Part shown: piece after piece, positions 1 through 64,000 of the stretch
Layout: every line of letters begins with the position of its first letter
Numbering within the stretch: the first letter of the stretch is position 1
NCBI GenBank assembly: GCA_021813765.1
Contig: JAKAJM010000001.1
Location: 3,230-67,229, forward strand
Length of the DNA: 64,000 bases
Direction of reading: 5' to 3'
Source: Nitrospirota bacterium
GTDB taxonomy: Bacteria; Nitrospirota; Thermodesulfovibrionia; Thermodesulfovibrionales; JdFR-88
Notes under the pieces: generated by a model
Seen by the model: only the letters and a program-made list of their open reading frames with translations
The model's database searches: none
What the model was told of the DNA's origin: nothing
Made by a program: the position numbers and the translations under genes

Positions 1-125
1 GCTACGCCCGGGGGCTTTTTCTTTTTTTCTCCCCCGGCCCGTTCAAAAAAATTCAAAGGGCCGGGGCGTTAAAAGCTGTACGGCTTTTAAAAATTCAGAA
101 AAGATAAAAAAGACAGATTTCTGAT

Positions 126-1592
126 TTGAGCTTTTCTTCTATTCCAAGGCTAGTCATAGCCGGGTTGAGCGGCGGCTCCGGCAAGACTACCCTCAGTCTT
201 GGCCTGGTGCGCGCCTTCAAAAGGCGCGGACTGCCGGTGCTTGCCTTCAAGAAGGGCCCCGATTATATAGACGCCGCCTGGCTGGGCGCCGCGTCCGGCG
301 CGCCATGCTACAACCTGGACCCATTTCTTATAGGCCGCCGGAACATCCTGCCGTCTTTCATCAGCCGCTCGGAAAAAGCGGGTTGCGACATAGCCCTGAT
401 AGAGGGCAACCGCGGCGTATTCGACGGCATGGACCTGAAAGGCTCACAGAGCACGGCGACGCTGGCGGAGATGCTTAAGTCACCCGTTATCCTCATAATG
501 GATGCCTCCAAGATGACCCGTACTGCGGCGGCGATCGTCCTTGGGGTAAAGAATTTCGATCCCGGGCTTGAGCTCGCGGGTGTTGTCCTGAACAGGGTGG
601 CAGGCGCAAGGCACGAGGCCATGCTCAGGCGCTCCATAGAAAGCTATACCGGCGTGCCCGTCCTGGGAGCGCTGCCCAAGCTGAAGGAGGCGGGGCGTGT
701 AATCTCCGAAAGGCACATGGGCCTTCTGGCCCATCAGGAGCACCCTGAGGCGGAAGCCGCCCTTGAAAGGGCGTGCGAGCTGATAGAAAGGTCCGTTGAC
801 GTCGAAGGCGTGCTAGCGGCCGCCCGCAAGGCCCGCAGGTTGCGGATGCCGGGCGCCAGGGCCGCCGGAGAGGAAAATAAAGGGAAAAAACGGGGCTCCG
901 GGGCCGTCATAGGCGTGATACTGGACCGGGCCTTCCAATTCTATTACCCCGAAAACCTTGAGGCGCTCGAACGGGCCGGCGCAAAGCTGGAGATGATCAG
1001 CCCCCTTTCGGAAAATGGGGGGAAGGCATGGAAAAAAATCTTCTCCGGGATACACGCCCTCTACATAGGCGGCGGGTTCCCCGAGACAAACTCCCTGCCG
1101 CTGTCTGAAAACCGGGGTTTCATCCGCGCTCTTAAGGAAAGGGTGGAAGCAGGGCTTCCGGTGTATGCGGAATGCGGCGGGCTCATGTACCTGTCTGAAA
1201 ATATCCAGACGGAAGGCTCCAGGCACCGGATGGCTGGAATTTTCCCCTTCGGCATGGCGCTTGAAAAGAGGCCGGTGGCGCACGGCTACAGCATCGCCAG
1301 CGTCCAGGCTAAAAATCCTTTTTATCCGGTAGGGACGGTGCTTAAAGGGCATGAGTTCCATTATTCAAGGCCCTCAAGGACCGGGCAAAACACAAAAAAG
1401 GGCGGCAGAAGCGGGCTGCCTGCAGCAAGGCTTGTCCTCAGGATGGAGCGTGGGACAGGCATCGAGGGCGGGATGGACGGGCTGGTCTACAAGAACGTCT
1501 TTGCCACCTACACCCATACCCATGCCCTGGGCACCCCCGAATGGGTCCAGGGGATGATACGGGCGGCGCAAAAGTTCCGCCTCTCTCTTTAG
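126..1592 (+). CDS. cobyrinate a,c-diamide synthase family amidase (CbiA/CobB/DsrN; possibly siroheme amidase DsrN)
   Basis: GGSGKTT P-loop, KGPDYID, IEGNRG, ERHMGL, glutaminase half with YAECGGLMYL and GHEFHYS. Confidence 0.9.
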   Translation: MSFSSIPRLVIAGLSGGSGKTTLSLGLVRAFKRRGLPVLAFKKGPDYIDAAWLGAASGAPCYNLDPFLIGRRNILPSFISRSEKAGCDIALIEGNRGVFDGMDLKGSQSTATLAEMLKSPVILIMDASKMTRTAAAIVLGVKNFDPGLELAGVVLNRVAGARHEAMLRRSIESYTGVPVLGALPKLKEAGRVISERHMGLLAHQEHPEAEAALERACELIERSVDVEGVLAAARKARRLRMPGARAAGEENKGKKRGSGAVIGVILDRAFQFYYPENLEALERAGAKLEMISPLSENGGKAWKKIFSGIHALYIGGGFPETNSLPLSENRGFIRALKERVEAGLPVYAECGGLMYLSENIQTEGSRHRMAGIFPFGMALEKRPVAHGYSIASVQAKNPFYPVGTVLKGHEFHYSRPSRTGQNTKKGGRSGLPAARLVLRMERGTGIEGGMDGLVYKNVFATYTHTHALGTPEWVQGMIRAAQKFRLSL

Positions 1593-1909
1593 CGGCCTCC
1601 CTTTCATTGTGCGGGCCCGGCCCGTTGCATCCATTCGCTTTCAGGCCGCAGATCCCGCCATGCTAGCGCGAAGAGAAATTATTGCTCAAAAAGAAACGGG
1701 CGGAACGGCCTGATATAATCTATCTCAGGTAAGGTCTGCCCGCTCAATTCTTTTTTTGTTTTGTTTTTTGACCTGTACTTGCGTGCTTCCTCTTGAAGAA
1801 GAAACCCCTGGCCGCAGCCGGATACGCAGCCGTATCAGCGGAAAAAGAAAACCGGCATGGAAGCATCGACCGCAAAAAAATAAAAAATCCAAAGCAAGGA
1901 GGAAGGAGC

Positions 1910-2542
1910 ATGAGGAAAAGGCTTGGAATTTACATCTATAGCGGGGCTGAAGTTATTGACTGGGCCGGGCCTGCGGGCGTATTTGCGGTTGCGCGCAGGA
2001 TGGACCCGGAGCTGGATGTCTTTCTGGTAGCGGACTCGCTTGCGCCAGTTATGACAACCGGCAACCTGACCGTGTCGCCCAGGTACAGTCTGGACCAGAA
2101 GCCGGATATGGATGCGTTCCTCATTCCGGGCGGAATAGGCTCGCGTGCGGAAATGCACAACGGCCGTCTCATTGATTTCATCAAAAACCTTCCTGAAAAG
2201 ACGCTCCTGGTTAGCGTTTGCACAGGCTCCTGGGTTTACGGCAAGGCGGGCCTTCTGGACGGGCTTCAGTGCACGAACCGCAAAAATGCAGACCCGGGCG
2301 AGAAGATCGTTCCCATTGACCGGCTGGCGGAAATAGCCCCGAAATGCATAATAGACCGGCACCGCATAGTGGACACCGGGCGGATACTGACCGCCGGAGG
2401 CATAACCTCCAGCCTGGAAATGGGCTTCCATCTCCTGGAACGGTTCGGCTTCGACGAGTCTTTCGTCAATATGGTTGCCCACATCATGGAATATGAAAAA
2501 CAGTGGGGCCTCATGAAAGAAGACCGCCTGGTCGTATCCTGA
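1910..2542 (+). CDS. DJ-1/PfpI family protein (isonitrile hydratase-like)
   Basis: E-x-x-D-W-x-GP N-terminus, IPGGIG, SVCTG nucleophile elbow, TAGGITS; start moved to ATG 1910 behind an AGGAGG SD. Confidence 0.85.
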   Translation: MRKRLGIYIYSGAEVIDWAGPAGVFAVARRMDPELDVFLVADSLAPVMTTGNLTVSPRYSLDQKPDMDAFLIPGGIGSRAEMHNGRLIDFIKNLPEKTLLVSVCTGSWVYGKAGLLDGLQCTNRKNADPGEKIVPIDRLAEIAPKCIIDRHRIVDTGRILTAGGITSSLEMGFHLLERFGFDESFVNMVAHIMEYEKQWGLMKEDRLVVS

Positions 2543-2769
2543 AAAGGCAGACGCGGCTTGCGCCTGCGGGCGGTTTGGAGTAGGATTTCGGCATGGTAAT
2601 TTTTAGGCTCTTCCCGATCTTGTGCAGGTGCGCTTTTAGTCATGCATGACCGCATCTGCGTGGCCCGTTTGTTCGGTCGCCCGGCCCCAAAAAAGACACT
2701 GCTTTTCGGGGACCCCATTAACGGTTCCTGGCGTATATAGAACGTCCGGGTATTAAGCCCGCAATTGGG

Positions 2770-2872
2770 AAAGCCTCATTCAGCCGTTATCCGTCATTCC
2801 GGCTTGTCCGGGATCCCTATGGAGGATTCCAGGCGCGCTGACGCTTGCGGGAATGACAAACCGTGAGGCTTT
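2770..2872. repeat. REP-like palindromic doublet
   Basis: CGTCATTCCGGCTTGTCCGG and CGCTTGCGGGAATGAC cores inside AAAGCCTCA/TGAGGCTTT inverted ends; same cores as the elements at 12658, 25622 and 54652. Confidence 0.75.
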
Positions 2873-3073
2873 GTTAACTCAAAGTTTAGTAAGGGTGTCT
2901 TCAGGGCGAAGCGGCGGGCAGCCATCGGGATGCAGGCATTTGCCATCAGTCCGCTTTACTCCCTCACTTAAGGGTACGCGGAGGCCAATTTGCACGGGCT
3001 GGAAATCACTGCCATCAACACACAAGAAACCCAGAAGAGCCAATTTTTAAAAGGGGGGGAGGCCTGAATCGCC

Positions 3074-3760
3074 ATGGAAAACCGGCCGCTAACGCGTAAG
3101 GTGCAGCTTTTGGAGCTGCTGGTCTTTCTGTTTCTCATCCTGCCGTCGCTTGTGCTTTCTTTTTTCATTGCCAGCCGCATTGCCGGTGTCAGTTTTCTTT
3201 TTCTGTCAGGCTCCATAATCCTGCGGGACCTTGCCCTTTTGTTCCTGGTGCTGTATTTTGTCTGGCGCAACAACGAGCATTCGGCCGCGCTGGGGCTCAC
3301 AGCCAGAGACCTGGGGAAGGAAGTCAGCATAGGGGCCCTTTTGTTCATACCTCTTTTCCTCTTCACCTCCGCCATGGTGGGCTATCTGCACAGGGCTGGC
3401 CTGTCCGCCCCTCCAAACCCGCTTCCCTTGAAAATAGAGGGGACGGCCCAATTCGGGATAGCTGTTCTCATGGTCGCCGTGGCGGCTTTTGCAGAGGAGG
3501 CCATCTTCAGGGGTTACCTGATGCTGCGCCTGGGGGCGGTCACGTCCAGCCCGGCCGCTGCCGTGATCCTATCCGCCCTGATCTTTACCTCGGGGCATGG
3601 CTATGAGGGCCTGGCGCAGGTCCTGGCCGTTTTCGTTGTGGGCCTGGTCTATGCCCTCGTCTATCTGTGGCGCAAAAGCCTGGCCGCGACGATCACGATG
3701 CATTTTCTGCAGGATTTCATAGGCATAACCCTTATACATCTGATGAAGCACCATGCATGA
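3074..3760 (+). CDS. CPBP (CAAX/Abi) family intramembrane metalloprotease
   Basis: multi-TM protein with EEAIFRG, FTSGH and HFLQD motifs. Confidence 0.9.
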   Translation: MENRPLTRKVQLLELLVFLFLILPSLVLSFFIASRIAGVSFLFLSGSIILRDLALLFLVLYFVWRNNEHSAALGLTARDLGKEVSIGALLFIPLFLFTSAMVGYLHRAGLSAPPNPLPLKIEGTAQFGIAVLMVAVAAFAEEAIFRGYLMLRLGAVTSSPAAAVILSALIFTSGHGYEGLAQVLAVFVVGLVYALVYLWRKSLAATITMHFLQDFIGITLIHLMKHHA

Positions 3761-3865
3761 TATGCCTTGCCATAAGGCAAACATTTGTATGCGTGATGAG
3801 TTTGACTTGCCCGGCAGATATTGCTAGCATTTTTTTGTTGATGATAAATTGCCTGAGGTATTAAA

Positions 3866-4108
3866 TTGGCGGATGTGAAAATCGATAAGACAATCGATGC
3901 CCGTTGCTCCCTGGGATGCCCCGGACCCCTTATGGAACTTATCTCGGCTATCAAAAACGAAGAAATCGGGACCGTTATCGAGCTTCTCTCCTCGGAAAAA
4001 GATACGAGCGTGAGCGCTCCGCAATGGCTGTCTAAGGCTGGACAGGAACTGATAAGGGTAGAAGAAAAAGGCGGTTATTGGAGCATAGTCGCAAAAAAGG
4101 TAAAGTGA
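3866..4108 (+). CDS. TusA/SirA family sulfur-carrier protein
   Basis: 80 aa, IDAR...CPGP motif, TusA-like C-terminus; TTG start with GAGG SD. Confidence 0.85.
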   Translation: MADVKIDKTIDARCSLGCPGPLMELISAIKNEEIGTVIELLSSEKDTSVSAPQWLSKAGQELIRVEEKGGYWSIVAKKVK

Positions 4109-4284
4109 AATCTTCCGCCTGAAAAACTTCCTGCCGGAAAAACACATATAAAAAGCGGTTGCCCGGGCACTGATACAATCCTTTTCAGGGCCGAAAGGGA
4201 AAATGGATTTTTTTTGCCGGGATCAAAAAGAGCGCTCTGACGGTACTGTTGAAAACTCCGCCTTCTGCCGATTAAAATTTGAAT

Positions 4285-5175
4285 ATGCGGGTAGTGGTTG
4301 TCTGCGGATTGCTTGGAGCGGGCAAAACGACATTCATACTTAACAGACTCAAGGCGCCTTCCGCCAAAACAGTCGTCATTGTGAACGATTTCGGGCAAGC
4401 CGGCATCGACGGGGAGGTGCTTTCAGCCGGAGGGTTTCAGGCCGTGGAGCTCCCAAGCGGATGTATCTGCTGCACACTTGCATCCGACCTTATTACCACC
4501 ATAAAAAAAGTGATCGGAAGGTTTTCCCCCGAGGAATTGATAATCGAGCCAAGCGGGATCGCCTCACCATCGGGCGTGCTTAATTCCCTGGATGCGCTTT
4601 CGATAAAGGACGTGACGGTCATAGGAATTATAGACGCCACTGAGTTTCCGGAAATATACGAGGCAGATTTTTACGGACCTTTTTTTAGGGAACAGGTCAG
4701 CCTGGCGGATATTCTTGTTATGAATAAAACCGATCTGGCGTCCGCTCAGGAAATTGCGAAAACCGAGCAGGTCCTTGGTCTGATGAATCCGGGCGCGCCG
4801 GTCCTTCGGGCCGTTAAAGGAGCGGTCCCGGCTGGCCATTTTGCGGATATGCGGTCCGGACTGAACAGGAAAAACAATATGCTTTCATTTCTCGGGCACT
4901 CCCGGCACCTTGATTTTGAATCTGTTTCGCTTGAACTGGGCGGCCATATAAGCCATGGCCGCATCTCGGCTTTTATGGATGAAATCAAGAGAGGGTTTTA
5001 TGGGGATGTGGTCAGGGCCAAGGGGCTCCTGAACACGGAGGAAGGCGCTTTTAAATTTGATCTTTCTTACGGGAAGGTCAATGAAACAAAGCTGGAGAGG
5101 ACGGTCGAAAGGAGCCGTCTGGTTATCATCGGGACAGGACTTAAAAGACCACAGATCAAGGCGGCCCTCAGTTGA
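4285..5175 (+). CDS. CobW/COG0523 family metallochaperone GTPase
   Basis: GLLGAGKTT, VNDFG, GCICC, IEPSG, NKTD, C-terminal VRAKG. Confidence 0.9.
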   Translation: MRVVVVCGLLGAGKTTFILNRLKAPSAKTVVIVNDFGQAGIDGEVLSAGGFQAVELPSGCICCTLASDLITTIKKVIGRFSPEELIIEPSGIASPSGVLNSLDALSIKDVTVIGIIDATEFPEIYEADFYGPFFREQVSLADILVMNKTDLASAQEIAKTEQVLGLMNPGAPVLRAVKGAVPAGHFADMRSGLNRKNNMLSFLGHSRHLDFESVSLELGGHISHGRISAFMDEIKRGFYGDVVRAKGLLNTEEGAFKFDLSYGKVNETKLERTVERSRLVIIGTGLKRPQIKAALS

Positions 5176-5534
5176 TCGCCAAGTATATATTTTGTGTGGC
5201 TGCACTTCTTTGTCATGGCTGCATCTGCCCGGCCCTTTCGTCCGTCCAGGCGGTTTTTCCCCGGGTATGCAGACGTTTCCGGTAAGGCGTTTTCAGGGGG
5301 CGAATAGGCAAGCGACGGTCAAGATGCGGCAATTTGGCATCCGTCCGCTTTCTCCCTTCTCAAGGACCGGGCAGATAGCAAAAACCCTATGCTCCCGGAA
5401 AAAACCTGGTGTTCTGTTCCACAGAAATTCCCGAAGAGCCTGTTTATTTTTTGGCGATTCAGATTCCTGCGGGTAGACTGCCGGGATTTCCAGCGAGTAC
5501 AGCCCACGGTATCTTATTTTCTTCCGTACATTTT

Positions 5535-6623
5535 TCAGACACGTGAATAAGTGATAATGTCCTTCTGAAACTCTTCGATGATCTCGTCAGTCAGAGACGG
5601 GCGGATTTTTGGCAGGATCTCGATAAATGTACTTGTAGTAACTTCATAGTTCTGCCTGTTTCGGAGTTCCTGCTCAAAAGCGAACTGCGCCACCTGCTGC
5701 ATGAGATATTCAATATCGGCGGGAGTGAACCGGGCGGTCATTTTTACAATTAGGCCCAGATCCATGTTTGCAGCATTTATATTGAGCTTTGACATCAGCT
5801 GCTCCAGAATGATCCTTCTGCCGTCCTCATCCAGGCCGCCGACGGGGATGATGCAGTCGAACCTTCCGGGACGAAGCAGCGCGTCGTCCAGTAGGCGTAT
5901 ATGGTTGGTGGCACATATCAGCAATACCTTGTTGCAATGATTTTTCAATAAGGGGACCTGTTTTAAAAATTCATTGGTAATGGACTTGTCGATCCTGTTT
6001 GCCTGGTGCCTGCTGGTGGCCAGCTCCTCGAATTCGTCTATGAAAACCACGGCCTCGTCCAGCGTGCGCGCCTTTTCCATCACGGCGTGCAGATTGGTGC
6101 CTATCCTGTCCACTCCCTCCGCCATGAGCATGCTGGGCAGAATCTCTATATACCACCAGGACAGCGTGCCGGCGAGGGCTTTTGCGAAATGGGTTTTTCC
6201 GGTGCCGGGAGGCCCGAAAAAAATGATGGTCTTTGGCGGGGTCACGCCATGTTTCCTGGAAAGGCCCTCCTCTTTCAGGGGAAGGATTATTCTTCTTTGG
6301 ACGAGCTGTTTCGGGGGCTCGGATTCGGAAATGGTGCTCCATATCGCCCCGCTGATCCTTTGCGCTCCCATGTCAGACAATATGTCTTTTCGTCTGTAAT
6401 CCATATATTCCCGGAGAGCCTGATCCTGGTTTTCAAGAAAGTCGATGCACGCGGTCCTCAAGCCGGTGTCCCGGCCGAGTTTTTCAGACATCAGCCACTT
6501 GTGCTTCAGTATTTTTTGCCACAAGTCAGCCGCGATTTCGGGTTCGAATCTGGCTCCGCTGATCTCGAAGATTTTATTGGCGCATTCCGCTGGTGACAGT
6601 ATCGCAGGCAGTGAATTTTTCAT
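5535..6623 (-). CDS. AAA+ ATPase (classic clade) with N-terminal DUF4032-like domain
   Basis: GPPGTGKT, VFIDEFE, ATN and DALLRPGRFD second region of homology; N-terminal HKWLMSEKLGRDTG. Confidence 0.85.
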   Translation of the reverse strand: MKNSLPAILSPAECANKIFEISGARFEPEIAADLWQKILKHKWLMSEKLGRDTGLRTACIDFLENQDQALREYMDYRRKDILSDMGAQRISGAIWSTISESEPPKQLVQRRIILPLKEEGLSRKHGVTPPKTIIFFGPPGTGKTHFAKALAGTLSWWYIEILPSMLMAEGVDRIGTNLHAVMEKARTLDEAVVFIDEFEELATSRHQANRIDKSITNEFLKQVPLLKNHCNKVLLICATNHIRLLDDALLRPGRFDCIIPVGGLDEDGRRIILEQLMSKLNINAANMDLGLIVKMTARFTPADIEYLMQQVAQFAFEQELRNRQNYEVTTSTFIEILPKIRPSLTDEIIEEFQKDIITYSRV

Positions 6624-6763
6624 CAGTTATACCTCTCAAAAAACGGTTCCAAAACAAAAAATCAGGACAGAGCGGGTTCCGGGTTCGCCGATTGAGATAA
6701 ATTGAAAAAAGTGCAGGAACCAGATGCTCTATCCCGATTCTTGTATGTACATCCCTGAACTAA

Positions 6764-6792
6764 AGGCTAGTAAAAAAGCCAGCCCCTGTCAA
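6764..6792 (-). promoter_or_regulatory. sigma70-type promoter for the AAA+ ATPase gene
   Basis: minus strand TTGACA-17 nt-TAGCCT. Confidence 0.55.
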
Positions 6793-6925
6793 CGTCGAAT
6801 GCCTCACGGATTTTTATTTTCATATCATGTGAAGGCATAAAAAGAAACTATTGCAGAATTAGGCAAATGCGAAAATACGCGGAGCGAGTTTGATGGAAGA
6901 TTTTTTCCGTTCGAAAGCCCCGTAA

Positions 6926-7522
<597 letters not shown>

Positions 7523-7643
7523 TGAATTACAGAAATTCCACTGCCATATAAGCAAGCGATTTGGCGAAGATGAAATAGAGATACGGTTTGTACATTCAAG
7601 CGATTTTGAGATAGGTCCCAGTGAACGATTTAGCGTACCGGGA

Positions 7644-7853
7644 GTGAAGATGCTGAACAGGTGCAAAAACAGGGACGGCGGAATCTTTGAGCCGGGATGC
7701 GGCGACGGCAAGTGGGAGCGCACACTTATAATCCTTTATGGGAAACCGCTTGGCAGCGAGGGCAAAGATGTCTATCATTTGTGCATCGAATGCGCCCAAA
7801 AAATATCGGAGCGAGCGAAGGCCCAGGGACACTGGACAAATTTCTGCGGCTGA
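7644..7853 (+). CDS. hypothetical Cys-containing small protein (start uncertain)
   Basis: CxxC (CIEC) and further Cys; frame stays open upstream to 7509. Confidence 0.3.
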   Translation: MKMLNRCKNRDGGIFEPGCGDGKWERTLIILYGKPLGSEGKDVYHLCIECAQKISERAKAQGHWTNFCG

Positions 7854-8052
7854 AAATTTCTTGCAAAAATCCGCCTGCAAAACCTGGCGCAGCTTTCCTC
7901 CGCACCTTTACTCGTCCAATTTAGCCTGAGATGGCCTCGTGAGGCTTACGGTTTTCTTTTGCAGTTTGAGGAAAGCAGCGGTTTGCACGTTAAAAAAACA
8001 ATCGATCTTTCCATAAGAAAATTCAAGTGTGTCGTTGTGTTATGGTAAAGAC

Positions 8053-8976
8053 ATGCCCGGTTCAGACGCGCTAAAACTCTTTAGCTTGCCTTTTTATGCG
8101 ATGGGGTCCGCTTGCATATTACACCTTTATGCCCGCCCTGAAGAAGGCAACAGGATCGCCAGAAACGCTGTTTCGGAGGTTCTGAGAATAGAGGCGCGAT
8201 ACTCTAGGTACCGCGCTGACAGTGTTTTGTCTGAAATCAACAGGGCAGCGGGAAATGGCGGCAGCATTGCTGTGGATGAAGAAACAGCCCGGCTGCTGGA
8301 TTACGCGTACTCCTGTTATCAAAAAAGCGGCAAATTGTTCGACATCACTTCCGGGATTTTGCGGAAGGCCTGGGATTTTTCATCAGGGCGTCTGCCGGAA
8401 CAACAGGCAATTGATGAGCTGTTGCGATTTGTAGGCATGGATAAGATTGTCTGGGAGCCTCCGCGGCTGACCTTTACGGCTCCGGGGCTGGAGCTGGATC
8501 TCGGCGGCATCGGCAAAGAGTATGCTGCCGACAGGGCGGCTGAAATCTGCAGGGGCCACGGCATAGAGCATGGGCTGGTAAACCTTGGAGGCGATATCCA
8601 CGTAATTGGTCCCGGCCCTTCCGGCCAACCATGGCTTATTGATATAAACCACCCGAGAATGCCGGAGACATCAATTGCCTCAATTGCCATAGAACGGGGC
8701 TCCCTGGCAACCAGCGGCGATTATGAGAGATATATGGAAGTGAATGGAAAGCGCTATTGCCATATCTTAAGCCCTTTAACCGGATGGCCGGTTTCCGGAC
8801 TGTCTTCAGTCAGCGTGGCAGCCGGTCAGTGCCTGGTGGCAGGCAGTATTTCCACCATGGCCATGCTTAAAGGGAAAGAGGGCATCCATTGGCTCACGAA
8901 TATAAATGCGCCGCACATATGGATGGACGAAGATGGAAATAAAGGAGGCACGATGCCCTCCCCCATCTCATTTTGA
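8053..8976 (+). CDS. apbE: FAD:protein FMN transferase
   Basis: AMG, SRYRADS, FDIT, LDLGGIGKEYAAD, NLGGD, ATSGDYER, HILSP. Confidence 0.92.
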   Translation: MPGSDALKLFSLPFYAMGSACILHLYARPEEGNRIARNAVSEVLRIEARYSRYRADSVLSEINRAAGNGGSIAVDEETARLLDYAYSCYQKSGKLFDITSGILRKAWDFSSGRLPEQQAIDELLRFVGMDKIVWEPPRLTFTAPGLELDLGGIGKEYAADRAAEICRGHGIEHGLVNLGGDIHVIGPGPSGQPWLIDINHPRMPETSIASIAIERGSLATSGDYERYMEVNGKRYCHILSPLTGWPVSGLSSVSVAAGQCLVAGSISTMAMLKGKEGIHWLTNINAPHIWMDEDGNKGGTMPSPISF

Positions 8977-9019
8977 TCGTGCCTTTTTCGCCTTTCGCTT
9001 CCGCTAAAAAACAAAAAAA

Positions 9020-9241
9020 TCAGACGTACTTGTTCACCAGCTGCCCTGTTTTTTCATCCGGCCCGGATTTGACCAGTGCATTCAGGGCATCAAGGCTGCT
9101 GCTGAGGGTCTGTGAAGGTGTGCTTCCCAGGGATCTCGTGTTTTGATGGTGCCTTTGATGGACATTCGATGTCCCTTGCATTTTCGCGCTGGCCCCTGAC
9201 CGTACTTTGGGCATACCCGCACCGCCAACCGCCATACTCAT
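9020..9241 (-). CDS. small low-complexity protein with YjfB-like C-terminus
   Basis: strong AAGGAGG SD; ends TGQLVNKYV. Confidence 0.55.
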   Translation of the reverse strand: MSMAVGGAGMPKVRSGASAKMQGTSNVHQRHHQNTRSLGSTPSQTLSSSLDALNALVKSGPDEKTGQLVNKYV

Positions 9242-9557
9242 GCCAAGCCTCCCTTTGAAACATACGGCATATGTTTATAAAAAGTTACGTCCATCAATCT
9301 TATGGCCTTTAAGCCTCTTATCGTATTTTTATGCTATAAACTTTAATTATGCTAAAAACATCGAAAAATCAGCAGTTTACCCCGCCACCGATGGTTTTTT
9401 GTTGGAGTGCTTCGCGTATTTGAAATTGTAAGGTGCGGAGTCCCGGAGAAAACCGATTCCCGCGCAGCAGTAAGGAAGGCGCATGCCCCCTTTTTTTGTT
9501 TTACAATTTAAAATCGGGTGCGGAAACAAACAAAGTCCGATATTTTAAAATACGTTC

Positions 9558-10226
9558 ATGAACCTTTGGAATAAAGCTTTCCTTTATACGCTGCCGGGCA
9601 ACGTCATCAGATCTTTCCGGGGCCGTAAGCTGCTTTTGCACTTGCTAGCCATAGGCCTCACATATGTGATTGTCGCTTCAGGCTTTGACTGGAGATATTT
9701 TGAAATCGTAAGGCCGATTTCCAGGTATTTCTTCCCGGCGGTCATTTTAGGCTGGTATGTGCCCATGATATTTCCCATAGTCCTGTTCCTGGCCGGGCTT
9801 GTCTATAAAAATCAGAGGACTGTCTACACTGCCTATGCAACCGCGCAGGCAGCCATAATCGGTCTTTTCATTGCTTCATTTTACAAGGCTTTCACAGGAA
9901 GGCCCGGCCCCGGGCACCTTATGGGCCCGCTGGCCAATGCCAGCAGGGAGTTTCGTTTCGGTTTCCTGAGAGGAGGAGTTTTCTGGGGATGGCCGTCTTC
10001 ACACACTACCGTTGCATTCGCCATGGCAATGTCTATTTGGATGCTGTATTCCGGTAACAGGAAAATTCGATGTGCCGCTTTACTATACGCCTTTTATATA
10101 GGCATAGGCGTTTCCATGACAATTCACTGGTTTTCGGATTTTATTGCGGGAATATTCATTGGATCGGCCATAGGGACCACAGTCGCCAGCACGTTCAAAA
10201 GGCTGGCCCGCTCAATTTCCCCTTAG
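9558..10226 (+). CDS. PAP2 family membrane phosphatase
   Basis: KAFTGRP, PSSH and HWFSD motifs, several TM segments. Confidence 0.85.
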   Translation: MNLWNKAFLYTLPGNVIRSFRGRKLLLHLLAIGLTYVIVASGFDWRYFEIVRPISRYFFPAVILGWYVPMIFPIVLFLAGLVYKNQRTVYTAYATAQAAIIGLFIASFYKAFTGRPGPGHLMGPLANASREFRFGFLRGGVFWGWPSSHTTVAFAMAMSIWMLYSGNRKIRCAALLYAFYIGIGVSMTIHWFSDFIAGIFIGSAIGTTVASTFKRLARSISP

Positions 10227-10379
10227 CGCCGGGATTCTCTCTGGAAAGACCATTTATTCAGGTTGGCTTCAGCCCCGCCATATTTTCGCAGAGTCAATAT
10301 CTTCAGAACAATCGGTTGAAGCGGACGGATACGTATACTACAATGTAACTGTTTATACGTCGCTATGGTGGGAGCTGCA

Positions 10380-12641
10380 ATGACAGCATTCGATCCCGGG
10401 GGCGTCTGCAAAGGAACCAGAAAATCCCGCTATATATTTCTTGCCACGCTTATCTTTGTTGTTTTTTATTCAGTCAACGCCTCTTTCGCCGCCTGCGCTT
10501 CCAAGGCTTGTTATCGCCACCGGCCTAAAATCGGTCTTGTGCTGGGCGGCGGGGGAGCAAAGGGCGCAGCCGGTATCGGCGTGCTGAAGGTGCTTGAAAA
10601 ACTGAAGGTCCCGGTAGACTACATTGTAGGCACCAGCATGGGAGCTATCGTGGGGGCGCTCTACGCCTCGGGCCTGTCTGCCGAAGAGATCGAAAAGGAA
10701 GTGAAATCGATAAACTGGAAAGACGTCTTTTCCGGGGAGCCCAAACGCGAGGATATCGACTACCGGAGGAAAAGAGAGGATTATGAGATCCTGTCCGGTC
10801 TGCAACTGGGCATCAAGAACGGCAAGATCGTAATGCCAAAGGGTCTCATCAAGGACCAGAATGTGAACGTGCTTTTCGAGACACTTATGCTTCATACGGC
10901 AGGCATATCTGATTTTGACAAGCTTCCGATCCCCTTCCGAGCGGTTGCCGCAGACGCGGTGACCGGCAAGATGATAGTGCTCAGGAGCGGGAATCTTGCG
11001 GAAGCGGCCAGGGCGAGCATGTCCGTGCCTGGCGCTTTTCCGCCGGTAGAACTGAACGGCAGGCTGCTTATGGACGGAGGCATTGTCCGGAATCTCCCGG
11101 TGGATATTGCCCGGAAGATGGGCGCAGACATAATCATCTGCGTCGACGTGGGAAAACCGCTGAAGACCGGAAAAGAGCTTATCAGCCCCATTTCGGTCAT
11201 GAGCCAGATGATCGATATCATGATAAAAAAGAATGTTGATGCCCAGATCAAAACCCTTGGCCCAAACGATGTCTACATTCATCCGGACCTTGGGCAACTG
11301 GACTCCACGGATTTCGACAAGTCGGCCGAGATCATCCGTATCGGCGAGAAAGCCGCCATGGAAAAGATTGCGGAGCTTAAGAGATACTCCGTGTCCGATG
11401 CGGAATATGCCGCCTTTGTTGCACATCATCAGCGCAGCATGGTGAAAGAGGTGAAGATCGCCTCGGTGAAGGTCGAGGTGGTGGGCGAGACTAAAATCCC
11501 GCCGGAGGTCGTGGCAAGCAGGCTTTCCATTAAGCCCGGCGGCATCGTGGATACGGAGAAGCTTAAGAAAGAGGCGGGCATAGTGTACGGCACGGGCGAT
11601 TTCGAACGCGTGGACCTGAATGTCAAGAAGCGGGAAGACGGCTACGAGCTCCTTGTGAGAGCGAAGGAGAAGTCCTGGGGGCCAAATTACCTCCGTTTCG
11701 GGGTTGCCCTCGAAAGCGATTTTGAAGGGGGCAGCAAATACAATATACTCCTTGATTATACCAGGCGCTGGGTCGACAGCCTTGGCGCGGAGTGGAAGAC
11801 GCAGCTTAATCTGGGTTCGGTGACCGGCATCTACTCGGAGTTTTACCAGCCCCTTACCATATCACATCTTTTTTTCATATCCCCCAGCGCCCTTTGGAAA
11901 CGTGAGCTGTACGATGTCTATGCCGGCAGCCACAGGGAAGCCTCTTACAGCGTCGCAAGTTATGGCGGAGGCATCGATTTCGGTTATCAGCCCTGGATGT
12001 ATGGTGAAGCGAGACTGGGCCTTGTGTTTGGCCATTTCAGGGCAAAGGCGCAGACTGGAAGTGTTGTTTTGCCCGAGGACCATGCAACACGCGGCGCCAT
12101 TGTCGCCAGGGGGAGGCTCGATCAGCTCGATAACGTGAACTTTCCGAATAAGGGGTATGTTGCGGAGTTCAAATTCCTTTCGTCCCTACGTGCTCTTGGG
12201 TCAGATTATGCATACAATAAATTGGAGGGCGCCGTGCTGGGGGCCGAAACCTTCGGAAAGCAGACGGTCCTGGTGTCCTTGTCAGCCGGGTCCCGCATTG
12301 GCAACCCCCTGCCGTTCTATGATCCGTTCACGCTCGGGGGGTTCCTCAAGCTCTCCGGCCTGCGAACGAACCAGTTGCTTGGGCAATCAATGATGCTCTG
12401 GCGGCTGATCACTTACCGCAAGATGGGACACTCTTTCATCGGCGATTTTTATTTGGGGGGCTCGCTTGAATCCGGAAATACCTGGGAAGAAGGCCGGAAG
12501 CAGTTCGATCTCGGCAATCTCAGGCTGGCCGGAAGCCTGTTTGCTGGATACGATACAGTTTTGGGGCCCTTTTACCTTGCCTTCGGACATGCCGACGGCG
12601 GCTTCAATGCCGGGTATTTCTATCTGGGCAGGACATTCTGA
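10380..12641 (+). CDS. patatin-like phospholipase-POTRA-Omp85 barrel fusion (PlpD-like, type Vd)
   Basis: signal peptide, GGGGAKG, GTSMG, DGG; barrel motifs FTLGGFLKLSG and TVLGP, terminal YLGRTF; start 10365 or 10380. Confidence 0.88.
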   Translation: MTAFDPGGVCKGTRKSRYIFLATLIFVVFYSVNASFAACASKACYRHRPKIGLVLGGGGAKGAAGIGVLKVLEKLKVPVDYIVGTSMGAIVGALYASGLSAEEIEKEVKSINWKDVFSGEPKREDIDYRRKREDYEILSGLQLGIKNGKIVMPKGLIKDQNVNVLFETLMLHTAGISDFDKLPIPFRAVAADAVTGKMIVLRSGNLAEAARASMSVPGAFPPVELNGRLLMDGGIVRNLPVDIARKMGADIIICVDVGKPLKTGKELISPISVMSQMIDIMIKKNVDAQIKTLGPNDVYIHPDLGQLDSTDFDKSAEIIRIGEKAAMEKIAELKRYSVSDAEYAAFVAHHQRSMVKEVKIASVKVEVVGETKIPPEVVASRLSIKPGGIVDTEKLKKEAGIVYGTGDFERVDLNVKKREDGYELLVRAKEKSWGPNYLRFGVALESDFEGGSKYNILLDYTRRWVDSLGAEWKTQLNLGSVTGIYSEFYQPLTISHLFFISPSALWKRELYDVYAGSHREASYSVASYGGGIDFGYQPWMYGEARLGLVFGHFRAKAQTGSVVLPEDHATRGAIVARGRLDQLDNVNFPNKGYVAEFKFLSSLRALGSDYAYNKLEGAVLGAETFGKQTVLVSLSAGSRIGNPLPFYDPFTLGGFLKLSGLRTNQLLGQSMMLWRLITYRKMGHSFIGDFYLGGSLESGNTWEEGRKQFDLGNLRLAGSLFAGYDTVLGPFYLAFGHADGGFNAGYFYLGRTF

Positions 12642-12657
12642 ACAGGTCTTGCTCCGG

Positions 12658-12827
12658 CTAGTGTGGCGTTTCAAAAATAACTGTCATAATTCTGTCATTC
12701 CGGCCGGATTTATTCTGATTGCGGATAAAAACGGGCGGAATCGGCCTTAAAGGACAGATTCACGACGCGCTACGCTTGCGGGAATGACAATAAATTAATG
12801 CTAAAAACTTTTGAAACACCTCACTAG
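12658..12827. mobile_element. MITE-like element, family A
   Basis: CTAG-TGTGGCGTTTCAAAAA...TTTTGAAACACCTCA-CTAG ends; internal GTCATTCC/GGGAATGAC palindromes; homologous to 25622 and 54652. Confidence 0.8.
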
Positions 12828-12869
12828 CGCTTTTATTTGAACGGGAATTGTGAATCCCGCTCCACCTGG

Positions 12870-13736
12870 TCAGAGGTGCAGAAGCCTGTCTACCTTTATG
12901 AGCCCCCTGAAGGCCTCCCCGATGCCCAGAAGCTTTCCGCCGGGGGCCTTTATCCTTACACTCCCTGAAATGGACAGGCGTGTCCTGAAAGAGGCTCCGT
13001 TTTGTATCCTTTTCAAATCCCGGCCGTCTGTCTGAACCTCTTCAAGAAAGCCCAGGGCCCGGTCTATCTCAAGGAGCGCGGCGGGTGCTGTGAGCGCGCC
13101 CTCAGGGCCCAGCTCCTCCGGAAGGGCGGAGTCTTTTACGTCAAAAGGCCCTATCGCCGTCCTCCTCAGGCTTGCGACGTGGGCGAAGGTACCCATTTTA
13201 ATGCCGATGTCATCAGCAAGGGTCCTTATGTAGGTCCCTTTCGAGCAGGACACCAGAAGCCTGGCAAAAGGCGGCTCGTAGTGAAGCAGCCTTAGCTCGC
13301 TTATCTCCACCTCCCGCTCCTCGCGGGCAACCTCTATCCCCTGCCTGGCCAGCTCGTAAAGCGGCTTGCCGTCCTTCTTAAGCGCGGAATACATTGGCGG
13401 CATCTGCCTGGTCCTGCCAAGGAAAAGCGAAAGAGTTTCCTCAAGGGCGGCGCGGTCCACGTCCGCGCTGCCAGTGCCGGTAATGGCGCCGCAGGCGTCG
13501 AAGGTGTCCGTCCGCTGGCCAAATTTTATGGTGGTCTCGTATTTTTTGGGAAGGTCGAGAAGGAAACGGCTGACCTTTGTTGCCTCGCCGGTGCAGACGA
13601 TCAGAAGCCCGGTTGCCAGGGGATCGAGCGTGCCCGTATGGCCTGCCTTTTTGATGCCCATGCGCCTTTTTACAAGGCTTACCGCCTGCTGCGAGGTAAG
13701 CCCTTCTGTTTTGTCCAGCAAGATGACCTTATTCAT
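12870..13736 (-). CDS. truB: tRNA pseudouridine(55) synthase
   Basis: LLDK, GHTGTLDPLATG, PPMYSALK, CSKGTYIRTL. Confidence 0.96.
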   Translation of the reverse strand: MNKVILLDKTEGLTSQQAVSLVKRRMGIKKAGHTGTLDPLATGLLIVCTGEATKVSRFLLDLPKKYETTIKFGQRTDTFDACGAITGTGSADVDRAALEETLSLFLGRTRQMPPMYSALKKDGKPLYELARQGIEVAREEREVEISELRLLHYEPPFARLLVSCSKGTYIRTLADDIGIKMGTFAHVASLRRTAIGPFDVKDSALPEELGPEGALTAPAALLEIDRALGFLEEVQTDGRDLKRIQNGASFRTRLSISGSVRIKAPGGKLLGIGEAFRGLIKVDRLLHL

Positions 13737-13803
13737 GGTGGAGCCCATTATTTTACACAAAGCGGACAGGGTGAATCAAAAGAGGCAGGAAGCGGCCGGG
13801 TTT

Positions 13804-14460
13804 TCAGGCCTTTTTCTTTTTGGGCACTTTCTGCCAGTCCTTCAGGAACTTGTCCATCCCCGCGTCGGTCAGAGGGTGCCTGGTGAGCTGCTTGATGACC
13901 GAAAACGGGATGGTGGCCACATGCGCGCCCAGCCTTGCGGACTCTACCACGTGCATGGGGTTTCTGATGCTAGCAACGATCACCTGGGTATCGAACATGT
14001 AATTTTCGAGGATCGTCATTATGTCTGCGATAAGCTCCATGCCGGTCTGGCTGATGTCGTCAAGTCTGCCTACAAACGGGCTTATGTAGGTTGCTCCGGC
14101 CTTTGCGGCAAGAAGCGCCTGGGTGGGGGAGAATACTAGCGTCACGTTTGTCTTTATGCCAAGGGAAGAGAGTTTTTTTACTGCCTTAAGCCCTTCCTCC
14201 GTCATGGGTATCTTGACCACGATGTTCTTTGCGATGGCCGCAAGCGACCTGGCCTCCTTCACCATGCCCTCCGCGTCGAGCGCCACGACCTCCGCGCTCA
14301 CCGGCCCCTTCGCCACCCGGCAGATCTCCTTCAGGAGCCCGAAAGGTTCGCGGTTTTCCTTGCTGATCAAGCTCGGGTTGGTGGTGACCCCGTCAACCAC
14401 GCCCATGCTCCATGCCTCTTTTATCTCATTCAGATTTGCCGTATCGATGAATATCTTCAT
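13804..14460 (-). CDS. tal: transaldolase (fructose-6-phosphate aldolase subfamily)
   Basis: [41 protein letters not shown]. Confidence 0.93.
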
Positions 14461-14574
14461 AAAGCCGACTTCCCCCTGTTAAAAAACTTTTTTACGAGTT
14501 TTTATTTTGTTTTTTGTGCGTTATTATAGCAAAAAACCGGTGACCGGTTTTGTTTTTTGCCGCGGCAAAAAAAC

Positions 14575-15882
14575 TTATCCGGCCATTTTTTCATTGCTGC
14601 CTGCGGCAGGTATTGCCTTCTCTACGATCTCAAGTATGTGCGCCGTCTTTATCCCGGCGCTTTCAAGCTGTATCCTGCAGCCGGGGCAGGATGTGACAAC
14701 AACGCCTGCGCCCTCGTAAGCCTTCACCCTCTTTGAAAGGAGCTCCCGCGAGATTTCCTTGTCCGTAAGGAAGGACCCGAAACCGCAGCAGCCTTCCTCT
14801 TCTGGCCTTTCGATATTCAGGAGCCTTAAAAAGGGTTCCGCGCTGGAGCCAAGACCGTATTTAAGGTGGCATGGCTCGTGCCAGACAAGGCGGACGCCCG
14901 CTTCCGGTTCCAGCTTGAGCCTGCCCGGGAAAAGCAGAAATTCGGCCGCGTCAACGGCGTTTTCCACGCAGCCTCCCGCAAGCTCCGGATAGCGCTTTTT
15001 AATCATGTACACGCAGGTGGAGCAGGGGCTCACCACCGCCTCGACGTTCAGCTTTCCGAAGATCTCCAGGTTTTTAACCGCGGACTTCCTGGCCTCGCCC
15101 TCAAGGCCAAGGCCACGGAGCGGCATCCCGCAGCATACCTCGCCGCCTGGCAGGACAACCTCGTATCCCGCGGCAACCAGCATGCCTATAAGGTCCTCTC
15201 CGGTCTCCGGCATCAGGTAATTGGCCGAACATCCGGCAAAGACCGCCACCCTGCCAACCGCCTTCCTTGGGGTTATCACCTGGTGTCCGCTTTTGAGCTG
15301 GCGTGCCGGAAGCCTCAGCCCTTCCGGAAAGCGTGGCGCCAGCTTTTTAAGGATGTTGTGCTTAAGTCCGGTTATGAACCGTGCGGCGCTCATGCCCATG
15401 GCAGGCCTGCTCAGGCCCGCACGCAGGGCCGTGCGGGTGAGAAGCCTCCTGGAATCCAGCTTCCTCAGGACATCGCGCGCCCTGTAGATGGACGTTGTGG
15501 GTCTGATGCCAACCGGGCAGGACACATCGCACCGCCCGCAGAGCGTGCAGGAAAATATCCGCCCCAAAAGCCCTTCCGTGGGCTGCGCGTCGCCCCGGGC
15601 AAGCCCCCGCAGGAGCATGAGCCTTCCCCTCGGGGAGAAGGCCTCATTGCCTGTAAGCTCGTATACGGGACAGCGCGCCTTGCAACTGCCGCAGCGGGCG
15701 CAGTCTTCAAGTCCAGGGCCCTCCGGGTTTGCCGCAAGCAGACGCTCGATCGCTCCCGGCTCCAGGTCCCTGCCCAGGGAATTTCCCTCAAGGAGCTTGC
15801 CCAAAAGCCCTTCTCCAAGCTCTTTCACGGACGCGGCAAGCGCCCTGGCCCTTTTGCCCGCGTCCTCACTTATTTTTTTCAT
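14575..15882 (-). CDS. GlcF/HdrD-like Fe-S protein (two 4Fe-4S motifs plus CCG domains)
   Basis: CARCGSCKARCP, CTLCGRCDVSCP, FAGC, CCG, HEPCHL, TSCPGC. Confidence 0.88.
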   Translation of the reverse strand: MKKISEDAGKRARALAASVKELGEGLLGKLLEGNSLGRDLEPGAIERLLAANPEGPGLEDCARCGSCKARCPVYELTGNEAFSPRGRLMLLRGLARGDAQPTEGLLGRIFSCTLCGRCDVSCPVGIRPTTSIYRARDVLRKLDSRRLLTRTALRAGLSRPAMGMSAARFITGLKHNILKKLAPRFPEGLRLPARQLKSGHQVITPRKAVGRVAVFAGCSANYLMPETGEDLIGMLVAAGYEVVLPGGEVCCGMPLRGLGLEGEARKSAVKNLEIFGKLNVEAVVSPCSTCVYMIKKRYPELAGGCVENAVDAAEFLLFPGRLKLEPEAGVRLVWHEPCHLKYGLGSSAEPFLRLLNIERPEEEGCCGFGSFLTDKEISRELLSKRVKAYEGAGVVVTSCPGCRIQLESAGIKTAHILEIVEKAIPAAGSNEKMAG

Positions 15883-15910
15883 ATTAAGCGGACCAAAAAA
15901 ATTAAAATTC

Positions 15911-16741
15911 TTATCCCCGTTCTTTCTTGAAACTATCTGTCTCGTGGTTCAGGCTTCCGCTCCTGAACCCCTCCAGGTCCAGGCAAACGAACCTGAAATG
16001 CTCTTTGAGAGCAGCCACTATCTCCTGCCTGGCCGAAAGCGCCAGGGCGAAGTCTGCCTGGCCTGCCTCGATCCTTGCCACATCCCCGTGGTCCCTGACA
16101 CGGAACTCCCTTAGCCCAAGCCTCCTCAGTGCCTCCTCGGAAAGGGCGATCCTTTTCAGCCCTGCCTCTGTCACGGGCGTGCCGTAGGGCACCCTGGAGG
16201 CAAGGCACGGGGAAGACGGCCTGTCCCAGGTGCAAAGGCCAAGCTCCCTGGAAAGACGCCTTATCTGCTCTTTGCCAAGCCCGGCTTCAAGAAGAGGGCT
16301 CCTCACACCGTGCTCCCGCGCGGCCTTCATGCCGGGCCTGAAATCCTTAAGGTCGTCCGCGGTGCTCCCGTCTATCACGCACCCGAATCCCTCCCTGCGC
16401 GCAATATCAGCCAGGGCGCTGAATAGCTCGGACTTGCAGTAATAGCACCTGTCCGGCGGGTTTTCGGAGTAGCCGGGGTTTTCAAGCTCGCGCGTCTTTA
16501 TGAGCCTGTGCGGGATGCCTATCACGGAGGCCATCTCGAGGGCGGTCTGCACGTCCCATTTGGGGTGTGACGGGGAGGCCGAGGTCACGGCAAGGGCTTT
16601 TATGCCGGAGAGCTTCACCGCTTTCAGTAAAAAGGTGCTGTCCACGCCGCCTGAGAAGGCGACCACGGCGCTTTCAAGGCCCTTGAGCAACCCGGTCAGA
16701 CGGTCCAGATGCGGATCTGAAAAAAGCTTGTCCAAAAACAA
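15911..16741 (-). CDS. larE: ATP-dependent sulfur insertase LarE
   Basis: SGGVDS PP-loop, RCYYCK, RPG, SPLL, PCLASRVPYG; exact start uncertain. Confidence 0.9.
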   Translation of the reverse strand: MFLDKLFSDPHLDRLTGLLKGLESAVVAFSGGVDSTFLLKAVKLSGIKALAVTSASPSHPKWDVQTALEMASVIGIPHRLIKTRELENPGYSENPPDRCYYCKSELFSALADIARREGFGCVIDGSTADDLKDFRPGMKAAREHGVRSPLLEAGLGKEQIRRLSRELGLCTWDRPSSPCLASRVPYGTPVTEAGLKRIALSEEALRRLGLREFRVRDHGDVARIEAGQADFALALSARQEIVAALKEHFRFVCLDLEGFRSGSLNHETDSFKKERG

Positions 16742-16770
16742 AACAAAAAGTCCTTTTCTGTTTCTTTCTA

Positions 16771-18279
16771 TCAGAGCGCCGTTATCTCATAGTTTTCCTG
16801 GTGCAGCGCCGGGTCTTCGTTAATGGTCACTTCAAGCCCGTAGGCCTTCTCTATCTCCTCCAGTTTCTGCTGCTCCTCATCCAGAAGCAGCTCCGCCACC
16901 TGCGGGTGCGCGGTTATCACTATGTGCTTGAGCCCGTGCTTCGCCATGCGCTCCGCCTTTCTGAATATCTCGTAGCAAAGGGTGGTGACGGACCTTATTG
17001 TGCCCTTGCCCTCGCAGTAGGGGCAGGACTCAAGGAGGGTCCGGACAAGGCTCTCCCTTACCCGCTTTCTCGTCATCTGGATGAGGCCGAGCTCCGTTAT
17101 CTGGGAGATGGTGCTCTTTGTGCGGTCTTTTTTCATCGCTTCCTGGAGCGCGCAAAAAACCTTCTGCCTGTTTTCGGCCAGCTCCATGTCTATGAAATCG
17201 ACGATTATTATCCCTCCAAGGTTCCTGAGCCTTATCTGGTATGCTATCTCCTTTACCGCCTCCAGGTTGGTGCGCAGGATGGTGTCCTCAAGGTCCTGCT
17301 TGCCTACATATTTGCCGGTGTTTACGTCTATTACGGACATGGCTTCCGTCTGGTCTATCACGATGTAGCCGCCGGATTTAAGCCATATCCTTCTGCCAAG
17401 GGCCCTCGATATGTCCGCCTCTATGCCGTAGCCTTCAAAGAGCGGCTCGTCCCCCTCGTACAGGTCTATCTTGCCCAGGAGCTTGGGGAAGTAGCTCTGG
17501 ACGAAGTTTTTGACCTCCAGGTATTTTTTCTCTGAATCTATGACCATCTCGTCAACGCCGCTTCCCATGAGGTCCCGCACGCTCCTCAGGACCAGGTCCA
17601 GGTCGCCATGCACCAGCGACGGCGCGCTGCACTTCTCGTTCTTCCTGACCACGCTTTCCCAAAGGCTTATGAGGAAATCGAGGTCCTTCTGGAGGTCTTC
17701 CCTGGCCGCCCCCTCGCTTGCGGTCCGCACGATGAGGCCAAAATTCTTAGGCCTTATCGCCTCCACTATCTCCCGCAGCCGCGAGCGCTCCTGCTCGTCC
17801 TCTATCCTGCGCGAAAGGCCTATGTGCTCCAGGTTGGGCATCAGCACCAGGTACCTGCCCGGAAGCGTCACATAGGACGTAACACGCGCCCCCTTGCTGC
17901 CTATGGGATTTTTGGAGACCTGCACCAGGATGTCCTGCCCCTCATGCAGGAGCTCCTCTATATGGAGCTCATGCCGCTTGCCTTGGAGGAAATCGAGCCC
18001 GGAGAAGTTCTCGTCCTCGAACATGAGCGCGTAGTCCTCCACTATGTCGGTGCGTATGTCTGTAACGTAAAGAAAGGCGGCCTTCTCCAGGCCGATGTCC
18101 ACAAAGGCGCTCCTCATGCCAGGCAGGATGCGCAGGACCTTTCCCTTGTAAATGTTCCCGGCCAGGCTCGCGTTCTTTCTGCGCTCCACGTATACCTCCA
18201 CGACCTGCCCTCCCTCAAGAAGCGCAAGACGCGTCTCATGCCCGGTAACGTTCACAAGTATGCTGTTTAATCCGCTCAT
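16771..18279 (-). CDS. rng: ribonuclease G (Rne/Rng family)
   Basis: GNIYKGKV S1 domain, IDVNTG, LRNLGGIIIVDFIDM, CPYCEG zinc link. Confidence 0.93.
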   Translation of the reverse strand: MSGLNSILVNVTGHETRLALLEGGQVVEVYVERRKNASLAGNIYKGKVLRILPGMRSAFVDIGLEKAAFLYVTDIRTDIVEDYALMFEDENFSGLDFLQGKRHELHIEELLHEGQDILVQVSKNPIGSKGARVTSYVTLPGRYLVLMPNLEHIGLSRRIEDEQERSRLREIVEAIRPKNFGLIVRTASEGAAREDLQKDLDFLISLWESVVRKNEKCSAPSLVHGDLDLVLRSVRDLMGSGVDEMVIDSEKKYLEVKNFVQSYFPKLLGKIDLYEGDEPLFEGYGIEADISRALGRRIWLKSGGYIVIDQTEAMSVIDVNTGKYVGKQDLEDTILRTNLEAVKEIAYQIRLRNLGGIIIVDFIDMELAENRQKVFCALQEAMKKDRTKSTISQITELGLIQMTRKRVRESLVRTLLESCPYCEGKGTIRSVTTLCYEIFRKAERMAKHGLKHIVITAHPQVAELLLDEEQQKLEEIEKAYGLEVTINEDPALHQENYEITAL

Positions 18280-18288
18280 CTGCCTCTT

Positions 18289-20898
18289 TTAATGTCCCTT
18301 TTCTCCAGGTGTTTTTTCCGGGCGGCCTGGTCTGGCTGAGAAGAAAAAATCCATTGGCGATATGAGGGCCCCGCCGCTTTCACCAAACATCCCCGTCCTG
18401 GTGGCCACGGCCTGGCCAGAGCCCGCATCGAACATGGCGGACAGGACCTCCTCCAGCCGCGCCTTTGGGCCCTCATGGCAGTCCCTTAGCCAAAGCTCAA
18501 CGCCTTTGTCCAGCGCATCCGCCCGTTCGACCATGCGCCTTATATCCACCTTCCTGGTTTGCCCGTCTTCCCTGTCTCCGCCCTTCTTTTTTTTTCTCTT
18601 TATGTCTTTCCTGTCTTTTTTCCCGTCTTCCCTTTTATCTTCCCGTTCCACAAAATGCTCGCTTTTGGCCATGAACCGGGCGGCCATGGAGCGGTCAACG
18701 CCTATTATCTCATAAACATAAACGGTTATGAAGCTTTGAAGCGACTGCGCCCCTTCGGGAAGCGGCGCCGCGGCCGTAACCGCCATCCCCCGGGGGAGCT
18801 CCGCATTAAGAAGCCCCATCACCGCGGCGGGAGGGGTGTACTGCGACAGCGTCATGTCCAGGTATTCCCGCGTTCCCTGCACGCCCACTCCAAGCGGAGG
18901 CCCGAAAGACACCTTTGGGGCCGGATGGAACCCCTCCGAGTATTCAAGCGGAAGCCCCGCGCGCCTCATGGCGCGCGCCATGGCGGTCATCAGCTCCCGG
19001 TGGGAAAGGCACCCGAGGGGGTCCGTTTTCGAAAACTCAAGCCTCAGTCTGAAAGGATTTTTTACATTTATTTTTTGCGGGGGCAAACAAAGACCTTCCG
19101 CCGCCACGTCCGGCAGCGGCGCGCCCGCGTTGTCCGTTCCATCAGCCTGGCCGCAGGAAAGCCCGCAGGCGGCGCATTTTCCCCTGCAGTCGGGTGTTTT
19201 TGTTTTTGTATTTCCCTCGTTCTCTTCCCCTCCCGTTGCCTTCCGGTACTCGCTTATAAAGAACGGCTCCTTGATGCCTGTATCTATGTGCCCCCATGGC
19301 AGTGCGCAGCCAGGCTCGAATGTCCTTTGGGCGAAGGTGGCGATATCTATGCCGGTCTCCTCCTGGGCGCCGGTCCATGCGTCATGATTGAAGACATCGC
19401 TCCAGGCGTCCAGTCTTGCCCCGCGCCGGCAGGCCGCAAGAAGCAGGGCCGAAAGCCTTTCGTCTCCCCTGGCGAAGGCGGCCTCAAGAAGGCTCAGTCT
19501 CTCATCATGTCCTTTAATGTTCACCCTTCCGCCGCGGAAGGAGTTCCTTAAAAAGTCTTTTTTCCTTGTGAGCCCCTCCACGCTCTCCTGTCCGAACCAC
19601 TGAAAAGGCGTATGCGGCTTTGGCACGAAGCTTGATACGCTCACTGTTATGTTTGCTCCACGGCTGGCGTGCTTTTTTGCGGCCCGGAGCGCCTTCATGG
19701 CCATCGCCGGGATGGCCGCAACGTCCTCGTCGGTCTCGGTCGGCAGGCCTATCATGTAATAGAGCTTCAGGTTGAGCCACCCTTCCCTGAAGAGGGTGTC
19801 CACGGCCCGCTCGTAATCTTCCTCCTCGAAGTCCTTGTTTATGACAAGGCGCAGCCTGGCGGTGGCGGCCTCGGGGGCGATGGTAAAACCTGTCTTCCTT
19901 ACCGTCTTTATCTCCCGGAGCACATCCGCGTTTACCGCCTTTACGCGAAGCGAGGGCAGGGAGACGGCATAATTTCTGCCTGAAAAACGCTTGTTGAACT
20001 CCCGGATAAGGGGCAGAAGCCCGCTATAGTCCCCGGCGCTAAGGGAGGTGAAGGAGACCTCCTCGTGCCCCGTTGCCGCAAGCGCCTGGCCCGCGAGCCT
20101 TATCACGGTCTGGGGGGTCCGCTCCCTGAGCGGCCGGTAGATCATGCCGGCCTGGCAAAAGCGGCACCCCATCGTGCAGCCGCGTGAAACCTCCACGTTT
20201 ACCCGGTCATGCACAGGCTGCGCATAAGGCACAACAGGGCGGACCGGGTAAGGGGCGTCTTCCAGTGAAGATATTATCCTCCGCTTTGTCCTGCCTTTGG
20301 ATACGGAAGGCACGTAAACCCCTTCGATGTCCGCAAGCATTTCGAGGACAGACGCCTTTTTGCGGTCCCCCTCCGTTTTCCACCTGTAGACCGCCTCCAG
20401 CATCTGCGGCACGGCCTCCTCGCCGTCTCCCACCAGGAAGGCGTCCATGAACGGGGCCACCGGGGCGGGGTTTACAGCGGAGGGCCCTCCGGCGATCACC
20501 AGCGGGTGGTTTTTTTTGTCCGTCCTTTCCCTGCTTTCAAGCGGCAGCCCTGCCAGCCGCAGCATGCTTAGCACCGAGGTGTAGGAAAGCTCGTATTGAA
20601 GGCTGAAGCCTATGACGTCAAAACCGGCAAGCGGCCTGCCGCTTTCAATTGAGCCAAGCGGCACGGAGTTTTCCCGGAGATAGGCCTCAAGGTCCAGCCA
20701 CGGGTGAAAAACCCTCTCTGCGGAGGCATACGGCAGGCGGTTGATTATATCGTAAAGGACTTTCAGCCCCAGGTGGGACATGCCCACTTCGTAGAGGTCC
20801 GGGAAGGCCAGCGCCACCCTGACGGGGGCGTCCTTCTGCACCGCATTGACCTCTTTTCCCATATACCTGGAGGGTTTCAGGAACCTTTGGAGACGCAT
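18289..20898 (-). CDS. TIGR03960 radical SAM protein fused to a TIGR03936/DUF2344 domain
   Basis: KPSRY, FPDLYEVGMSHLG, CTMGCRFC, FVPKPHTPFQW; C-terminal SHRELM...YSEGFHPAP. Confidence 0.9.
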   Translation of the reverse strand: MRLQRFLKPSRYMGKEVNAVQKDAPVRVALAFPDLYEVGMSHLGLKVLYDIINRLPYASAERVFHPWLDLEAYLRENSVPLGSIESGRPLAGFDVIGFSLQYELSYTSVLSMLRLAGLPLESRERTDKKNHPLVIAGGPSAVNPAPVAPFMDAFLVGDGEEAVPQMLEAVYRWKTEGDRKKASVLEMLADIEGVYVPSVSKGRTKRRIISSLEDAPYPVRPVVPYAQPVHDRVNVEVSRGCTMGCRFCQAGMIYRPLRERTPQTVIRLAGQALAATGHEEVSFTSLSAGDYSGLLPLIREFNKRFSGRNYAVSLPSLRVKAVNADVLREIKTVRKTGFTIAPEAATARLRLVINKDFEEEDYERAVDTLFREGWLNLKLYYMIGLPTETDEDVAAIPAMAMKALRAAKKHASRGANITVSVSSFVPKPHTPFQWFGQESVEGLTRKKDFLRNSFRGGRVNIKGHDERLSLLEAAFARGDERLSALLLAACRRGARLDAWSDVFNHDAWTGAQEETGIDIATFAQRTFEPGCALPWGHIDTGIKEPFFISEYRKATGGEENEGNTKTKTPDCRGKCAACGLSCGQADGTDNAGAPLPDVAAEGLCLPPQKINVKNPFRLRLEFSKTDPLGCLSHRELMTAMARAMRRAGLPLEYSEGFHPAPKVSFGPPLGVGVQGTREYLDMTLSQYTPPAAVMGLLNAELPRGMAVTAAAPLPEGAQSLQSFITVYVYEIIGVDRSMAARFMAKSEHFVEREDKREDGKKDRKDIKRKKKKGGDREDGQTRKVDIRRMVERADALDKGVELWLRDCHEGPKARLEEVLSAMFDAGSGQAVATRTGMFGESGGALISPMDFFFSARPGRPEKTPGEKGH

Positions 20899-21099
20899 CT
20901 ATTTAGGATATCAAACCAGCCCGGGATTTTAACAGGCCCGCCAGAAAAAACGGGCAGAAACCGGCATGCGCTTTAGCGGGCAAAATATGAAGCCCATGAT
21001 AATGGGACTGTGATTTTAAAGGACAGCGGTACCGGATTTAGCGGCATTGTTTTTTTTGTTTTTTCGCCTGCGGTGCATACAGGCGCAGCGGTTTTTTCT

Positions 21100-21127
21100 T
21101 TGACATGTCTTTGAATTTAGTTATATT
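21100..21127 (+). promoter_or_regulatory. sigma70-type promoter for ugd
   Basis: TTGACA-16 nt-TATATT upstream of an AAGGAG SD. Confidence 0.5.
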
Positions 21128-21164
21128 TTAGTAAATACTTTCCAGGAGAAGGAGTTTTTTCCTC

Positions 21165-22469
21165 ATGCACATAGGGATAATCGGCACAGGTTATGTGGGG
21201 CTGGTCACGGGCGCGTGTTTTGCCGAGTTCGGCGTGAACGTCGTGTGCGCGGACAAGGACAGAGAAAAGATAGCCTCCCTTGTTGCCGGGAAAATACCTT
21301 TTTACGAGCCGGGGCTTGAGGAGATAGTACAGAAGAACGTAAAGAAGGGTTTTTTGCGGTTCACGGACAGGCTTTCGGAGGCGGTGGACCAGAGCCTGGT
21401 GGTCTTTATCGCGGTAGGCACGCCACCCAGGGGCGACGGCTCGGCGGACCTGCGCTTCGTTGAGGAGGTGGCAAAAGAGATAGCCCTCAACCTGGACGGC
21501 TATAAGGTGGTCGTCACCAAGAGCACCGTCCCGGTGGGCACGGGAAGCAAACTTAAAAAGCTCATAAGGGAAAACCTTAAAAACGGCGGAGACTTCGATG
21601 TGGCCTCCAACCCCGAGTTTCTGAGGGAAGGCTCGGCCATCGAGGATTTCATGCGGCCAAACCGGGTGGTGATAGGCACGGAAAGCCCGCAGGCGGCGGC
21701 CATACTCAAGGACCTGTACAATCCCCTCTACCTCCTGGACACGCCGTTCGTGCTTACGGACATAGAGACCGCCGAGCTTATAAAATACGCTTCAAACGCC
21801 TTTCTTGCCACCAAGATATCTTTCATAAACGAGCTCTCCAGGCTTTGCGAGAAGGTGGGGGCGGACGTGGGCACGGTGGCAAAGGGAATGGGGCTGGACA
21901 AAAGGATAGGGTCAAAATTCCTGCACGCAGGTCCGGGTTTCGGGGGCTCATGCTTCCCAAAAGACACCAGGGCCATCATAAACCTTGCCCGGGAAAACGG
22001 CCTTGAGCTGAAGCTCATCGAATCCTCCGTGCGGGTTAACGAAGAGCAGAAAATGCTGATGGTGGACAAGATAAAAGACGCAATGGGCCAGGTCGGCGGA
22101 AAGACGCTCTCGGTCCTCGGGCTTTCCTTCAAGCCAAACACGGACGACATGCGGGAGGCCCCGGCCATAAGCATAATTGGCGAGCTTATGAAGCAGGGGG
22201 CCAGGATAAGGGCGTTTGATCCGGTGGCCGCGGGCACCGCCAAAAAGATGCTCCCTGACGGGGTTGCCTATTTCAAGGACCCGTACGAGGCGGCCATGGG
22301 GGCCGACGGCCTTGTGATCCTGACCGAGTGGAACGAGCTAAGGAACCTGGACATGGAGAGGATGCGCAGTGTCCTGGCGGGCAATTTTTTCTTCGATCTC
22401 AGGAATATATACGACCCGGCCAGGATGCGCCAGACGGGGTTCAAATACTACTCCGTGGGCAGAAGCTAG
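21165..22469 (+). CDS. ugd: UDP-glucose 6-dehydrogenase
   Basis: GTGYVG, AVGTP, KSTVPVGT, NPEFLREG, GFGGSCFPKD, FKPNTDD. Confidence 0.95.
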   Translation: MHIGIIGTGYVGLVTGACFAEFGVNVVCADKDREKIASLVAGKIPFYEPGLEEIVQKNVKKGFLRFTDRLSEAVDQSLVVFIAVGTPPRGDGSADLRFVEEVAKEIALNLDGYKVVVTKSTVPVGTGSKLKKLIRENLKNGGDFDVASNPEFLREGSAIEDFMRPNRVVIGTESPQAAAILKDLYNPLYLLDTPFVLTDIETAELIKYASNAFLATKISFINELSRLCEKVGADVGTVAKGMGLDKRIGSKFLHAGPGFGGSCFPKDTRAIINLARENGLELKLIESSVRVNEEQKMLMVDKIKDAMGQVGGKTLSVLGLSFKPNTDDMREAPAISIIGELMKQGARIRAFDPVAAGTAKKMLPDGVAYFKDPYEAAMGADGLVILTEWNELRNLDMERMRSVLAGNFFFDLRNIYDPARMRQTGFKYYSVGRS

Positions 22470-22639
22470 TGTACTGAGTCCAATAGTTCTTTACATTTGG
22501 TTTGGGATATTTTTGCTGTCATTCCCGCAAGCGGAGCGCGACGGGAATCAATCTTTTAAGGATGATTCCGCCCGTTTTTATCCGCAATCGTAATAGAAAT
22601 GACAGACTTATGACGGTTATTTCTGAAACACCATGCTAG
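22466..22639. mobile_element. chimeric MITE-like element (C-type left arm, A-type right arm)
   Basis: CTAG at both ends, left CTAG contains the ugd stop codon; GTCATTCCCGCAAGCGGAGCGCGACGGGAATC core. Confidence 0.75.
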
Positions 22640-22642
22640 GGG

Positions 22643-23938
22643 TCAGTCGAAGTACTTCTTTTTCGTCTTCAGGTATTCCTGCTCCACCTTGCTTCCCGAA
22701 TAGTCGTGGGGGTATTTGTACCCCTCGCCGTGGCCCAGCTCCTTTGCCCCCTTGTAGTGGGCGTCCTTCAGGTGGTCCGGCACCTCGAGCGTCCTTTCCT
22801 GGGCGACGTCCTTTAGCGCGCGCTCAAGCGCCATGTAGCTGGCGTTCCCCTTTGGCGCTTTTGCGGCATAGGCCACTGCGAGGGCCAGGGGGATCCTGCC
22901 CTCTGGCATCCCGACGAACTCGACGGCCCTGAGCGCGGACACGGCAACGGTCAGGGCCTGGGGGTCCTCAAGCCCGATGTCCTCGGCGGCAAAGATCACG
23001 ATCCTTCTTGCTATGAAGCGCGGGTCCTCCCCTGCGTATATCATCTTTGCCAGGTAATACATGGCCGCGTCCGGGTCCGAGCCCCTCATGCTTTTTATGA
23101 AGGCGGATATTGTATCGTAGTGCTGGTCCCCGGCCTTGTCGTAGACCACCGCCTTTTTCTGTATGGACTCCTCGGCGACCTGCCGGGTCAGGCGTATCCT
23201 GCCGTCAGCCCCGGGCCGGGTGGTCAGGGCCGCAAGCTCGAGCGCGGAAAGCGCCTTTCTTGCGTCTCCCTCCGAAAGCCTTGCAAGGTGCTCAAGCGCC
23301 TCATCGTCGGCCTGGACCTGCATGAGGCCAAGCCCCCTTTGTTCATCCGCAAGGGCAGTCTTCATCATTTTAAGGAGGTCCTCCTCCAAGAGGGGTTTCA
23401 GCTCGAAGACCTGGCTTCTGGAAAGCAGCGCCGCGTTGACATAGAAAAAAGGGTTTTCCACCGTTGCCGCGATAAGGGTGACATTTCCCTCCTCCACATC
23501 AGGCAGAAGCGCGTCCTGCTGCAGCTTGTTCATGCGGTGTATCTCGTCCAGGAAAAGGATGGTCTTGCGGCCGGCGCCCGCCTGCCTGCGGGCCTCCGCG
23601 ATCACCTTCCTCACTTCGGGAAGCCCGGCGGTGGCCGCGTTCAGCCACTCGAACCTGGCCCTGGTATGATTGGCGATGACCCTGGCCAGCGCCGTTTTAC
23701 CCGTTCCGGGCGGGCCGTAGAGGATTATGGAGGTTATCTTGTCAGCTTCGATGGCTCGCCTTAAAAGCTTGCCTTCTCCAAGGATGTGGGCCTGCCCAAG
23801 GTATTCATCAAGGCCGCGGGGGCTCATGCGGAAGGCAAGAGGGGGCTGCTTTCTTTGACTTTTCGGGTTTTTGTTTTTTTCGTCTTCCTGGCCGCCGGCT
23901 GCGCCTGCGGACAGGCTGCCGGGCTCGAAAAGCTCCAT
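22643..23938 (-). CDS. rarA: replication-associated recombination protein A
   Basis: PLAFRM, GQAH, GPPGTGKT, LDEIHR, QQDALLP, SAFIKSMRGSDPD, YKYPHD. Confidence 0.95.
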   Translation of the reverse strand: MELFEPGSLSAGAAGGQEDEKNKNPKSQRKQPPLAFRMSPRGLDEYLGQAHILGEGKLLRRAIEADKITSIILYGPPGTGKTALARVIANHTRARFEWLNAATAGLPEVRKVIAEARRQAGAGRKTILFLDEIHRMNKLQQDALLPDVEEGNVTLIAATVENPFFYVNAALLSRSQVFELKPLLEEDLLKMMKTALADEQRGLGLMQVQADDEALEHLARLSEGDARKALSALELAALTTRPGADGRIRLTRQVAEESIQKKAVVYDKAGDQHYDTISAFIKSMRGSDPDAAMYYLAKMIYAGEDPRFIARRIVIFAAEDIGLEDPQALTVAVSALRAVEFVGMPEGRIPLALAVAYAAKAPKGNASYMALERALKDVAQERTLEVPDHLKDAHYKGAKELGHGEGYKYPHDYSGSKVEQEYLKTKKKYFD

Positions 23939-24087
23939 AAGAAATTTTACCTTTTAAGGCGCAAAATTGACAATCGCGTCATAATCGCGTTATTTTTGGG
24001 CTTGACAACCACCCCGCGTAACTGTTAATAATTTGCGTCCTCTTTTTGGAGGACCCCAGTGGGGAGGGGCGTTTTGCCTCAAGCGAC

Positions 24088-25467
24088 ATGGCCGACAGAA
24101 CAGTTCTTCTAATCAGCAACGACGCTGCATACGCGGGATTTTTAAAAAAAAACCTCGAACCGTCAGGTTATACGTTTGAGTTAAGGGAATCCCTTCCTGC
24201 CAACCTGAGGCGGCCCGGGTATGAGGCCCGCCCTCTGATGATAGACCTGGGGATGCCGCGCTCCGTCGAGATACTTTCTTCTTTCAAGGCCTACCATCCG
24301 GAGGCCAGCATCATAGCCGTGTCCAATGGCAATTTCAGGAAAATGGAGGAGGCCCTGAAGGCCGGGGCCACCTACGCGGTCTTCGAGAGAAACAGCGGAG
24401 ACCTCCATACCCTGAAGGAGACCCTCCGCCACATATACGAAGGTTTTTCGGCCAGGCAGGAGCTGGAAATGCTCAGGGCCATCACCGAGCCAAGGCTCGT
24501 GGCCAAAAGCGCCGGGATGAAGACGGCCATGAGGCTGGCAGATGACGCCGCGACGCTGCCTTTCCCCAATGCCGACAAGCCGGTGGTGCTTTTTGGGCCG
24601 CCAGGCTCCGGGCGCGGACTTATCGCAAAGTACATACATTCAAGTAGCCACAGGGCCGGCATGCCGTTTGTGATGATGAAGGGTGGCGACATGCTGGCAG
24701 ATTCGGTCATGGAGGCGAGGGGCGGCACGCTTTTCATAAAAGACCTGAAGGCGCTTGGACAAGAGAACATGGCCCTCATCAAGGACCTGATAACCCGGAA
24801 GGAGTTCCGCTTCACCGGCGACGGACACTGCAGCGACGGCGATGCCCCCGGCGCCACCGGGGCGGATGTGCGCGTCATGCTTGGATGTTTTTGCCCCGAG
24901 GACTCGGACTTGCTCCAGGGCATTGATTACATGGGCATCGAGGTCCCCCCGATCGAGCAGCGCCGCGAGGACATAGTGCCCCTTGCAAACAGCTTTCTGG
25001 AGGAGCTTTCGGCGTTCCTCAAGGCCGGGAAGAAATATTTCACCAAAAGCGCGAGGGAGGCGCTTATGGCAAGGGAATACCCGGACGGGGTGGAAGGACT
25101 TAAAAAGCTTGTGCACAGGGCCTACTTCCTGGGCACGGCAAGCGCGATAGGTGACAAGGACCTCCTGGGCTCGGAGTTCCTTGGGAAATGCTCTTTCAAG
25201 GAGTTCCTTGATGAAAGGCTCAGGCTGTATCTAAGGAAGATGTCCCAGCTTGAACGCTCGAACCTTTATGATACCGTCGTTGGCGAGGTGGAAAAGGCTC
25301 TCATAGAGCTGGCCTTAAGCGAAATGGGGGGAAACAAGCTGAGGGCGGCAAAGGCCCTCGGAATGAACCGAAACACCTTCAGGGCAAAGCTTAAAAGCCT
25401 CAAGATCAGTGGAGATGGAAAGCGCCCCGCTGCCGCAGTCAAAGAGCCGGCGGAAAAACAAAAATAG
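24088..25467 (+). CDS. NtrC-like regulator: receiver, degenerate sigma54 AAA+ domain and Fis-type HTH
   Basis: GPPGSGRG, GGTLFIKD, RREDI, YPDG, C-terminal GGNKLRAAKALGMNRNT; no GAFTGA loop. Confidence 0.8.
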   Translation: MADRTVLLISNDAAYAGFLKKNLEPSGYTFELRESLPANLRRPGYEARPLMIDLGMPRSVEILSSFKAYHPEASIIAVSNGNFRKMEEALKAGATYAVFERNSGDLHTLKETLRHIYEGFSARQELEMLRAITEPRLVAKSAGMKTAMRLADDAATLPFPNADKPVVLFGPPGSGRGLIAKYIHSSSHRAGMPFVMMKGGDMLADSVMEARGGTLFIKDLKALGQENMALIKDLITRKEFRFTGDGHCSDGDAPGATGADVRVMLGCFCPEDSDLLQGIDYMGIEVPPIEQRREDIVPLANSFLEELSAFLKAGKKYFTKSAREALMAREYPDGVEGLKKLVHRAYFLGTASAIGDKDLLGSEFLGKCSFKEFLDERLRLYLRKMSQLERSNLYDTVVGEVEKALIELALSEMGGNKLRAAKALGMNRNTFRAKLKSLKISGDGKRPAAAVKEPAEKQK

Positions 25468-25474
25468 TAAAAAC

Positions 25475-26097
25475 CAGTGTGGCGGTCGTAAAGAAATTCC
25501 TTTACATAACACTTTTCAATCGAGTTAAGAAAAAGTAAGCATATCCAGGGGCGTCATGCCCAAGTATCCCTGTCTTTTTAAATTCTTAAAACGGATAAAA
25601 TCGGGCGGGTATCGAATGGCGCTAGTGTGGTGTTTCATAAATAACCGTCATAAGCCTGTCATTCCGTCTTGTCCGGAATCATCCTTTAAAGATTGATTCC
25701 CGACGCGCTCCGCTTGCGGGAATGACAACAAATTAATGCTAAAAACTTTTGAAACACCACACTAGTTTAAGCAATCCCGGCATTATGAAAGGCTTTGTAA
25801 TTATTCAAAGATTTCAGATGCTTTTTCCGTCATTCCGGGCTTGACCCGGAATCCGGCGACTTGGCTTTGTTTGCAGGTAAAAGTCACCGGCCAGGGAGCG
25901 GCCTTCGCCGGTATGACGGCTATGCGGCATAATGACCAGTACCTTTTTAAATGAGTTTTTCATGGAAGAAACCCTTAAACCAGCGCCATTCGGGCGGGTA
26001 TCCATTTTGACGTTTTCATAAATTGGATTCCCGCCTGCGCGGGAATGACAGCCAAAACACTTCCGAATCAAATATAAAAAAACGTTGACGCACCACT
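25475..26097. repeat. degenerate family-C element with nested elements and REP palindromes
   Basis: C-like left arm CAGTGTGGCGGTCGTAAAG...CTTTACAT and right arm GACAGCCAAAACAC...CGTTGACGCACCAC; internal palindromes at 25828-25919 and about 26024-26051. Confidence 0.6.
25622..25765. mobile_element. MITE-like element, family A
   Basis: perfect CTAGTGTGGTGTTTCA...TGAAACACCACACTAG inverted ends around a REP doublet. Confidence 0.85.
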
Positions 26098-26123
26098 CCG
26101 GGCAACTATGCGCGGGACGAGGG

Positions 26124-26942
26124 CTACAGGCGCGTGCCGCTTAGGGCGTCTTTGCAGGGGCAGTTCCTTTGTCCAGGCATGAGAGAGAGGGCCCTTTTGA
26201 TCAGCGCCATCACTGAGGCGGTGCTTTTGGCCATTGTCTCCACCACCTCCGTGGTGGTCAGCTTTTCCGCGGAAGACACTCCCGCCGCAAAGTTTGTGAC
26301 CACGCAGATTGCGGCGTAGCATATCTGGAGTTCCCTGGCCAGCGCTGCCTCAGGCATCCCGGTCATGCCCACGATGTGCCCCCCGGAGCGTCTGAAAAAT
26401 TCGATCTCCGCCCGGCTCTCAAGCCTTGGCCCGTTCGTGCAGACGTAGGTTGCGCTCCTGGAGACGGCGATCCCTTCGGCCTGCGCGGCAGCCTGGAGGA
26501 CAGGTCTCATCTGAGGGCAGTAAGGGTCTGTGAAATCTATATGCACTACGTCCTTCCCGTCATAGAAAGTTGATTCCCGCGCTCCCTGGGTGAAGTCCAT
26601 CGCCTGGTCCGGCAGCACGATGCTTCCGGGGGGAAGCCCGGGGTCTACCGCCCCCACCGCGTTTATCCCCAATATACGCTCCACTCCCATCGCCCTCATG
26701 CCCCAGATGTTTGCCCTGTAGTTTACCTTGTGCGGGGGGATGGAATGCTTTGCCCCATGGCGCGGGAGAAAGACCACCTGCAGGCCGGCTGGGCCTTCCC
26801 CTCCGGGGGCCTCTTCAAATCCGGCCACGATATAACGCCCTGAAGGCTCCCCGTAAGGGGTGCTTATGCTTTCCTCTTTAAGGCGCCGGAACCCGGTGAC
26901 CTCGTAGAGTCCGCTTCCGCCTATAATGCCAAGTTTGACCAT
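26124..26942 (-). CDS. mtnP: S-methyl-5'-thioadenosine/thioinosine phosphorylase
   Basis: GIIGGSG, TPYG, PRHG, NYRANI, GPRLES, GMTGMPE, VTNFA. Confidence 0.9.
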   Translation of the reverse strand: MVKLGIIGGSGLYEVTGFRRLKEESISTPYGEPSGRYIVAGFEEAPGGEGPAGLQVVFLPRHGAKHSIPPHKVNYRANIWGMRAMGVERILGINAVGAVDPGLPPGSIVLPDQAMDFTQGARESTFYDGKDVVHIDFTDPYCPQMRPVLQAAAQAEGIAVSRSATYVCTNGPRLESRAEIEFFRRSGGHIVGMTGMPEAALARELQICYAAICVVTNFAAGVSSAEKLTTTEVVETMAKSTASVMALIKRALSLMPGQRNCPCKDALSGTRL

Positions 26943-27159
26943 GCTATAATACTAACAAAAGTAAGGCCGCGAATAAAAATGGAAAAATCCGCAGAAATAA
27001 AATTTTTCAAGGAAGCAAAAAACAGCTTTTTAAAAGATCCGGCTCCCAGGGCATATCTTAAAAAATAAAATAAAATAAATTAAAACTCTCTTCCCGGCGG
27101 TCAGGGCGGATAAAAATAAAAAATTTAAAAATCAAAAATCGGGGTAGGCAAAAACTGAA

Positions 27160-28545
27160 ATGACAGATACCGGTCTTATGAAAGAGACGCTTGCCGCGGT
27201 GCTTTCCGCAAAGGGGATCGATTACGCGGACCTGTATGTGGAGGCCAGCCGGAGCACAGGCATCCAGATAGAGGACAGCAAGGTTGAAAAGCTGCTTGAA
27301 GGCTCCGATTCGGGGGCGGGGCTCAGGCTCATCCGTGAAGGCAAGACCTCGTATGCGTATACGAACAGGCTGGCGAAAGAGGATTTTTTGCAGATGGCCG
27401 CGGAGCTCAGTACTGCGGCAGTCCGGGGCGGCCCCGTCAGGGATCTGGACCTGACCAGCAGGGCCCCGCAAGTGGAGTATGCGATCAAAATAGACCCCGG
27501 CCTGGTCGCGCTTGAAAAAAAAGTGGGGATGCTCAAGGAGGCCGAAAGGGCCGCGCGGGCCTATCATGGCAGCATAAAACAGGTAAGCGTGACCTACAGG
27601 GAGACCGCCCAGAAGGTCCAGATAGCGTCCTCCGAGGGTTTCCTGGCCGTGGACGACCGCATTCAGACGGTTCTTCTGGTGAATGTGATCGCCCGTGACG
27701 GCGAGGTAGTGCAGACTGGCTATGAGGCCGTTGGCGGGGCCATGGGCTTTGAGCTCTTCGACGAGGTCCCCGCGGTTGAGGTGGCGCTAAAGGCGGCAAA
27801 AAAGGCTGTGATGATGCTTAAGGCAAGGAGAGCGCCCGGCGGCAGGATGCCTGTCGTCATATCTTCCCAGGCCGGAGGCACGATGATACACGAGGCCGTT
27901 GGTCATGGACTTGAGGCCGACCTTTCGCAGCAGGGGCTTTCCATCTATTCCGGCAAGATGGGGCAGAAGATAGCAGCCGGCATCATAAACGTGGTGGATG
28001 ACGCCACATTGCCGGGCAAGCGCGGCTCCTTCCGGTTCGACGACGAGGGCACGCCTTCACAAAAGACCGTCCTTATAAAAGACGGCGTGCTCACCGGCTT
28101 CATGTACGACAGGCTTTCGGCCATGAAGGCGGGGGCAAACCCCACCGGAAACGGCAGGAGGCAGTCCTACCGGCACAGGCCCATCCCCCGGATGACAAAC
28201 ACGATGATCTGCCCCGGCAAGACCCCGGCGGACGAGATACTTAAAAGCACCCCGAGAGGGCTTCTGGTTAAAAAGATGGGCGGCGGCCAGGTAAACACCC
28301 TCACCGGAGATTTTGTTTTCGATGTCCAGGAGGGATATCTGATAGAAAACGGCCAGGCAGGCCCCCCTGTCCGCGGTGCGACACTGGCCGGAAACGGCCC
28401 GCGTGTCCTCATGGATATAGACATGGTAGGGTCGGACCTCGGTTTTTCGATCGGGACCTGCGGCAAGGACTCCCAGGGGGTCCCGGTCTCTGACGCCCAG
28501 CCCACCATCAGGGTGCCTGAACTGGTGGTCGGAGGCGAGTCCTGA
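27160..28545 (+). CDS. tldD: TldD metalloprotease
   Basis: HEAVGHGLEAD, FDDEG, TGNGRR, PRMTNT, GTCGK, QPT. Confidence 0.93.
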   Translation: MTDTGLMKETLAAVLSAKGIDYADLYVEASRSTGIQIEDSKVEKLLEGSDSGAGLRLIREGKTSYAYTNRLAKEDFLQMAAELSTAAVRGGPVRDLDLTSRAPQVEYAIKIDPGLVALEKKVGMLKEAERAARAYHGSIKQVSVTYRETAQKVQIASSEGFLAVDDRIQTVLLVNVIARDGEVVQTGYEAVGGAMGFELFDEVPAVEVALKAAKKAVMMLKARRAPGGRMPVVISSQAGGTMIHEAVGHGLEADLSQQGLSIYSGKMGQKIAAGIINVVDDATLPGKRGSFRFDDEGTPSQKTVLIKDGVLTGFMYDRLSAMKAGANPTGNGRRQSYRHRPIPRMTNTMICPGKTPADEILKSTPRGLLVKKMGGGQVNTLTGDFVFDVQEGYLIENGQAGPPVRGATLAGNGPRVLMDIDMVGSDLGFSIGTCGKDSQGVPVSDAQPTIRVPELVVGGES

Positions 28546-28644
28546 CGGCAGCTGGAGTGCCCGGATGTGGCCTTTTTGCAACAGGTGAAGTTTATTAACA
28601 ACATATGCGCATGAAAAACTCTTTTATTTATAAGTACTTCTGTC

Positions 28645-28660
28645 TGGCACGTTCATTGCA
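28645..28660 (+). promoter_or_regulatory. sigma54 (-24/-12) promoter of lpxC
   Basis: TGGCACGTTCATTGCA matches TGGCACG-N4-TTGCW. Confidence 0.75.
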
Positions 28661-28673
28661 AAAGAAAGAAGTG

Positions 28674-29555
28674 ATGAGAAACCAGCAGACATTGGCAAAA
28701 GAAGTGACGGTAGAGGGGGTAGGGCTGCACACCGGCGTCCAGGCCGCCATAAGGCTTAAGCCGGCGCCCAAGGACACCGGCATAATCTTCACTATAAAAG
28801 GCGGGGGGGCGTCCATAAGCGCCAACGTGAACGCGGTCTGCGACACCGCGTTTTCCACCACCCTTGGGGCGGACGGCACGAGGGTGAAGACGGTGGAGCA
28901 TCTGCTTGCAGCCCTTTCCGGGCTTGGCATAGACAACCTTCTGATAGAGATCGACGGCCCTGAAGTGCCTATACTGGATGGCAGCTCCAAGCGGTTCGTT
29001 GATTCCATAATCGTGGCTGGCATTGCCCGCCAGCCATCCAAAAGGCCGTACCTGAAGATAACAAAGCCGTTCATATTCAAGGACGGCGACGCGGAGGTTT
29101 CGGCGATCCCGTATGAGGGGAGGCGGATATCCTACCGCATATTTTATCCGCACAGGCTTCTTGGACGGCAGGAGATGACCTTCGAGTTCGAAGAGGGCCT
29201 TTTCATAACCGATATAGCGCCCGCCAGGACGTTCGGGTTCCTGAAAGACGTCCAGTACCTAAGGACGATCGGCCTTGCAAAGGGCGGCTCGCTTGAAAAC
29301 GCGGTCATACTGAATGACACGGAGGTCCTGAACTCTTCCGGGCTCAGGTTCAAGGACGAGTTTTTGCGTCACAAGCTCCTTGATTTCATCGGCGACATGT
29401 CCCTGATGGGGTTCCCGGTGCAGGGGCACATGAAGGCAAGCAGGACCGGGCACACCAGCAACCTCAAATTTGCGAAGGCCCTGCTTGCCGCAACCGATTG
29501 CTGGCAGATCGCCTACGACGTGGAGCAGGGTTCCGCCAGCCTTAGATACGCCTAA
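28674..29555 (+). CDS. lpxC: UDP-3-O-acyl-N-acetylglucosamine deacetylase
   Basis: QQTL, GVGLHTG, TVEHLLAAL, EVPILDGS, ARTFGF, HKLLD, GH; start GTG 28671 or ATG 28674. Confidence 0.95.
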   Translation: MRNQQTLAKEVTVEGVGLHTGVQAAIRLKPAPKDTGIIFTIKGGGASISANVNAVCDTAFSTTLGADGTRVKTVEHLLAALSGLGIDNLLIEIDGPEVPILDGSSKRFVDSIIVAGIARQPSKRPYLKITKPFIFKDGDAEVSAIPYEGRRISYRIFYPHRLLGRQEMTFEFEEGLFITDIAPARTFGFLKDVQYLRTIGLAKGGSLENAVILNDTEVLNSSGLRFKDEFLRHKLLDFIGDMSLMGFPVQGHMKASRTGHTSNLKFAKALLAATDCWQIAYDVEQGSASLRYA

Positions 29556-29590
29556 ACTGCCTGCCTGCACTCCTTTTTCTGAATAAAAGA

Positions 29591-29637
29591 AGCTGGGAAG
29601 AGTTTTTTTCTTAAAGCCCTAAAAAATCTTCCCAGCT
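29591..29637. terminator. probable bidirectional terminator between convergent lpxC and the histone-like gene
   Basis: AGCTGGGAAG/CTTCCCAGCT stem with A- and T-rich flanks. Confidence 0.55.
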
Positions 29638-29663
29638 CAGCTTTTTTCCTCAAAAAACGTTCT

Positions 29664-29888
29664 TTATTTCTTTTTCGCTGCCGTCTTCTTTGCCGCAGGC
29701 TTGGCAGCCGCCTTTTTTGCTGCGGGCTTGGCTGCTGCCTTTTTTGCTGCGGGCTTGGCTGCTGCCTTCTTCGGAGCGGCCGCCTTCTTCGTAACCGTGG
29801 CCTTAGCCGCAGTTTTCTTCGCTGCGGGTTTGGCAGCCGCCTTCTTCGGAGCTGCCGCCTTTGCTGCCGGTTTCTTCGCTGTCGCCAT
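29664..29888 (-). CDS. histone H1-like Lys/Ala/Pro-rich DNA-binding protein (74 aa)
   Basis: AAGGAGGTG SD before ATG 29888; MATAKKPAAK followed by repeated AAAKPAAKK units with synonymous codon variation. Confidence 0.85.
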   Translation of the reverse strand: MATAKKPAAKAAAPKKAAAKPAAKKTAAKATVTKKAAAPKKAAAKPAAKKAAAKPAAKKAAAKPAAKKTAAKKK

Positions 29889-29946
29889 CTTTTTCACCTC
29901 CTTTCTCGTGGGCCCTGGCCCCTTTCGGGGCCGGGGCGGCGGTTTT

Positions 29947-30489
29947 TTAACCTCTCCCCAAAAGAGGAATCCTCCTGTCAGAAAGTATCTTCTGAAGGGC
30001 GCTTTCCCGCGCTTTTTTCCTCTGGCGGTACTCCTGCTCGCCCATGCGAGTGAGCACCACCCTGCATCCGAAATGCCTGGCAGTTTCCCTGATGGCCTTT
30101 TCGTCGATCTCGCCGTCCGCAACGACCATGAGGTTAACGGTCTTGACGTCCCGCCCCTCCGCGTAAGGGCCATAGATGAAGGCGTACGCGGCGCTGCCCC
30201 TGAGCAGGGCCTTGAGGCTGCCGGCAAGACCAAGGGATTTCGTTATCAGATTTTTAAGTTCAGAATAAAAGGGAGAGGTTGTGTCCGCCTGGAAGTATTT
30301 CAGATTGGCGACCTTTTCACTCCGGACGACCCCGATCTTCTCGAGGTTGTCCAACTCTCTTTTGACCGCCGAGGGGTTTTTATCGAGGAGCCTCGATATC
30401 TCCCTCATGTAAAACTTGTCCTCCGGGCTGTTTAACAGCAGCGAGAGGACCTCCGCCCTTATAGCCGATGAAAAAAGCTTTTTTAACAT
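29947..30489 (-). CDS. winged-helix DNA-binding protein fused to a degenerate nucleotidyltransferase domain
   Basis: LFSSAIR...FYMREISR...VKRELDNL; C-terminal AFIYGPYAEG...VNLMVV; TTGACA promoter upstream. Confidence 0.75.
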   Translation of the reverse strand: MLKKLFSSAIRAEVLSLLLNSPEDKFYMREISRLLDKNPSAVKRELDNLEKIGVVRSEKVANLKYFQADTTSPFYSELKNLITKSLGLAGSLKALLRGSAAYAFIYGPYAEGRDVKTVNLMVVADGEIDEKAIRETARHFGCRVVLTRMGEQEYRQRKKARESALQKILSDRRIPLLGRG

Positions 30490-30632
30490 CTGGTTTTATA
30501 TAAAGATATTTTTGCTCAAATGTCAACAAAAAAATCAATTTTTTGAACACAAGATGCCTAAAAGGAAACGATTCCTTTTAGGCAACGATCGTTTGACGTT
30601 GCAGTTCCATGTAGCCTGCTGCGGGGTTTCCT

Positions 30633-30808
30633 TAGAACCTATCTCAGAATCGCTTCCGGCTGCAAGAGGCTGAAATCAAGACATACGGCGTCATCAAGGG
30701 AAATCATCCTCGACGCTGCTGCACCTCCGGGCGCTTACCCCTCGCTTCCTTGTCTGCCACGATTTCCTCTCTCTTTCGCTTCAAAATCAATTTTGAGATA
30801 GGTTCTAG
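30633..30808. mobile_element. MITE-like element, family B
   Basis: TAGAACCTATCTCA...TGAGATAGGTTCTA inverted ends; second copy at 36814-36993. Confidence 0.8.
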
Positions 30809-31018
30809 TGTAGTGCGTCCAACGCTTCTTTACATTTGTTAGAGTATTTTGGCCGTCATTCCCGCATGCAGTAAGCGGGAATCCAGCGACGTTGTCTTAT
30901 GGCCGGCAAAAAAAATCAAAGTCACTGGATTCCCGATTAAGACCTAGGGAATGACGAAAAAACGGATTTATTCCTTGGAGCTTTCTAATGTAAAGAGATT
31001 TACGGCGCACTACACTAG
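30805..31018. mobile_element. MITE-like element, family C
   Basis: CTAGTGTAGTGCG...CGCACTACACTAG ends; close reverse-complement copies at 35161 and 36990. Confidence 0.85.
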
Positions 31019-31021
31019 TTG

Positions 31022-31080
31022 TGTCATTCCCGCAAGCGAAGCGCGCCGGGAATCCTTTCGGAACAGGAAAGATTCCGCCC
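31022..31080. repeat. REP-like palindrome
   Basis: TGTCATTCCCGCAAGCGAAGCGCGCCGGGAATCC. Confidence 0.7.
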
Positions 31081-31346
31081 TTTTTGTATGGGGCATTGAA
31101 ACGGGGTTTTCACCCCTTTGGGCGCCCCGTGCCTCTCTGAACATAAAAAGATAACGGCAAGGCAAAAAACATGGAAAAAATGCCGCAGGGACGGATGGTA
31201 TGAGCGCAGTGGGCAACCGCAGGCGCGCCGCATGAAGCAGCGGCAAGCGGGCAGACCCGGGCGGCATATACGGCAGCCTGGCAATAGAAGGGGAGACGGG
31301 CCCCAGCGGAGCGACTGCCGTCCGCCCACACAAAACCCTTCGTTTT

Positions 31347-32231
31347 TTACTGCTCGGGTTTTTCCACGCGGGAAGGCCTTTGTTCCAGGGCCAGCAGCTC
31401 CATGGCGGTCTTCATGTTCATGGGGTCGTCCCCCTCTTTTTTCTTGGGCGTCTCCATGATGGCCGGGACGTCCCTGAAGGGGGGCCCAAAGCCAAGGAAA
31501 TTCTCGAATCCCTCCAGGCCTATGGCGCCTTTCCCCAGGTGCTCGTGCCTGTCAAGGCCGGAGCCCAGCCGGCCTTTGGAGTCGTTCATATGGATAAGGC
31601 AGACCCTCACGCCCTGCGTCTGCCGGGCAAGAAGCTCCATCCCGGCACTTGCCGCTATGTCGTAGCCGGAGGCAAATCCGTGGCATGTATCGAAGCAGAT
31701 GCCGGCCGCGCCGGCCTCGTTTGCCGCGTGCGCAAGGGCCTTTATGGATGAGGGGGGCGCGCCCGGTGCCGGCGCCTCCGCGGTGTTTTCAAGCAGGAGG
31801 CCGGCCCGGAATTTTTTGTTCTTACCCCTGCCAAGAACGCTTTTGACAGACTCGGTAAAAAGTATCCGTCCCCCGCCTTCATCCTCACCGGCCATCTCCT
31901 GCCTGCCCGAATGAAGGACCACGTATTCGGCCCCTATGATATCGGCCCGCCTGAGCTCCTGCTCTAGCATCCATACGGATTTCTCCCTTAGCGCGGTCTG
32001 CGGGCTCGACAGGTTCAGCAGATAGCAGGCGTGAATGAAGACCGGGCCCAGACCGGACTTCTCTCTCTGCTTTATGAACTGACGGGCTTCCTCATCGGGG
32101 ATACCGGTCAAGTGCCAGCTCCTTGGGCTGTGGGAAAATATCTGGAAGGTGGTGCAGCCCAGCGCCATTGCGCGCTCAAGCGCCTTCGGAAACCCTCCCG
32201 CTATGGATACGTGCACACCCAACTTGCGCAT
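31347..32231 (-). CDS. nfo: endonuclease IV
   Basis: GVHVSIAGG, FQIF, HACYLLNL, LLENTA, CFDTCH, HMNDSK, DRHEH, METP. Confidence 0.93.
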   Translation of the reverse strand: MRKLGVHVSIAGGFPKALERAMALGCTTFQIFSHSPRSWHLTGIPDEEARQFIKQREKSGLGPVFIHACYLLNLSSPQTALREKSVWMLEQELRRADIIGAEYVVLHSGRQEMAGEDEGGGRILFTESVKSVLGRGKNKKFRAGLLLENTAEAPAPGAPPSSIKALAHAANEAGAAGICFDTCHGFASGYDIAASAGMELLARQTQGVRVCLIHMNDSKGRLGSGLDRHEHLGKGAIGLEGFENFLGFGPPFRDVPAIMETPKKKEGDDPMNMKTAMELLALEQRPSRVEKPEQ

Positions 32232-32345
32232 ATATCAATTATAAGAAATGCCTGCCCTGACCGGGAACTATTTTCGAACACAACCCTGAGTCCGCCAATT
32301 CCTCTATTTGCTTTGAAAATGGCCTTATTGCTAAAATTCCGTATC

Positions 32346-33725
32346 GTGATCACCGCGCTGCTTATATTGATAACCGCCCTTTTGCTCCTGAATATCTGGA
32401 TCTCGCTCAGGGGCGGAAGGGATGACGGCGGCCTGGCCGGGGAGCTTAAAAACCAGGTCTCCTACATGGAAAAGGGCATAAGGGACGACCTTGGCCGCGT
32501 GAGGGAGGAGCTCCAGCGGAGCGCGAAGGAGGCCAGGGAGGAGCATGGCAGCGGGCTTAGGGGTTTTGCCGATTCCGTCTCCGCGCGCATGGCCGAGATA
32601 GCCCAGCTTCAGAAAAACCAGCTAGACGCCTTCTCCGGGCAGCTTGTCAACCTTACCAGGTCAAACGTGGAGCAGCTTGAGAAGATGACCGGCAGGCACA
32701 CGGAGCTTATCCAGACGGTGGAGAAGAAGCTCGAAGGGGTGCGGGAGGCGGTCGAGGCCAGGCTCAGGTCCATCCAGGAAGACACAAGCGCGAAGCTGGA
32801 GAAGATGCGCGAGACGGTGGACGAGAAGCTCCATAAGACGCTTGAGCAGAGGCTCGGGGAGTCCTTCAGGCTGGTAAGCGAGCGCCTGGAGCAGGTGCAT
32901 AAGGGGCTTGGGGACATGCAGAACCTTGCGGTGGGCGTGGGCGACCTCAAAAAGATGCTCTCAAACGTAAAGACCCGGGGCATTCACGGCGAGATACAGC
33001 TTGGCAATATCCTGGAGCAGATACTCTCTCCGGAGCAGTATGAAAGGAACGTGGCGGTCAGGAAGGGCGCGCGGGAGAACGTGGAGTTTGCCATAAAACT
33101 TCCCGGCAGGGACCGGGAAGGCAGCACGGTGTACCTGCCCATTGACTCCAAATTCCCACTGGAGGTCTACTATTCCCTTGCCGAGGCCTATGAGAAGGGC
33201 AATCCCGCCCTGGTCGAGGAGGCATCAAAGCTGCTGGAGCAGGCGATAAAGAAATCCGCAAAGGACATAAGGGACAAGTACCTGGACCCTCCGGGCACAA
33301 CGGATTTTGGCATCATGTTCCTTCCCATAGAGGGGCTTTACGCGGAAGTGGTAAGGAGGCCCGGTCTCTTCGAGGTCCTGCAGCGCGACTACCGCATCAC
33401 CGTAACAGGGCCCACCACGCTTGCCGCCTTCTTGAACAGCCTGCAAATGGGCTTCAGCACCCTTGCCATAGAGAAGCGCTCAAGCGAGGTCTGGAAGATA
33501 CTGGGCGCGGTGAAGACCGAATTCGACCGGTTCGGCGAGGTCCTTAAGCGCGCACAGGACAAGCTAAGCCAGACAAGCAAGGAGCTTGACACCCTTGTGG
33601 GGGTAAGGTCCAGGCAGATACAGGTGAAGCTCAGGAAGATACAGCAGCTGCCGGATGAAAAAGAAGAAGAAAACGGGAAAACGAAAAACCTTCTTATCCA
33701 GTCCGACGGACTGGATGAGAACTGA
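32346..33725 (+). CDS. rmuC: DNA recombination protein RmuC
   Basis: N-terminal TM, coiled coil, KTRGIHGE, IDSKFP, MFLPIEGLYAE, GPTTL; start probably GTG 32346 or ATG 32319. Confidence 0.92.
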   Translation: MITALLILITALLLLNIWISLRGGRDDGGLAGELKNQVSYMEKGIRDDLGRVREELQRSAKEAREEHGSGLRGFADSVSARMAEIAQLQKNQLDAFSGQLVNLTRSNVEQLEKMTGRHTELIQTVEKKLEGVREAVEARLRSIQEDTSAKLEKMRETVDEKLHKTLEQRLGESFRLVSERLEQVHKGLGDMQNLAVGVGDLKKMLSNVKTRGIHGEIQLGNILEQILSPEQYERNVAVRKGARENVEFAIKLPGRDREGSTVYLPIDSKFPLEVYYSLAEAYEKGNPALVEEASKLLEQAIKKSAKDIRDKYLDPPGTTDFGIMFLPIEGLYAEVVRRPGLFEVLQRDYRITVTGPTTLAAFLNSLQMGFSTLAIEKRSSEVWKILGAVKTEFDRFGEVLKRAQDKLSQTSKELDTLVGVRSRQIQVKLRKIQQLPDEKEEENGKTKNLLIQSDGLDEN

Positions 33726-33756
33726 AACGCAAGAAGAAAAATAAAAAGGGAATAAA

Positions 33757-34038
33757 ATAAAGATACCTGCCCAAAAGACCTCCGCCGGGATCGTATTCAA
33801 GGTCAAGGTGGAGCCACGCAGCTCAAAAAGACAGATGGCCGGCATGCATGGCGACGCCCTGAAGGTAAAGCTTACCGCACCGCCGGTGGAGGGCAAGGCC
33901 AACGAGGAGCTGATAGAGCTTCTCTCGGAGGCGGCAGGCGTAAGGAAATCCGCTGTGAAGATACTTAAAGGGAGCTCCTCCAAACAGAAGCTCGTGCTCA
34001 TCGAGGGGCTCGAGGAGCTTTTTGAAATACCCGTATGA
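33757..34038 (+). CDS. DUF167 (YggU/UPF0235) protein
   Basis: VKVEPRSS, LKVKLTAPPVEGKANEEL; frame extends upstream to ATA 33757. Confidence 0.85.
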   Translation: MKIPAQKTSAGIVFKVKVEPRSSKRQMAGMHGDALKVKLTAPPVEGKANEELIELLSEAAGVRKSAVKILKGSSSKQKLVLIEGLEELFEIPV

Positions 34039-35024
34039 GGTTTACTGTAAAGGCCGCAGACGATAACAAAACGCTGCTTGCGCTCCTGGAAGAGAAAACC
34101 GGGGCCTCGGCAACCAAAGTCCGGTCGCTCATAAAAAAGGGCGCCGTTTTGGTGGATGGCAGGGCCGCACCGAGGCCGGATTCAACGGTGAGCGCCGGAC
34201 AGTCTGTCGAGATAAAAGGGAAAAAAGACAGGGAACCCCGGAGCAAAAGAGGCAGGGAAGACAGGAAAGCGGAAAGGCGGCATCTTTTAGAAATCCTTTA
34301 TGAGGACGATCATATCATAGCCGCTCAAAAGCCTGCCGGCATGCTCTCCATAAGCACAAAGACTGAAAACATGAATACCTTTTACAGGGCCGTTTCAGAC
34401 CATGTGAAGGAGAATTCCGGGGGGCGCGGAAAGATATTCGTCGTACACAGGCTGGACCGGGAGGTCTCCGGCGTTATGCTTTTTGCAAAAAGCCAGGAGG
34501 TAAAAAAAGCCCTCCAAGACTCCTGGGAAAAGGCGGAGAAGGTCTATACCGCAGTCGTCCATGGCCGTCCGCCCAGGGACAAGGGGACGATAACCGGATG
34601 GCTCTGCGAGGTCGGCGAAAACCTCGTGCGCTCCTGCCCAGCGCCCCCTGCGGCTCAAAAAAAACAAGAAACCGCGTCCATGGACAAGAAACGGCCCGTG
34701 GCCAAAATGGCAGTTACCCACTACAGGGTGGTTTCCGAAAGCAGGGATCAAAACCTTTGTCTTCTTGAGGTGAGGCTTGAGACGGGAAGGAAACACCAGA
34801 TACGCGTTCATCTGCGGGACATGGGGTGCCCCGTAGCGGGGGACAAAAAATACGGAGTTTTGCCCCAAAAGGCGGCCCTGGGCCTCAGGCAACTGGGACA
34901 GATGGGGCTTCACGCGTCGCGCCTTTCCTTCACCCACCCGGTCACAGGCCGCAGGGTGATCATCGAGTCCCCGGCGCCTGCAAGCTTTTTGCTTCCATTC
35001 AAGGGCTCAAAAAAGGGCATTTAA
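34035..35024 (+). CDS. RluA/RluD family pseudouridine synthase
   Basis: S4-like N-terminus, KPAG, VHRLDREVSG, LETGRKHQIRVH, GDKKYG, LHA. Confidence 0.92.
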   Translation: MRFTVKAADDNKTLLALLEEKTGASATKVRSLIKKGAVLVDGRAAPRPDSTVSAGQSVEIKGKKDREPRSKRGREDRKAERRHLLEILYEDDHIIAAQKPAGMLSISTKTENMNTFYRAVSDHVKENSGGRGKIFVVHRLDREVSGVMLFAKSQEVKKALQDSWEKAEKVYTAVVHGRPPRDKGTITGWLCEVGENLVRSCPAPPAAQKKQETASMDKKRPVAKMAVTHYRVVSESRDQNLCLLEVRLETGRKHQIRVHLRDMGCPVAGDKKYGVLPQKAALGLRQLGQMGLHASRLSFTHPVTGRRVIIESPAPASFLLPFKGSKKGI

Positions 35025-35163
35025 TGTCCTGTCTCGTAAATAGCTTTACTTCATTTGTCATTCCCGCAACGTCGGGAATCCTTCTTTAAAAAGGGAAAGA
35101 TTCCGGACAAGCCGGAATGACAGCCCAAACAAATGTAAAGAACTGTCAGGGACACCACGATAG
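35025..35163. mobile_element. degenerate chimeric MITE-like element starting directly after the pseudouridine synthase stop codon
   Basis: A-like left arm, REP doublet, C-like right arm CAAATGTAAAGAA. Confidence 0.6.
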
Positions 35164-35356
35164 TGTATTGCGTCGTAAATCTCTTTACATTAAATCCGTT
35201 TTTTCGTCATTCCCGGGGTCTTAATCGGGAATCCAGTGACTTTGATTTTTTTTGCCGGCCATAAGACAACGTCGCTGGATTCCCGCTTGCTGCATGCGGG
35301 AATGACGGCCAAAATACTCGAACAAATGTAAAGAAGCGTTGGACTCACCACACTAG
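35161..35356. mobile_element. MITE-like element, family C
   Basis: reverse complement of 30805-31018 with a short deletion; terminal CTAG contains the stop codon of the oxidoreductase gene. Confidence 0.85.
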
Positions 35357-36747
35357 GAAAGTCTGCCCAGGGCCTCCGCGACCAGTTCAGAAAGCTCCGG
35401 GAATATGTGCATGCCGCCTGTGATGTAGTCCGCGGTCCCGCCATTTGCGATGGTGTTTGCAGCTTCCTGTATAAGTATGGGGGCCAGGGGGCCAAGGATA
35501 TGGAAGCCAAGCAGCCGCCTGGTCTTCTTCTGCGCTATGGCCTTTGCAAAGCCCGCGGACTCCCGCATGGCGATCCCCTTTGCCACATCCGAATAGGAAG
35601 CCCGGCCCACCAGAACGCCATCTCCGTAACGCACCCTGGCCTCCTTTTCGGTAAGCCCCACCGAGGCCACCTGCGGGTGGGAGAAAATGGCGTGGGGGAC
35701 CGAATCGAAATCCATCATCAGCTTCTTATCATGCGTTGCGTTATGCCAGGCAATTTCGGACTCCCTGTCGCCCGCATGGGTGAACATCTGCCTGCCTATG
35801 GCGTCCCCAAAGGCCCAGGTGTTTTCGATGTTCGTAAGGAGGCCGTCATCAACCTTTATGAAATTCCTTTCATCAGTAAGGATGCCCGCCTCCCGGGCCC
35901 CTATGAGGTCCGCATTGGACACCCTGCCCACCGCCACCATCAGGCTCTCCGCCGCGAATTTCAGTTTTTTCCCGTTTTTATCCAGGCAGGAGGCAAACAC
36001 CATGGCCCCTTCGCGCCAGGCCCCGGTCACCGTTACTTCCTTGTTGATAGCGGCATATTTTGACATCTCCGCCTCAAAGGCGCCGATGATCTCCGGCTCC
36101 TCCCGGGCTATGAGGCTGTCCCCGGCCTCCAAAATGGTGACCTTTGTGCCCATGGCAGAGAAAAAATGCGCATATTCCACTGCTATATATCCGCCCCCGA
36201 TCATGATTATGCTTTCGGGTGGCTTTTGAAGCTCCAGGACAGACTCGTTCGTTAGGTATCCGGTATCTTCCAGACCCTCTATCCGGGGTATCAGAGGTCT
36301 GGAGCCCGAAGCGATAAAGGTCTTTTTCCCCCTTATCAGCTGTCCTTCGAACCTCCCTGTCAGCTCAAGCGTGCGCGGCCCTGTAAAATGCGCGGGCACA
36401 TCATAGTAGTCCAGGTTTTTTTTGCTGGCTTTCTCTATCTCCCGCCTTAAAAAATCCCTTCCATGATTTCTGGCCTTGTTCATCCTGGCCATAATGGAGG
36501 CAAAGTCCACATCCAGGACCTGAGCCTTCACCCCTATGCGGCCGGCCTCCTCGATCTCCCTTATCCTGTCAGCCGGGTAGATGAGCGTTTTTGAAGGCAC
36601 GCAACCGTAATTAAGGCAGGTGCCGCCCAGATGGTCCTTGCTTACCAGCGCCACCTTGAGGCCGGACCCAACCGCCTTGAACACGACGTTCATCCCCACG
36701 CCTGCGCCAATTACAAGGACATCATATTCCTTAACATTCCTTGCCAT
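35353..36747 (-). CDS. class-I pyridine nucleotide-disulfide oxidoreductase (dihydrolipoyl dehydrogenase/mycothione reductase-like)
   Basis: GGTCLNYGCVPSK, IGGGYIAVE, AVGR, AFGD, dimerisation domain. Confidence 0.88.
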   Translation of the reverse strand: MARNVKEYDVLVIGAGVGMNVVFKAVGSGLKVALVSKDHLGGTCLNYGCVPSKTLIYPADRIREIEEAGRIGVKAQVLDVDFASIMARMNKARNHGRDFLRREIEKASKKNLDYYDVPAHFTGPRTLELTGRFEGQLIRGKKTFIASGSRPLIPRIEGLEDTGYLTNESVLELQKPPESIIMIGGGYIAVEYAHFFSAMGTKVTILEAGDSLIAREEPEIIGAFEAEMSKYAAINKEVTVTGAWREGAMVFASCLDKNGKKLKFAAESLMVAVGRVSNADLIGAREAGILTDERNFIKVDDGLLTNIENTWAFGDAIGRQMFTHAGDRESEIAWHNATHDKKLMMDFDSVPHAIFSHPQVASVGLTEKEARVRYGDGVLVGRASYSDVAKGIAMRESAGFAKAIAQKKTRRLLGFHILGPLAPILIQEAANTIANGGTADYITGGMHIFPELSELVAEALGRLS

Positions 36748-36813
36748 GTCTCACCCCCTCCGGAGACGCCCTGTTTTTAAAAATCTTATCACCAAAAAAC
36801 GGGCAGGAGAATT

Positions 36814-36993
36814 TAAAACCTTTCTCAAAATCGCTTCCGGCTACAAGAGGTTGGAATCAAGGCATACGGCGTCATCAAGGGAAAACCGTCCTCAACGCAG
36901 CTCTGCTGCGCCTCCGGGCGCTTACCCCTTTCTTCCTTGTCTGCCACGATTTCCGCTCTTTCGCTTCAAAATCAATTTTGAGACAGGTTCTAG
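36814..36993. mobile_element. MITE-like element, family B
   Basis: homologous along its length to 30633-30808; ends TTTTGAGACAGGTTCTAG. Confidence 0.8.
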
Positions 36994-37197
36994 TGTATTG
37001 CTTGTAAATCTCTTTACATTAGAAAGCTCCAAGGAATAAATCCGTTTTTTCGTCATTCCCTAGGTCTTAATCGGGAATCCAGTGACTTTGATTTTTTTGT
37101 CGGCCATAAGACAACGTCGCTGGATTCCCGCTTACTGCATGCGGGAATGACGGCCAAAATACTCTAACAAATGTAAAGAAGCGTTGGACGCACTACA
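36990..37197. mobile_element. MITE-like element, family C
   Basis: close reverse complement of 30805-31018. Confidence 0.85.
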
Positions 37198-37390
37198 GTG
37201 TCTCATAAACGACCGGTGTTATTAATTTGGCCGAAAGCATAGCTCCCGGTTGTCATTCCCGCAAGCGCAGCGCGCCGGGAATCCTTCTTAAAGACAAGAA
37301 AGATTCCGGACAAGCCGGAATGACAAAATTAAGATAAAATAAGCGATCTTAGCCATATTATTTATAACACCAGCTATTTGAGAGACATTA
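37197..37390. mobile_element. MITE-like element, family D
   Basis: AGTGTCTCATAAA...TTTGAGAGACATT ends, inner GGTGTTAT/ATAACACC repeat, REP doublet core. Confidence 0.7.
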
Positions 37391-37525
37391 CACTTGTGGT
37401 TTTTTGTGTGTCATAACTGCCGCATGTTATTATGAATGACGTTTCTTTTTTGTGCCGCTGACTGAGCCAGAAATAAAATCCCGTTTGTAAAATATGCCGG
37501 CACAGGAGGTTTTTTCATTTTCAAG

Positions 37526-38794
37526 ATGAATTCAGAGGCGAAAGTTGCATTCGGACACGAATCCGGGCGGGGAAAAACGGCTTTCAGAGTGCTTGGGGCG
37601 ATAAGCTTCTCTCATTTCCTGAACGACACCATGCAGTCCCTGATCCTTGCCATCTATCCCCTGCTTAAGGGCAAGTTCGAGCTCAACTTTGCGCAGGTCG
37701 GGCTGATAACCCTGAGTTACCAGCTCACCGCGTCGCTGCTTCAGCCTCTGGTGGGGCTCTATACGGACCATCATCCAAAACCCTATTCGCTTGCCTTCGG
37801 CATGGGGTGCACGCTGACCGGTCTTATTGCGCTTGGGATGGCGCCCAGCTACGGGTGGGTCCTTTTTGCGGCCGCCCTGGTGGGCACCGGCTCTTCGGTC
37901 TTTCATCCGGAGTCCTCGCGAGTGGCCAGGATGGCCTCCGGAGGGCGGCACGGGCTGGCACAGTCTTTTTTTCAGGTCGGCGGCAACCTGGGGACCGCGA
38001 TGGGCCCGCTGGCGGCGGCATGGTTTGTCATCCCGCACGGTCAGGGCAGCGTGGCCTGGTTCTCGCTGGCCGCTTTTCTGGCGATACTGGTGCTTTTGCA
38101 GGTTGGCGGCTGGTACAGTCGCCACCAAAAAAGGGTTTTTGCTCCTTCTGCCGCCCACGGGTCTTCTTCCCGCGGGCTTCACCCGGAGCTTCCGGCGCGC
38201 AAGGTGGTCCTGTCCATAGTCATCCTCCTGGTGCTGGTCTTTTCAAAATACTTCTACCTGGCCAGCATCAGCAGTTATTTCATTTTTTACCTGATGCACA
38301 AGTTCCACCTTTCCGTGCAGTCCGCGCAGGTGCATCTCTTTTTGTTTCTGTTTGCGGTCGCATCCGGCACCTTTTTTGGCGGCCCGATAGGCGACCGCAT
38401 AGGAAGGAAGCGGGTCATCTGGATATCCATCCTTGGCGCCGCCCCGTTTGCCCTGGCCCTGCCGTATGCAAACCTGACGTGGACCGGCATACTGGCCTTT
38501 ATCACGGGTTTCATACTGGCCTCCGCCTTTTCGGCCATTATCGTTTACGCCCAGGAGCTCATCCCGGGCAAGGTTGGGACCATCTCCGGGTTCTTTTTTG
38601 GGTTCGCCTTCGGGATGGGCGGCATAGGGGCCGCTGTGCTTGGCAAGCTGGCCGACAGGCACGGCATAATATTCGTCTATCACCTGTGCTCGTACCTGCC
38701 GCTTCTTGGCATGCTCACGGCCTTCCTGCCGGACCTGAGGCACGGAGCGCTGCGCAGGGACTTTTTTCCAGGCCCGCGCCTGAAGGCAAGATAA
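37526..38794 (+). CDS. fsr: MFS transporter, fosmidomycin-resistance (Fsr) family
   Basis: SHFLND, SLLQP, GSSVFHPE, QSFFQVGGNLG, GGPIGDRIGRK, AQELIPG. Confidence 0.9.
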   Translation: MNSEAKVAFGHESGRGKTAFRVLGAISFSHFLNDTMQSLILAIYPLLKGKFELNFAQVGLITLSYQLTASLLQPLVGLYTDHHPKPYSLAFGMGCTLTGLIALGMAPSYGWVLFAAALVGTGSSVFHPESSRVARMASGGRHGLAQSFFQVGGNLGTAMGPLAAAWFVIPHGQGSVAWFSLAAFLAILVLLQVGGWYSRHQKRVFAPSAAHGSSSRGLHPELPARKVVLSIVILLVLVFSKYFYLASISSYFIFYLMHKFHLSVQSAQVHLFLFLFAVASGTFFGGPIGDRIGRKRVIWISILGAAPFALALPYANLTWTGILAFITGFILASAFSAIIVYAQELIPGKVGTISGFFFGFAFGMGGIGAAVLGKLADRHGIIFVYHLCSYLPLLGMLTAFLPDLRHGALRRDFFPGPRLKAR

Positions 38795-38872
38795 CTTTTT
38801 TGCTTTTTTGTTTTTTTGTTTTTTGCGGCGCCCTGATTTGACAACGGCTTCCGCCGGAACGGATAATTGAAT

Positions 38873-39823
38873 ATGACACCTGTCAGGCGTTTCAACTCTT
38901 TCGGGGAATATGCCAAAGAGCGGTTCGGTGGCAGAAAGCTTCAGAAAGTGAACATTGACGCGGGTTTTACCTGCCCCAACCGTGACGGCACCCTCGGGTA
39001 CGGGGGGTGCGTCTATTGCAACAATAACAGCTTCAAGCCAGGCTCCTGCCGGTCCGTTTTGCCGGTCTCAAAACAGGTGGCAGACGGCATAGGCTACCTT
39101 GGGCGCAGGTACAAGGCCGGCCTCTTCCTTGCCTATTTCCAGCCGTTCACCAACACCTACGCCCCCGTTGAAGAGCTGGAGAGGCTCTACCTGGAGGCGC
39201 TGGCTCACCCGCAGGTCGCGGGCCTGGCGATAGGGACAAGGCCGGACTGCGTGGACGAGCAGAAGATCGCCCTCCTTGAAGGGCTTGCCAAAAAATACTT
39301 CATCCTGGTCGAATACGGGCTTCAGTCCATGCATGAAAAATCCCTCCGGTTCATCGAGCGGGGGCATGGCTTCGACACCTTCCTGAAGGCGGTGGAGCTC
39401 ACCGCGGGCAGGGGCATCCACATTGGGGCGCACATCATTGCCGGCATTCCCACGGAGACCCGCGAGGAGACCCTCCTTATGGCCGACGGGCTTTCGGAGC
39501 TGGAGGTGGGCTTTCTGAAGCTGCACCAGCTCCAGGTGGTAAAGGGCACAAAGCTGGCCCGTACCTATGCCCAGGAAGAGTTCCACGTTTTCGGATATGA
39601 CGAGTATATCGATTTTGCCGTTGATTTCCTTGAGCGTCTGCGCGCGGACATAGTCATCCAGAGGCTCTTTGCGACCGCCCCCGATGAGCTCCTTATCGCG
39701 CCCAAATGGGGCTGGGACAGGCACCGCATCCTCAGGGACATCGAGGCCAGGCTTGCCAGCCGCAACACCTTCCAGGGCAGTAAGGCAAAGACAAGGACTG
39801 GCAAAAGGACAAAAGCCCTCTAG
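38873..39823 (+). CDS. TIGR01212 family radical SAM protein (YhcC-like)
   Basis: GFTCPNRDG...GCVYC, AYFQ, TNTY, GTRPDC, EYGLQS, KLHQL. Confidence 0.92.
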   Translation: MTPVRRFNSFGEYAKERFGGRKLQKVNIDAGFTCPNRDGTLGYGGCVYCNNNSFKPGSCRSVLPVSKQVADGIGYLGRRYKAGLFLAYFQPFTNTYAPVEELERLYLEALAHPQVAGLAIGTRPDCVDEQKIALLEGLAKKYFILVEYGLQSMHEKSLRFIERGHGFDTFLKAVELTAGRGIHIGAHIIAGIPTETREETLLMADGLSELEVGFLKLHQLQVVKGTKLARTYAQEEFHVFGYDEYIDFAVDFLERLRADIVIQRLFATAPDELLIAPKWGWDRHRILRDIEARLASRNTFQGSKAKTRTGKRTKAL

Positions 39824-40866
39824 AGCTGGCTTGCGGCCTTCCTGAAAAGCTCATCCAGCCTGCCCGATTCCCTGGCTATCTCGGAGAGCGTTTCGGCCAG
39901 CTCCGCCCGGCCCTCCGCCCCGGCCTTTCCGGCCCATTCCAGATATGTCCTTGCGTGCTCCGCGTTATGCTCCTGCCAGTGCTCTATCAGTACCTTCAAC
40001 TTCGCTGTAAGCTCGCTCATCTGGTGTAAAAAAAACTCCTTTCCGGTTTTTAGTTCCGCTTCCGTTATTTTTCCGCCGCCTGCATCTTCCCAGGCGTGCT
40101 CATGGACGCCAAAATGGCTGTGCACATGCCTGAAGCCTTCGTGCCTGTGCGCGTGCTCGTGTATGAGGTTTGCTTCAAGAAGGACATCGTTCATTTTGAT
40201 TATCCCGGCCGAGGGGCCGTCGGCCAGCACACGGTGGTCCTCGCCGATGACAATCGAGCGCTCCGAGATGTCCTCGATCATGTGGAGGTCGTGGGTGGCG
40301 GTGATTATCGTCTTACCCGCCTCCTTGAGCCTGACCACCAGCTCCACCAACTCCACCTGGCTTCTGGGGTCCAGCCCGGAGGTGGGCTCATCCAGAAGGT
40401 AGACATCGGGGTTCGTTGACAGGCATGTGCCAAGCGCCACCTTCTTCATCTCCCCCCCGCTTAACTGCCACGGGGAACGGCCGGCCAGGGCCGTAATGCC
40501 AAGAAGCTCCATAATGTCTTCGGCCCTGCCCCTGGCCTCCTTCTGCCCAAGGCCGTGCTGGAGCGGACCGAACATGAGCTCGTCAAGCACCGTAAGGGAG
40601 AAAAGCTGGGCCTGGGAGTTTTGAAACAGCATCCCTATTCTTGCCCTCTTCGAGGGGGTGAAGGTTTTATCACCGAACACTCTCAGGGAACCCGCGGAGG
40701 GGGCCAAAAGCCCCTGCAGGAGATAGAGCAGGGTGCTTTTGCCGGAGCCGTTCGTGCCCAGCACCGTAAGCGATTCCCCGAGCGGGACCTTGAGGTCCAC
40801 GGCGTCCAGCGCCTTTTGCCCCCCCTGGTACTCATAGGATATGCCTTCAAGCTCAAACGCGTTCAT
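39820..40866 (-). CDS. nikO: ECF transporter ATPase (NikO/CbiO) with His-rich linker and extra C-terminal HWxxHNxxH domain
   Basis: GTNGSGKST, LSGGE, LLDEPT, ATHD; then HEHAHRH...HVHSH and EHWQEHNAEH. Confidence 0.88.
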   Translation of the reverse strand: MNAFELEGISYEYQGGQKALDAVDLKVPLGESLTVLGTNGSGKSTLLYLLQGLLAPSAGSLRVFGDKTFTPSKRARIGMLFQNSQAQLFSLTVLDELMFGPLQHGLGQKEARGRAEDIMELLGITALAGRSPWQLSGGEMKKVALGTCLSTNPDVYLLDEPTSGLDPRSQVELVELVVRLKEAGKTIITATHDLHMIEDISERSIVIGEDHRVLADGPSAGIIKMNDVLLEANLIHEHAHRHEGFRHVHSHFGVHEHAWEDAGGGKITEAELKTGKEFFLHQMSELTAKLKVLIEHWQEHNAEHARTYLEWAGKAGAEGRAELAETLSEIARESGRLDELFRKAASQL

Positions 40867-41843
40867 ATGAAGGCCGCCCCCGCGGCAAGCAAAACCAGGG
40901 CGGCATCGTACAGGCCGAACCGGAAGGCGGGCAGCCCCGGCTCCCTGACCTCCTCAGCAGCCCCCCTTGCCTCCATTGCGAATTCAAGCTCCCGCCTCAG
41001 CTTCAGGCTCATTATAAGAAGCGAGGCCGCACGGGAGCCTACCCATTTTCTGTCCGGCCCGCTCCGCCCGGCCCAGCCCCTGCCTTTCCCCGTCCCGCCC
41101 TTACCCGGATGGTACGCCCCCCTTGCCTTGCGGGCAAGTATGAACTCCTCAAGCCTCCTGACCAGGAAGAACATGTACCTGTAACTCATGGAAAAGACCG
41201 TCTTCAGAAAACCCGGGATAAAGAAGCTCACGGCCTTGACCAGCTCCGGTGGCCTGGTCGTAAAGCCTGCAAGAAGGACGATCATCATGGAGCCTGTCAC
41301 CCTGGCAACGAGACCGAGCGCCGCCAAAAGCCCCTGCCTGCTTATATAAATGGAATGGTGGGTGAGAATGGTGAACACGGGCTGGCCCGGCGTGACCGCA
41401 CCAAGGCTTGCAGGCAGCGCGATGACCGCCGTAAAGAGCACCCCAGGAAGAAGCCTTTTCAAATACATGCCGGCAGGTATCCTGGAGAGCGCGGCAAGAA
41501 CAAGGCCAAGCGCGATAAAGCGGGACATGCCGGCCAGGCTCCGCTCAAAGCTCAAGCCTATAAGGAGCAAGGCTATGACAACTATCTTCGTCCTTGGCTC
41601 CACTTTTTGAAGGAGCCCGCTCCTTGAGGCGGTCTTTTCATTGAACAGCGCATCTTCCAGGAAGGAAAGCACCGCCTTCAGCGTGCGCTCAAGCGCCATG
41701 CCGGAATTTTTGCTTCCTTTGCGCAGGGGAAAACCGGTTTTTTGTCCATCCGCTTTTCCTTCTTCCGCCAAAAGCCATGCCGGAAGTTTTTGCTTTTTCC
41801 CCGTATTAGCCTTTTTATTTTTTTCTTGTCCGTTTCCCAGCAT
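40863..41843 (-). CDS. nikQ: ECF transporter T component (NikQ/CbiQ)
   Basis: EPRTK, YRYMF, ARG and AMEARG motifs; start may be shorter. Confidence 0.85.
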   Translation of the reverse strand: MLGNGQEKNKKANTGKKQKLPAWLLAEEGKADGQKTGFPLRKGSKNSGMALERTLKAVLSFLEDALFNEKTASRSGLLQKVEPRTKIVVIALLLIGLSFERSLAGMSRFIALGLVLAALSRIPAGMYLKRLLPGVLFTAVIALPASLGAVTPGQPVFTILTHHSIYISRQGLLAALGLVARVTGSMMIVLLAGFTTRPPELVKAVSFFIPGFLKTVFSMSYRYMFFLVRRLEEFILARKARGAYHPGKGGTGKGRGWAGRSGPDRKWVGSRAASLLIMSLKLRRELEFAMEARGAAEEVREPGLPAFRFGLYDAALVLLAAGAAFI

Positions 41844-42153
41844 TCAGGTCCCTGCGTCCCGCTATCAGTTTTCCAACGGCAAAGGAAAGGGCGGCCACTA
41901 TCAAAACCCCTGCCAGGGCCGAGGCTAGATAGCCCAGGTAGCCCTTCCCATAGCCTGCGGCCGGGGCCTTCCACAGGCCGTTTAACCTTTTCAGGCCCGC
42001 AGGCGCATAACCTGTCAGCCTTTCAAGCTCCCTCCAGCTCCATTCCCCCCAGGCGCCTTCGGCCCCGAAGAATCTTGGCACCCATATCCCAAGCGGCGTA
42101 AGGAGCGCCAGGATGAGAAGCGCGGTCCATAGGTTTTTCCGTTTTAACCTCAC
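41815..42153 (-). CDS. nikN: PDGLE-domain NikN-like component
   Basis: LTPLGI...AWGEWS...W-x-AP...GYLASA with two TM segments, between nikM and nikQ. Confidence 0.75.
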   Translation of the reverse strand: MRLKRKNLWTALLILALLTPLGIWVPRFFGAEGAWGEWSWRELERLTGYAPAGLKRLNGLWKAPAAGYGKGYLGYLASALAGVLIVAALSFAVGKLIAGRRDLNAGKRTRKK

Positions 42154-42845
42154 CGGTTCTCTCCTGTATATACGAGCTCCGGGTGGGACTTGAGTATGTA
42201 AGCAAGGCCAAGCACGGTGAAGGCCACCTCGACAAAACCGAAAAGGGTAAGGTGCCCTGCCATGAGCGCCGGGATGGTCACCTTCAGAGGGAATGGGTTG
42301 TAAAGCGGTCTGCCTCCGGCCCCTCTTTCCAGGATGGGCTGGATGCCAAGCTCCAGGGCAGTCAGGAAGGCCGCCACATTTATTCCAAAGTAAGCGCCGC
42401 AGCCTGCGGCAAAGAGGGTCCTTTTGTTTTTCCCTTTCCCGGCGCGCGCCGCCCGGCCGGCCAGGAGCCTGTAGAGTGCCCAGGCGGAAAAAACCCCGGC
42501 AAAGGCCATGTTAAAGCAGTTTGCCCCGTAGGATGTGATCCCCCCGTCGCCAAAAACAAGGGCCTGCACGGCCAGGGCTATGGACATGCAGACGAAGGCC
42601 GCCCACGGGCCAAGCACGGCCGCAAGGAGCATCGCGCCGGTGGCGTGCCCGGATGTGCCCCCGGCGATGGGGACATTGAACATCATTACCACAAAACTTG
42701 CGGCGGCCCCCAGGGCAAGCAGAGGCGCGTCCGAGGCCTTTAGCGTTTTTTTAAGCTTCCTGCCCGCCACATACAACAGCGCAAGCATTGCCGCCCAAAA
42801 ACTTCCATATGTCTCCGGCCCAAGGTATCCGTCAGGTATGTGCAT
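42150..42845 (-). CDS. nikM: ECF S component NikM (CbiM family)
   Basis: MHIPDGYL N-terminus, GGTSGH, QALVFGDGG; downstream of nikR. Confidence 0.88.
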   Translation of the reverse strand: MHIPDGYLGPETYGSFWAAMLALLYVAGRKLKKTLKASDAPLLALGAAASFVVMMFNVPIAGGTSGHATGAMLLAAVLGPWAAFVCMSIALAVQALVFGDGGITSYGANCFNMAFAGVFSAWALYRLLAGRAARAGKGKNKRTLFAAGCGAYFGINVAAFLTALELGIQPILERGAGGRPLYNPFPLKVTIPALMAGHLTLFGFVEVAFTVLGLAYILKSHPELVYTGENR

Positions 42846-42901
42846 GGAAAAAGTCCTTTTTTAAAAAATGGGAAATATTTTTTTATCCGGGCCTTTTTAT
42901 T

Positions 42902-43318
42902 TTATTCCAGGCCTTTCCCCGTGGTAGTTATCGTGAGCTTGCCGTGTTTCACTCCCCTGGTGCCTATGAGCCTGTCAGAGACCGCCCGCAGGTCCGCGGC
43001 GGGCCCCTTGAGGACTATCACCTCCAGGCAGTTGTGCGCGTCCAGGTGCACGTGCATGCTGGAGAGTATCTCCTTGTGGAATTTGTGCTGCAGGTCCTGG
43101 AGCGTGTTGGCAAGCTCCCTCGTATGATGGTCATAGACGAGGGTCACACTGGCAACGGCCTCCTGCGTGCCCTCCTCCCACTGCTTTTTTACGAGCTCCT
43201 CCCTTATAAGGTCGCGGATCGCCTCGCTCCTGCTCGGATATCCCTTGCCGCTTATGAGCTCGTCAAAATTCCTTAAAAGGCCGTCCTCAAGCGAGATGCC
43301 AAACCTGGTTATTCCCAT
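42902..43318 (-). CDS. nikR: nickel-responsive transcriptional regulator
   Basis: RFGISL ribbon-helix-helix, [29 protein letters not shown]; true start ATG 43318. Confidence 0.95.
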
Positions 43319-43411
43319 TGGTGTTATTATTTTCAAAAAAGTGCGAAAAGTCAAGATGTAAAAGAGCATCTGGAGGTCATTTGATTTTTTGCGCCTGCTT
43401 CTGATTAAATG

Positions 43412-43580
43412 TAGAACGTTTACAGGTGCCCTGACGGGCATAAGAGGGAATCCCGTGGAAATCGGGAGCGGTCCCGCCGCTGTAACCGGGGACAAGCCTT
43501 CGGTAAAGCCACTGTGCCTTATAAGGGGCATGGGAAGGCGAAGGTGAGGATGAACCGGGAGCCAGAAGACCTGCCTGCAA
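43412..43580 (+). ncRNA. cobalamin riboswitch
   Basis: AGGTGC...AAGAGGGAA...GAAATC...CGGTCCCGCCGCTGT...GCCACTG...GGGAAGG...GAGCCAGAAGACCTGCC; boundaries approximate. Confidence 0.95.
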
Positions 43581-43667
43581 ACAGTTGGAAAAGGAACTTC
43601 TCGCGGAAGAAGGAAGGACGGGGATGGTTAAAAAACCCGTCCGCAAGGGATGAAGCAAACTGGGTGC

Positions 43668-43709
43668 AATCCCGATGGCTGTCACCGGCCATCGGGATTT
43701 TTGTTTTTT
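43668..43709 (+). terminator. riboswitch expression-platform terminator
   Basis: AATCCCGATGGC/GCCATCGGGATT stem followed by a T run, just before the cbiM SD. Confidence 0.85.
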
Positions 43710-43731
43710 AAGCACAAAAAAGGAGGTATTT

Positions 43732-44430
43732 ATGCATATCGAAGACGGGATTCTGCCGCCCAGGGCGTGGGGGTTCTGGTATGGCGTTACATTGCTTTTC
43801 ATTGTTCCGGGCATAAGAGAGATCAAAAGGCGGGTGCGGGAGAACCTGTCATACAAGCCATTTCTTGCCATGGTCGGGGTTGCCGTTTTTGTGATCTCTG
43901 CCATGCATTTGCCGGTCCCTGTGACCGGCTCTTGCTCGCACCCCTGCGGCACGCCGCTTGCGGCCATTATTGTTGGCCCTTTCGCCACTGCCGTGATCTC
44001 ATTGATCGTTCTTTTCTTTCAGGCCATCTTCCTGGGGCATGGAGGCATTACCACCATCGGGGCCAACGATTTTTCCATGGGCATAGCCGGAGGGATTTCC
44101 GGTTACCTCTGCTGGAGGCTGGCGAGGCGTTTCAATTCTCCTTTATGGCTGGCTGGCGGCATAGCCGGTTTTGTTGGCGATGTGTTGACGTACCTTACAT
44201 CCTCGTTCGAGCTGGCCTTGAGCCTGCATGGGCATATTCCGCTTCTTAAGCAATGGATGATCTTCTTTGCGGGGTATGGCCCAACACAGTTGCCGCTGGC
44301 TGTTGCCGAGGCCGTTTTCACCGCCGCGGTGTTGCAGGTGATGTACAACCGCAGGCCGGACCTGCTGCCAGGCGTAACAGACAGGAAAAAGATTTTCCGC
44401 GAAACCGGAAAACCAGAGATGGAGGGCTAG
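43732..44430 (+). CDS. cbiM: cobalt ECF S component CbiM
   Basis: MHIEDGILP, GSCSHPCG, FLGHGGITTIGAN, TQLPLAVAE; AGGAGG SD; riboswitch upstream. Confidence 0.9.
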   Translation: MHIEDGILPPRAWGFWYGVTLLFIVPGIREIKRRVRENLSYKPFLAMVGVAVFVISAMHLPVPVTGSCSHPCGTPLAAIIVGPFATAVISLIVLFFQAIFLGHGGITTIGANDFSMGIAGGISGYLCWRLARRFNSPLWLAGGIAGFVGDVLTYLTSSFELALSLHGHIPLLKQWMIFFAGYGPTQLPLAVAEAVFTAAVLQVMYNRRPDLLPGVTDRKKIFRETGKPEMEG

Positions 44431-44436
44431 TGCCAT

Positions 44437-44760
44437 ATGAGGACAGATAAAGATGGCGCGGTGGAAACTGCACCCTGGTTTGATCCCTTTACGCGCTGGA
44501 TGCTGATAATCATGTTCACCATACTGGCAATAATTTTCGTTGCGGCCAAATACATGGACGTGCATAACATGCAAGGAGGCGGCACAGACGATACGGTCAA
44601 CGCCATGGCTTCCAGGGTGGCTGGTGCGAAGGCCGCCCACCCGTTCGTCAACTTGCCAGGCGACGCCCAGGTTGGAGCTTTTTCAGTTGCCAACTTCTTC
44701 GCCGGCCTGATCGTAGGGCACAATTGGAAAAAGCTGTTTGAAATGGAAAAGAAGGATTGA
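44437..44760 (+). CDS. CbiN-like accessory membrane protein
   Basis: two TM segments with a GTDD loop, directly after cbiM. Confidence 0.65.
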   Translation: MRTDKDGAVETAPWFDPFTRWMLIIMFTILAIIFVAAKYMDVHNMQGGGTDDTVNAMASRVAGAKAAHPFVNLPGDAQVGAFSVANFFAGLIVGHNWKKLFEMEKKD

Positions 44761-44833
44761 CGTGCAATATGCGGCTCGCACTTAAACGGCTGCCTGGCAT
44801 AACTTGCATTTACAAAAAGGAAGACGGCCTCAA

Positions 44834-45100
44834 ATGAACTACAAGTATTTCGTGCACCGGGACTGCGCTTTTTTTCCGTGCCATGATATCGTGGAATGGA
44901 AGTCGTGTCTTTTTTGCTGGTGCCCTCTATATCTTCTAGACTGTGGCGGGGATTTCACTTTTAAAAGCGGTATAAAAGACTGCTCCAACTGCATTATCCC
45001 CCATTCTGAAGGGGGATATGATTATGTCCTCCAAATTATAAACGGAATGAGGCGGGAGATCATGGAAATCATCACATCAAAAAGAGGATGCCAGTGTTGA
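44834..45100 (+). CDS. cysteine-rich small domain protein
   Basis: CAFFPCH...CLFCWCPLY...CGG...KDCSNCIIPH. Confidence 0.85.
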   Translation: MNYKYFVHRDCAFFPCHDIVEWKSCLFCWCPLYLLDCGGDFTFKSGIKDCSNCIIPHSEGGYDYVLQIINGMRREIMEIITSKRGCQC

Positions 45101-45119
45101 CGTCAGAAAGGAAAAAGAC

Positions 45120-45890
45120 ATGAGAGCGGCAAGGCGCCTTGAAGGCCTGTTGATATTCTTTTTTATCTCCATCTTGTTTTTGCTTCCCGTGCGGGCCTAC
45201 GCAACACATCCGCTCATAACCGATGACGCCTATACCCAGGGAAAAGGCAATAAAGAGACGGAACTTGATATGGAATATTCCATGAACGAGGATGGGCAGA
45301 CCAGGCAGGAGGTGTATCAACTCAAATCCATAATTTCTTATGGAACATCACAAAATGCTGACATTGTCCTTACTGTGCCATATTGGTTTCTTCATGCCGG
45401 CGGTCAGACAGCGGACGGGCTTTCTGATGTTACCTTTGAGTACAAATACCGGTTTTATGAAAAGGACAATTTTCTGATGGCTTTGAAGCCGGGCATCTCC
45501 TTTCCCACAGGGGATGCCGCCCAAGGTCTTGGCGCGGGCAGACCCAATTACTGGCTCACACTGATAAGTACGCTGGAGGCGAAGCAGAATTTGCTTTTCC
45601 ATGCCAACGCTCAATTCATTTACCAGCCCAACACTTCCGGATATATAGAGAAGGCCTTTAGCCTTACCGTGGCCACAGAATACCGGTTCGCTAAAAAAAT
45701 AAGACTGGTGGGCAACATAGGCACGAGCAATAATCCGGGAATGGTCAGCCTTACGCCCAAAAATTTCATTCTGGCGGGTCTTGTCTATTCCCCATCCGGG
45801 AGCTTAGACATTGATGGTGGCGTAAAGGCCGCGTTCAGCCGCCCCGGAGGCAATTACGGGCTGCTGTTCGGACTGACAAAAAGATTTTAA
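45120..45890 (+). CDS. outer-membrane beta-barrel transporter (phenol-MetA/CoxB-like)
   Basis: signal peptide, HPLITDDA mature N-terminus, FPTGD...GLG, terminal Phe. Confidence 0.75.
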   Translation: MRAARRLEGLLIFFFISILFLLPVRAYATHPLITDDAYTQGKGNKETELDMEYSMNEDGQTRQEVYQLKSIISYGTSQNADIVLTVPYWFLHAGGQTADGLSDVTFEYKYRFYEKDNFLMALKPGISFPTGDAAQGLGAGRPNYWLTLISTLEAKQNLLFHANAQFIYQPNTSGYIEKAFSLTVATEYRFAKKIRLVGNIGTSNNPGMVSLTPKNFILAGLVYSPSGSLDIDGGVKAAFSRPGGNYGLLFGLTKRF

Positions 45891-45932
45891 CAGAGAAAAA
45901 GTGGAAGGATCTTTAAAATAAGGCTCTGTTTT

Positions 45933-46397
45933 TCAGGCCTTGCCCTTGCCCTCGAAGAGGTTTTTCACTTCCTGCATGAGCTCGCCTATGTCCTTGAAAT
46001 GGCGGTAAACGGAGGCAAACCTTACATAGGCAACCATGTCCAGTCCCTTGAGGGCGGACATGACCTCCTCGCCTATCAGGGAGCTTGGGACCTCCTTGAC
46101 GCCAAGCGCCAGCACCTTTCTTTCTATGGTGTTCACTGCGTCCTCAAGCTGCTGGGTGGAGACGGGCCTCTTGCCGCATGCCATCTTGAGCCCGTGAAGT
46201 ATCTTCTGGCGCTCGAAGGGCTCTCTCCTGCCGTCCTTCTTTACAACAAGGGGCATCACCTCTTCTATGCGCTCGTAGGAGGTAAAGCGCCGTTCGCATC
46301 CCAGGCACTCCCTGCGGCGGCGTATCAGGTCCCCGTCCTTGCTTGTCCTGGAATCTATTACCTTGTCTTCAAGATGGCCGCAGAAGGGGCATTTCAT
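45933..46397 (-). CDS. nrdR: transcriptional repressor NrdR
   Basis: [23 protein letters not shown] cone, [10 protein letters not shown]. Confidence 0.97.
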
Positions 46398-46467
46398 ATT
46401 GAGCCGAAGATGGGGAAACCCGTAAAAAGGACCGGCTGTTTCATTTAATCAAAGATCCCTCCGGGGG

Positions 46468-47706
46468 TTAATAGACGGGAAACCGCCTCGTAAGCTCCCC
46501 TACCTTGCCGCTTATCTCCTTAAGCCTGGAGTCGTCCTGCCTGTTCTGGAGCGCCTCGTCTATATACTGCGCTATCAGGCGCATCTCGGCATCCTCCATC
46601 CCCCTTGACGTAACGCAGGGCGTGCCTATGCGTATGCCGCTTGTGATGGTGGCCGGGCGAGGGTCGTAAGGAATGGCGTTTTTGTTGAGCGAGATGCCCG
46701 CCTTGTCCAGCGCGGCCTCCGCTTCCTGGCCGGTAATTCCCTTGTTGTTAAGGTCAATGAGCATCAGGTGGTTGTCCGTGCCGCCGGAGACCAGGTTGAA
46801 TCCCTTCAGCATGAGCTCGCCTGCAAGGGTCTTTGCGTTTTTGATTATCTTTTGCTGGTAGACCCTGAAGTCCTCCTGCAAGGCCTCCTTAAGCGCGACG
46901 GCCTTTGCGGCTATCACGTGCACAAGGGGCCCCCCCTGAATGCCCGGGAAGATCATCTTGTCTATCGCTTTTGCGTGCTCCTGCTTGCACATGATGAGCC
47001 CGCCGCGCGGCCCGCGGAGCGTCTTGTGCGTGGTAGTGGTGACGAAGTCGGCATGGGGTATGGGAGAAGGGTGAAGCCCCGCCGCCACAAGCCCCGCGAT
47101 GTGGGCGATGTCGGCCACCAGAAAGGCTCCGGCCTCGCGCGCTATGCGGCCGAAGGCCTCGAAATCTATTATCCTCGGGTAGGCGCTTGCCCCTACCAGG
47201 ATTATCCTGGGCTTGTGCTCAAGCGCCAGCTTGCGCACCTCCTCGTAATCTATGCGCCCCGTATCGCGGTCCAGCCCGTAGGCAACGCGCTTGTAAAGCA
47301 TCCCGGAGAAGTTGGCGGTGGCCCCGTGGCTCAAATGCCCGCCGTGGCTAAGGCTCATGCCCATTATGGTGTCGCCAGGCTTGGCGAAGGCAAAATACAC
47401 GGCCATGTTGGCCTGGGTGCCGGAATGGGGCTGGACGTTCACATGCTCCGCCCCGAAAAGCTCTTTCGCCCTCTCAATGGCCAGCCTTTCGACTATGTCC
47501 GCATATTCGCACCCGCCGTAATACCTTTTGCCCGGGTATCCCTCCGCGTACTTGTTAGTGAAAACGGAGCCCTGGGCCTCCATCACCGCATAGCTTGCGT
47601 AGTTTTCAGAGGCTATGAGAAGGAGCTTTTCCCGCTCCCTGCCGTTTTCCTTCTCTATCGCGTCAAATATCTCGGGGTCGGTCTCTTTAAGCCTGTCTCG
47701 GTTCAT
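46468..47706 (-). CDS. glyA: serine hydroxymethyltransferase
   Basis: [41 protein letters not shown]. Confidence 0.98.
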
Positions 47707-48158
47707 TCTTTCGAGGTCTTCTCCTCTATGTTCGTTATCTTCATGAGCCTGCCTGCGTGCCTTCCTCCCTCGAATGCGGTGTCAAGCCAGACCCCGAGCA
47801 CCTCGCGCGCCATTACAGGCCCGATGATCCTGCCGCCAAGGACAAGTATGTTCGAGTCGTTATGCTGGCGGCTGAGCCTTGCGCTAAGCGGCTCGGAGCA
47901 CAGGGCCGCCCTGATGCCGGGGAACTTGTTGGCCACTATGCTCATGCCTATCCCGGTGCCGCAGATGAGCACCCCCCTGTCCGCCTGCCCGCCGGACACA
48001 AGCAGGGATACCTTCTCTCCGAAATCCGGATAATCGACCGGGCCGGCGGAGCCTTCCGGCCCCACGTCTATCAGGCTTATCCCCTGGTCCCTGATGAACC
48101 CGGCAAGCTCTTTTTTCAGATCGGCCCCGGCATGGTCGGAACCAATGGCAATGATCAT
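47703..48158 (-). CDS. rpiB: ribose-5-phosphate isomerase B
   Basis: [28 protein letters not shown]. Confidence 0.96.
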
Positions 48159-48323
48159 GGTCTGTTATGATAAATAAGTTTAAAACCAGTAGTCAAGAAA
48201 ACCGCCCCTGCCGGCCGCCCCACGGGGCCGCGCCCCGCGCGGCTTATCCGTTTGACAAAGGGAACGGGCAAATTTTATATTAAAAATCAGCACAATTTTC
48301 AGGAAAAAGAGAGGGCTTTACAT

Positions 48324-49436
48324 ATGTGCCGTCTTGCCGCAATAACGGCCTCGGAATACTTTTCGCCCATGGAAAACATCCATGCCCTGGAGACCATGAA
48401 GGAAGGCCACGATGGCTCCGGAATGGGCCTTATGCTCAAGCGCCTGGGCGGGTTTGCCGAACCGCTCAAGGGTTACCCGGCGCTCTCCGGCATCTGCTCC
48501 GCAGACGGCCTCAAGGAGCTGGACGGCTTCATGAAGGCGAGGGGCTTCAGGGAAGTCCACATGTGGAGCCCCAAAGTGAGGCCCGTGCCCGGCATAGAGA
48601 AAAAAGACAGCTATTTCGCCAAATTCTACGACTACCCGTCCCGCTACAAGGAAAGCCCCATTAAGGAGAAGGAGGCGCTCCTGCTTCAGACGAGGCTGGC
48701 GCTTAGGCAGATGGGGGAGAAGGACGAGTCCATAGTCGTATTTTCCTTTTACCCGGACGTGCTTACGCTCAAGGAGGTGGGCGACCCGCTTGCCCTTGGG
48801 GAGTTCTTCGGGCTTGAGGACGGCCAGCTCAAGGCCAAGATAGTGCTGGCCCAGGGAAGGCAGAACACAAACTACGACATAAACCTGTATGCTTGCCACC
48901 CGTTTTTCATCCAGGGTTTCGGCTCCATGACCAACGGCGAAAACACCGCCTTTGTGCCCATAAGGGAATACCTTATGAGCCGTGGCGTGCCGGGCTATAC
49001 GGGCTACCAGAGCGACAGCGAGGTTTTCACGCACATCCTCCACTACACGGTGCGGGAGCTTGGATTTCCCCTTTCTTATTATAAGGACATAATCACCCCG
49101 CTTAAGCGCGGTGAGATGGAGGCCAGAACGGACAGGGAGGCGCTCATGCTGATGAGGCAGTCCCTGCGGATGCTTGTCATTGACGGGCCCAACTGCATCA
49201 TCGGCTTTACGCCCGATGGGAGCTGTTTCATGGCTCAGGATTCAAAGAAGCTCCGTCCGGGGGCGGTAGGAGGAGTTCCGGGAAAGTACGCGTTCATGTC
49301 GGAGGAATGCGGGCTAGACAAGGCGGTCCCGCAAAGGGACAGGTCCCTTGACGTATTCCCCATGAAATACGACTTTGTTACCGTGCCCAGCGACGCGCCG
49401 GAGGTAAAGGTTTGGAACCAGTTGAAGGGTTTTTAA
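48324..49436 (+). CDS. class-II glutamine amidotransferase subunit of a split glutamate synthase
   Basis: MCR N-terminal nucleophile at ATG 48324, HPF, NGEN, DSEV, DGP, LRP. Confidence 0.85.
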   Translation: MCRLAAITASEYFSPMENIHALETMKEGHDGSGMGLMLKRLGGFAEPLKGYPALSGICSADGLKELDGFMKARGFREVHMWSPKVRPVPGIEKKDSYFAKFYDYPSRYKESPIKEKEALLLQTRLALRQMGEKDESIVVFSFYPDVLTLKEVGDPLALGEFFGLEDGQLKAKIVLAQGRQNTNYDINLYACHPFFIQGFGSMTNGENTAFVPIREYLMSRGVPGYTGYQSDSEVFTHILHYTVRELGFPLSYYKDIITPLKRGEMEARTDREALMLMRQSLRMLVIDGPNCIIGFTPDGSCFMAQDSKKLRPGAVGGVPGKYAFMSEECGLDKAVPQRDRSLDVFPMKYDFVTVPSDAPEVKVWNQLKGF

Positions 49437-49438
49437 GT

Positions 49439-51091
49439 TTGAATCTGAAGGAAAAGAACCATCAGCTCACGCTGAAGGAATTCCCATACACGGTAAACTG
49501 GCGGGACGACCGCTGCACCAGGTGCGGCAAGTGCACCGCGGTCTGCCCGGTAAAGGCCATCGTGCCAAGCGTCCGGGTGGAGCGGGTGGTCAGCTCCGAA
49601 GGTATTTCCCCCACCCCCAAGGTCACCAGGAAGGTGACCCCCATCGTAAGCCAGGTAAACGACATAGAGCGCTACTGCACGGGCTGCGCCATGTGCCAGT
49701 TCGTGTGCCCCAATGCCGCAATAGAGCCGGAGTTCAACCCGGAGCACAAGTTCCTGCAGTTCAAAAACAAGGGCGGAGATGCCTACAAGCGGGGCGGAAG
49801 GAGAAACGACCCCGGCCCCTCCACCCTGGACAAGCTCAAATTCACCCGCATATCCATGCTCACCGACCCGGCCCTGGACGCCGGGCGGCATGAGTTCCAT
49901 CTGAGGACGTTCCTTGGCAGGATACTGCCTCCGGAAGGCCTTCCCCTTAAAGCGGAAGGCGGCAGGCTGGTGGTGGACAAGGCCAGCGATGTCTTCGTCC
50001 CGCCCGTAAGGGAAGTCTACCCGATAATGATAGGAAGCATGTCCGTGGGCGCCCTCTCGCCGCCGATGTGGGAAGGGCTTGCGATGGGCGTGGCGTATCT
50101 TAACGAGGAACTCGGCATGCCGGTGGTCATGGCCTCCGGCGAGGGCGGCATGCCGCCAAGGCTCCTGAAGTCGCGGTTCCTCAAGTACTACATACTCCAG
50201 ATAGCCTCCGGCTATTTCGGATGGGACGAGATAATCCGCTCGCTGCCTCACATGGTGGAGGACCCCGCGGCGATAGAGATAAAGTACGGGCAGGGGGCAA
50301 AACCCGGAGACGGCGGCCTCCTTATGTCCTACAAGGTGCTCAAGCTCATATCGAGCATCAGGGGCGTGCCCATGTTCGTGGACCTGGCCTCGCCCCCGAC
50401 CCACCAGACGAAATACTCCATCGAGGAGGCCGTGGCCAAGATGATACAGTCCATGTCCATGGCCTGGGGGTTCAGGGTGCCCGTCTATCCGAAGATATCC
50501 GGAACGAGGACGGCAAAGGCGGTGCTCAATAACCTGGCCAGGAACCCGTACGCCGCGGCGCTTTCGATAGACGGCGAGGACGGCGGCACCGGCGCGGCCT
50601 ATAACGTCTCTATGGACAAGATGGGCCATCCGATAGCCTCTAACATAAGGGAGTGCTACCTGGACCTGGTAAAGCAGGGCAAGCAGAACGAGCTGCCCCT
50701 GATCGCGGCCGGCGGCATAGGCAAGAAGGGCAACCTGGCGGCAAACGCGGCGGCCCTTATCATGCTTGGGGCGTCGATGGTGTCTGTCGGCAAGTACCTG
50801 ATGCAGGCAACAGCGGGCTGCCTGGGGGACGAGAACAACCGCTGCAACCTCTGCAACACCGGCAGGTGCCCGAGAGGTATCACTACGCAGGACCCAAAAC
50901 TCTACAGGAGGCTTGATTCCTCCAGGGTGGCCGAGCGGCTTGTGGACGTGTTCAAGGCGGCCGACACGGAGCTTAAGAAGATCTTTGCGCCCATGGGCAG
51001 GAGCACGGAGCTTCCCATAGGGATGTCCGACGGCCTGAGCGTGAGCGACAAGGCCATAGCGGAAAGGCTTGGCATCAGCTATGTCTGCTAA
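49439..51091 (+). CDS. glutamate synthase FMN-binding subunit with N-terminal ferredoxin domain
   Basis: CTRCGKC...CP, CTGCAMC...CP, MSVGALS, SGEGG, QIASG, EIKYGQGAKPGDGG, CNTGRCPRGITTQ; start 49412-49439. Confidence 0.9.
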   Translation: MNLKEKNHQLTLKEFPYTVNWRDDRCTRCGKCTAVCPVKAIVPSVRVERVVSSEGISPTPKVTRKVTPIVSQVNDIERYCTGCAMCQFVCPNAAIEPEFNPEHKFLQFKNKGGDAYKRGGRRNDPGPSTLDKLKFTRISMLTDPALDAGRHEFHLRTFLGRILPPEGLPLKAEGGRLVVDKASDVFVPPVREVYPIMIGSMSVGALSPPMWEGLAMGVAYLNEELGMPVVMASGEGGMPPRLLKSRFLKYYILQIASGYFGWDEIIRSLPHMVEDPAAIEIKYGQGAKPGDGGLLMSYKVLKLISSIRGVPMFVDLASPPTHQTKYSIEEAVAKMIQSMSMAWGFRVPVYPKISGTRTAKAVLNNLARNPYAAALSIDGEDGGTGAAYNVSMDKMGHPIASNIRECYLDLVKQGKQNELPLIAAGGIGKKGNLAANAAALIMLGASMVSVGKYLMQATAGCLGDENNRCNLCNTGRCPRGITTQDPKLYRRLDSSRVAERLVDVFKAADTELKKIFAPMGRSTELPIGMSDGLSVSDKAIAERLGISYVC

Positions 51092-51098
51092 AAGAGAG

Positions 51099-53450
51099 AT
51101 GAAGGACCAGGGGAACATGGTTGAGATAAATGGAAATATCGACGGGCGGAGGGTAAGCTCCCGCGTCCTTGAGGAGCGCGTACAGGAAGCGGTAAAGGAA
51201 GGCGCAAGGGAGCTCCATATAATAGCGGACGGCCAGCACGGCATAGGCGGACGCATCTGGCCCAGGGAGGCCGCGGTGCGCATCACCGTCGAGGGGCCGG
51301 TGGGGCAGAGGCTTGGCAGCATGGGCATGGAAGGCACGCACATCGTCGTAAACGGAGGCGTTTCTGACGATGTGGGCTGGGTAAACTGCGGCGCGAGGAT
51401 AACCGTTCTTGGCGATGTCACCAACGGCGCGCACAACGCGGCGGCCCAGGGCGTGCTCTACGTGCAGGGCAGCGCCGGGGCCCGCTCCGACACGCTTACA
51501 AAGCATAACCCCAGGTTCGAGCCGCCGCAGTCCTGGTATTTCAGGAACGTGGGCGACTCCTTCGCGGAGTTCAAGGCGGGGGGCATCTCGGTGGTCTGCG
51601 GCGTGGAGCCCAGGGACCCGGACAACATCCTTGGCTACCGCCCGTGCGTGGGCATGGTCGGGGGCGTCATCTACTTCCGGGGGCCGATAAAGGGTTTCAG
51701 CGCGGCTGACGTAAGGCTTGCCGAACTCACGGATGATGAATGGATCTGGCTCAAGGACAATCTGAAGCCCTTCCTCAAGGCCATCGAGCGCGATGGCCAT
51801 TACGGGGCGCTCACAAAAGACAAGGACGAGTGGAAAAAACTTGTGGCCCGCACCCCGGCGGAAAAGGCGCAGGACAAAAAGAAAAAGGCCGGGGTTGAGG
51901 AGTTCGTCAGGGACATATGGGAAAAGGAAGTGGGCGAGGGCGGCATATTCGCACCCTTCCTTACGCATGAAAAAGGCCTTCTCCCCTATATAACGACCGG
52001 CGCGGACAGGCGGAACAGGCCTGTATGGGAGAACGAGAAATACAGCCCCCCGTGCTCCTATAACTGCCCGACGCACATACCGACCCACAAGAGGACCGCG
52101 CTCATCAGGGCGGGTAAGCTCCAGGAGGCGCTTGAATACGTGCTTCAGTACAGCCCGCTTCCGGCAACGGTCTGCGGCCAGATATGCCCGAACCTCTGCA
52201 TGCAAAGCTGCACAAGGGGGGTGGCGTTCGACTCTCCGCTGAGCATAGACAAGCTGGGCAGCCTCTCACTTGAGGTAAAGGCGCCCAAACCGGCCAAAAA
52301 GACAGGCCACAAGATTGCCGTCGTGGGCGGAGGCCCGGGCGGGCTTTCGGCAGCGTGGCAGCTTGCGCTCAAGGGCCACCAAGTGGACCTCTACGAGGCC
52401 GAAGGGAAGCTGGGCGGAAAGCTTGAGCTCTGCATCCCCAGGGAAAGGCTGCCGCAGAAGGTTCTCAAAAAGGAGCTCTCCAGGTTCGAGGAGATAGGGG
52501 TAAATATCCATCTGAAGGCCAGGGTAGACAGCAAAAAGTTCGAAAAGATCGCGAAGGCCCATGAGGTGGTTGTGGTGGCCTGCGGCGCCCATAAGCCAAG
52601 GGTCATAACCTTCGAGGGCTCTAACAGTGCGGTTTCGGCCTATGAGTTCCTGCGGGGCATAAACCTGGGGGACAAGCCAAGGCTGAAGGGGAAAAACGTT
52701 GCCATAATAGGAGCGGGCAACGTGGGCATGGACGTGGCCGTGCAGGCCATGCGCTGCGGGGCCGCATCCGTAACCGCCGTGGACATCCAGAAGCCCGCGG
52801 CTTTTGGCAAGGAGATGGAGGCCGCCTCCGCGCTTGGCACGCAGTTCCTTTGGCCCAAATTCTCCGAGAGATACGACAAGAAAACAAAGACGCTTCATTT
52901 CAAGGACGGCTCCTCGCTGCCTGCGGACCTGCTTGTCATCGCTGTGGGCGAGACCCCAATAGTGGACTTCCTGCCCGAAACGATAGACCGGGACAGAAAC
53001 GGCTGGGTAAAGGCGGACGCAAACGGGCAGACCACCGAGCCCGGGGTCTATGCGATAGGCGACGCGACAAGGCCCGGCCTGGTTACAAACGCCATAGGGC
53101 AGGGCAGGGAGACGGCGGAGGCCATACATGCGGCTCTCATGCATTACGATTACATGCCGGAGGTAAAGTCCCCCATACCTTACGACAGGATAAAAACGGT
53201 TTACTACGAGGCCAGACAGACAGGCGCACCCGCATACGACGCAAAATGCGATGCCGACCGGTGCCTGTCCTGCGGGAGCTGCCGCGACTGCCACATGTGC
53301 GAGAACGCCTGCTACTGGGGGGCCATATCCAGGGTTGAGAAGCCTGGCGGAGGGTTCGAGTACGTGGTGGACGGCGATAAGTGCATCGGCTGCGGATTCT
53401 GCGCGGGCATCTGCCCGTGCGGCGTCTGGGAGATGAAGGAAAATATTTAG
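51099..53450 (+). CDS. GXGXG (GltB-C) domain fused to a GltD-like FAD/NAD(P)H oxidoreductase and ferredoxin
   Basis: GQHGIGG, GMVGG, CPTHIP, CGQICP, VGGGPGG, IGAGNVG, AIGD, CIGCGFCAGICP. Confidence 0.88.
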   Translation: MKDQGNMVEINGNIDGRRVSSRVLEERVQEAVKEGARELHIIADGQHGIGGRIWPREAAVRITVEGPVGQRLGSMGMEGTHIVVNGGVSDDVGWVNCGARITVLGDVTNGAHNAAAQGVLYVQGSAGARSDTLTKHNPRFEPPQSWYFRNVGDSFAEFKAGGISVVCGVEPRDPDNILGYRPCVGMVGGVIYFRGPIKGFSAADVRLAELTDDEWIWLKDNLKPFLKAIERDGHYGALTKDKDEWKKLVARTPAEKAQDKKKKAGVEEFVRDIWEKEVGEGGIFAPFLTHEKGLLPYITTGADRRNRPVWENEKYSPPCSYNCPTHIPTHKRTALIRAGKLQEALEYVLQYSPLPATVCGQICPNLCMQSCTRGVAFDSPLSIDKLGSLSLEVKAPKPAKKTGHKIAVVGGGPGGLSAAWQLALKGHQVDLYEAEGKLGGKLELCIPRERLPQKVLKKELSRFEEIGVNIHLKARVDSKKFEKIAKAHEVVVVACGAHKPRVITFEGSNSAVSAYEFLRGINLGDKPRLKGKNVAIIGAGNVGMDVAVQAMRCGAASVTAVDIQKPAAFGKEMEAASALGTQFLWPKFSERYDKKTKTLHFKDGSSLPADLLVIAVGETPIVDFLPETIDRDRNGWVKADANGQTTEPGVYAIGDATRPGLVTNAIGQGRETAEAIHAALMHYDYMPEVKSPIPYDRIKTVYYEARQTGAPAYDAKCDADRCLSCGSCRDCHMCENACYWGAISRVEKPGGGFEYVVDGDKCIGCGFCAGICPCGVWEMKENI

Positions 53451-53546
53451 AAAAGGGGGCGGGTTTTTACCCGTCCCCACCTGCCCGCCGCAGTTTCATG
53501 GAAGCGCAGCCGGTATCGCGCCCCGAAAGTCCCCGGCAAAATTATT

Positions 53547-53581
53547 TGTCATTCCCGCAAGCAACAGCGCGCCGGGAATCC
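53547..53581. repeat. single REP-like palindrome
   Basis: TGTCATTCCCGCAAGCAACAGCGCGCCGGGAATCC. Confidence 0.7.
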
Positions 53582-53649
53582 AGCCTTTTAAGGCCGGTTC
53601 CGCCCTTTTTTCCTTCGGAAATTCTTGATAGAAAGGGAGTATTTGATTC

Positions 53650-54195
53650 ATGAGGCAGGCAAAAAAAGAGATCAAGGACATGGCAGTGCTTACCGGTCTG
53701 CTGAATACCTCTCATGTAGGCCGCCTTGGCACCATCGGCGCGGACGGATGCCCCATGATAAAGCCGCTTAATTTTGCATTCACAGGGCAAAGGCTTTATT
53801 TTCATACGGCCATGGCTGGGGAGAAAATGGAAGACATCAAAAGAGATCCCAGAGTCTGCTTTGAAACGGACCTTCCCATCGCACTTGTCAAAAGCCGGAG
53901 CGAGCCCTGCAAGGCCAAATATCTCTTTCGGAGCTTGATCATAAAGGGCAAGGCCCGCATTGTGGAGGACCGGAACGAAAAACTAACCGCTCTGCGGCTG
54001 CTTATGGAGAAATACCAGCCCGAAGGCGGCTACGGAAATTTCCTCGAAGAGAAGCTGCGGATAACGGGGGTCGTATGTATCGAAATCGAGGAAATGACCG
54101 GCAAGGAAGACCTTGGCAACGGGGCGGTGCGGGAGAGGATATTAAAGATTTTGGAGGAGAAGAAAAAATTGCCGGTAGTCATGGAGCCTGAATAA
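53650..54195 (+). CDS. pyridoxamine 5'-phosphate oxidase-like (NimA-like) flavin-binding protein
   Basis: VGRLG, PLNF, LYFH, GEK, PRVCFE, FRSLIIKG, MTGK. Confidence 0.85.
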   Translation: MRQAKKEIKDMAVLTGLLNTSHVGRLGTIGADGCPMIKPLNFAFTGQRLYFHTAMAGEKMEDIKRDPRVCFETDLPIALVKSRSEPCKAKYLFRSLIIKGKARIVEDRNEKLTALRLLMEKYQPEGGYGNFLEEKLRITGVVCIEIEEMTGKEDLGNGAVRERILKILEEKKKLPVVMEPE

Positions 54196-54231
54196 AAAAT
54201 TTCAGACCTTTGATATGGTCGGCTTGAGCTT

Positions 54232-54489
54232 ATGAAACGGATTACAAAAAGAGCATGGTTCAGCAAGAAAAGGATCGGATGGGGCCTGCGGGCTTCAAGC
54301 TGGCAGGGATGGCTGGCAACGCTCATTTTTGTGCTGGCCGTTTTTCTTGATCGCTTTTACTCAAAGAAAGGCACGCTCCGTATTGCCGTTTTTGTTTTCG
54401 CGGTGACTGTATATGTCACGGTGGTCATTCTTACGGGTGGCAGGCTGGGAATCGGAGGCGGCAATTCAGAAAACGATAAAGGAGAATGA
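54232..54489 (+). CDS. small two-TM membrane protein
   Basis: WFSKKRIGWGLRASSWQGW motif followed by two hydrophobic helices. Confidence 0.7.
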   Translation: MKRITKRAWFSKKRIGWGLRASSWQGWLATLIFVLAVFLDRFYSKKGTLRIAVFVFAVTVYVTVVILTGGRLGIGGGNSENDKGE

Positions 54490-54651
54490 AAATACGGCTC
54501 CTTTTTGGATTTTGACCTTTCGGCTGCACCTTTGATCTTGCCTCTCACGTTCTGCCGATAATCGATATTCCCGGCATGCTCTCGATCCGAAGACTTGCAG
54601 CCGTGACGTCTTAAAAATGCAGGAAGACGCTTGCGTTATAAGTAATGGGCG

Positions 54652-54791
54652 CTAGTGTGGTGTTTCATAAACATCATAAGTCTGTCATTCCGGCTTGTCC
54701 GGAATAGTCTCTAAAAGATTGATTCCCGACGCGCTCCGCTTGCGGGAATGACAACAAATTAATGCTAAAAATTTTTGAAACGCCCTACTAG
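54652..54791. mobile_element. MITE-like element, family A
   Basis: CTAGTGTGGTGTTTCATAAA...TTTTGAAACGCCCTACTAG; close copy of 25622-25765. Confidence 0.85.
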
Positions 54792-55080
54792 CTTAATTTT
54801 CTAATATCCTCGAAACGCCCACAGTCGGAGCATTCGATCTCAACTAAACTTCATTTCCTAAACCGCAGTTTTAGAAAAATGAAACTGTCGATGATTTCCG
54901 CTTAAGACATGCCTTTTGCTTCACGTTAGCGGATTCATCCTTTGGGGACTTTGTTATCCTTCAAACCCCACATTTGAGCGTGGACGGCGGATACTAAACT
55001 TCGCCTATAACACTGTACTTTTTAAATCTGGTATAATTCCGAAGGTTACGAATGGAAGTCTCTATTTTTGAGGATGCATA

Positions 55081-55456
55081 TTGAACGAAAAAAGCGATTG
55101 AAAAAGCCACTGCTGAAGCTTTCATCAAATTATACAATTCCACTAAGGGAACATCCTTTTCAATAATTGCGCATTCTGATGCCCCAGATATTCGCTGTCA
55201 AGATTCCGAGGGCAACATGTTTGATTTTGAGATTACTTTAACCGAAGATCGTCCGAATGACATTAAAGCTGCTCTTGGCAGGTCTGATCATAGAAGCCCT
55301 GAGATATTTCACAAAGAACATCCAAGGGCGAGCAGTTTACAAGGCAATGTAGTTTGTATGATTACAAGCAGAATCAGCGCAAAATTAAAAAAGGATTACG
55401 GACCCAATACCGCTCTTGTTATTAGGGATTCCTCACCGGGGGACCACCTATATTGA
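55081..55456 (+). pseudogene. frameshifted, truncated PD-(D/E)XK-like protein
   Basis: TTG 55081 with GAGG SD is out of frame, across an A6 run, with the open frame KAIEKATAEAF...SDAPDIRC...FEITLTE. Confidence 0.5.
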
Positions 55457-55609
55457 CGAGGCGCTTTCGTATGCTGCTTGGCGTTCGGAAGAAGTTGAGG
55501 CTCCCTTTTAGGCAGTATGAAACTCTTGATTGACATGAACCTTTCGCCCGAATGGGTAGGTCCTCGGCGTCAAATGTTGTCGCGTTCTTTGCTTTGGTGG
55601 TATCCATGA
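55449..55609 (+). pseudogene. remnant of a DUF433/DUF5615 (PIN) toxin-antitoxin gene junction
   Basis: YIDEALSYAAWRSEEVEAPF* (55449-55511) then MKLLIDMNLSPEWV from ATG 55517. Confidence 0.7.
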
Positions 55610-55692
55610 TAATGTTTAGGCGTCATCATTGGAAGCAGCGACAGCGCCAGCAGGAGTTCGAGCACGAAACCGAACGTATACAGGAGGCGACT

Positions 55693-55746
55693 ATGACCGA
55701 ACTCAACAAAATAAAAGATATTCTAAACAGGCATCAGCACGAATAA
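55693..55746 (+). pseudogene. truncated duplicate of the MNT antitoxin 5' end
   Basis: AGGAGG SD plus MTELNKIKDILNRHQHE*, compared with MNQLNKIKDILNKHRDE at 55910. Confidence 0.7.
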
Positions 55747-55909
55747 TCCGTAAGCGTTTAGATAAGTACAGGGTGGGCGCTGCTTCGAACTCATCCCTGT
55801 CAAGGTATAGCAGGAGTAAGTTTCCAGAGGGAATTCCGGGGACGCGATACTGCATTCTTATGGGGGTCATACTTAGTATAAAATATAGGGGTCTTATTAG
55901 GAGGCAACC

Positions 55910-56203
55910 ATGAACCAACTCAATAAAATAAAGGATATTCTAAACAAGCATAGGGATGAACTTCGGGAAAAGTACAAGATTTCTGAAATCGGAATATTCG
56001 GCTCCTATATAAGGGGCGAGCAGAAAAAAGAAAGCGATATAGACATTCTGGTGGAATTCAGCGAGCCTATCAGCCTGCTTGACCTTATCGCTGCAGAAAA
56101 TTACATCGCCGATCTTGTAGGAAGAAAAGTCGATCTCGTGCCAAGGGAAGATATCAGGCCTGAGCTTAAACAGGTAATCCTTGAAGAGGTGGTCTACATT
56201 TGA
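55910..56203 (+). CDS. minimal nucleotidyltransferase (MntA-type) antitoxin
   Basis: FGSYIRGEQKKESDID (GS-X10-DXD), KVDLV. Confidence 0.92.
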   Translation: MNQLNKIKDILNKHRDELREKYKISEIGIFGSYIRGEQKKESDIDILVEFSEPISLLDLIAAENYIADLVGRKVDLVPREDIRPELKQVILEEVVYI

Positions 56204-56562
56204 AACGCGACATTTCGCTATATGTGAAGGATATTCTGGATGCCATGGAAAAGGCCGAAGGTTTTATCGGCACAATGAGCCAGGAGGATTTTCTTCTTGA
56301 CGCGAAAACAACTTTTGCCGTGGTGAGGTGTCTTGAAATAATAGGCGAGGCCACAAAAAATATCCCCGATTCCGTCAGAGAAAAATACAAGGATATTCCT
56401 TGGCGCGACATGGCCGGCATGAGAGATAAAGTAAGCCATTTTTATTTTGGCACAGATTTCAATAAAGTCTGGCTTGCAGTAAAAAAGAATTTTCCTGTTT
56501 TGAAGCCTCGAATAAAGCAGATACTTGCAGATCTTAGCGGAACTGCTCCCCATGGTCGATAA
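56200..56562 (+). CDS. HEPN (DUF86/HepT-type) RNase toxin
   Basis: AVVRCLEIIGEA, IPW, RDKVSHFY (RX4HXY); 4-nt overlap with the MNT gene. Confidence 0.92.
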   Translation: MKRDISLYVKDILDAMEKAEGFIGTMSQEDFLLDAKTTFAVVRCLEIIGEATKNIPDSVREKYKDIPWRDMAGMRDKVSHFYFGTDFNKVWLAVKKNFPVLKPRIKQILADLSGTAPHGR

Positions 56563-57277
56563 TCTTTCGGCTGCTATATTCTTTCGGAAACACGCGGCAG
56601 CTTCGGCTTCCGAAACTATCATATAACGCCCTGTAACCCACACCGAAAGCAAGCACTGTCAGGTGTTACTTCCTGGACGAAGCCTTTCCATGCAATTCAT
56701 GGAAAATGGGCTCTCGAAGCGTATCAAATACTATTTATACCCCCTGGAAATGAATTTATTGCCAAAAGGAGCGGAGTATTGCGAGGATTAAATGGCCCTC
56801 AGAAATTTAAACCACCGGGGACCTCGGGAAAAAGGGGACCCGAACATCCGGCATCCAAGGGCAGGCTGTATTTCCGTCATAAACTGTTTATATGGACAGT
56901 ATCATGGCCAGGCGGATTATGATGAGACCGGCGGGGCTTTTTGAAAACCGGGGACGGAAAGGAGTTTTCAGGGGAGATCGCGGGCAAACCGGGCAATTTG
57001 TCCGTCTTGGATTGGGGGGGGCATTGAACAGCTTGAACAGCCTGGCTTAAAAAATCATTATAAAACCGGAGGTTAATATTTTTGTTCTGAACAAAAAAAG
57101 CAAAAAAGCATATGGGGCTTTGTCCCCATGCCCCTGAAACCTCATGGACAGCCCGGAATCCTGCCGCGTCAGAAGCGGTGGCTGAGGGCCGCTTCAAAGG
57201 CCGCAAAACTTGAAAAGGCCCTTCATTTTGCCTTAAAATAAATGATTAGATGATAAAAGGAGGGATTTGAAACTGCC

Positions 57278-57487
57278 ATGAAGGAAGGAATACATCCGAA
57301 TTATAAAGAAGTCCAGGTCGTCTGCGCATGCGGAAACACTTTCACCACGCGCTCCACGGCCTCCGAGATTCGCGTGGACATCTGCTCCAGCTGCCACCCG
57401 TTTTTCACCGGCAAGCAGAAGATAGTGGACTCCGAGGGCCGTGTGGAGAAGTTCAAGAGGAAATACGCCGCAAAAAAAGAAAACTAG
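57278..57487 (+). CDS. rpmE: 50S ribosomal protein L31 (zinc-binding type)
   Basis: [29 protein letters not shown]. Confidence 0.98.
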
Positions 57488-57589
57488 CTTAAAGAACGTT
57501 CATAAGGGGCGGCCCGGCGGTCTTCGAATACAAGAAAAGATGCCTCCGGCGCCCCTTTTTGTTTTTTTTCTTTTGACGGAAGGCGGAAA

Positions 57590-58474
57590 ATGAAAATGAA
57601 TGAGCAGCACTCGATAGGCGGACAGGCGGTAATAGAGGGGGTAATGTTCAAGTCCCGCAAGGGCTGGGCGGTGGCCGTAAGGCAGCCAGGCGGGGGCATT
57701 AAGCTGAAAAGCGAGCCCCTTAAGACCCACGCGGGAGAGAAGGTTCCCTTCATAAGGGGGGTCTTTATCCTTTTTTATACTTTGCTTCTTGGCATGAAGG
57801 CCCTGGAGTTTTCGGCACGCGTGGCCTCGGAGGAAGAGGAAAAGCCGCTTTCTCCGGTCCAGATGGGCCTTACGCTCATAATTTCCCTGCTTGCCGCGGC
57901 GGGCCTTTTCCTTTTTCTTCCGCTTTATGTGGCCAAGCTGGCCGGCTCGCTCATCCCGGCCGTTTCCGCAAGCGGGATACTTTTCAACCTGGTGGACGGG
58001 CTGGTCCGCGTTGCGCTTTTTCTGGTTTACATATGGGCCATAGGGCTCTGGAAGGAGATAGGCAGGATATTTGAGTACCACGGGGCGGAGCACAAGGTGA
58101 TACACGCCTATGAGGCCGGGTACATGGAAATGGACAAGATAAAAAAGGAAAGCCCGCTTCATCCGCGCTGCGGCACTAGTTTTCTGCTAATCGTGCTGGT
58201 GCTTTCGATACTGGTTTTCTCTCTTGTGCCAAGGGACTGGCCTTTTTATGCCAAGTTCCTCTCCAGGTTCGCCCTTATGCCCCTTGTGGCCGGGCTCTCC
58301 TACGAGCTGCTCAAGGCGGGGGCCAGGTATGAATCAAACCCGGTTGTGCGCCTGCTTGTGCTGCCAGGGCTTGCGCTGCAGAGGCTGACTACGGGCGAAC
58401 CGGATGAATTGCAGCTAGAGGTGTCGCTAAAGGCGTTTGAAGGGGTCATGGCTTTTGAGGAAGGTGTGAAATGA
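57590..58474 (+). CDS. DUF1385 membrane protein
   Basis: [31 protein letters not shown]; usual position between rpmE and prfA. Confidence 0.92.
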
Positions 58475-59574
58475 GACTAATTGAGAACCTGGAAAGTGTG
58501 GAAAAACATTATGGGGAGCTTGCTGAAGAGCTCTCCAGGCCTGAGGTCATACAGAACCGGGAGCTTTACCAGAAACTCTCCCGCGAGCAGGCGGAGCTGT
58601 ATCCTCTTGTGGAGGAGATAAAGAGATATAAAAAACTCCTTGCGGACATGGAGGAAGCGGAAGAGCTGCTTGGCAGCGGGGACGAGGAGCTTAGGAAACT
58701 GGCCATCGAGGAGCTGGATGAGCTTAAGCGGGAACGGCCGGATTTCGAAAAGAACCTGACCCTGATGCTCATCCCAAAGGACCGCCGGGACGAAAAAAAC
58801 GTTATCCTGGAGATAAGGGCTGGCACCGGCGGCGAGGAGGCGGCGCTCTTTGCCTCCGAGCTCTTCAGGATGTACTCAAAATATGCCGAGGTCAAGAGGT
58901 GGAAGGTGGAGGTCATAGACTCAAGCGTCACCGGCCTTGGAGGGATAAAAGAGGTGGTGGCCTCCATACAGGGCAGGGGGGCCTTCAGCAGGCTTAAATT
59001 CGAAAGCGGGGTGCACAGGGTGCAGAGGGTCCCGGCCACCGAGGCATCCGGCAGGATACACACCTCCGCGGCCACCGTGGCGGTGCTGCCCGAGGCCGAG
59101 GACGTGGACCTCAGGATAGAGGAAAAGGACCTGAGGATAGACACCTTCTGCGCGGGCGGGCACGGGGGGCAGAGCGTAAACACCACGTATTCGGCCGTAA
59201 GGATAGTGCATATACCCACCGGAGTGGTGGTGCAGTGCCAGGACGAGCGCTCCCAGCTTAAAAACAGGGAAAAGGCCATGAAGGTGCTGCGCGCCAGGAT
59301 CTACGAGATCGAGCAGGAGAAGCTCGAAGAGGAACGCGCCAGGGAGAGAAAATCGCAGGTGGGCACCGGGGACCGCAGCCAGCGCATAAGGACGTACAAC
59401 TATCCCCAGAACCGCGTGACGGACCACCGGATCGGGCTTACCCTCTACAAGCTGGACCGCTTTCTGGAGGGCGAGATGGACGAGATGATAGACAGCCTCA
59501 TCGCCTATTTCCAGACCGAAAAACTCAAGGAGATCTCGGCCCTTGACGGAAGCCCGGATGGCAAGGGCGCTTGA
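58471..59574 (+). CDS. prfA: peptide chain release factor 1
   Basis: [14 protein letters not shown] tripeptide, [17 protein letters not shown]. Confidence 0.97.
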
Positions 59575-60439
59575 GGCCCTTAAATACGCCATAGACTTCC
59601 TGGCGGGCCTCGGGATAAAAGAGGCAAAAGAGGAGGCCCGCGCGATCCTTAAAGACGGCCTGGGCATTGACATCCTTGTCCTCTACAGGGACAACCCGCC
59701 TTTGACAGCCTGGGACGTCCAAAAATTAAACGAAATACTGGAAAGAAGGAAAAAGCGCGAGCCCCTTCAATACATCCTGGGGTTTGTCTGGTTTTACGGT
59801 CTTAAGATAATGGTTGGGCGGGGCGCCCTCATACCGAGGCCGGAAACGGAGATACTGGTCCGTGAGGCGCTGGATCGGGCCGGCAGGCTCAAGGCGGGCA
59901 AAGACAGGGAGGCCCGGATGCGCGTGCTTGACCTCTGTACGGGAAGCGGCGCGATAGCCCTGGCCCTGGCCAAAAACCTTCCGGATGCGCAGGTCACCGC
60001 CGTGGACATCTCCGAAGACGCCCTGGAATGGGCGCGGAAGAACAGGGAATTTAACGGCGTGGAAGAAAACCTCCGTCTTTTGAAAGGGGACCTCTTTGAG
60101 CCGGCCGGGCAGGAGCGCTTCAGCATCATCACCGCCAACCCTCCCTATATAAAGGACAGGCTCATAGAGAGCCTGGAGCCCGAAGTAAGCTGCTGGGAAC
60201 CCAGGGTCGCCTTAAGCGGCGGCGAAAGCGGTCTGGCCCTGACCGAAAACATCATCCGCCAGGCCCCGGACCACCTTGAGCCGGGCGGATACCTGCTTAT
60301 GGAGATGGCAGGGGGGACGGACACCGGCCTTGTTGCCGCCCTGAGCGCCCAAGCCGGGCTCATGGTGGAAAGTATAGTCAGGGACCTGGCCGGCTGGGAA
60401 AGGGTGTTCATAGCCCGGAAGCCGGAAAAAGTACGGTAG
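59558..60439 (+). CDS. prmC: release factor glutamine methyltransferase
   Basis: [27 protein letters not shown]. Confidence 0.95.
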
Positions 60440-60568
60440 AGACGCCAGCGCCCGATAAAGGGTGCTTTTCTTGACTTTGACCTTCTTCTAATGTAAATTT
60501 TTCTTAAATTGCGTTAGCCGCCCCTAAGATCTTAAAAAATTTGAGCAAAAAGGCCGGGAAAAGGACAA

Positions 60569-61666
60569 ATGGCAAAGATCAAAGTCGCTGTCATCGGCGT
60601 CGGCAATTGCGCTAGCTCCCTTATCCAGGGGATCGAACATTACAAGGGGCTGCGCACGGGGCACCCGGAGGCGGCCCTGGGCCTCATGAATCATAAGATA
60701 GGCCCTTATGCTCCCGGGGACATCGAGGTGGCCGCTGCCTTCGATATAGACAAAAGGAAGGTGGGCAAGCCCCTTTATGAGGCCATTTTTGCGGCACCGA
60801 ACTGCACCAAACGGATAGCAGGCAGGGCATTTGGCAAAAAAGGGCCCGTAGTCGAAATGGGCCATGTCCTGGACAGCATCTCCGGGCATATGGCGGACTA
60901 CCCGGAGGAGAAGCGTTTTGTCCCCGCGCGGAAAAAACCGGTCAACATAGCGGATGTGCTTAAAAAGACCGGCGCCCGGATACTTATCAACTATCTGCCT
61001 GTGGGCTCCGAGCAGGCGGTGCGCTTTTATGCGGGGGAGGCGCTCAAGGCCGGCGCGGGTTTCATAAACTGCATGCCGGTTTTCATAGCGTCCAGCGAGG
61101 AATGGGCCGGGCGGTTCAAGGAAAAGGGACTGCCCATAATAGGCGATGACATTAAAAGCCAGATAGGGGCGACCATAATCCACCGCACGCTTGCCAGGCT
61201 TTTTGAGGACAGGGGCGTGAAGCTGGACAGGACCTATCAGCTCAATGTGGGCGGAAACACCGATTTCCTCAATATGCTTAACGCAAGCAGGCTTAAATCC
61301 AAGAAGATATCGAAGACACAGTCCGTCCAGAGCCAGATGAGCTCCCCCCTCAGGGCCGACGACATACACATAGGTCCGTCCGATTATGTGCCATGGCTTT
61401 GTGACAATAAGGTCTGCTTCATCCGCATGGAGGCCCGCATATTCGGCAACATCCCCATAGACCTTGAGCTCAGGCTCTCGGTCGAGGACTCGCCAAACAG
61501 CGCTGGTGTCGTAATAGACGCCATACGCTGCATGCAGCTCGCCCTGGACCGCAAAATGGGCGGGATACTGTCCGCGCCATCCGCCTATTTCATGAAGCAC
61601 CCGCCCAGGCAGTTCCCGGACGCGGCCGCAAAAACGATGGTGCAGGACTTCATCGCGGGAAAATAA
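60569..61666 (+). CDS. ino1: myo-inositol-1-phosphate synthase
   Basis: GVGNCASSL, NYLPVGSE, GDDIKSQ, QLNVGGNTDF, EDSPNSAG. Confidence 0.95.
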   Translation: MAKIKVAVIGVGNCASSLIQGIEHYKGLRTGHPEAALGLMNHKIGPYAPGDIEVAAAFDIDKRKVGKPLYEAIFAAPNCTKRIAGRAFGKKGPVVEMGHVLDSISGHMADYPEEKRFVPARKKPVNIADVLKKTGARILINYLPVGSEQAVRFYAGEALKAGAGFINCMPVFIASSEEWAGRFKEKGLPIIGDDIKSQIGATIIHRTLARLFEDRGVKLDRTYQLNVGGNTDFLNMLNASRLKSKKISKTQSVQSQMSSPLRADDIHIGPSDYVPWLCDNKVCFIRMEARIFGNIPIDLELRLSVEDSPNSAGVVIDAIRCMQLALDRKMGGILSAPSAYFMKHPPRQFPDAAAKTMVQDFIAGK

Positions 61667-61671
61667 GGTTT

Positions 61672-62361
61672 TTGATGATCTCTTCCCGTCTTGCCCGCCG
61701 CATGGAAAAGCCTCTCCTGCCCGCCATGAAGAGGATAAAGGCAAGCCCGAACGCACTGACACTGGCCGGTTTCCTCATAACCACGGCGGGAGCATACGTC
61801 CTGGCGCACGACCTGAGGGCGGGCGGGCTGATTATCCTCCTTGGCAGCCTGTTTGACAGTTTTGACGGTATGGTGGCAAGGGCAAACGGCAAGGAAAGCG
61901 CGTTTGGCGCCTACCTGGATTCGGTTCTGGACCGCTACTCGGACGCCTTTATCTTTCTTGGTCTTGCATATAACCTGAGGACAGAGCCGGTGGCCGCCGC
62001 GCTTTGCCTTGGCACGCTCGCAGGCGCTTTTCTGGTCAGTTATACCAGGGCCAGGGCGGAAGGTCTGGGCGCGGAGTGCAAAGTGGGTATCATGGAGCGG
62101 CCCGAGAGGATAATGCTTGTCACAGCGGGCTCCATCTTCGGGTTCATCGTGCCTGCCCTGTGGGCGCTTTTTGTGTTAACGCATTTTACCGCGCTTCAGA
62201 GGATGGCCCATGCAAGAAAGGCCCTGGCCGGGGAAAAGGGAAAAGAGAAAATGAAAGCCGTGCGCCCCTCCATAATTACGGTAAAGAAAAAAAATCTGTC
62301 CAGGCAGATGGAGGGCAAAGGGAAGGCAGGCCGTTACGGCGAGTCGGAGAAAAAAACCTGA
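61672..62361 (+). CDS. CDP-alcohol phosphatidyltransferase (phosphatidylinositol-phosphate synthase-like)
   Basis: PNALT, DSFDGMVAR...GAYLDSVLDR, VSYTRARAE, ERPER. Confidence 0.88.
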   Translation: MMISSRLARRMEKPLLPAMKRIKASPNALTLAGFLITTAGAYVLAHDLRAGGLIILLGSLFDSFDGMVARANGKESAFGAYLDSVLDRYSDAFIFLGLAYNLRTEPVAAALCLGTLAGAFLVSYTRARAEGLGAECKVGIMERPERIMLVTAGSIFGFIVPALWALFVLTHFTALQRMAHARKALAGEKGKEKMKAVRPSIITVKKKNLSRQMEGKGKAGRYGESEKKT

Positions 62362-62460
62362 TACGGGCAGATACCTCTGCCTTGCCCCACAGATCTGACG
62401 CAGACCCCCCATGCCTCCCGTAATTTGCTTTTAAATCCGCCGGTATGATATAACTTATGC

Positions 62461-62540
62461 ACAGCTCCTTGCTCCCGGGGGTAGCCAGAAACGGGGGCTA
62501 TGGCCGCATTAAGGCGGCCTAATATCCAGAAGGAGGTTTT
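62461..62540 (+). ncRNA. putative S6:S18 ribosomal protein leader
   Basis: CTCCTT-GCTCCC 5' arm complementary to the AAGGAG SD of rpsF, with two internal hairpins. Confidence 0.55.
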
Positions 62541-62545
62541 TAAGG

Positions 62546-62911
62546 GTGAATTATTACGAAAACACCGTAATCCTCGACGACACGCTTTCCGAAGAAGACC
62601 TGCGCGCGGCAATCGAAAAGATAAAGGGCGTGATGCAGGACGCCGGAGGACAGATAGTAAAGACGGACGAATGGGGCATGAGGAAGCTTGCCTACGAGCT
62701 CAACAAGCGTAAAAGGGGATTTTATGTCCTTTACAGCCTTAAGGCGCCTTCAAGCGCCATCCAGAGGCTTGAAGAGTTCTATAAGATATATGACCCGGTT
62801 ATGAAGCACATGGTCATAAGGCTTGAGAAAAAGCAGGCCCGGGCACTTGAGGCAAGCATTCAGGCGGCGGCAGCGCCTTCCGAGCCCGCTCCGGAGGAAA
62901 AGGCGCAGTAG
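62546..62911 (+). CDS. rpsF: 30S ribosomal protein S6
   Basis: YE, WGMRKLAYEL, GFY. Confidence 0.95.
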   Translation: MNYYENTVILDDTLSEEDLRAAIEKIKGVMQDAGGQIVKTDEWGMRKLAYELNKRKRGFYVLYSLKAPSSAIQRLEEFYKIYDPVMKHMVIRLEKKQARALEASIQAAAAPSEPAPEEKAQ

Positions 62912-62932
62912 GGCAGGGAAAAGAGAAAGAAA

Positions 62933-63340
62933 ATGTTCAATAAGGTCATTTTCGCAGGGAACCTGACGCGCGACCCGGAGCTGAGATACAGCGCCCAAGG
63001 CACGCCGGTCTGCAGTTTCAGTCTGGCTGTGAACTCCAGGGTGAAGCAGGGGCAGGAATGGAAGGACGAGGTCCTGTTCATGGACATAGTTGTTTTCGGG
63101 AAGCAGGCGGAGAGCTGCGGCCAGTACCTCTCCAAAGGCAGGCCTGCGCTGGTGGAAGGCAGGCTTCGGGAGCGGCGCTGGGAGCATGACGGGCAGCAGA
63201 GGGTTAAGTTCGAGGTGCTGGCCCAGACGGTTCGCTTCCTTGGCGCGTCTGGAGGCAAGCGCCAGGCGGAAAGCACCGGTGCGCAGGGGCCGGACGCCTA
63301 TATGCCGCCCCCGGACGACGCGATAGACGAGCCTTTCTGA
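62933..63340 (+). CDS. ssb: single-stranded DNA-binding protein
   Basis: NKV...GNLTRDPELRY, YLSKG, VEGRL, acidic DEPF tail. Confidence 0.96.
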   Translation: MFNKVIFAGNLTRDPELRYSAQGTPVCSFSLAVNSRVKQGQEWKDEVLFMDIVVFGKQAESCGQYLSKGRPALVEGRLRERRWEHDGQQRVKFEVLAQTVRFLGASGGKRQAESTGAQGPDAYMPPPDDAIDEPF

Positions 63341-63399
63341 TTTTTTGAGCCGGAAAAGAAAAAATAAAAAATAAAATTTTCGGGATATAAGGAGAATAG

Positions 63400-63642
63400 A
63401 TGAACAAGGTAAGCAAAGGTCCAAGGAAGTTTACCAACAGGAGGAAGTTCTGCAGGTTCTGCTCTGAGAAGATCGAGTTTATCGATTACAAGGACCTGAA
63501 GGGCTTGAGGACGTATGTGACGGACAGGGGGAAGATCCTGCCCAGGAGGATGACCGGCGTTTGCGCGCTTCACCAGAGGGAGCTGACGACCGCCGTCATG
63601 AGGGCAAGGAACATCGCCCTTCTGCCCTTCGTTGAAAAGTAG
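63400..63642 (+). CDS. rpsR: 30S ribosomal protein S18
   Basis: [29 protein letters not shown]. Confidence 0.97.
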
Positions 63643-63663
63643 AAGAGGCCGGATGGCAAGCCG

Positions 63664-63945
63664 ATGAGAATACCCAAAACCTGGGTAAAGCCGCTGACAG
63701 AAAAGATAATAGGCAAACTCGTGAGCGAGGGGCTTGTGGAGCCTTCGGTCCCGATGGACACCCTTGTTTCGGAGGCCGAGGCTATCATGCTCGATGAGCT
63801 CATGGTAGAAGACAGGCTTAATGACGAGGTAAGGGGACTTCTCAAGAAGTACGAAGGCGACATAGAAAAAGGAAGGCTGGACTACAGGAAGATGTTCGAC
63901 CTTACCAAACAGAAGCTGGTCAGGGAAAGGAACCTGGTGCTCTGA
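63664..63945 (+). CDS. DUF507 family protein
   Basis: EDRLNDEVR...LDYRKMF...K...LVRER pattern. Confidence 0.75.
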   Translation: MRIPKTWVKPLTEKIIGKLVSEGLVEPSVPMDTLVSEAEAIMLDELMVEDRLNDEVRGLLKKYEGDIEKGRLDYRKMFDLTKQKLVRERNLVL

Positions 63946-64000
63946 TGCTTTCCGATGAGAAGGTGACGCATCTGAGCCATGTGCTTCTCAAGGGGCTTCT
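63945..64000 (+). CDS. second DUF507-like protein (partial, runs off the window)
   Basis: TGATG coupling to the upstream gene; MLSDEKVTHLSHVLL. Confidence 0.6.
   Translation, partial: MLSDEKVTHLSHVLLKGL

Follow-up and report, generated by a model that had tools for sequence, protein, structure and literature searches.

The window (the whole 64-kb stretch of DNA analyzed here) contains ~12 non-coding elements of 140–231 bp that are bounded by TA/CTAG. They were assigned to families by alignment; an automatic outer inverted-repeat finder was too noisy. The initial annotation had described about a dozen elements in four arm families. That count stands, but the genome holds at least eight families, and the window carries whole copies of A, B, C, D, and E and a partial copy of I. 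The features are as follows.

2751..2876, plus strand: diverged E-family MITE with TTACTAAG...CTTAGTAA ends and a hairpin pair at 2793-2857 (80% identical to the E representative across 137 nt)
12658..12827, plus strand: A-family MITE in its 170-bp form, with a long left hairpin and H2, flanked by the convergent patatin/Omp85 and truB genes (arm pattern)
22466..22639, unstranded: chimera whose left arm is of the C/K type and whose right arm is of the A type (arm patterns)
25622..25765, plus strand: A-family MITE in its 144-bp form, the core H1-spacer-H2 lying between terminal inverted repeats that are perfect over 16 nt (arm pattern)
25829..26049, unstranded: two single hairpins (25829-25852, plus; 26027-26049, minus) in further nested repeat units (sequence reading)
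30633..30807, plus strand: B-family MITE with TAGAACCTATCTCA ends and without a hairpin pair, its terminal TA in common with the next (C) element
30805..31018, plus strand: C-family MITE, its arms matching IS630-family ends (31/40 and 31/40 with the element of genome G144)
31023..31053, plus strand: single H2 hairpin, 4 nt after the C copy (sequence reading)
35057..35121, unstranded: bare hairpin pair with no recurring flanks (flank recurrence analysis)
35160..35356, minus strand: C-family MITE (arm pattern)
36814..36992, plus strand: B-family MITE, the first in a B-C-D array between divergent genes (arm pattern)
36990..37197, minus strand: C-family MITE sharing 97% identity with the 30805 copy (arm pattern)
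37191..37396, plus strand: D-family MITE with the left terminus truncated at the C junction and the core H2-spacer-H1 (arm match to the IS630-family element of genome G139)
53510..53605, plus strand: partial element of the A-like I family, carrying a single hairpin (53548-53579; 87.5% over 96 nt for the element)
54652..54791, plus strand: A-family MITE of 140 bp (arm pattern)

The ends cited in the initial annotation are all present where it had placed them, at frequencies far above chance. In the window, the arm A pattern has six matches with at most two mismatches (0.01 expected), the arm B pattern six (0.20 expected; four at the two B elements, those at 1714 and 7607 looking like chance), the arm C pattern six (0.33 expected), and GTCATTCC 23 (1.82 expected). 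Genome-wide BLAST, as had been proposed, returned 12 hits for A, 12 for B, 10 for C, and 3 for D at ≥85% query coverage. The D terminus needed correction: in its complete form it is CTAG(A/T)GTAGTGTCTCATAAACGAC, which is truncated in the window at the D/C junction. The chimera at 22466..22639 is an addition to the elements listed initially. Reading of the sequence also bore out that the hairpin pair inside A, C, and D is arranged head-to-head. B has no such pair; the long form of B does carry an insert of ~75 bp, but this was rejected as a candidate because it is not a hairpin pair. Of four hairpins taken to be bare (2790, 25828, 31022, and 53547), most are not: those at 2790 and 53547 belong to the E-family and the partial I-family element, respectively, the one at 25828 has a further pair of CTAG-type ends around it, and that at 31022 is a single hairpin 4 nt from C. 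Among the pairs of the window, 35057-35121 alone is bare. No transposase is encoded in the window, as had been stated (0/58 ORFs matched a transposase Pfam family). A search of the window against Rfam returned a cobalamin riboswitch only, none of the elements matching a known RNA family; an abundant 12-mer of the DNA uptake sequence kind was not found.

Throughout the genome, the hairpins carry an unpaired CGTC or TGTC tag 5′ of a stem starting with AT. As many as 111 units fit YGTCATTCCSG...CSGGAATC, compared with 0 in shuffled sequences. Among 142 hairpins, stems are 7–8 bp in 119 and a CCA tail is present in 43; loops are 5 nt in 30 and 14 nt in 32, many other lengths making up the rest. 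The form of dRS3, ATTCCC-N8-GGGAAT, fits 17 sites, the NTS pattern (at most one mismatch) has 3 matches, and the degenerate SRM pattern 40, versus 22–25 in shuffles. By sequence, the hairpins are members of the CGTC-1 REP/dRS3/NTS ("Ssn-related motif") class, and the earlier comparison of the cores with CGTC-tagged REPs and dRS3 holds for tag, stem, and tail.

The pairs are regularly nested. Of 65 perfect-ended hairpin pairs in the genome, 53 have recurring sequence on both flanks and 10 on one (0.9/130 in the recurring-flank control); 63 are thus inside larger repeated units, and the pair at 35057-35121 is one of the two exceptions. The A copy at 25622..25765 and the C copy at 30805..31018 are predicted to fold strongly (z −6.9, as nested hairpins, and −7.4, respectively). 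The hairpin units are common to the families, and the spacers between them are family-specific. The core was found in 22 of 41 related genomes, and the combination of arms and core is almost confined to this genus; in genome G025, from another genus, a K-type arm family encloses a different, local hairpin type. From such comparisons, the cores are read as a layer independent of the arms and older than these.

The arms could be compared with complete insertion sequences. The A terminus is identical at 16/16 positions to the ends of elements at three Pseudomonas loci (L026, L051, and L076), where pairs of A ends 1,187–1,189 bp apart bracket proteins of 361–367 aa with DDE_3 (E 3e-23) and HTH domains. 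The same terminus occurs in ~150-bp pairs with unrelated interiors in Pseudomonas and Comamonadaceae. Within the same order, homologs of this transposase were found in 15 of 201 genomes, in elements that end in CTAGTGTnnTG... and measure ~1.14–1.21 kb in full length; A-type ends were seen at none of 14 such loci retrieved, and the match for A comes from other phyla. C arms match IS630-family elements of G144, as listed above, and of G038 (31/40); D arms match the G139 element at 36/40 and 34/40 positions in the complete copy (contig C62) and at 29/33 in the window copy, and K arms one of G200 (30/40). C arms code for the 10 C-terminal residues of the G038 transposase, which is the only transposase similarity in the elements. 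The hairpin is absent from all six full-length IS630-family elements (6/6). The full-length insertion sequences with the same ends that the initial annotation had proposed to look for were found for A (in Pseudomonas) and for C, D, and K (in the same order), and were not found for B, E, F, and G. To judge by these alignments, the arms are the ends of IS630-family insertion sequences, and four families (A, C, D, and K) are traced to distinct elements.

In the assembly of this genome (85% complete, 116 contigs), an IS630 transposase was detected neither as a DDE_3 match nor by tblastn, and PF01797, PF13358, PF01609, and PF01548 had no match. In G002, a contig ends within an IS630 fragment (L153) that was considered and rejected: where the fragment ends could not be determined from the contig, and this genome lacks its subterminal motif.

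Evidence for transposition comes from an E copy inserted in an I-family arm, which has TA on both sides and two paralogs with an uninterrupted TA. From this TA duplication inside another element, it follows that arms and core move as a unit. The direct duplication is seen for this one E copy only; in A, B, C, and D, abutting elements have a single TA in common, with conserved flanking C...G. Because the duplication is TA, the family is IS630 and not IS5, both of which had been proposed; IS5 elements have a 4-bp CTAG/YTAR duplication and a DDE_Tnp_1 transposase. The DDE_3 transposases and the single TA common to abutting elements likewise speak against IS5, as does the lack of a PF01609 match in the genome. 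IS630 itself targets TA within CTAG, a tetranucleotide that occurs 804 times in this genome compared with 9,923 expected from base composition, 68 of these at MITE termini. Two stop codons lie within terminal CTAGs, that of the UDP-glucose dehydrogenase gene (22467-22469) in the chimera at 22466..22639 and that of the Pyr_redox gene (35353-35355, minus strand) in the C copy at 35160..35356.

Relatives were inspected for empty sites, as had been suggested. Five element-holding intervals of the window are shorter in the congeners G001-G003, measuring 12–86 bp at three sites (12–69 bp for 22466..22639; 50–86 bp for the interval 25436-26124) and being much shorter at two. Orthologous intergenic DNA is ~80% identical, too diverged for exact empty sites to be read. 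Rebuilt empty sites (left and right flanks joined) had no match in the genome, by a copy finder that missed most C and E copies. A clean empty allele was not seen among Logan contigs of four public runs from one study (22000-38000), which break at repeats; the joints seen at repeats in these contigs reflect other copies.

Eight E copies are 96.7% identical in the arms and 94.7% in the core. Within families, the divergence of arms and that of cores are not correlated (r −0.2 to −0.5), and the cores are somewhat better conserved than the arms in A and C; conversion, or selection acting on the hairpins, could account for this in place of simple joint descent. Copies without core were found for no arm family in this genome. 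Of the proposal that REP doublets were captured inside IS-derived ends, the two-layer element is upheld, and the direction of events implied by "captured" is conjectural.

We consider it likely that the elements are non-autonomous IS630-family MITEs which, in all families except B, enclose an ssn-class hairpin pair and move jointly with it. An IS630-type transposase supplied in trans would cut at the terminal inverted repeats, and the element would be pasted into a TA, preferably within CTAG, with duplication of the TA. Each insertion would rebuild CTAG at both ends; because CTAG is rebuilt each time and is very rare in the genome, new copies would tend to land at stop codons and beside older copies, and insertion beside the latter would give rise to the B-C, B-C-D, and K-A arrays. 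Because no transposase was found in this assembly, mobilization in trans is something we can only infer, as is the route by which the hairpin pair came into the middle of each arm family.

In relatives, the suggested flanking of a GIY-YIG gene by the cores was indeed observed, the genes being those for small GIY-YIG (ssn-type) nucleases. At 23 small GIY-YIG loci, hairpins are present on both sides in 5, on one side in 4, and on neither in 14; six further loci, chosen for nearby hairpin matches, have H1 on both sides (4), another type on both sides (1), or none (1). In G024, G027 (two loci), and G038, genes for GIY-YIG proteins of 105 aa are bracketed by hairpins identical to H1. In the congeneric G002, the hairpins around a gene for a 96-aa GIY-YIG protein can be aligned, outer flanks included, with the C-type hairpins. 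The C-family pair, including the core of the copy at 30805..31018, aligns with the two ends of such a nuclease cassette from which the gene is missing. All that this genome retains of ssn is one frameshifted remnant and one 3′ remnant, both accompanied by a hairpin. For the G002 protein, NCBIfam had no match above cut-off, and PDB returned nothing informative.

On how the pairs entered the arms, one possible though tentative account is that they are mobile miniature ssn cassettes that insert preferentially into the single-stranded apical loop of a MITE hairpin, the composites then being amplified. Pairs are situated near the middle of at least eight unrelated arm families, K-type arms hold differing host-specific hairpin types, and both A-type MITEs of other phyla and full-length insertion sequences are free of them. 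Ssn enzymes are described to cut single-stranded DNA (PMC11893778), and a passage of Di Nocera 2013 (PMC3733652) has REP dimers "inserted within long palindromic sequences". Against this account, no arm family has both filled and unfilled copies from which an insertion site, duplication, or target motif could be read, the junctions of arm and pair have no consensus in common, and loss of the gene from an H1-ssn-H1 cassette would not by itself yield the common H2-spacer-H1 pair. Such homing concerns origin, and is compatible with transposition of the composites as IS630-family MITEs.

Capture of the pair as filler DNA is rather unlikely. Here, after excision of an IS630 element, gap repair would stop after each end and switch template to an abundant hairpin pair, generating arm-pair-arm. 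C arms match the IS ends over ~31–34 nt and then diverge, and the palindromic hairpins, at >100 sites, offer microhomology; however, none was demonstrated at the arm/core junctions, and ~15–30 nt of unexplained sequence separates the IS-derived part from the hairpin. The gap-repair template-switch mechanism comes from eukaryotic cut-and-paste elements, and would apply here by analogy.

That the units are NIME-like mosaics, shuffled by recombination at the hairpins and with incidental TA/CTAG ends, is improbable, and was already disfavored. Neisseria NIMEs combine dRS3 with many repeat families (PMC1797815), and the common hairpin units with family-specific spacers would suit such shuffling, as would the chimeric C/A elements, of which that in the window has a counterpart at L069. 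Nevertheless, the arms equal IS630-family ends, the TA duplication comes with an intact empty paralog, the units are bounded by inverted repeats and not by hairpins, and isolated copies lie at unrelated loci. Finally, mobility of the pairs as REP doublets by means of a Y1 (RAYT) transposase, as in the REPIN-RAYT systems reportedly described by Bertels and Rainey in 2011, is very improbable: the head-to-head doublet architecture would fit and Y1_Tnp genes occur in 30/41 relatives, but this genome has no Y1_Tnp match, none of 12 Y1 loci checked in relatives is bracketed by these hairpins (a Y1/RAYT gene flanked by cores had been among the suggested searches), three Y1 genes of G001 carry inverted repeats of their own (22–26 nt), and it is GIY-YIG genes that the hairpins bracket.

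Reading the elements as IS630-family MITEs with an enclosed hairpin pair, they share with known members of that family the TA duplication, CTAG-flanked ends, terminal matches of 16–40 nt, a size of 140–230 bp, lack of coding capacity, and need for a transposase in trans. They differ in that the interior is the hairpin pair of a second repeat system instead of a remnant of the parent IS, in the number of arm families (at least seven), and in having no partner transposase in this assembly. With REPIN-RAYT systems, they have in common that an inverted hairpin pair is the gene-less derivative of a hairpin-flanked gene, but the gene is a GIY-YIG nuclease and not a Y1 transposase, and the pairs travel inside another transposon.

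For the hairpins, the published arrangement of a nuclease gene between hairpins is NTS-ssnA-NTS (Chenal et al, 2025; PMC11893778). The likeness extends to the YGTC tag, the ATTCC(C/G)G stem, the CCAG-type tail, the hundreds-of-copies type of repeat, and, in relatives, the inverted hairpins on both sides of single-domain GIY-YIG genes of 96–107 aa. In contrast, loops are mostly 5–14 nt or longer here, few copies fit the search patterns published there, and the gene-less pairs are almost always inside IS630-type arms; the main text of that paper contains neither "MITE" nor "Nitrospir". CGTC-1 REPs (Di Nocera, De Gregorio and Rocco, 2013; PMC3733652) likewise have CGTC/TGTC tags, AT-starting stems, and CCA tails, mostly form head-to-head dimers, and lie between convergent genes or within longer palindromes; their loops are 4–5 nt, compared with 5 nt in 30/142 and many longer ones here. 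In Anabaena variabilis and Halothiobacillus neapolitanus, dimers were noted inside TA-ended palindromes, which were left uninvestigated there, and the same text reports no transposase for CGTC repeats and does not name Nitrospirota. Here, in contrast, arms are tied to IS630-family elements and hairpins to ssn genes. NIMEs (Bentley et al, 2007; PMC1797815) have the same hairpin class, many associated repeat families, and arrays; dRS3 hairpins bound the RS units there, whereas here the hairpins are internal and the units are delimited by inverted repeats ending in TA. Insertion at regenerated CTAG accounts for the arrays here. The two-layer element had initially been regarded as not described. 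However, each layer is already published, and the nesting is mentioned in passing in section 7 of PMC3733652, the only passage on hairpin pairs inside IS630 MITEs found in the main texts of freely accessible literature.

CGTC/dRS3/NTS hairpins occur in many bacterial phyla, and their nuclease partner was first described in 2025. The regularity observed here (63 of 65 pairs nested, four traced arm families, the TA duplication of E, and host-specific hairpins) makes it testable whether IS630-type transposition spreads the hairpins, or the hairpins target MITEs. Annotation pipelines that call such sites "REP" or "MITE" alone miss one layer. Gene-less ssn cassettes may conceivably, though this is put forward with reserve, be specifically coupled to IS630-type MITEs, mainly as passengers or by homing into MITE hairpin loops. 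If so, one non-autonomous element would be the parasite or the preferred host of another, REP dimers inside TA-ended palindromes, noted in 2013 without follow-up, would be explained, and a repeat class of many phyla would have a concrete route of dispersal.

The four end motifs, and the hairpin head GTCATTCC, that the initial annotation had placed at particular positions in the window were all found there, far above chance. Genome-wide BLAST matches over 85% or more of the query numbered 12 each for arm families A and B, 10 for C, and three for D. Further families were defined by aligning the DNA surrounding the hairpin pairs.

Families from alignment around hairpin pairs, and individual copies
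E family: ends TTACTAAGAC...GTTCTTAGTAA
F family: ends TTAACC...GGTTAA
G family: end TAGTTTCTGTTGCGGAA...
K family: ends CTAGTGTC...GGACACTAG
I family: A-like
H and J families: provisional
Window 2751-2876: diverged E copy
Window 22466-22639: C/A chimera
Window 53510-53605: partial I copy
C27:22124-22380, C116:16741-16997 and C21:37107-37363 (contigs of the source genome, G000): long-form B elements (conserved insert, ~75 bp, at position ~40)

Alone among the families, B has no core, meaning the head-to-head hairpin pair, and the insert of its long form is not such a pair. B is abundant in the congeneric genome G002 (at least 20 matches). One of the elements described here is present on a contig labelled Candidatus Sulfobium mesophilum.

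The hairpins had been thought to occur also bare, which proved exceptional. Among the 65 pairs in G000 with perfect GTCATTCC...GGAATGAC ends, both 14-nt flanks recurred at another pair in 53 cases and one flank in 10; only two pairs lacked a recurring flank (random 14-mers recurred at 0.9 of 130). Therefore, the repeating unit is a larger element. Nesting can go further: the A copy at 25622 (window 25610-25993) occupies the terminal CTAG belonging to a second CTAG-bounded element, CTAGTTTAAGC...CCCTTAAACCAG, itself enclosed by inverted GAATGGCG/CGCCATTC words, and L129, a locus of the related genome G009, shows the same nested arrangement with a hairpin pair. The long hairpin H3 (window 12694-12741; other A170/H/I/J copies) resembles a short hairpin with a ~26-nt loop insert, which may be a third nesting level. 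The H3 word ATAAAAACGGGC (35 copies) is among the commonest 12-mers of the genome; the very commonest in this genome of 54.6% G+C are A-rich, AAAAAACAAAAA (133 copies) being one of them, and each hairpin word is rarer. They occur, for instance, in flanks on C27, C107 and C78.

One E copy interrupts an I-family element in its right arm and is flanked by TA at either end, and two other I copies keep an uninterrupted TA, which shows TA duplication and joint movement of arms and core for this E copy. Identity among eight E copies is ~96%, both in the arms and in the core. The region is syntenic with three congeneric genomes at 71-85% identity; the element-bearing intervals at 22466, 25436-26124 and 30593-31393 measure 12-86 bp in these congeners, and two other element-bearing intervals of the window are likewise much shorter there. 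CTAG is ~12-fold under-represented in the genome (804 sites versus 9,923 expected), and 68 of the 804 sites are MITE termini. Abutting elements have a single TA in common, and the stop codons of two genes fall within terminal CTAGs. Each insertion restores CTAG, the preferred target, at both element ends, which accounts for the arrays.

The absence of a transposase from the window was borne out: none of its 58 non-overlapping ORFs, ordinary housekeeping genes, belongs to a transposase family, and no transposase was found in the G000 assembly (2.58 Mb, 116 contigs, completeness 85%), of which the window is C50:3230-67229. A cobalamin riboswitch (122 bits; window 43407-43592) lies upstream of a second cbiM gene, beside a cbiMNQO/nikR cluster. 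When A termini were scanned for in one genome per species, at least 124 DNA stretches matched, 80 of which were listed. Among the matches listed, terminus pairs 1,187-1,189 bp apart enclose proteins of 361-367 aa that have DDE_3 and HTH domains, and pairs ~150 bp apart occur in Pseudomonas, Comamonadaceae and Paucibacter, where the interiors bear no relation to those of the G000 elements. Of 201 genomes from the order to which G000 belongs, 15 have homologues of this transposase, in CTAG-flanked elements of 1,137-1,211 bp with termini CTAGTGTnnTG.

Ungapped matches over 40 nt between arms and IS elements of related genomes
C arm, G144 element: 31/40 and 31/40
C arm, G038 element: 31/40
D arm, G139 element: 36/40 and 34/40
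K arm (right end), G200 element: 30/40

In the C arm, codons for the final ten residues of the G038 transposase survive. At L149:1853-1855 in G038, the copy of an IS630-family transposase with C-type ends is probably dead, because an in-frame TGA stands where relatives have the Trp conserved in the TSSWLN motif. None of six full-length IS630-family elements contained a hairpin. The arm-clade signature has 26 copies in G000, 25 in the congener G001 and 15 in G002, and 12 of 41 relatives overall contain it; the reversed control pattern gave no match.

The G000 hairpins carry a YGTC tag and a stem of 7-8 bp beginning AT, often with a CCA tail, and thus share the tag, stem and tail traits given as defining CGTC-1 REPs, including Neisseria dRS3 (PMC3733652). 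The dRS3 string fits 17 sites. The pair alone occurs in 22 of 41 relatives from many genera, its hairpins nearly invariant and its spacers and flanks differing. Y1 transposase genes are unlikely partners: at the 12 loci checked in relatives none is bracketed by the hairpins, and genes of this kind have inverted repeats of their own. Three ~220-aa Y1 transposase-like genes in G001 (L160, L161, L162) each lie between 22-26-nt inverted repeats with GGGAC(G/A)G, matching the "TIRYT" arrangement (Di Nocera 2013, PMC3733652); one is on a short contig continuing synteny at window ~39820.

The suggested search for a GIY-YIG gene flanked by cores succeeded in relatives, where hairpins bracket five of 23 small GIY-YIG genes on both sides and four on one (neither side, 14). 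At four further loci, picked for nearby hairpin matches, a 105-aa GIY-YIG gene lies between two exact H1 hairpins. At L229-L231 and L233 (G024, G027, G038), the 3' H1 overlaps the end of this gene and encodes its last six residues (IPDKPE) and stop, so the hairpin sequence is also constrained by coding. In G002, hairpins and outer flanks around a 96-aa GIY-YIG gene align with both halves of the C-family core. These loci correspond to the NTS-ssnA-NTS arrangement described for Ssn single-strand nucleases (PMC11893778). The G000 assembly contains no intact small GIY-YIG gene; it retains an ssn-like pseudogene that is frameshifted and has a degenerate hairpin at its 5' side (C83:3266-3560) and a separate ssn 3' remnant with its hairpin (C102:10974-11073).

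Core-less and core-bearing copies were not found together in any arm family. L236 (G025:C95), a 143-bp MITE, has K-type arms around a pair of a different hairpin type (GTCATTGCGAG...), a type found on both sides of a GIY-YIG gene in G007; therefore, the same arm family carries different host hairpins. The recurrence of the association (at least seven arm families hold pairs in G000, and three genera belonging to two families have C-type composites, besides the K-type case) points to a systematic process; candidates are homing into MITE loops, filler capture in the course of repair, and selection for a core that folds. Both layers are of known kinds. Nesting of REP dimers is mentioned, without follow-up in the passage concerned, for two other bacteria (PMC3733652), and no fuller description was found in the literature outside subscription journals and supplements. 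The main value of these elements is the clean evidence that they provide of coupling between two non-autonomous systems.
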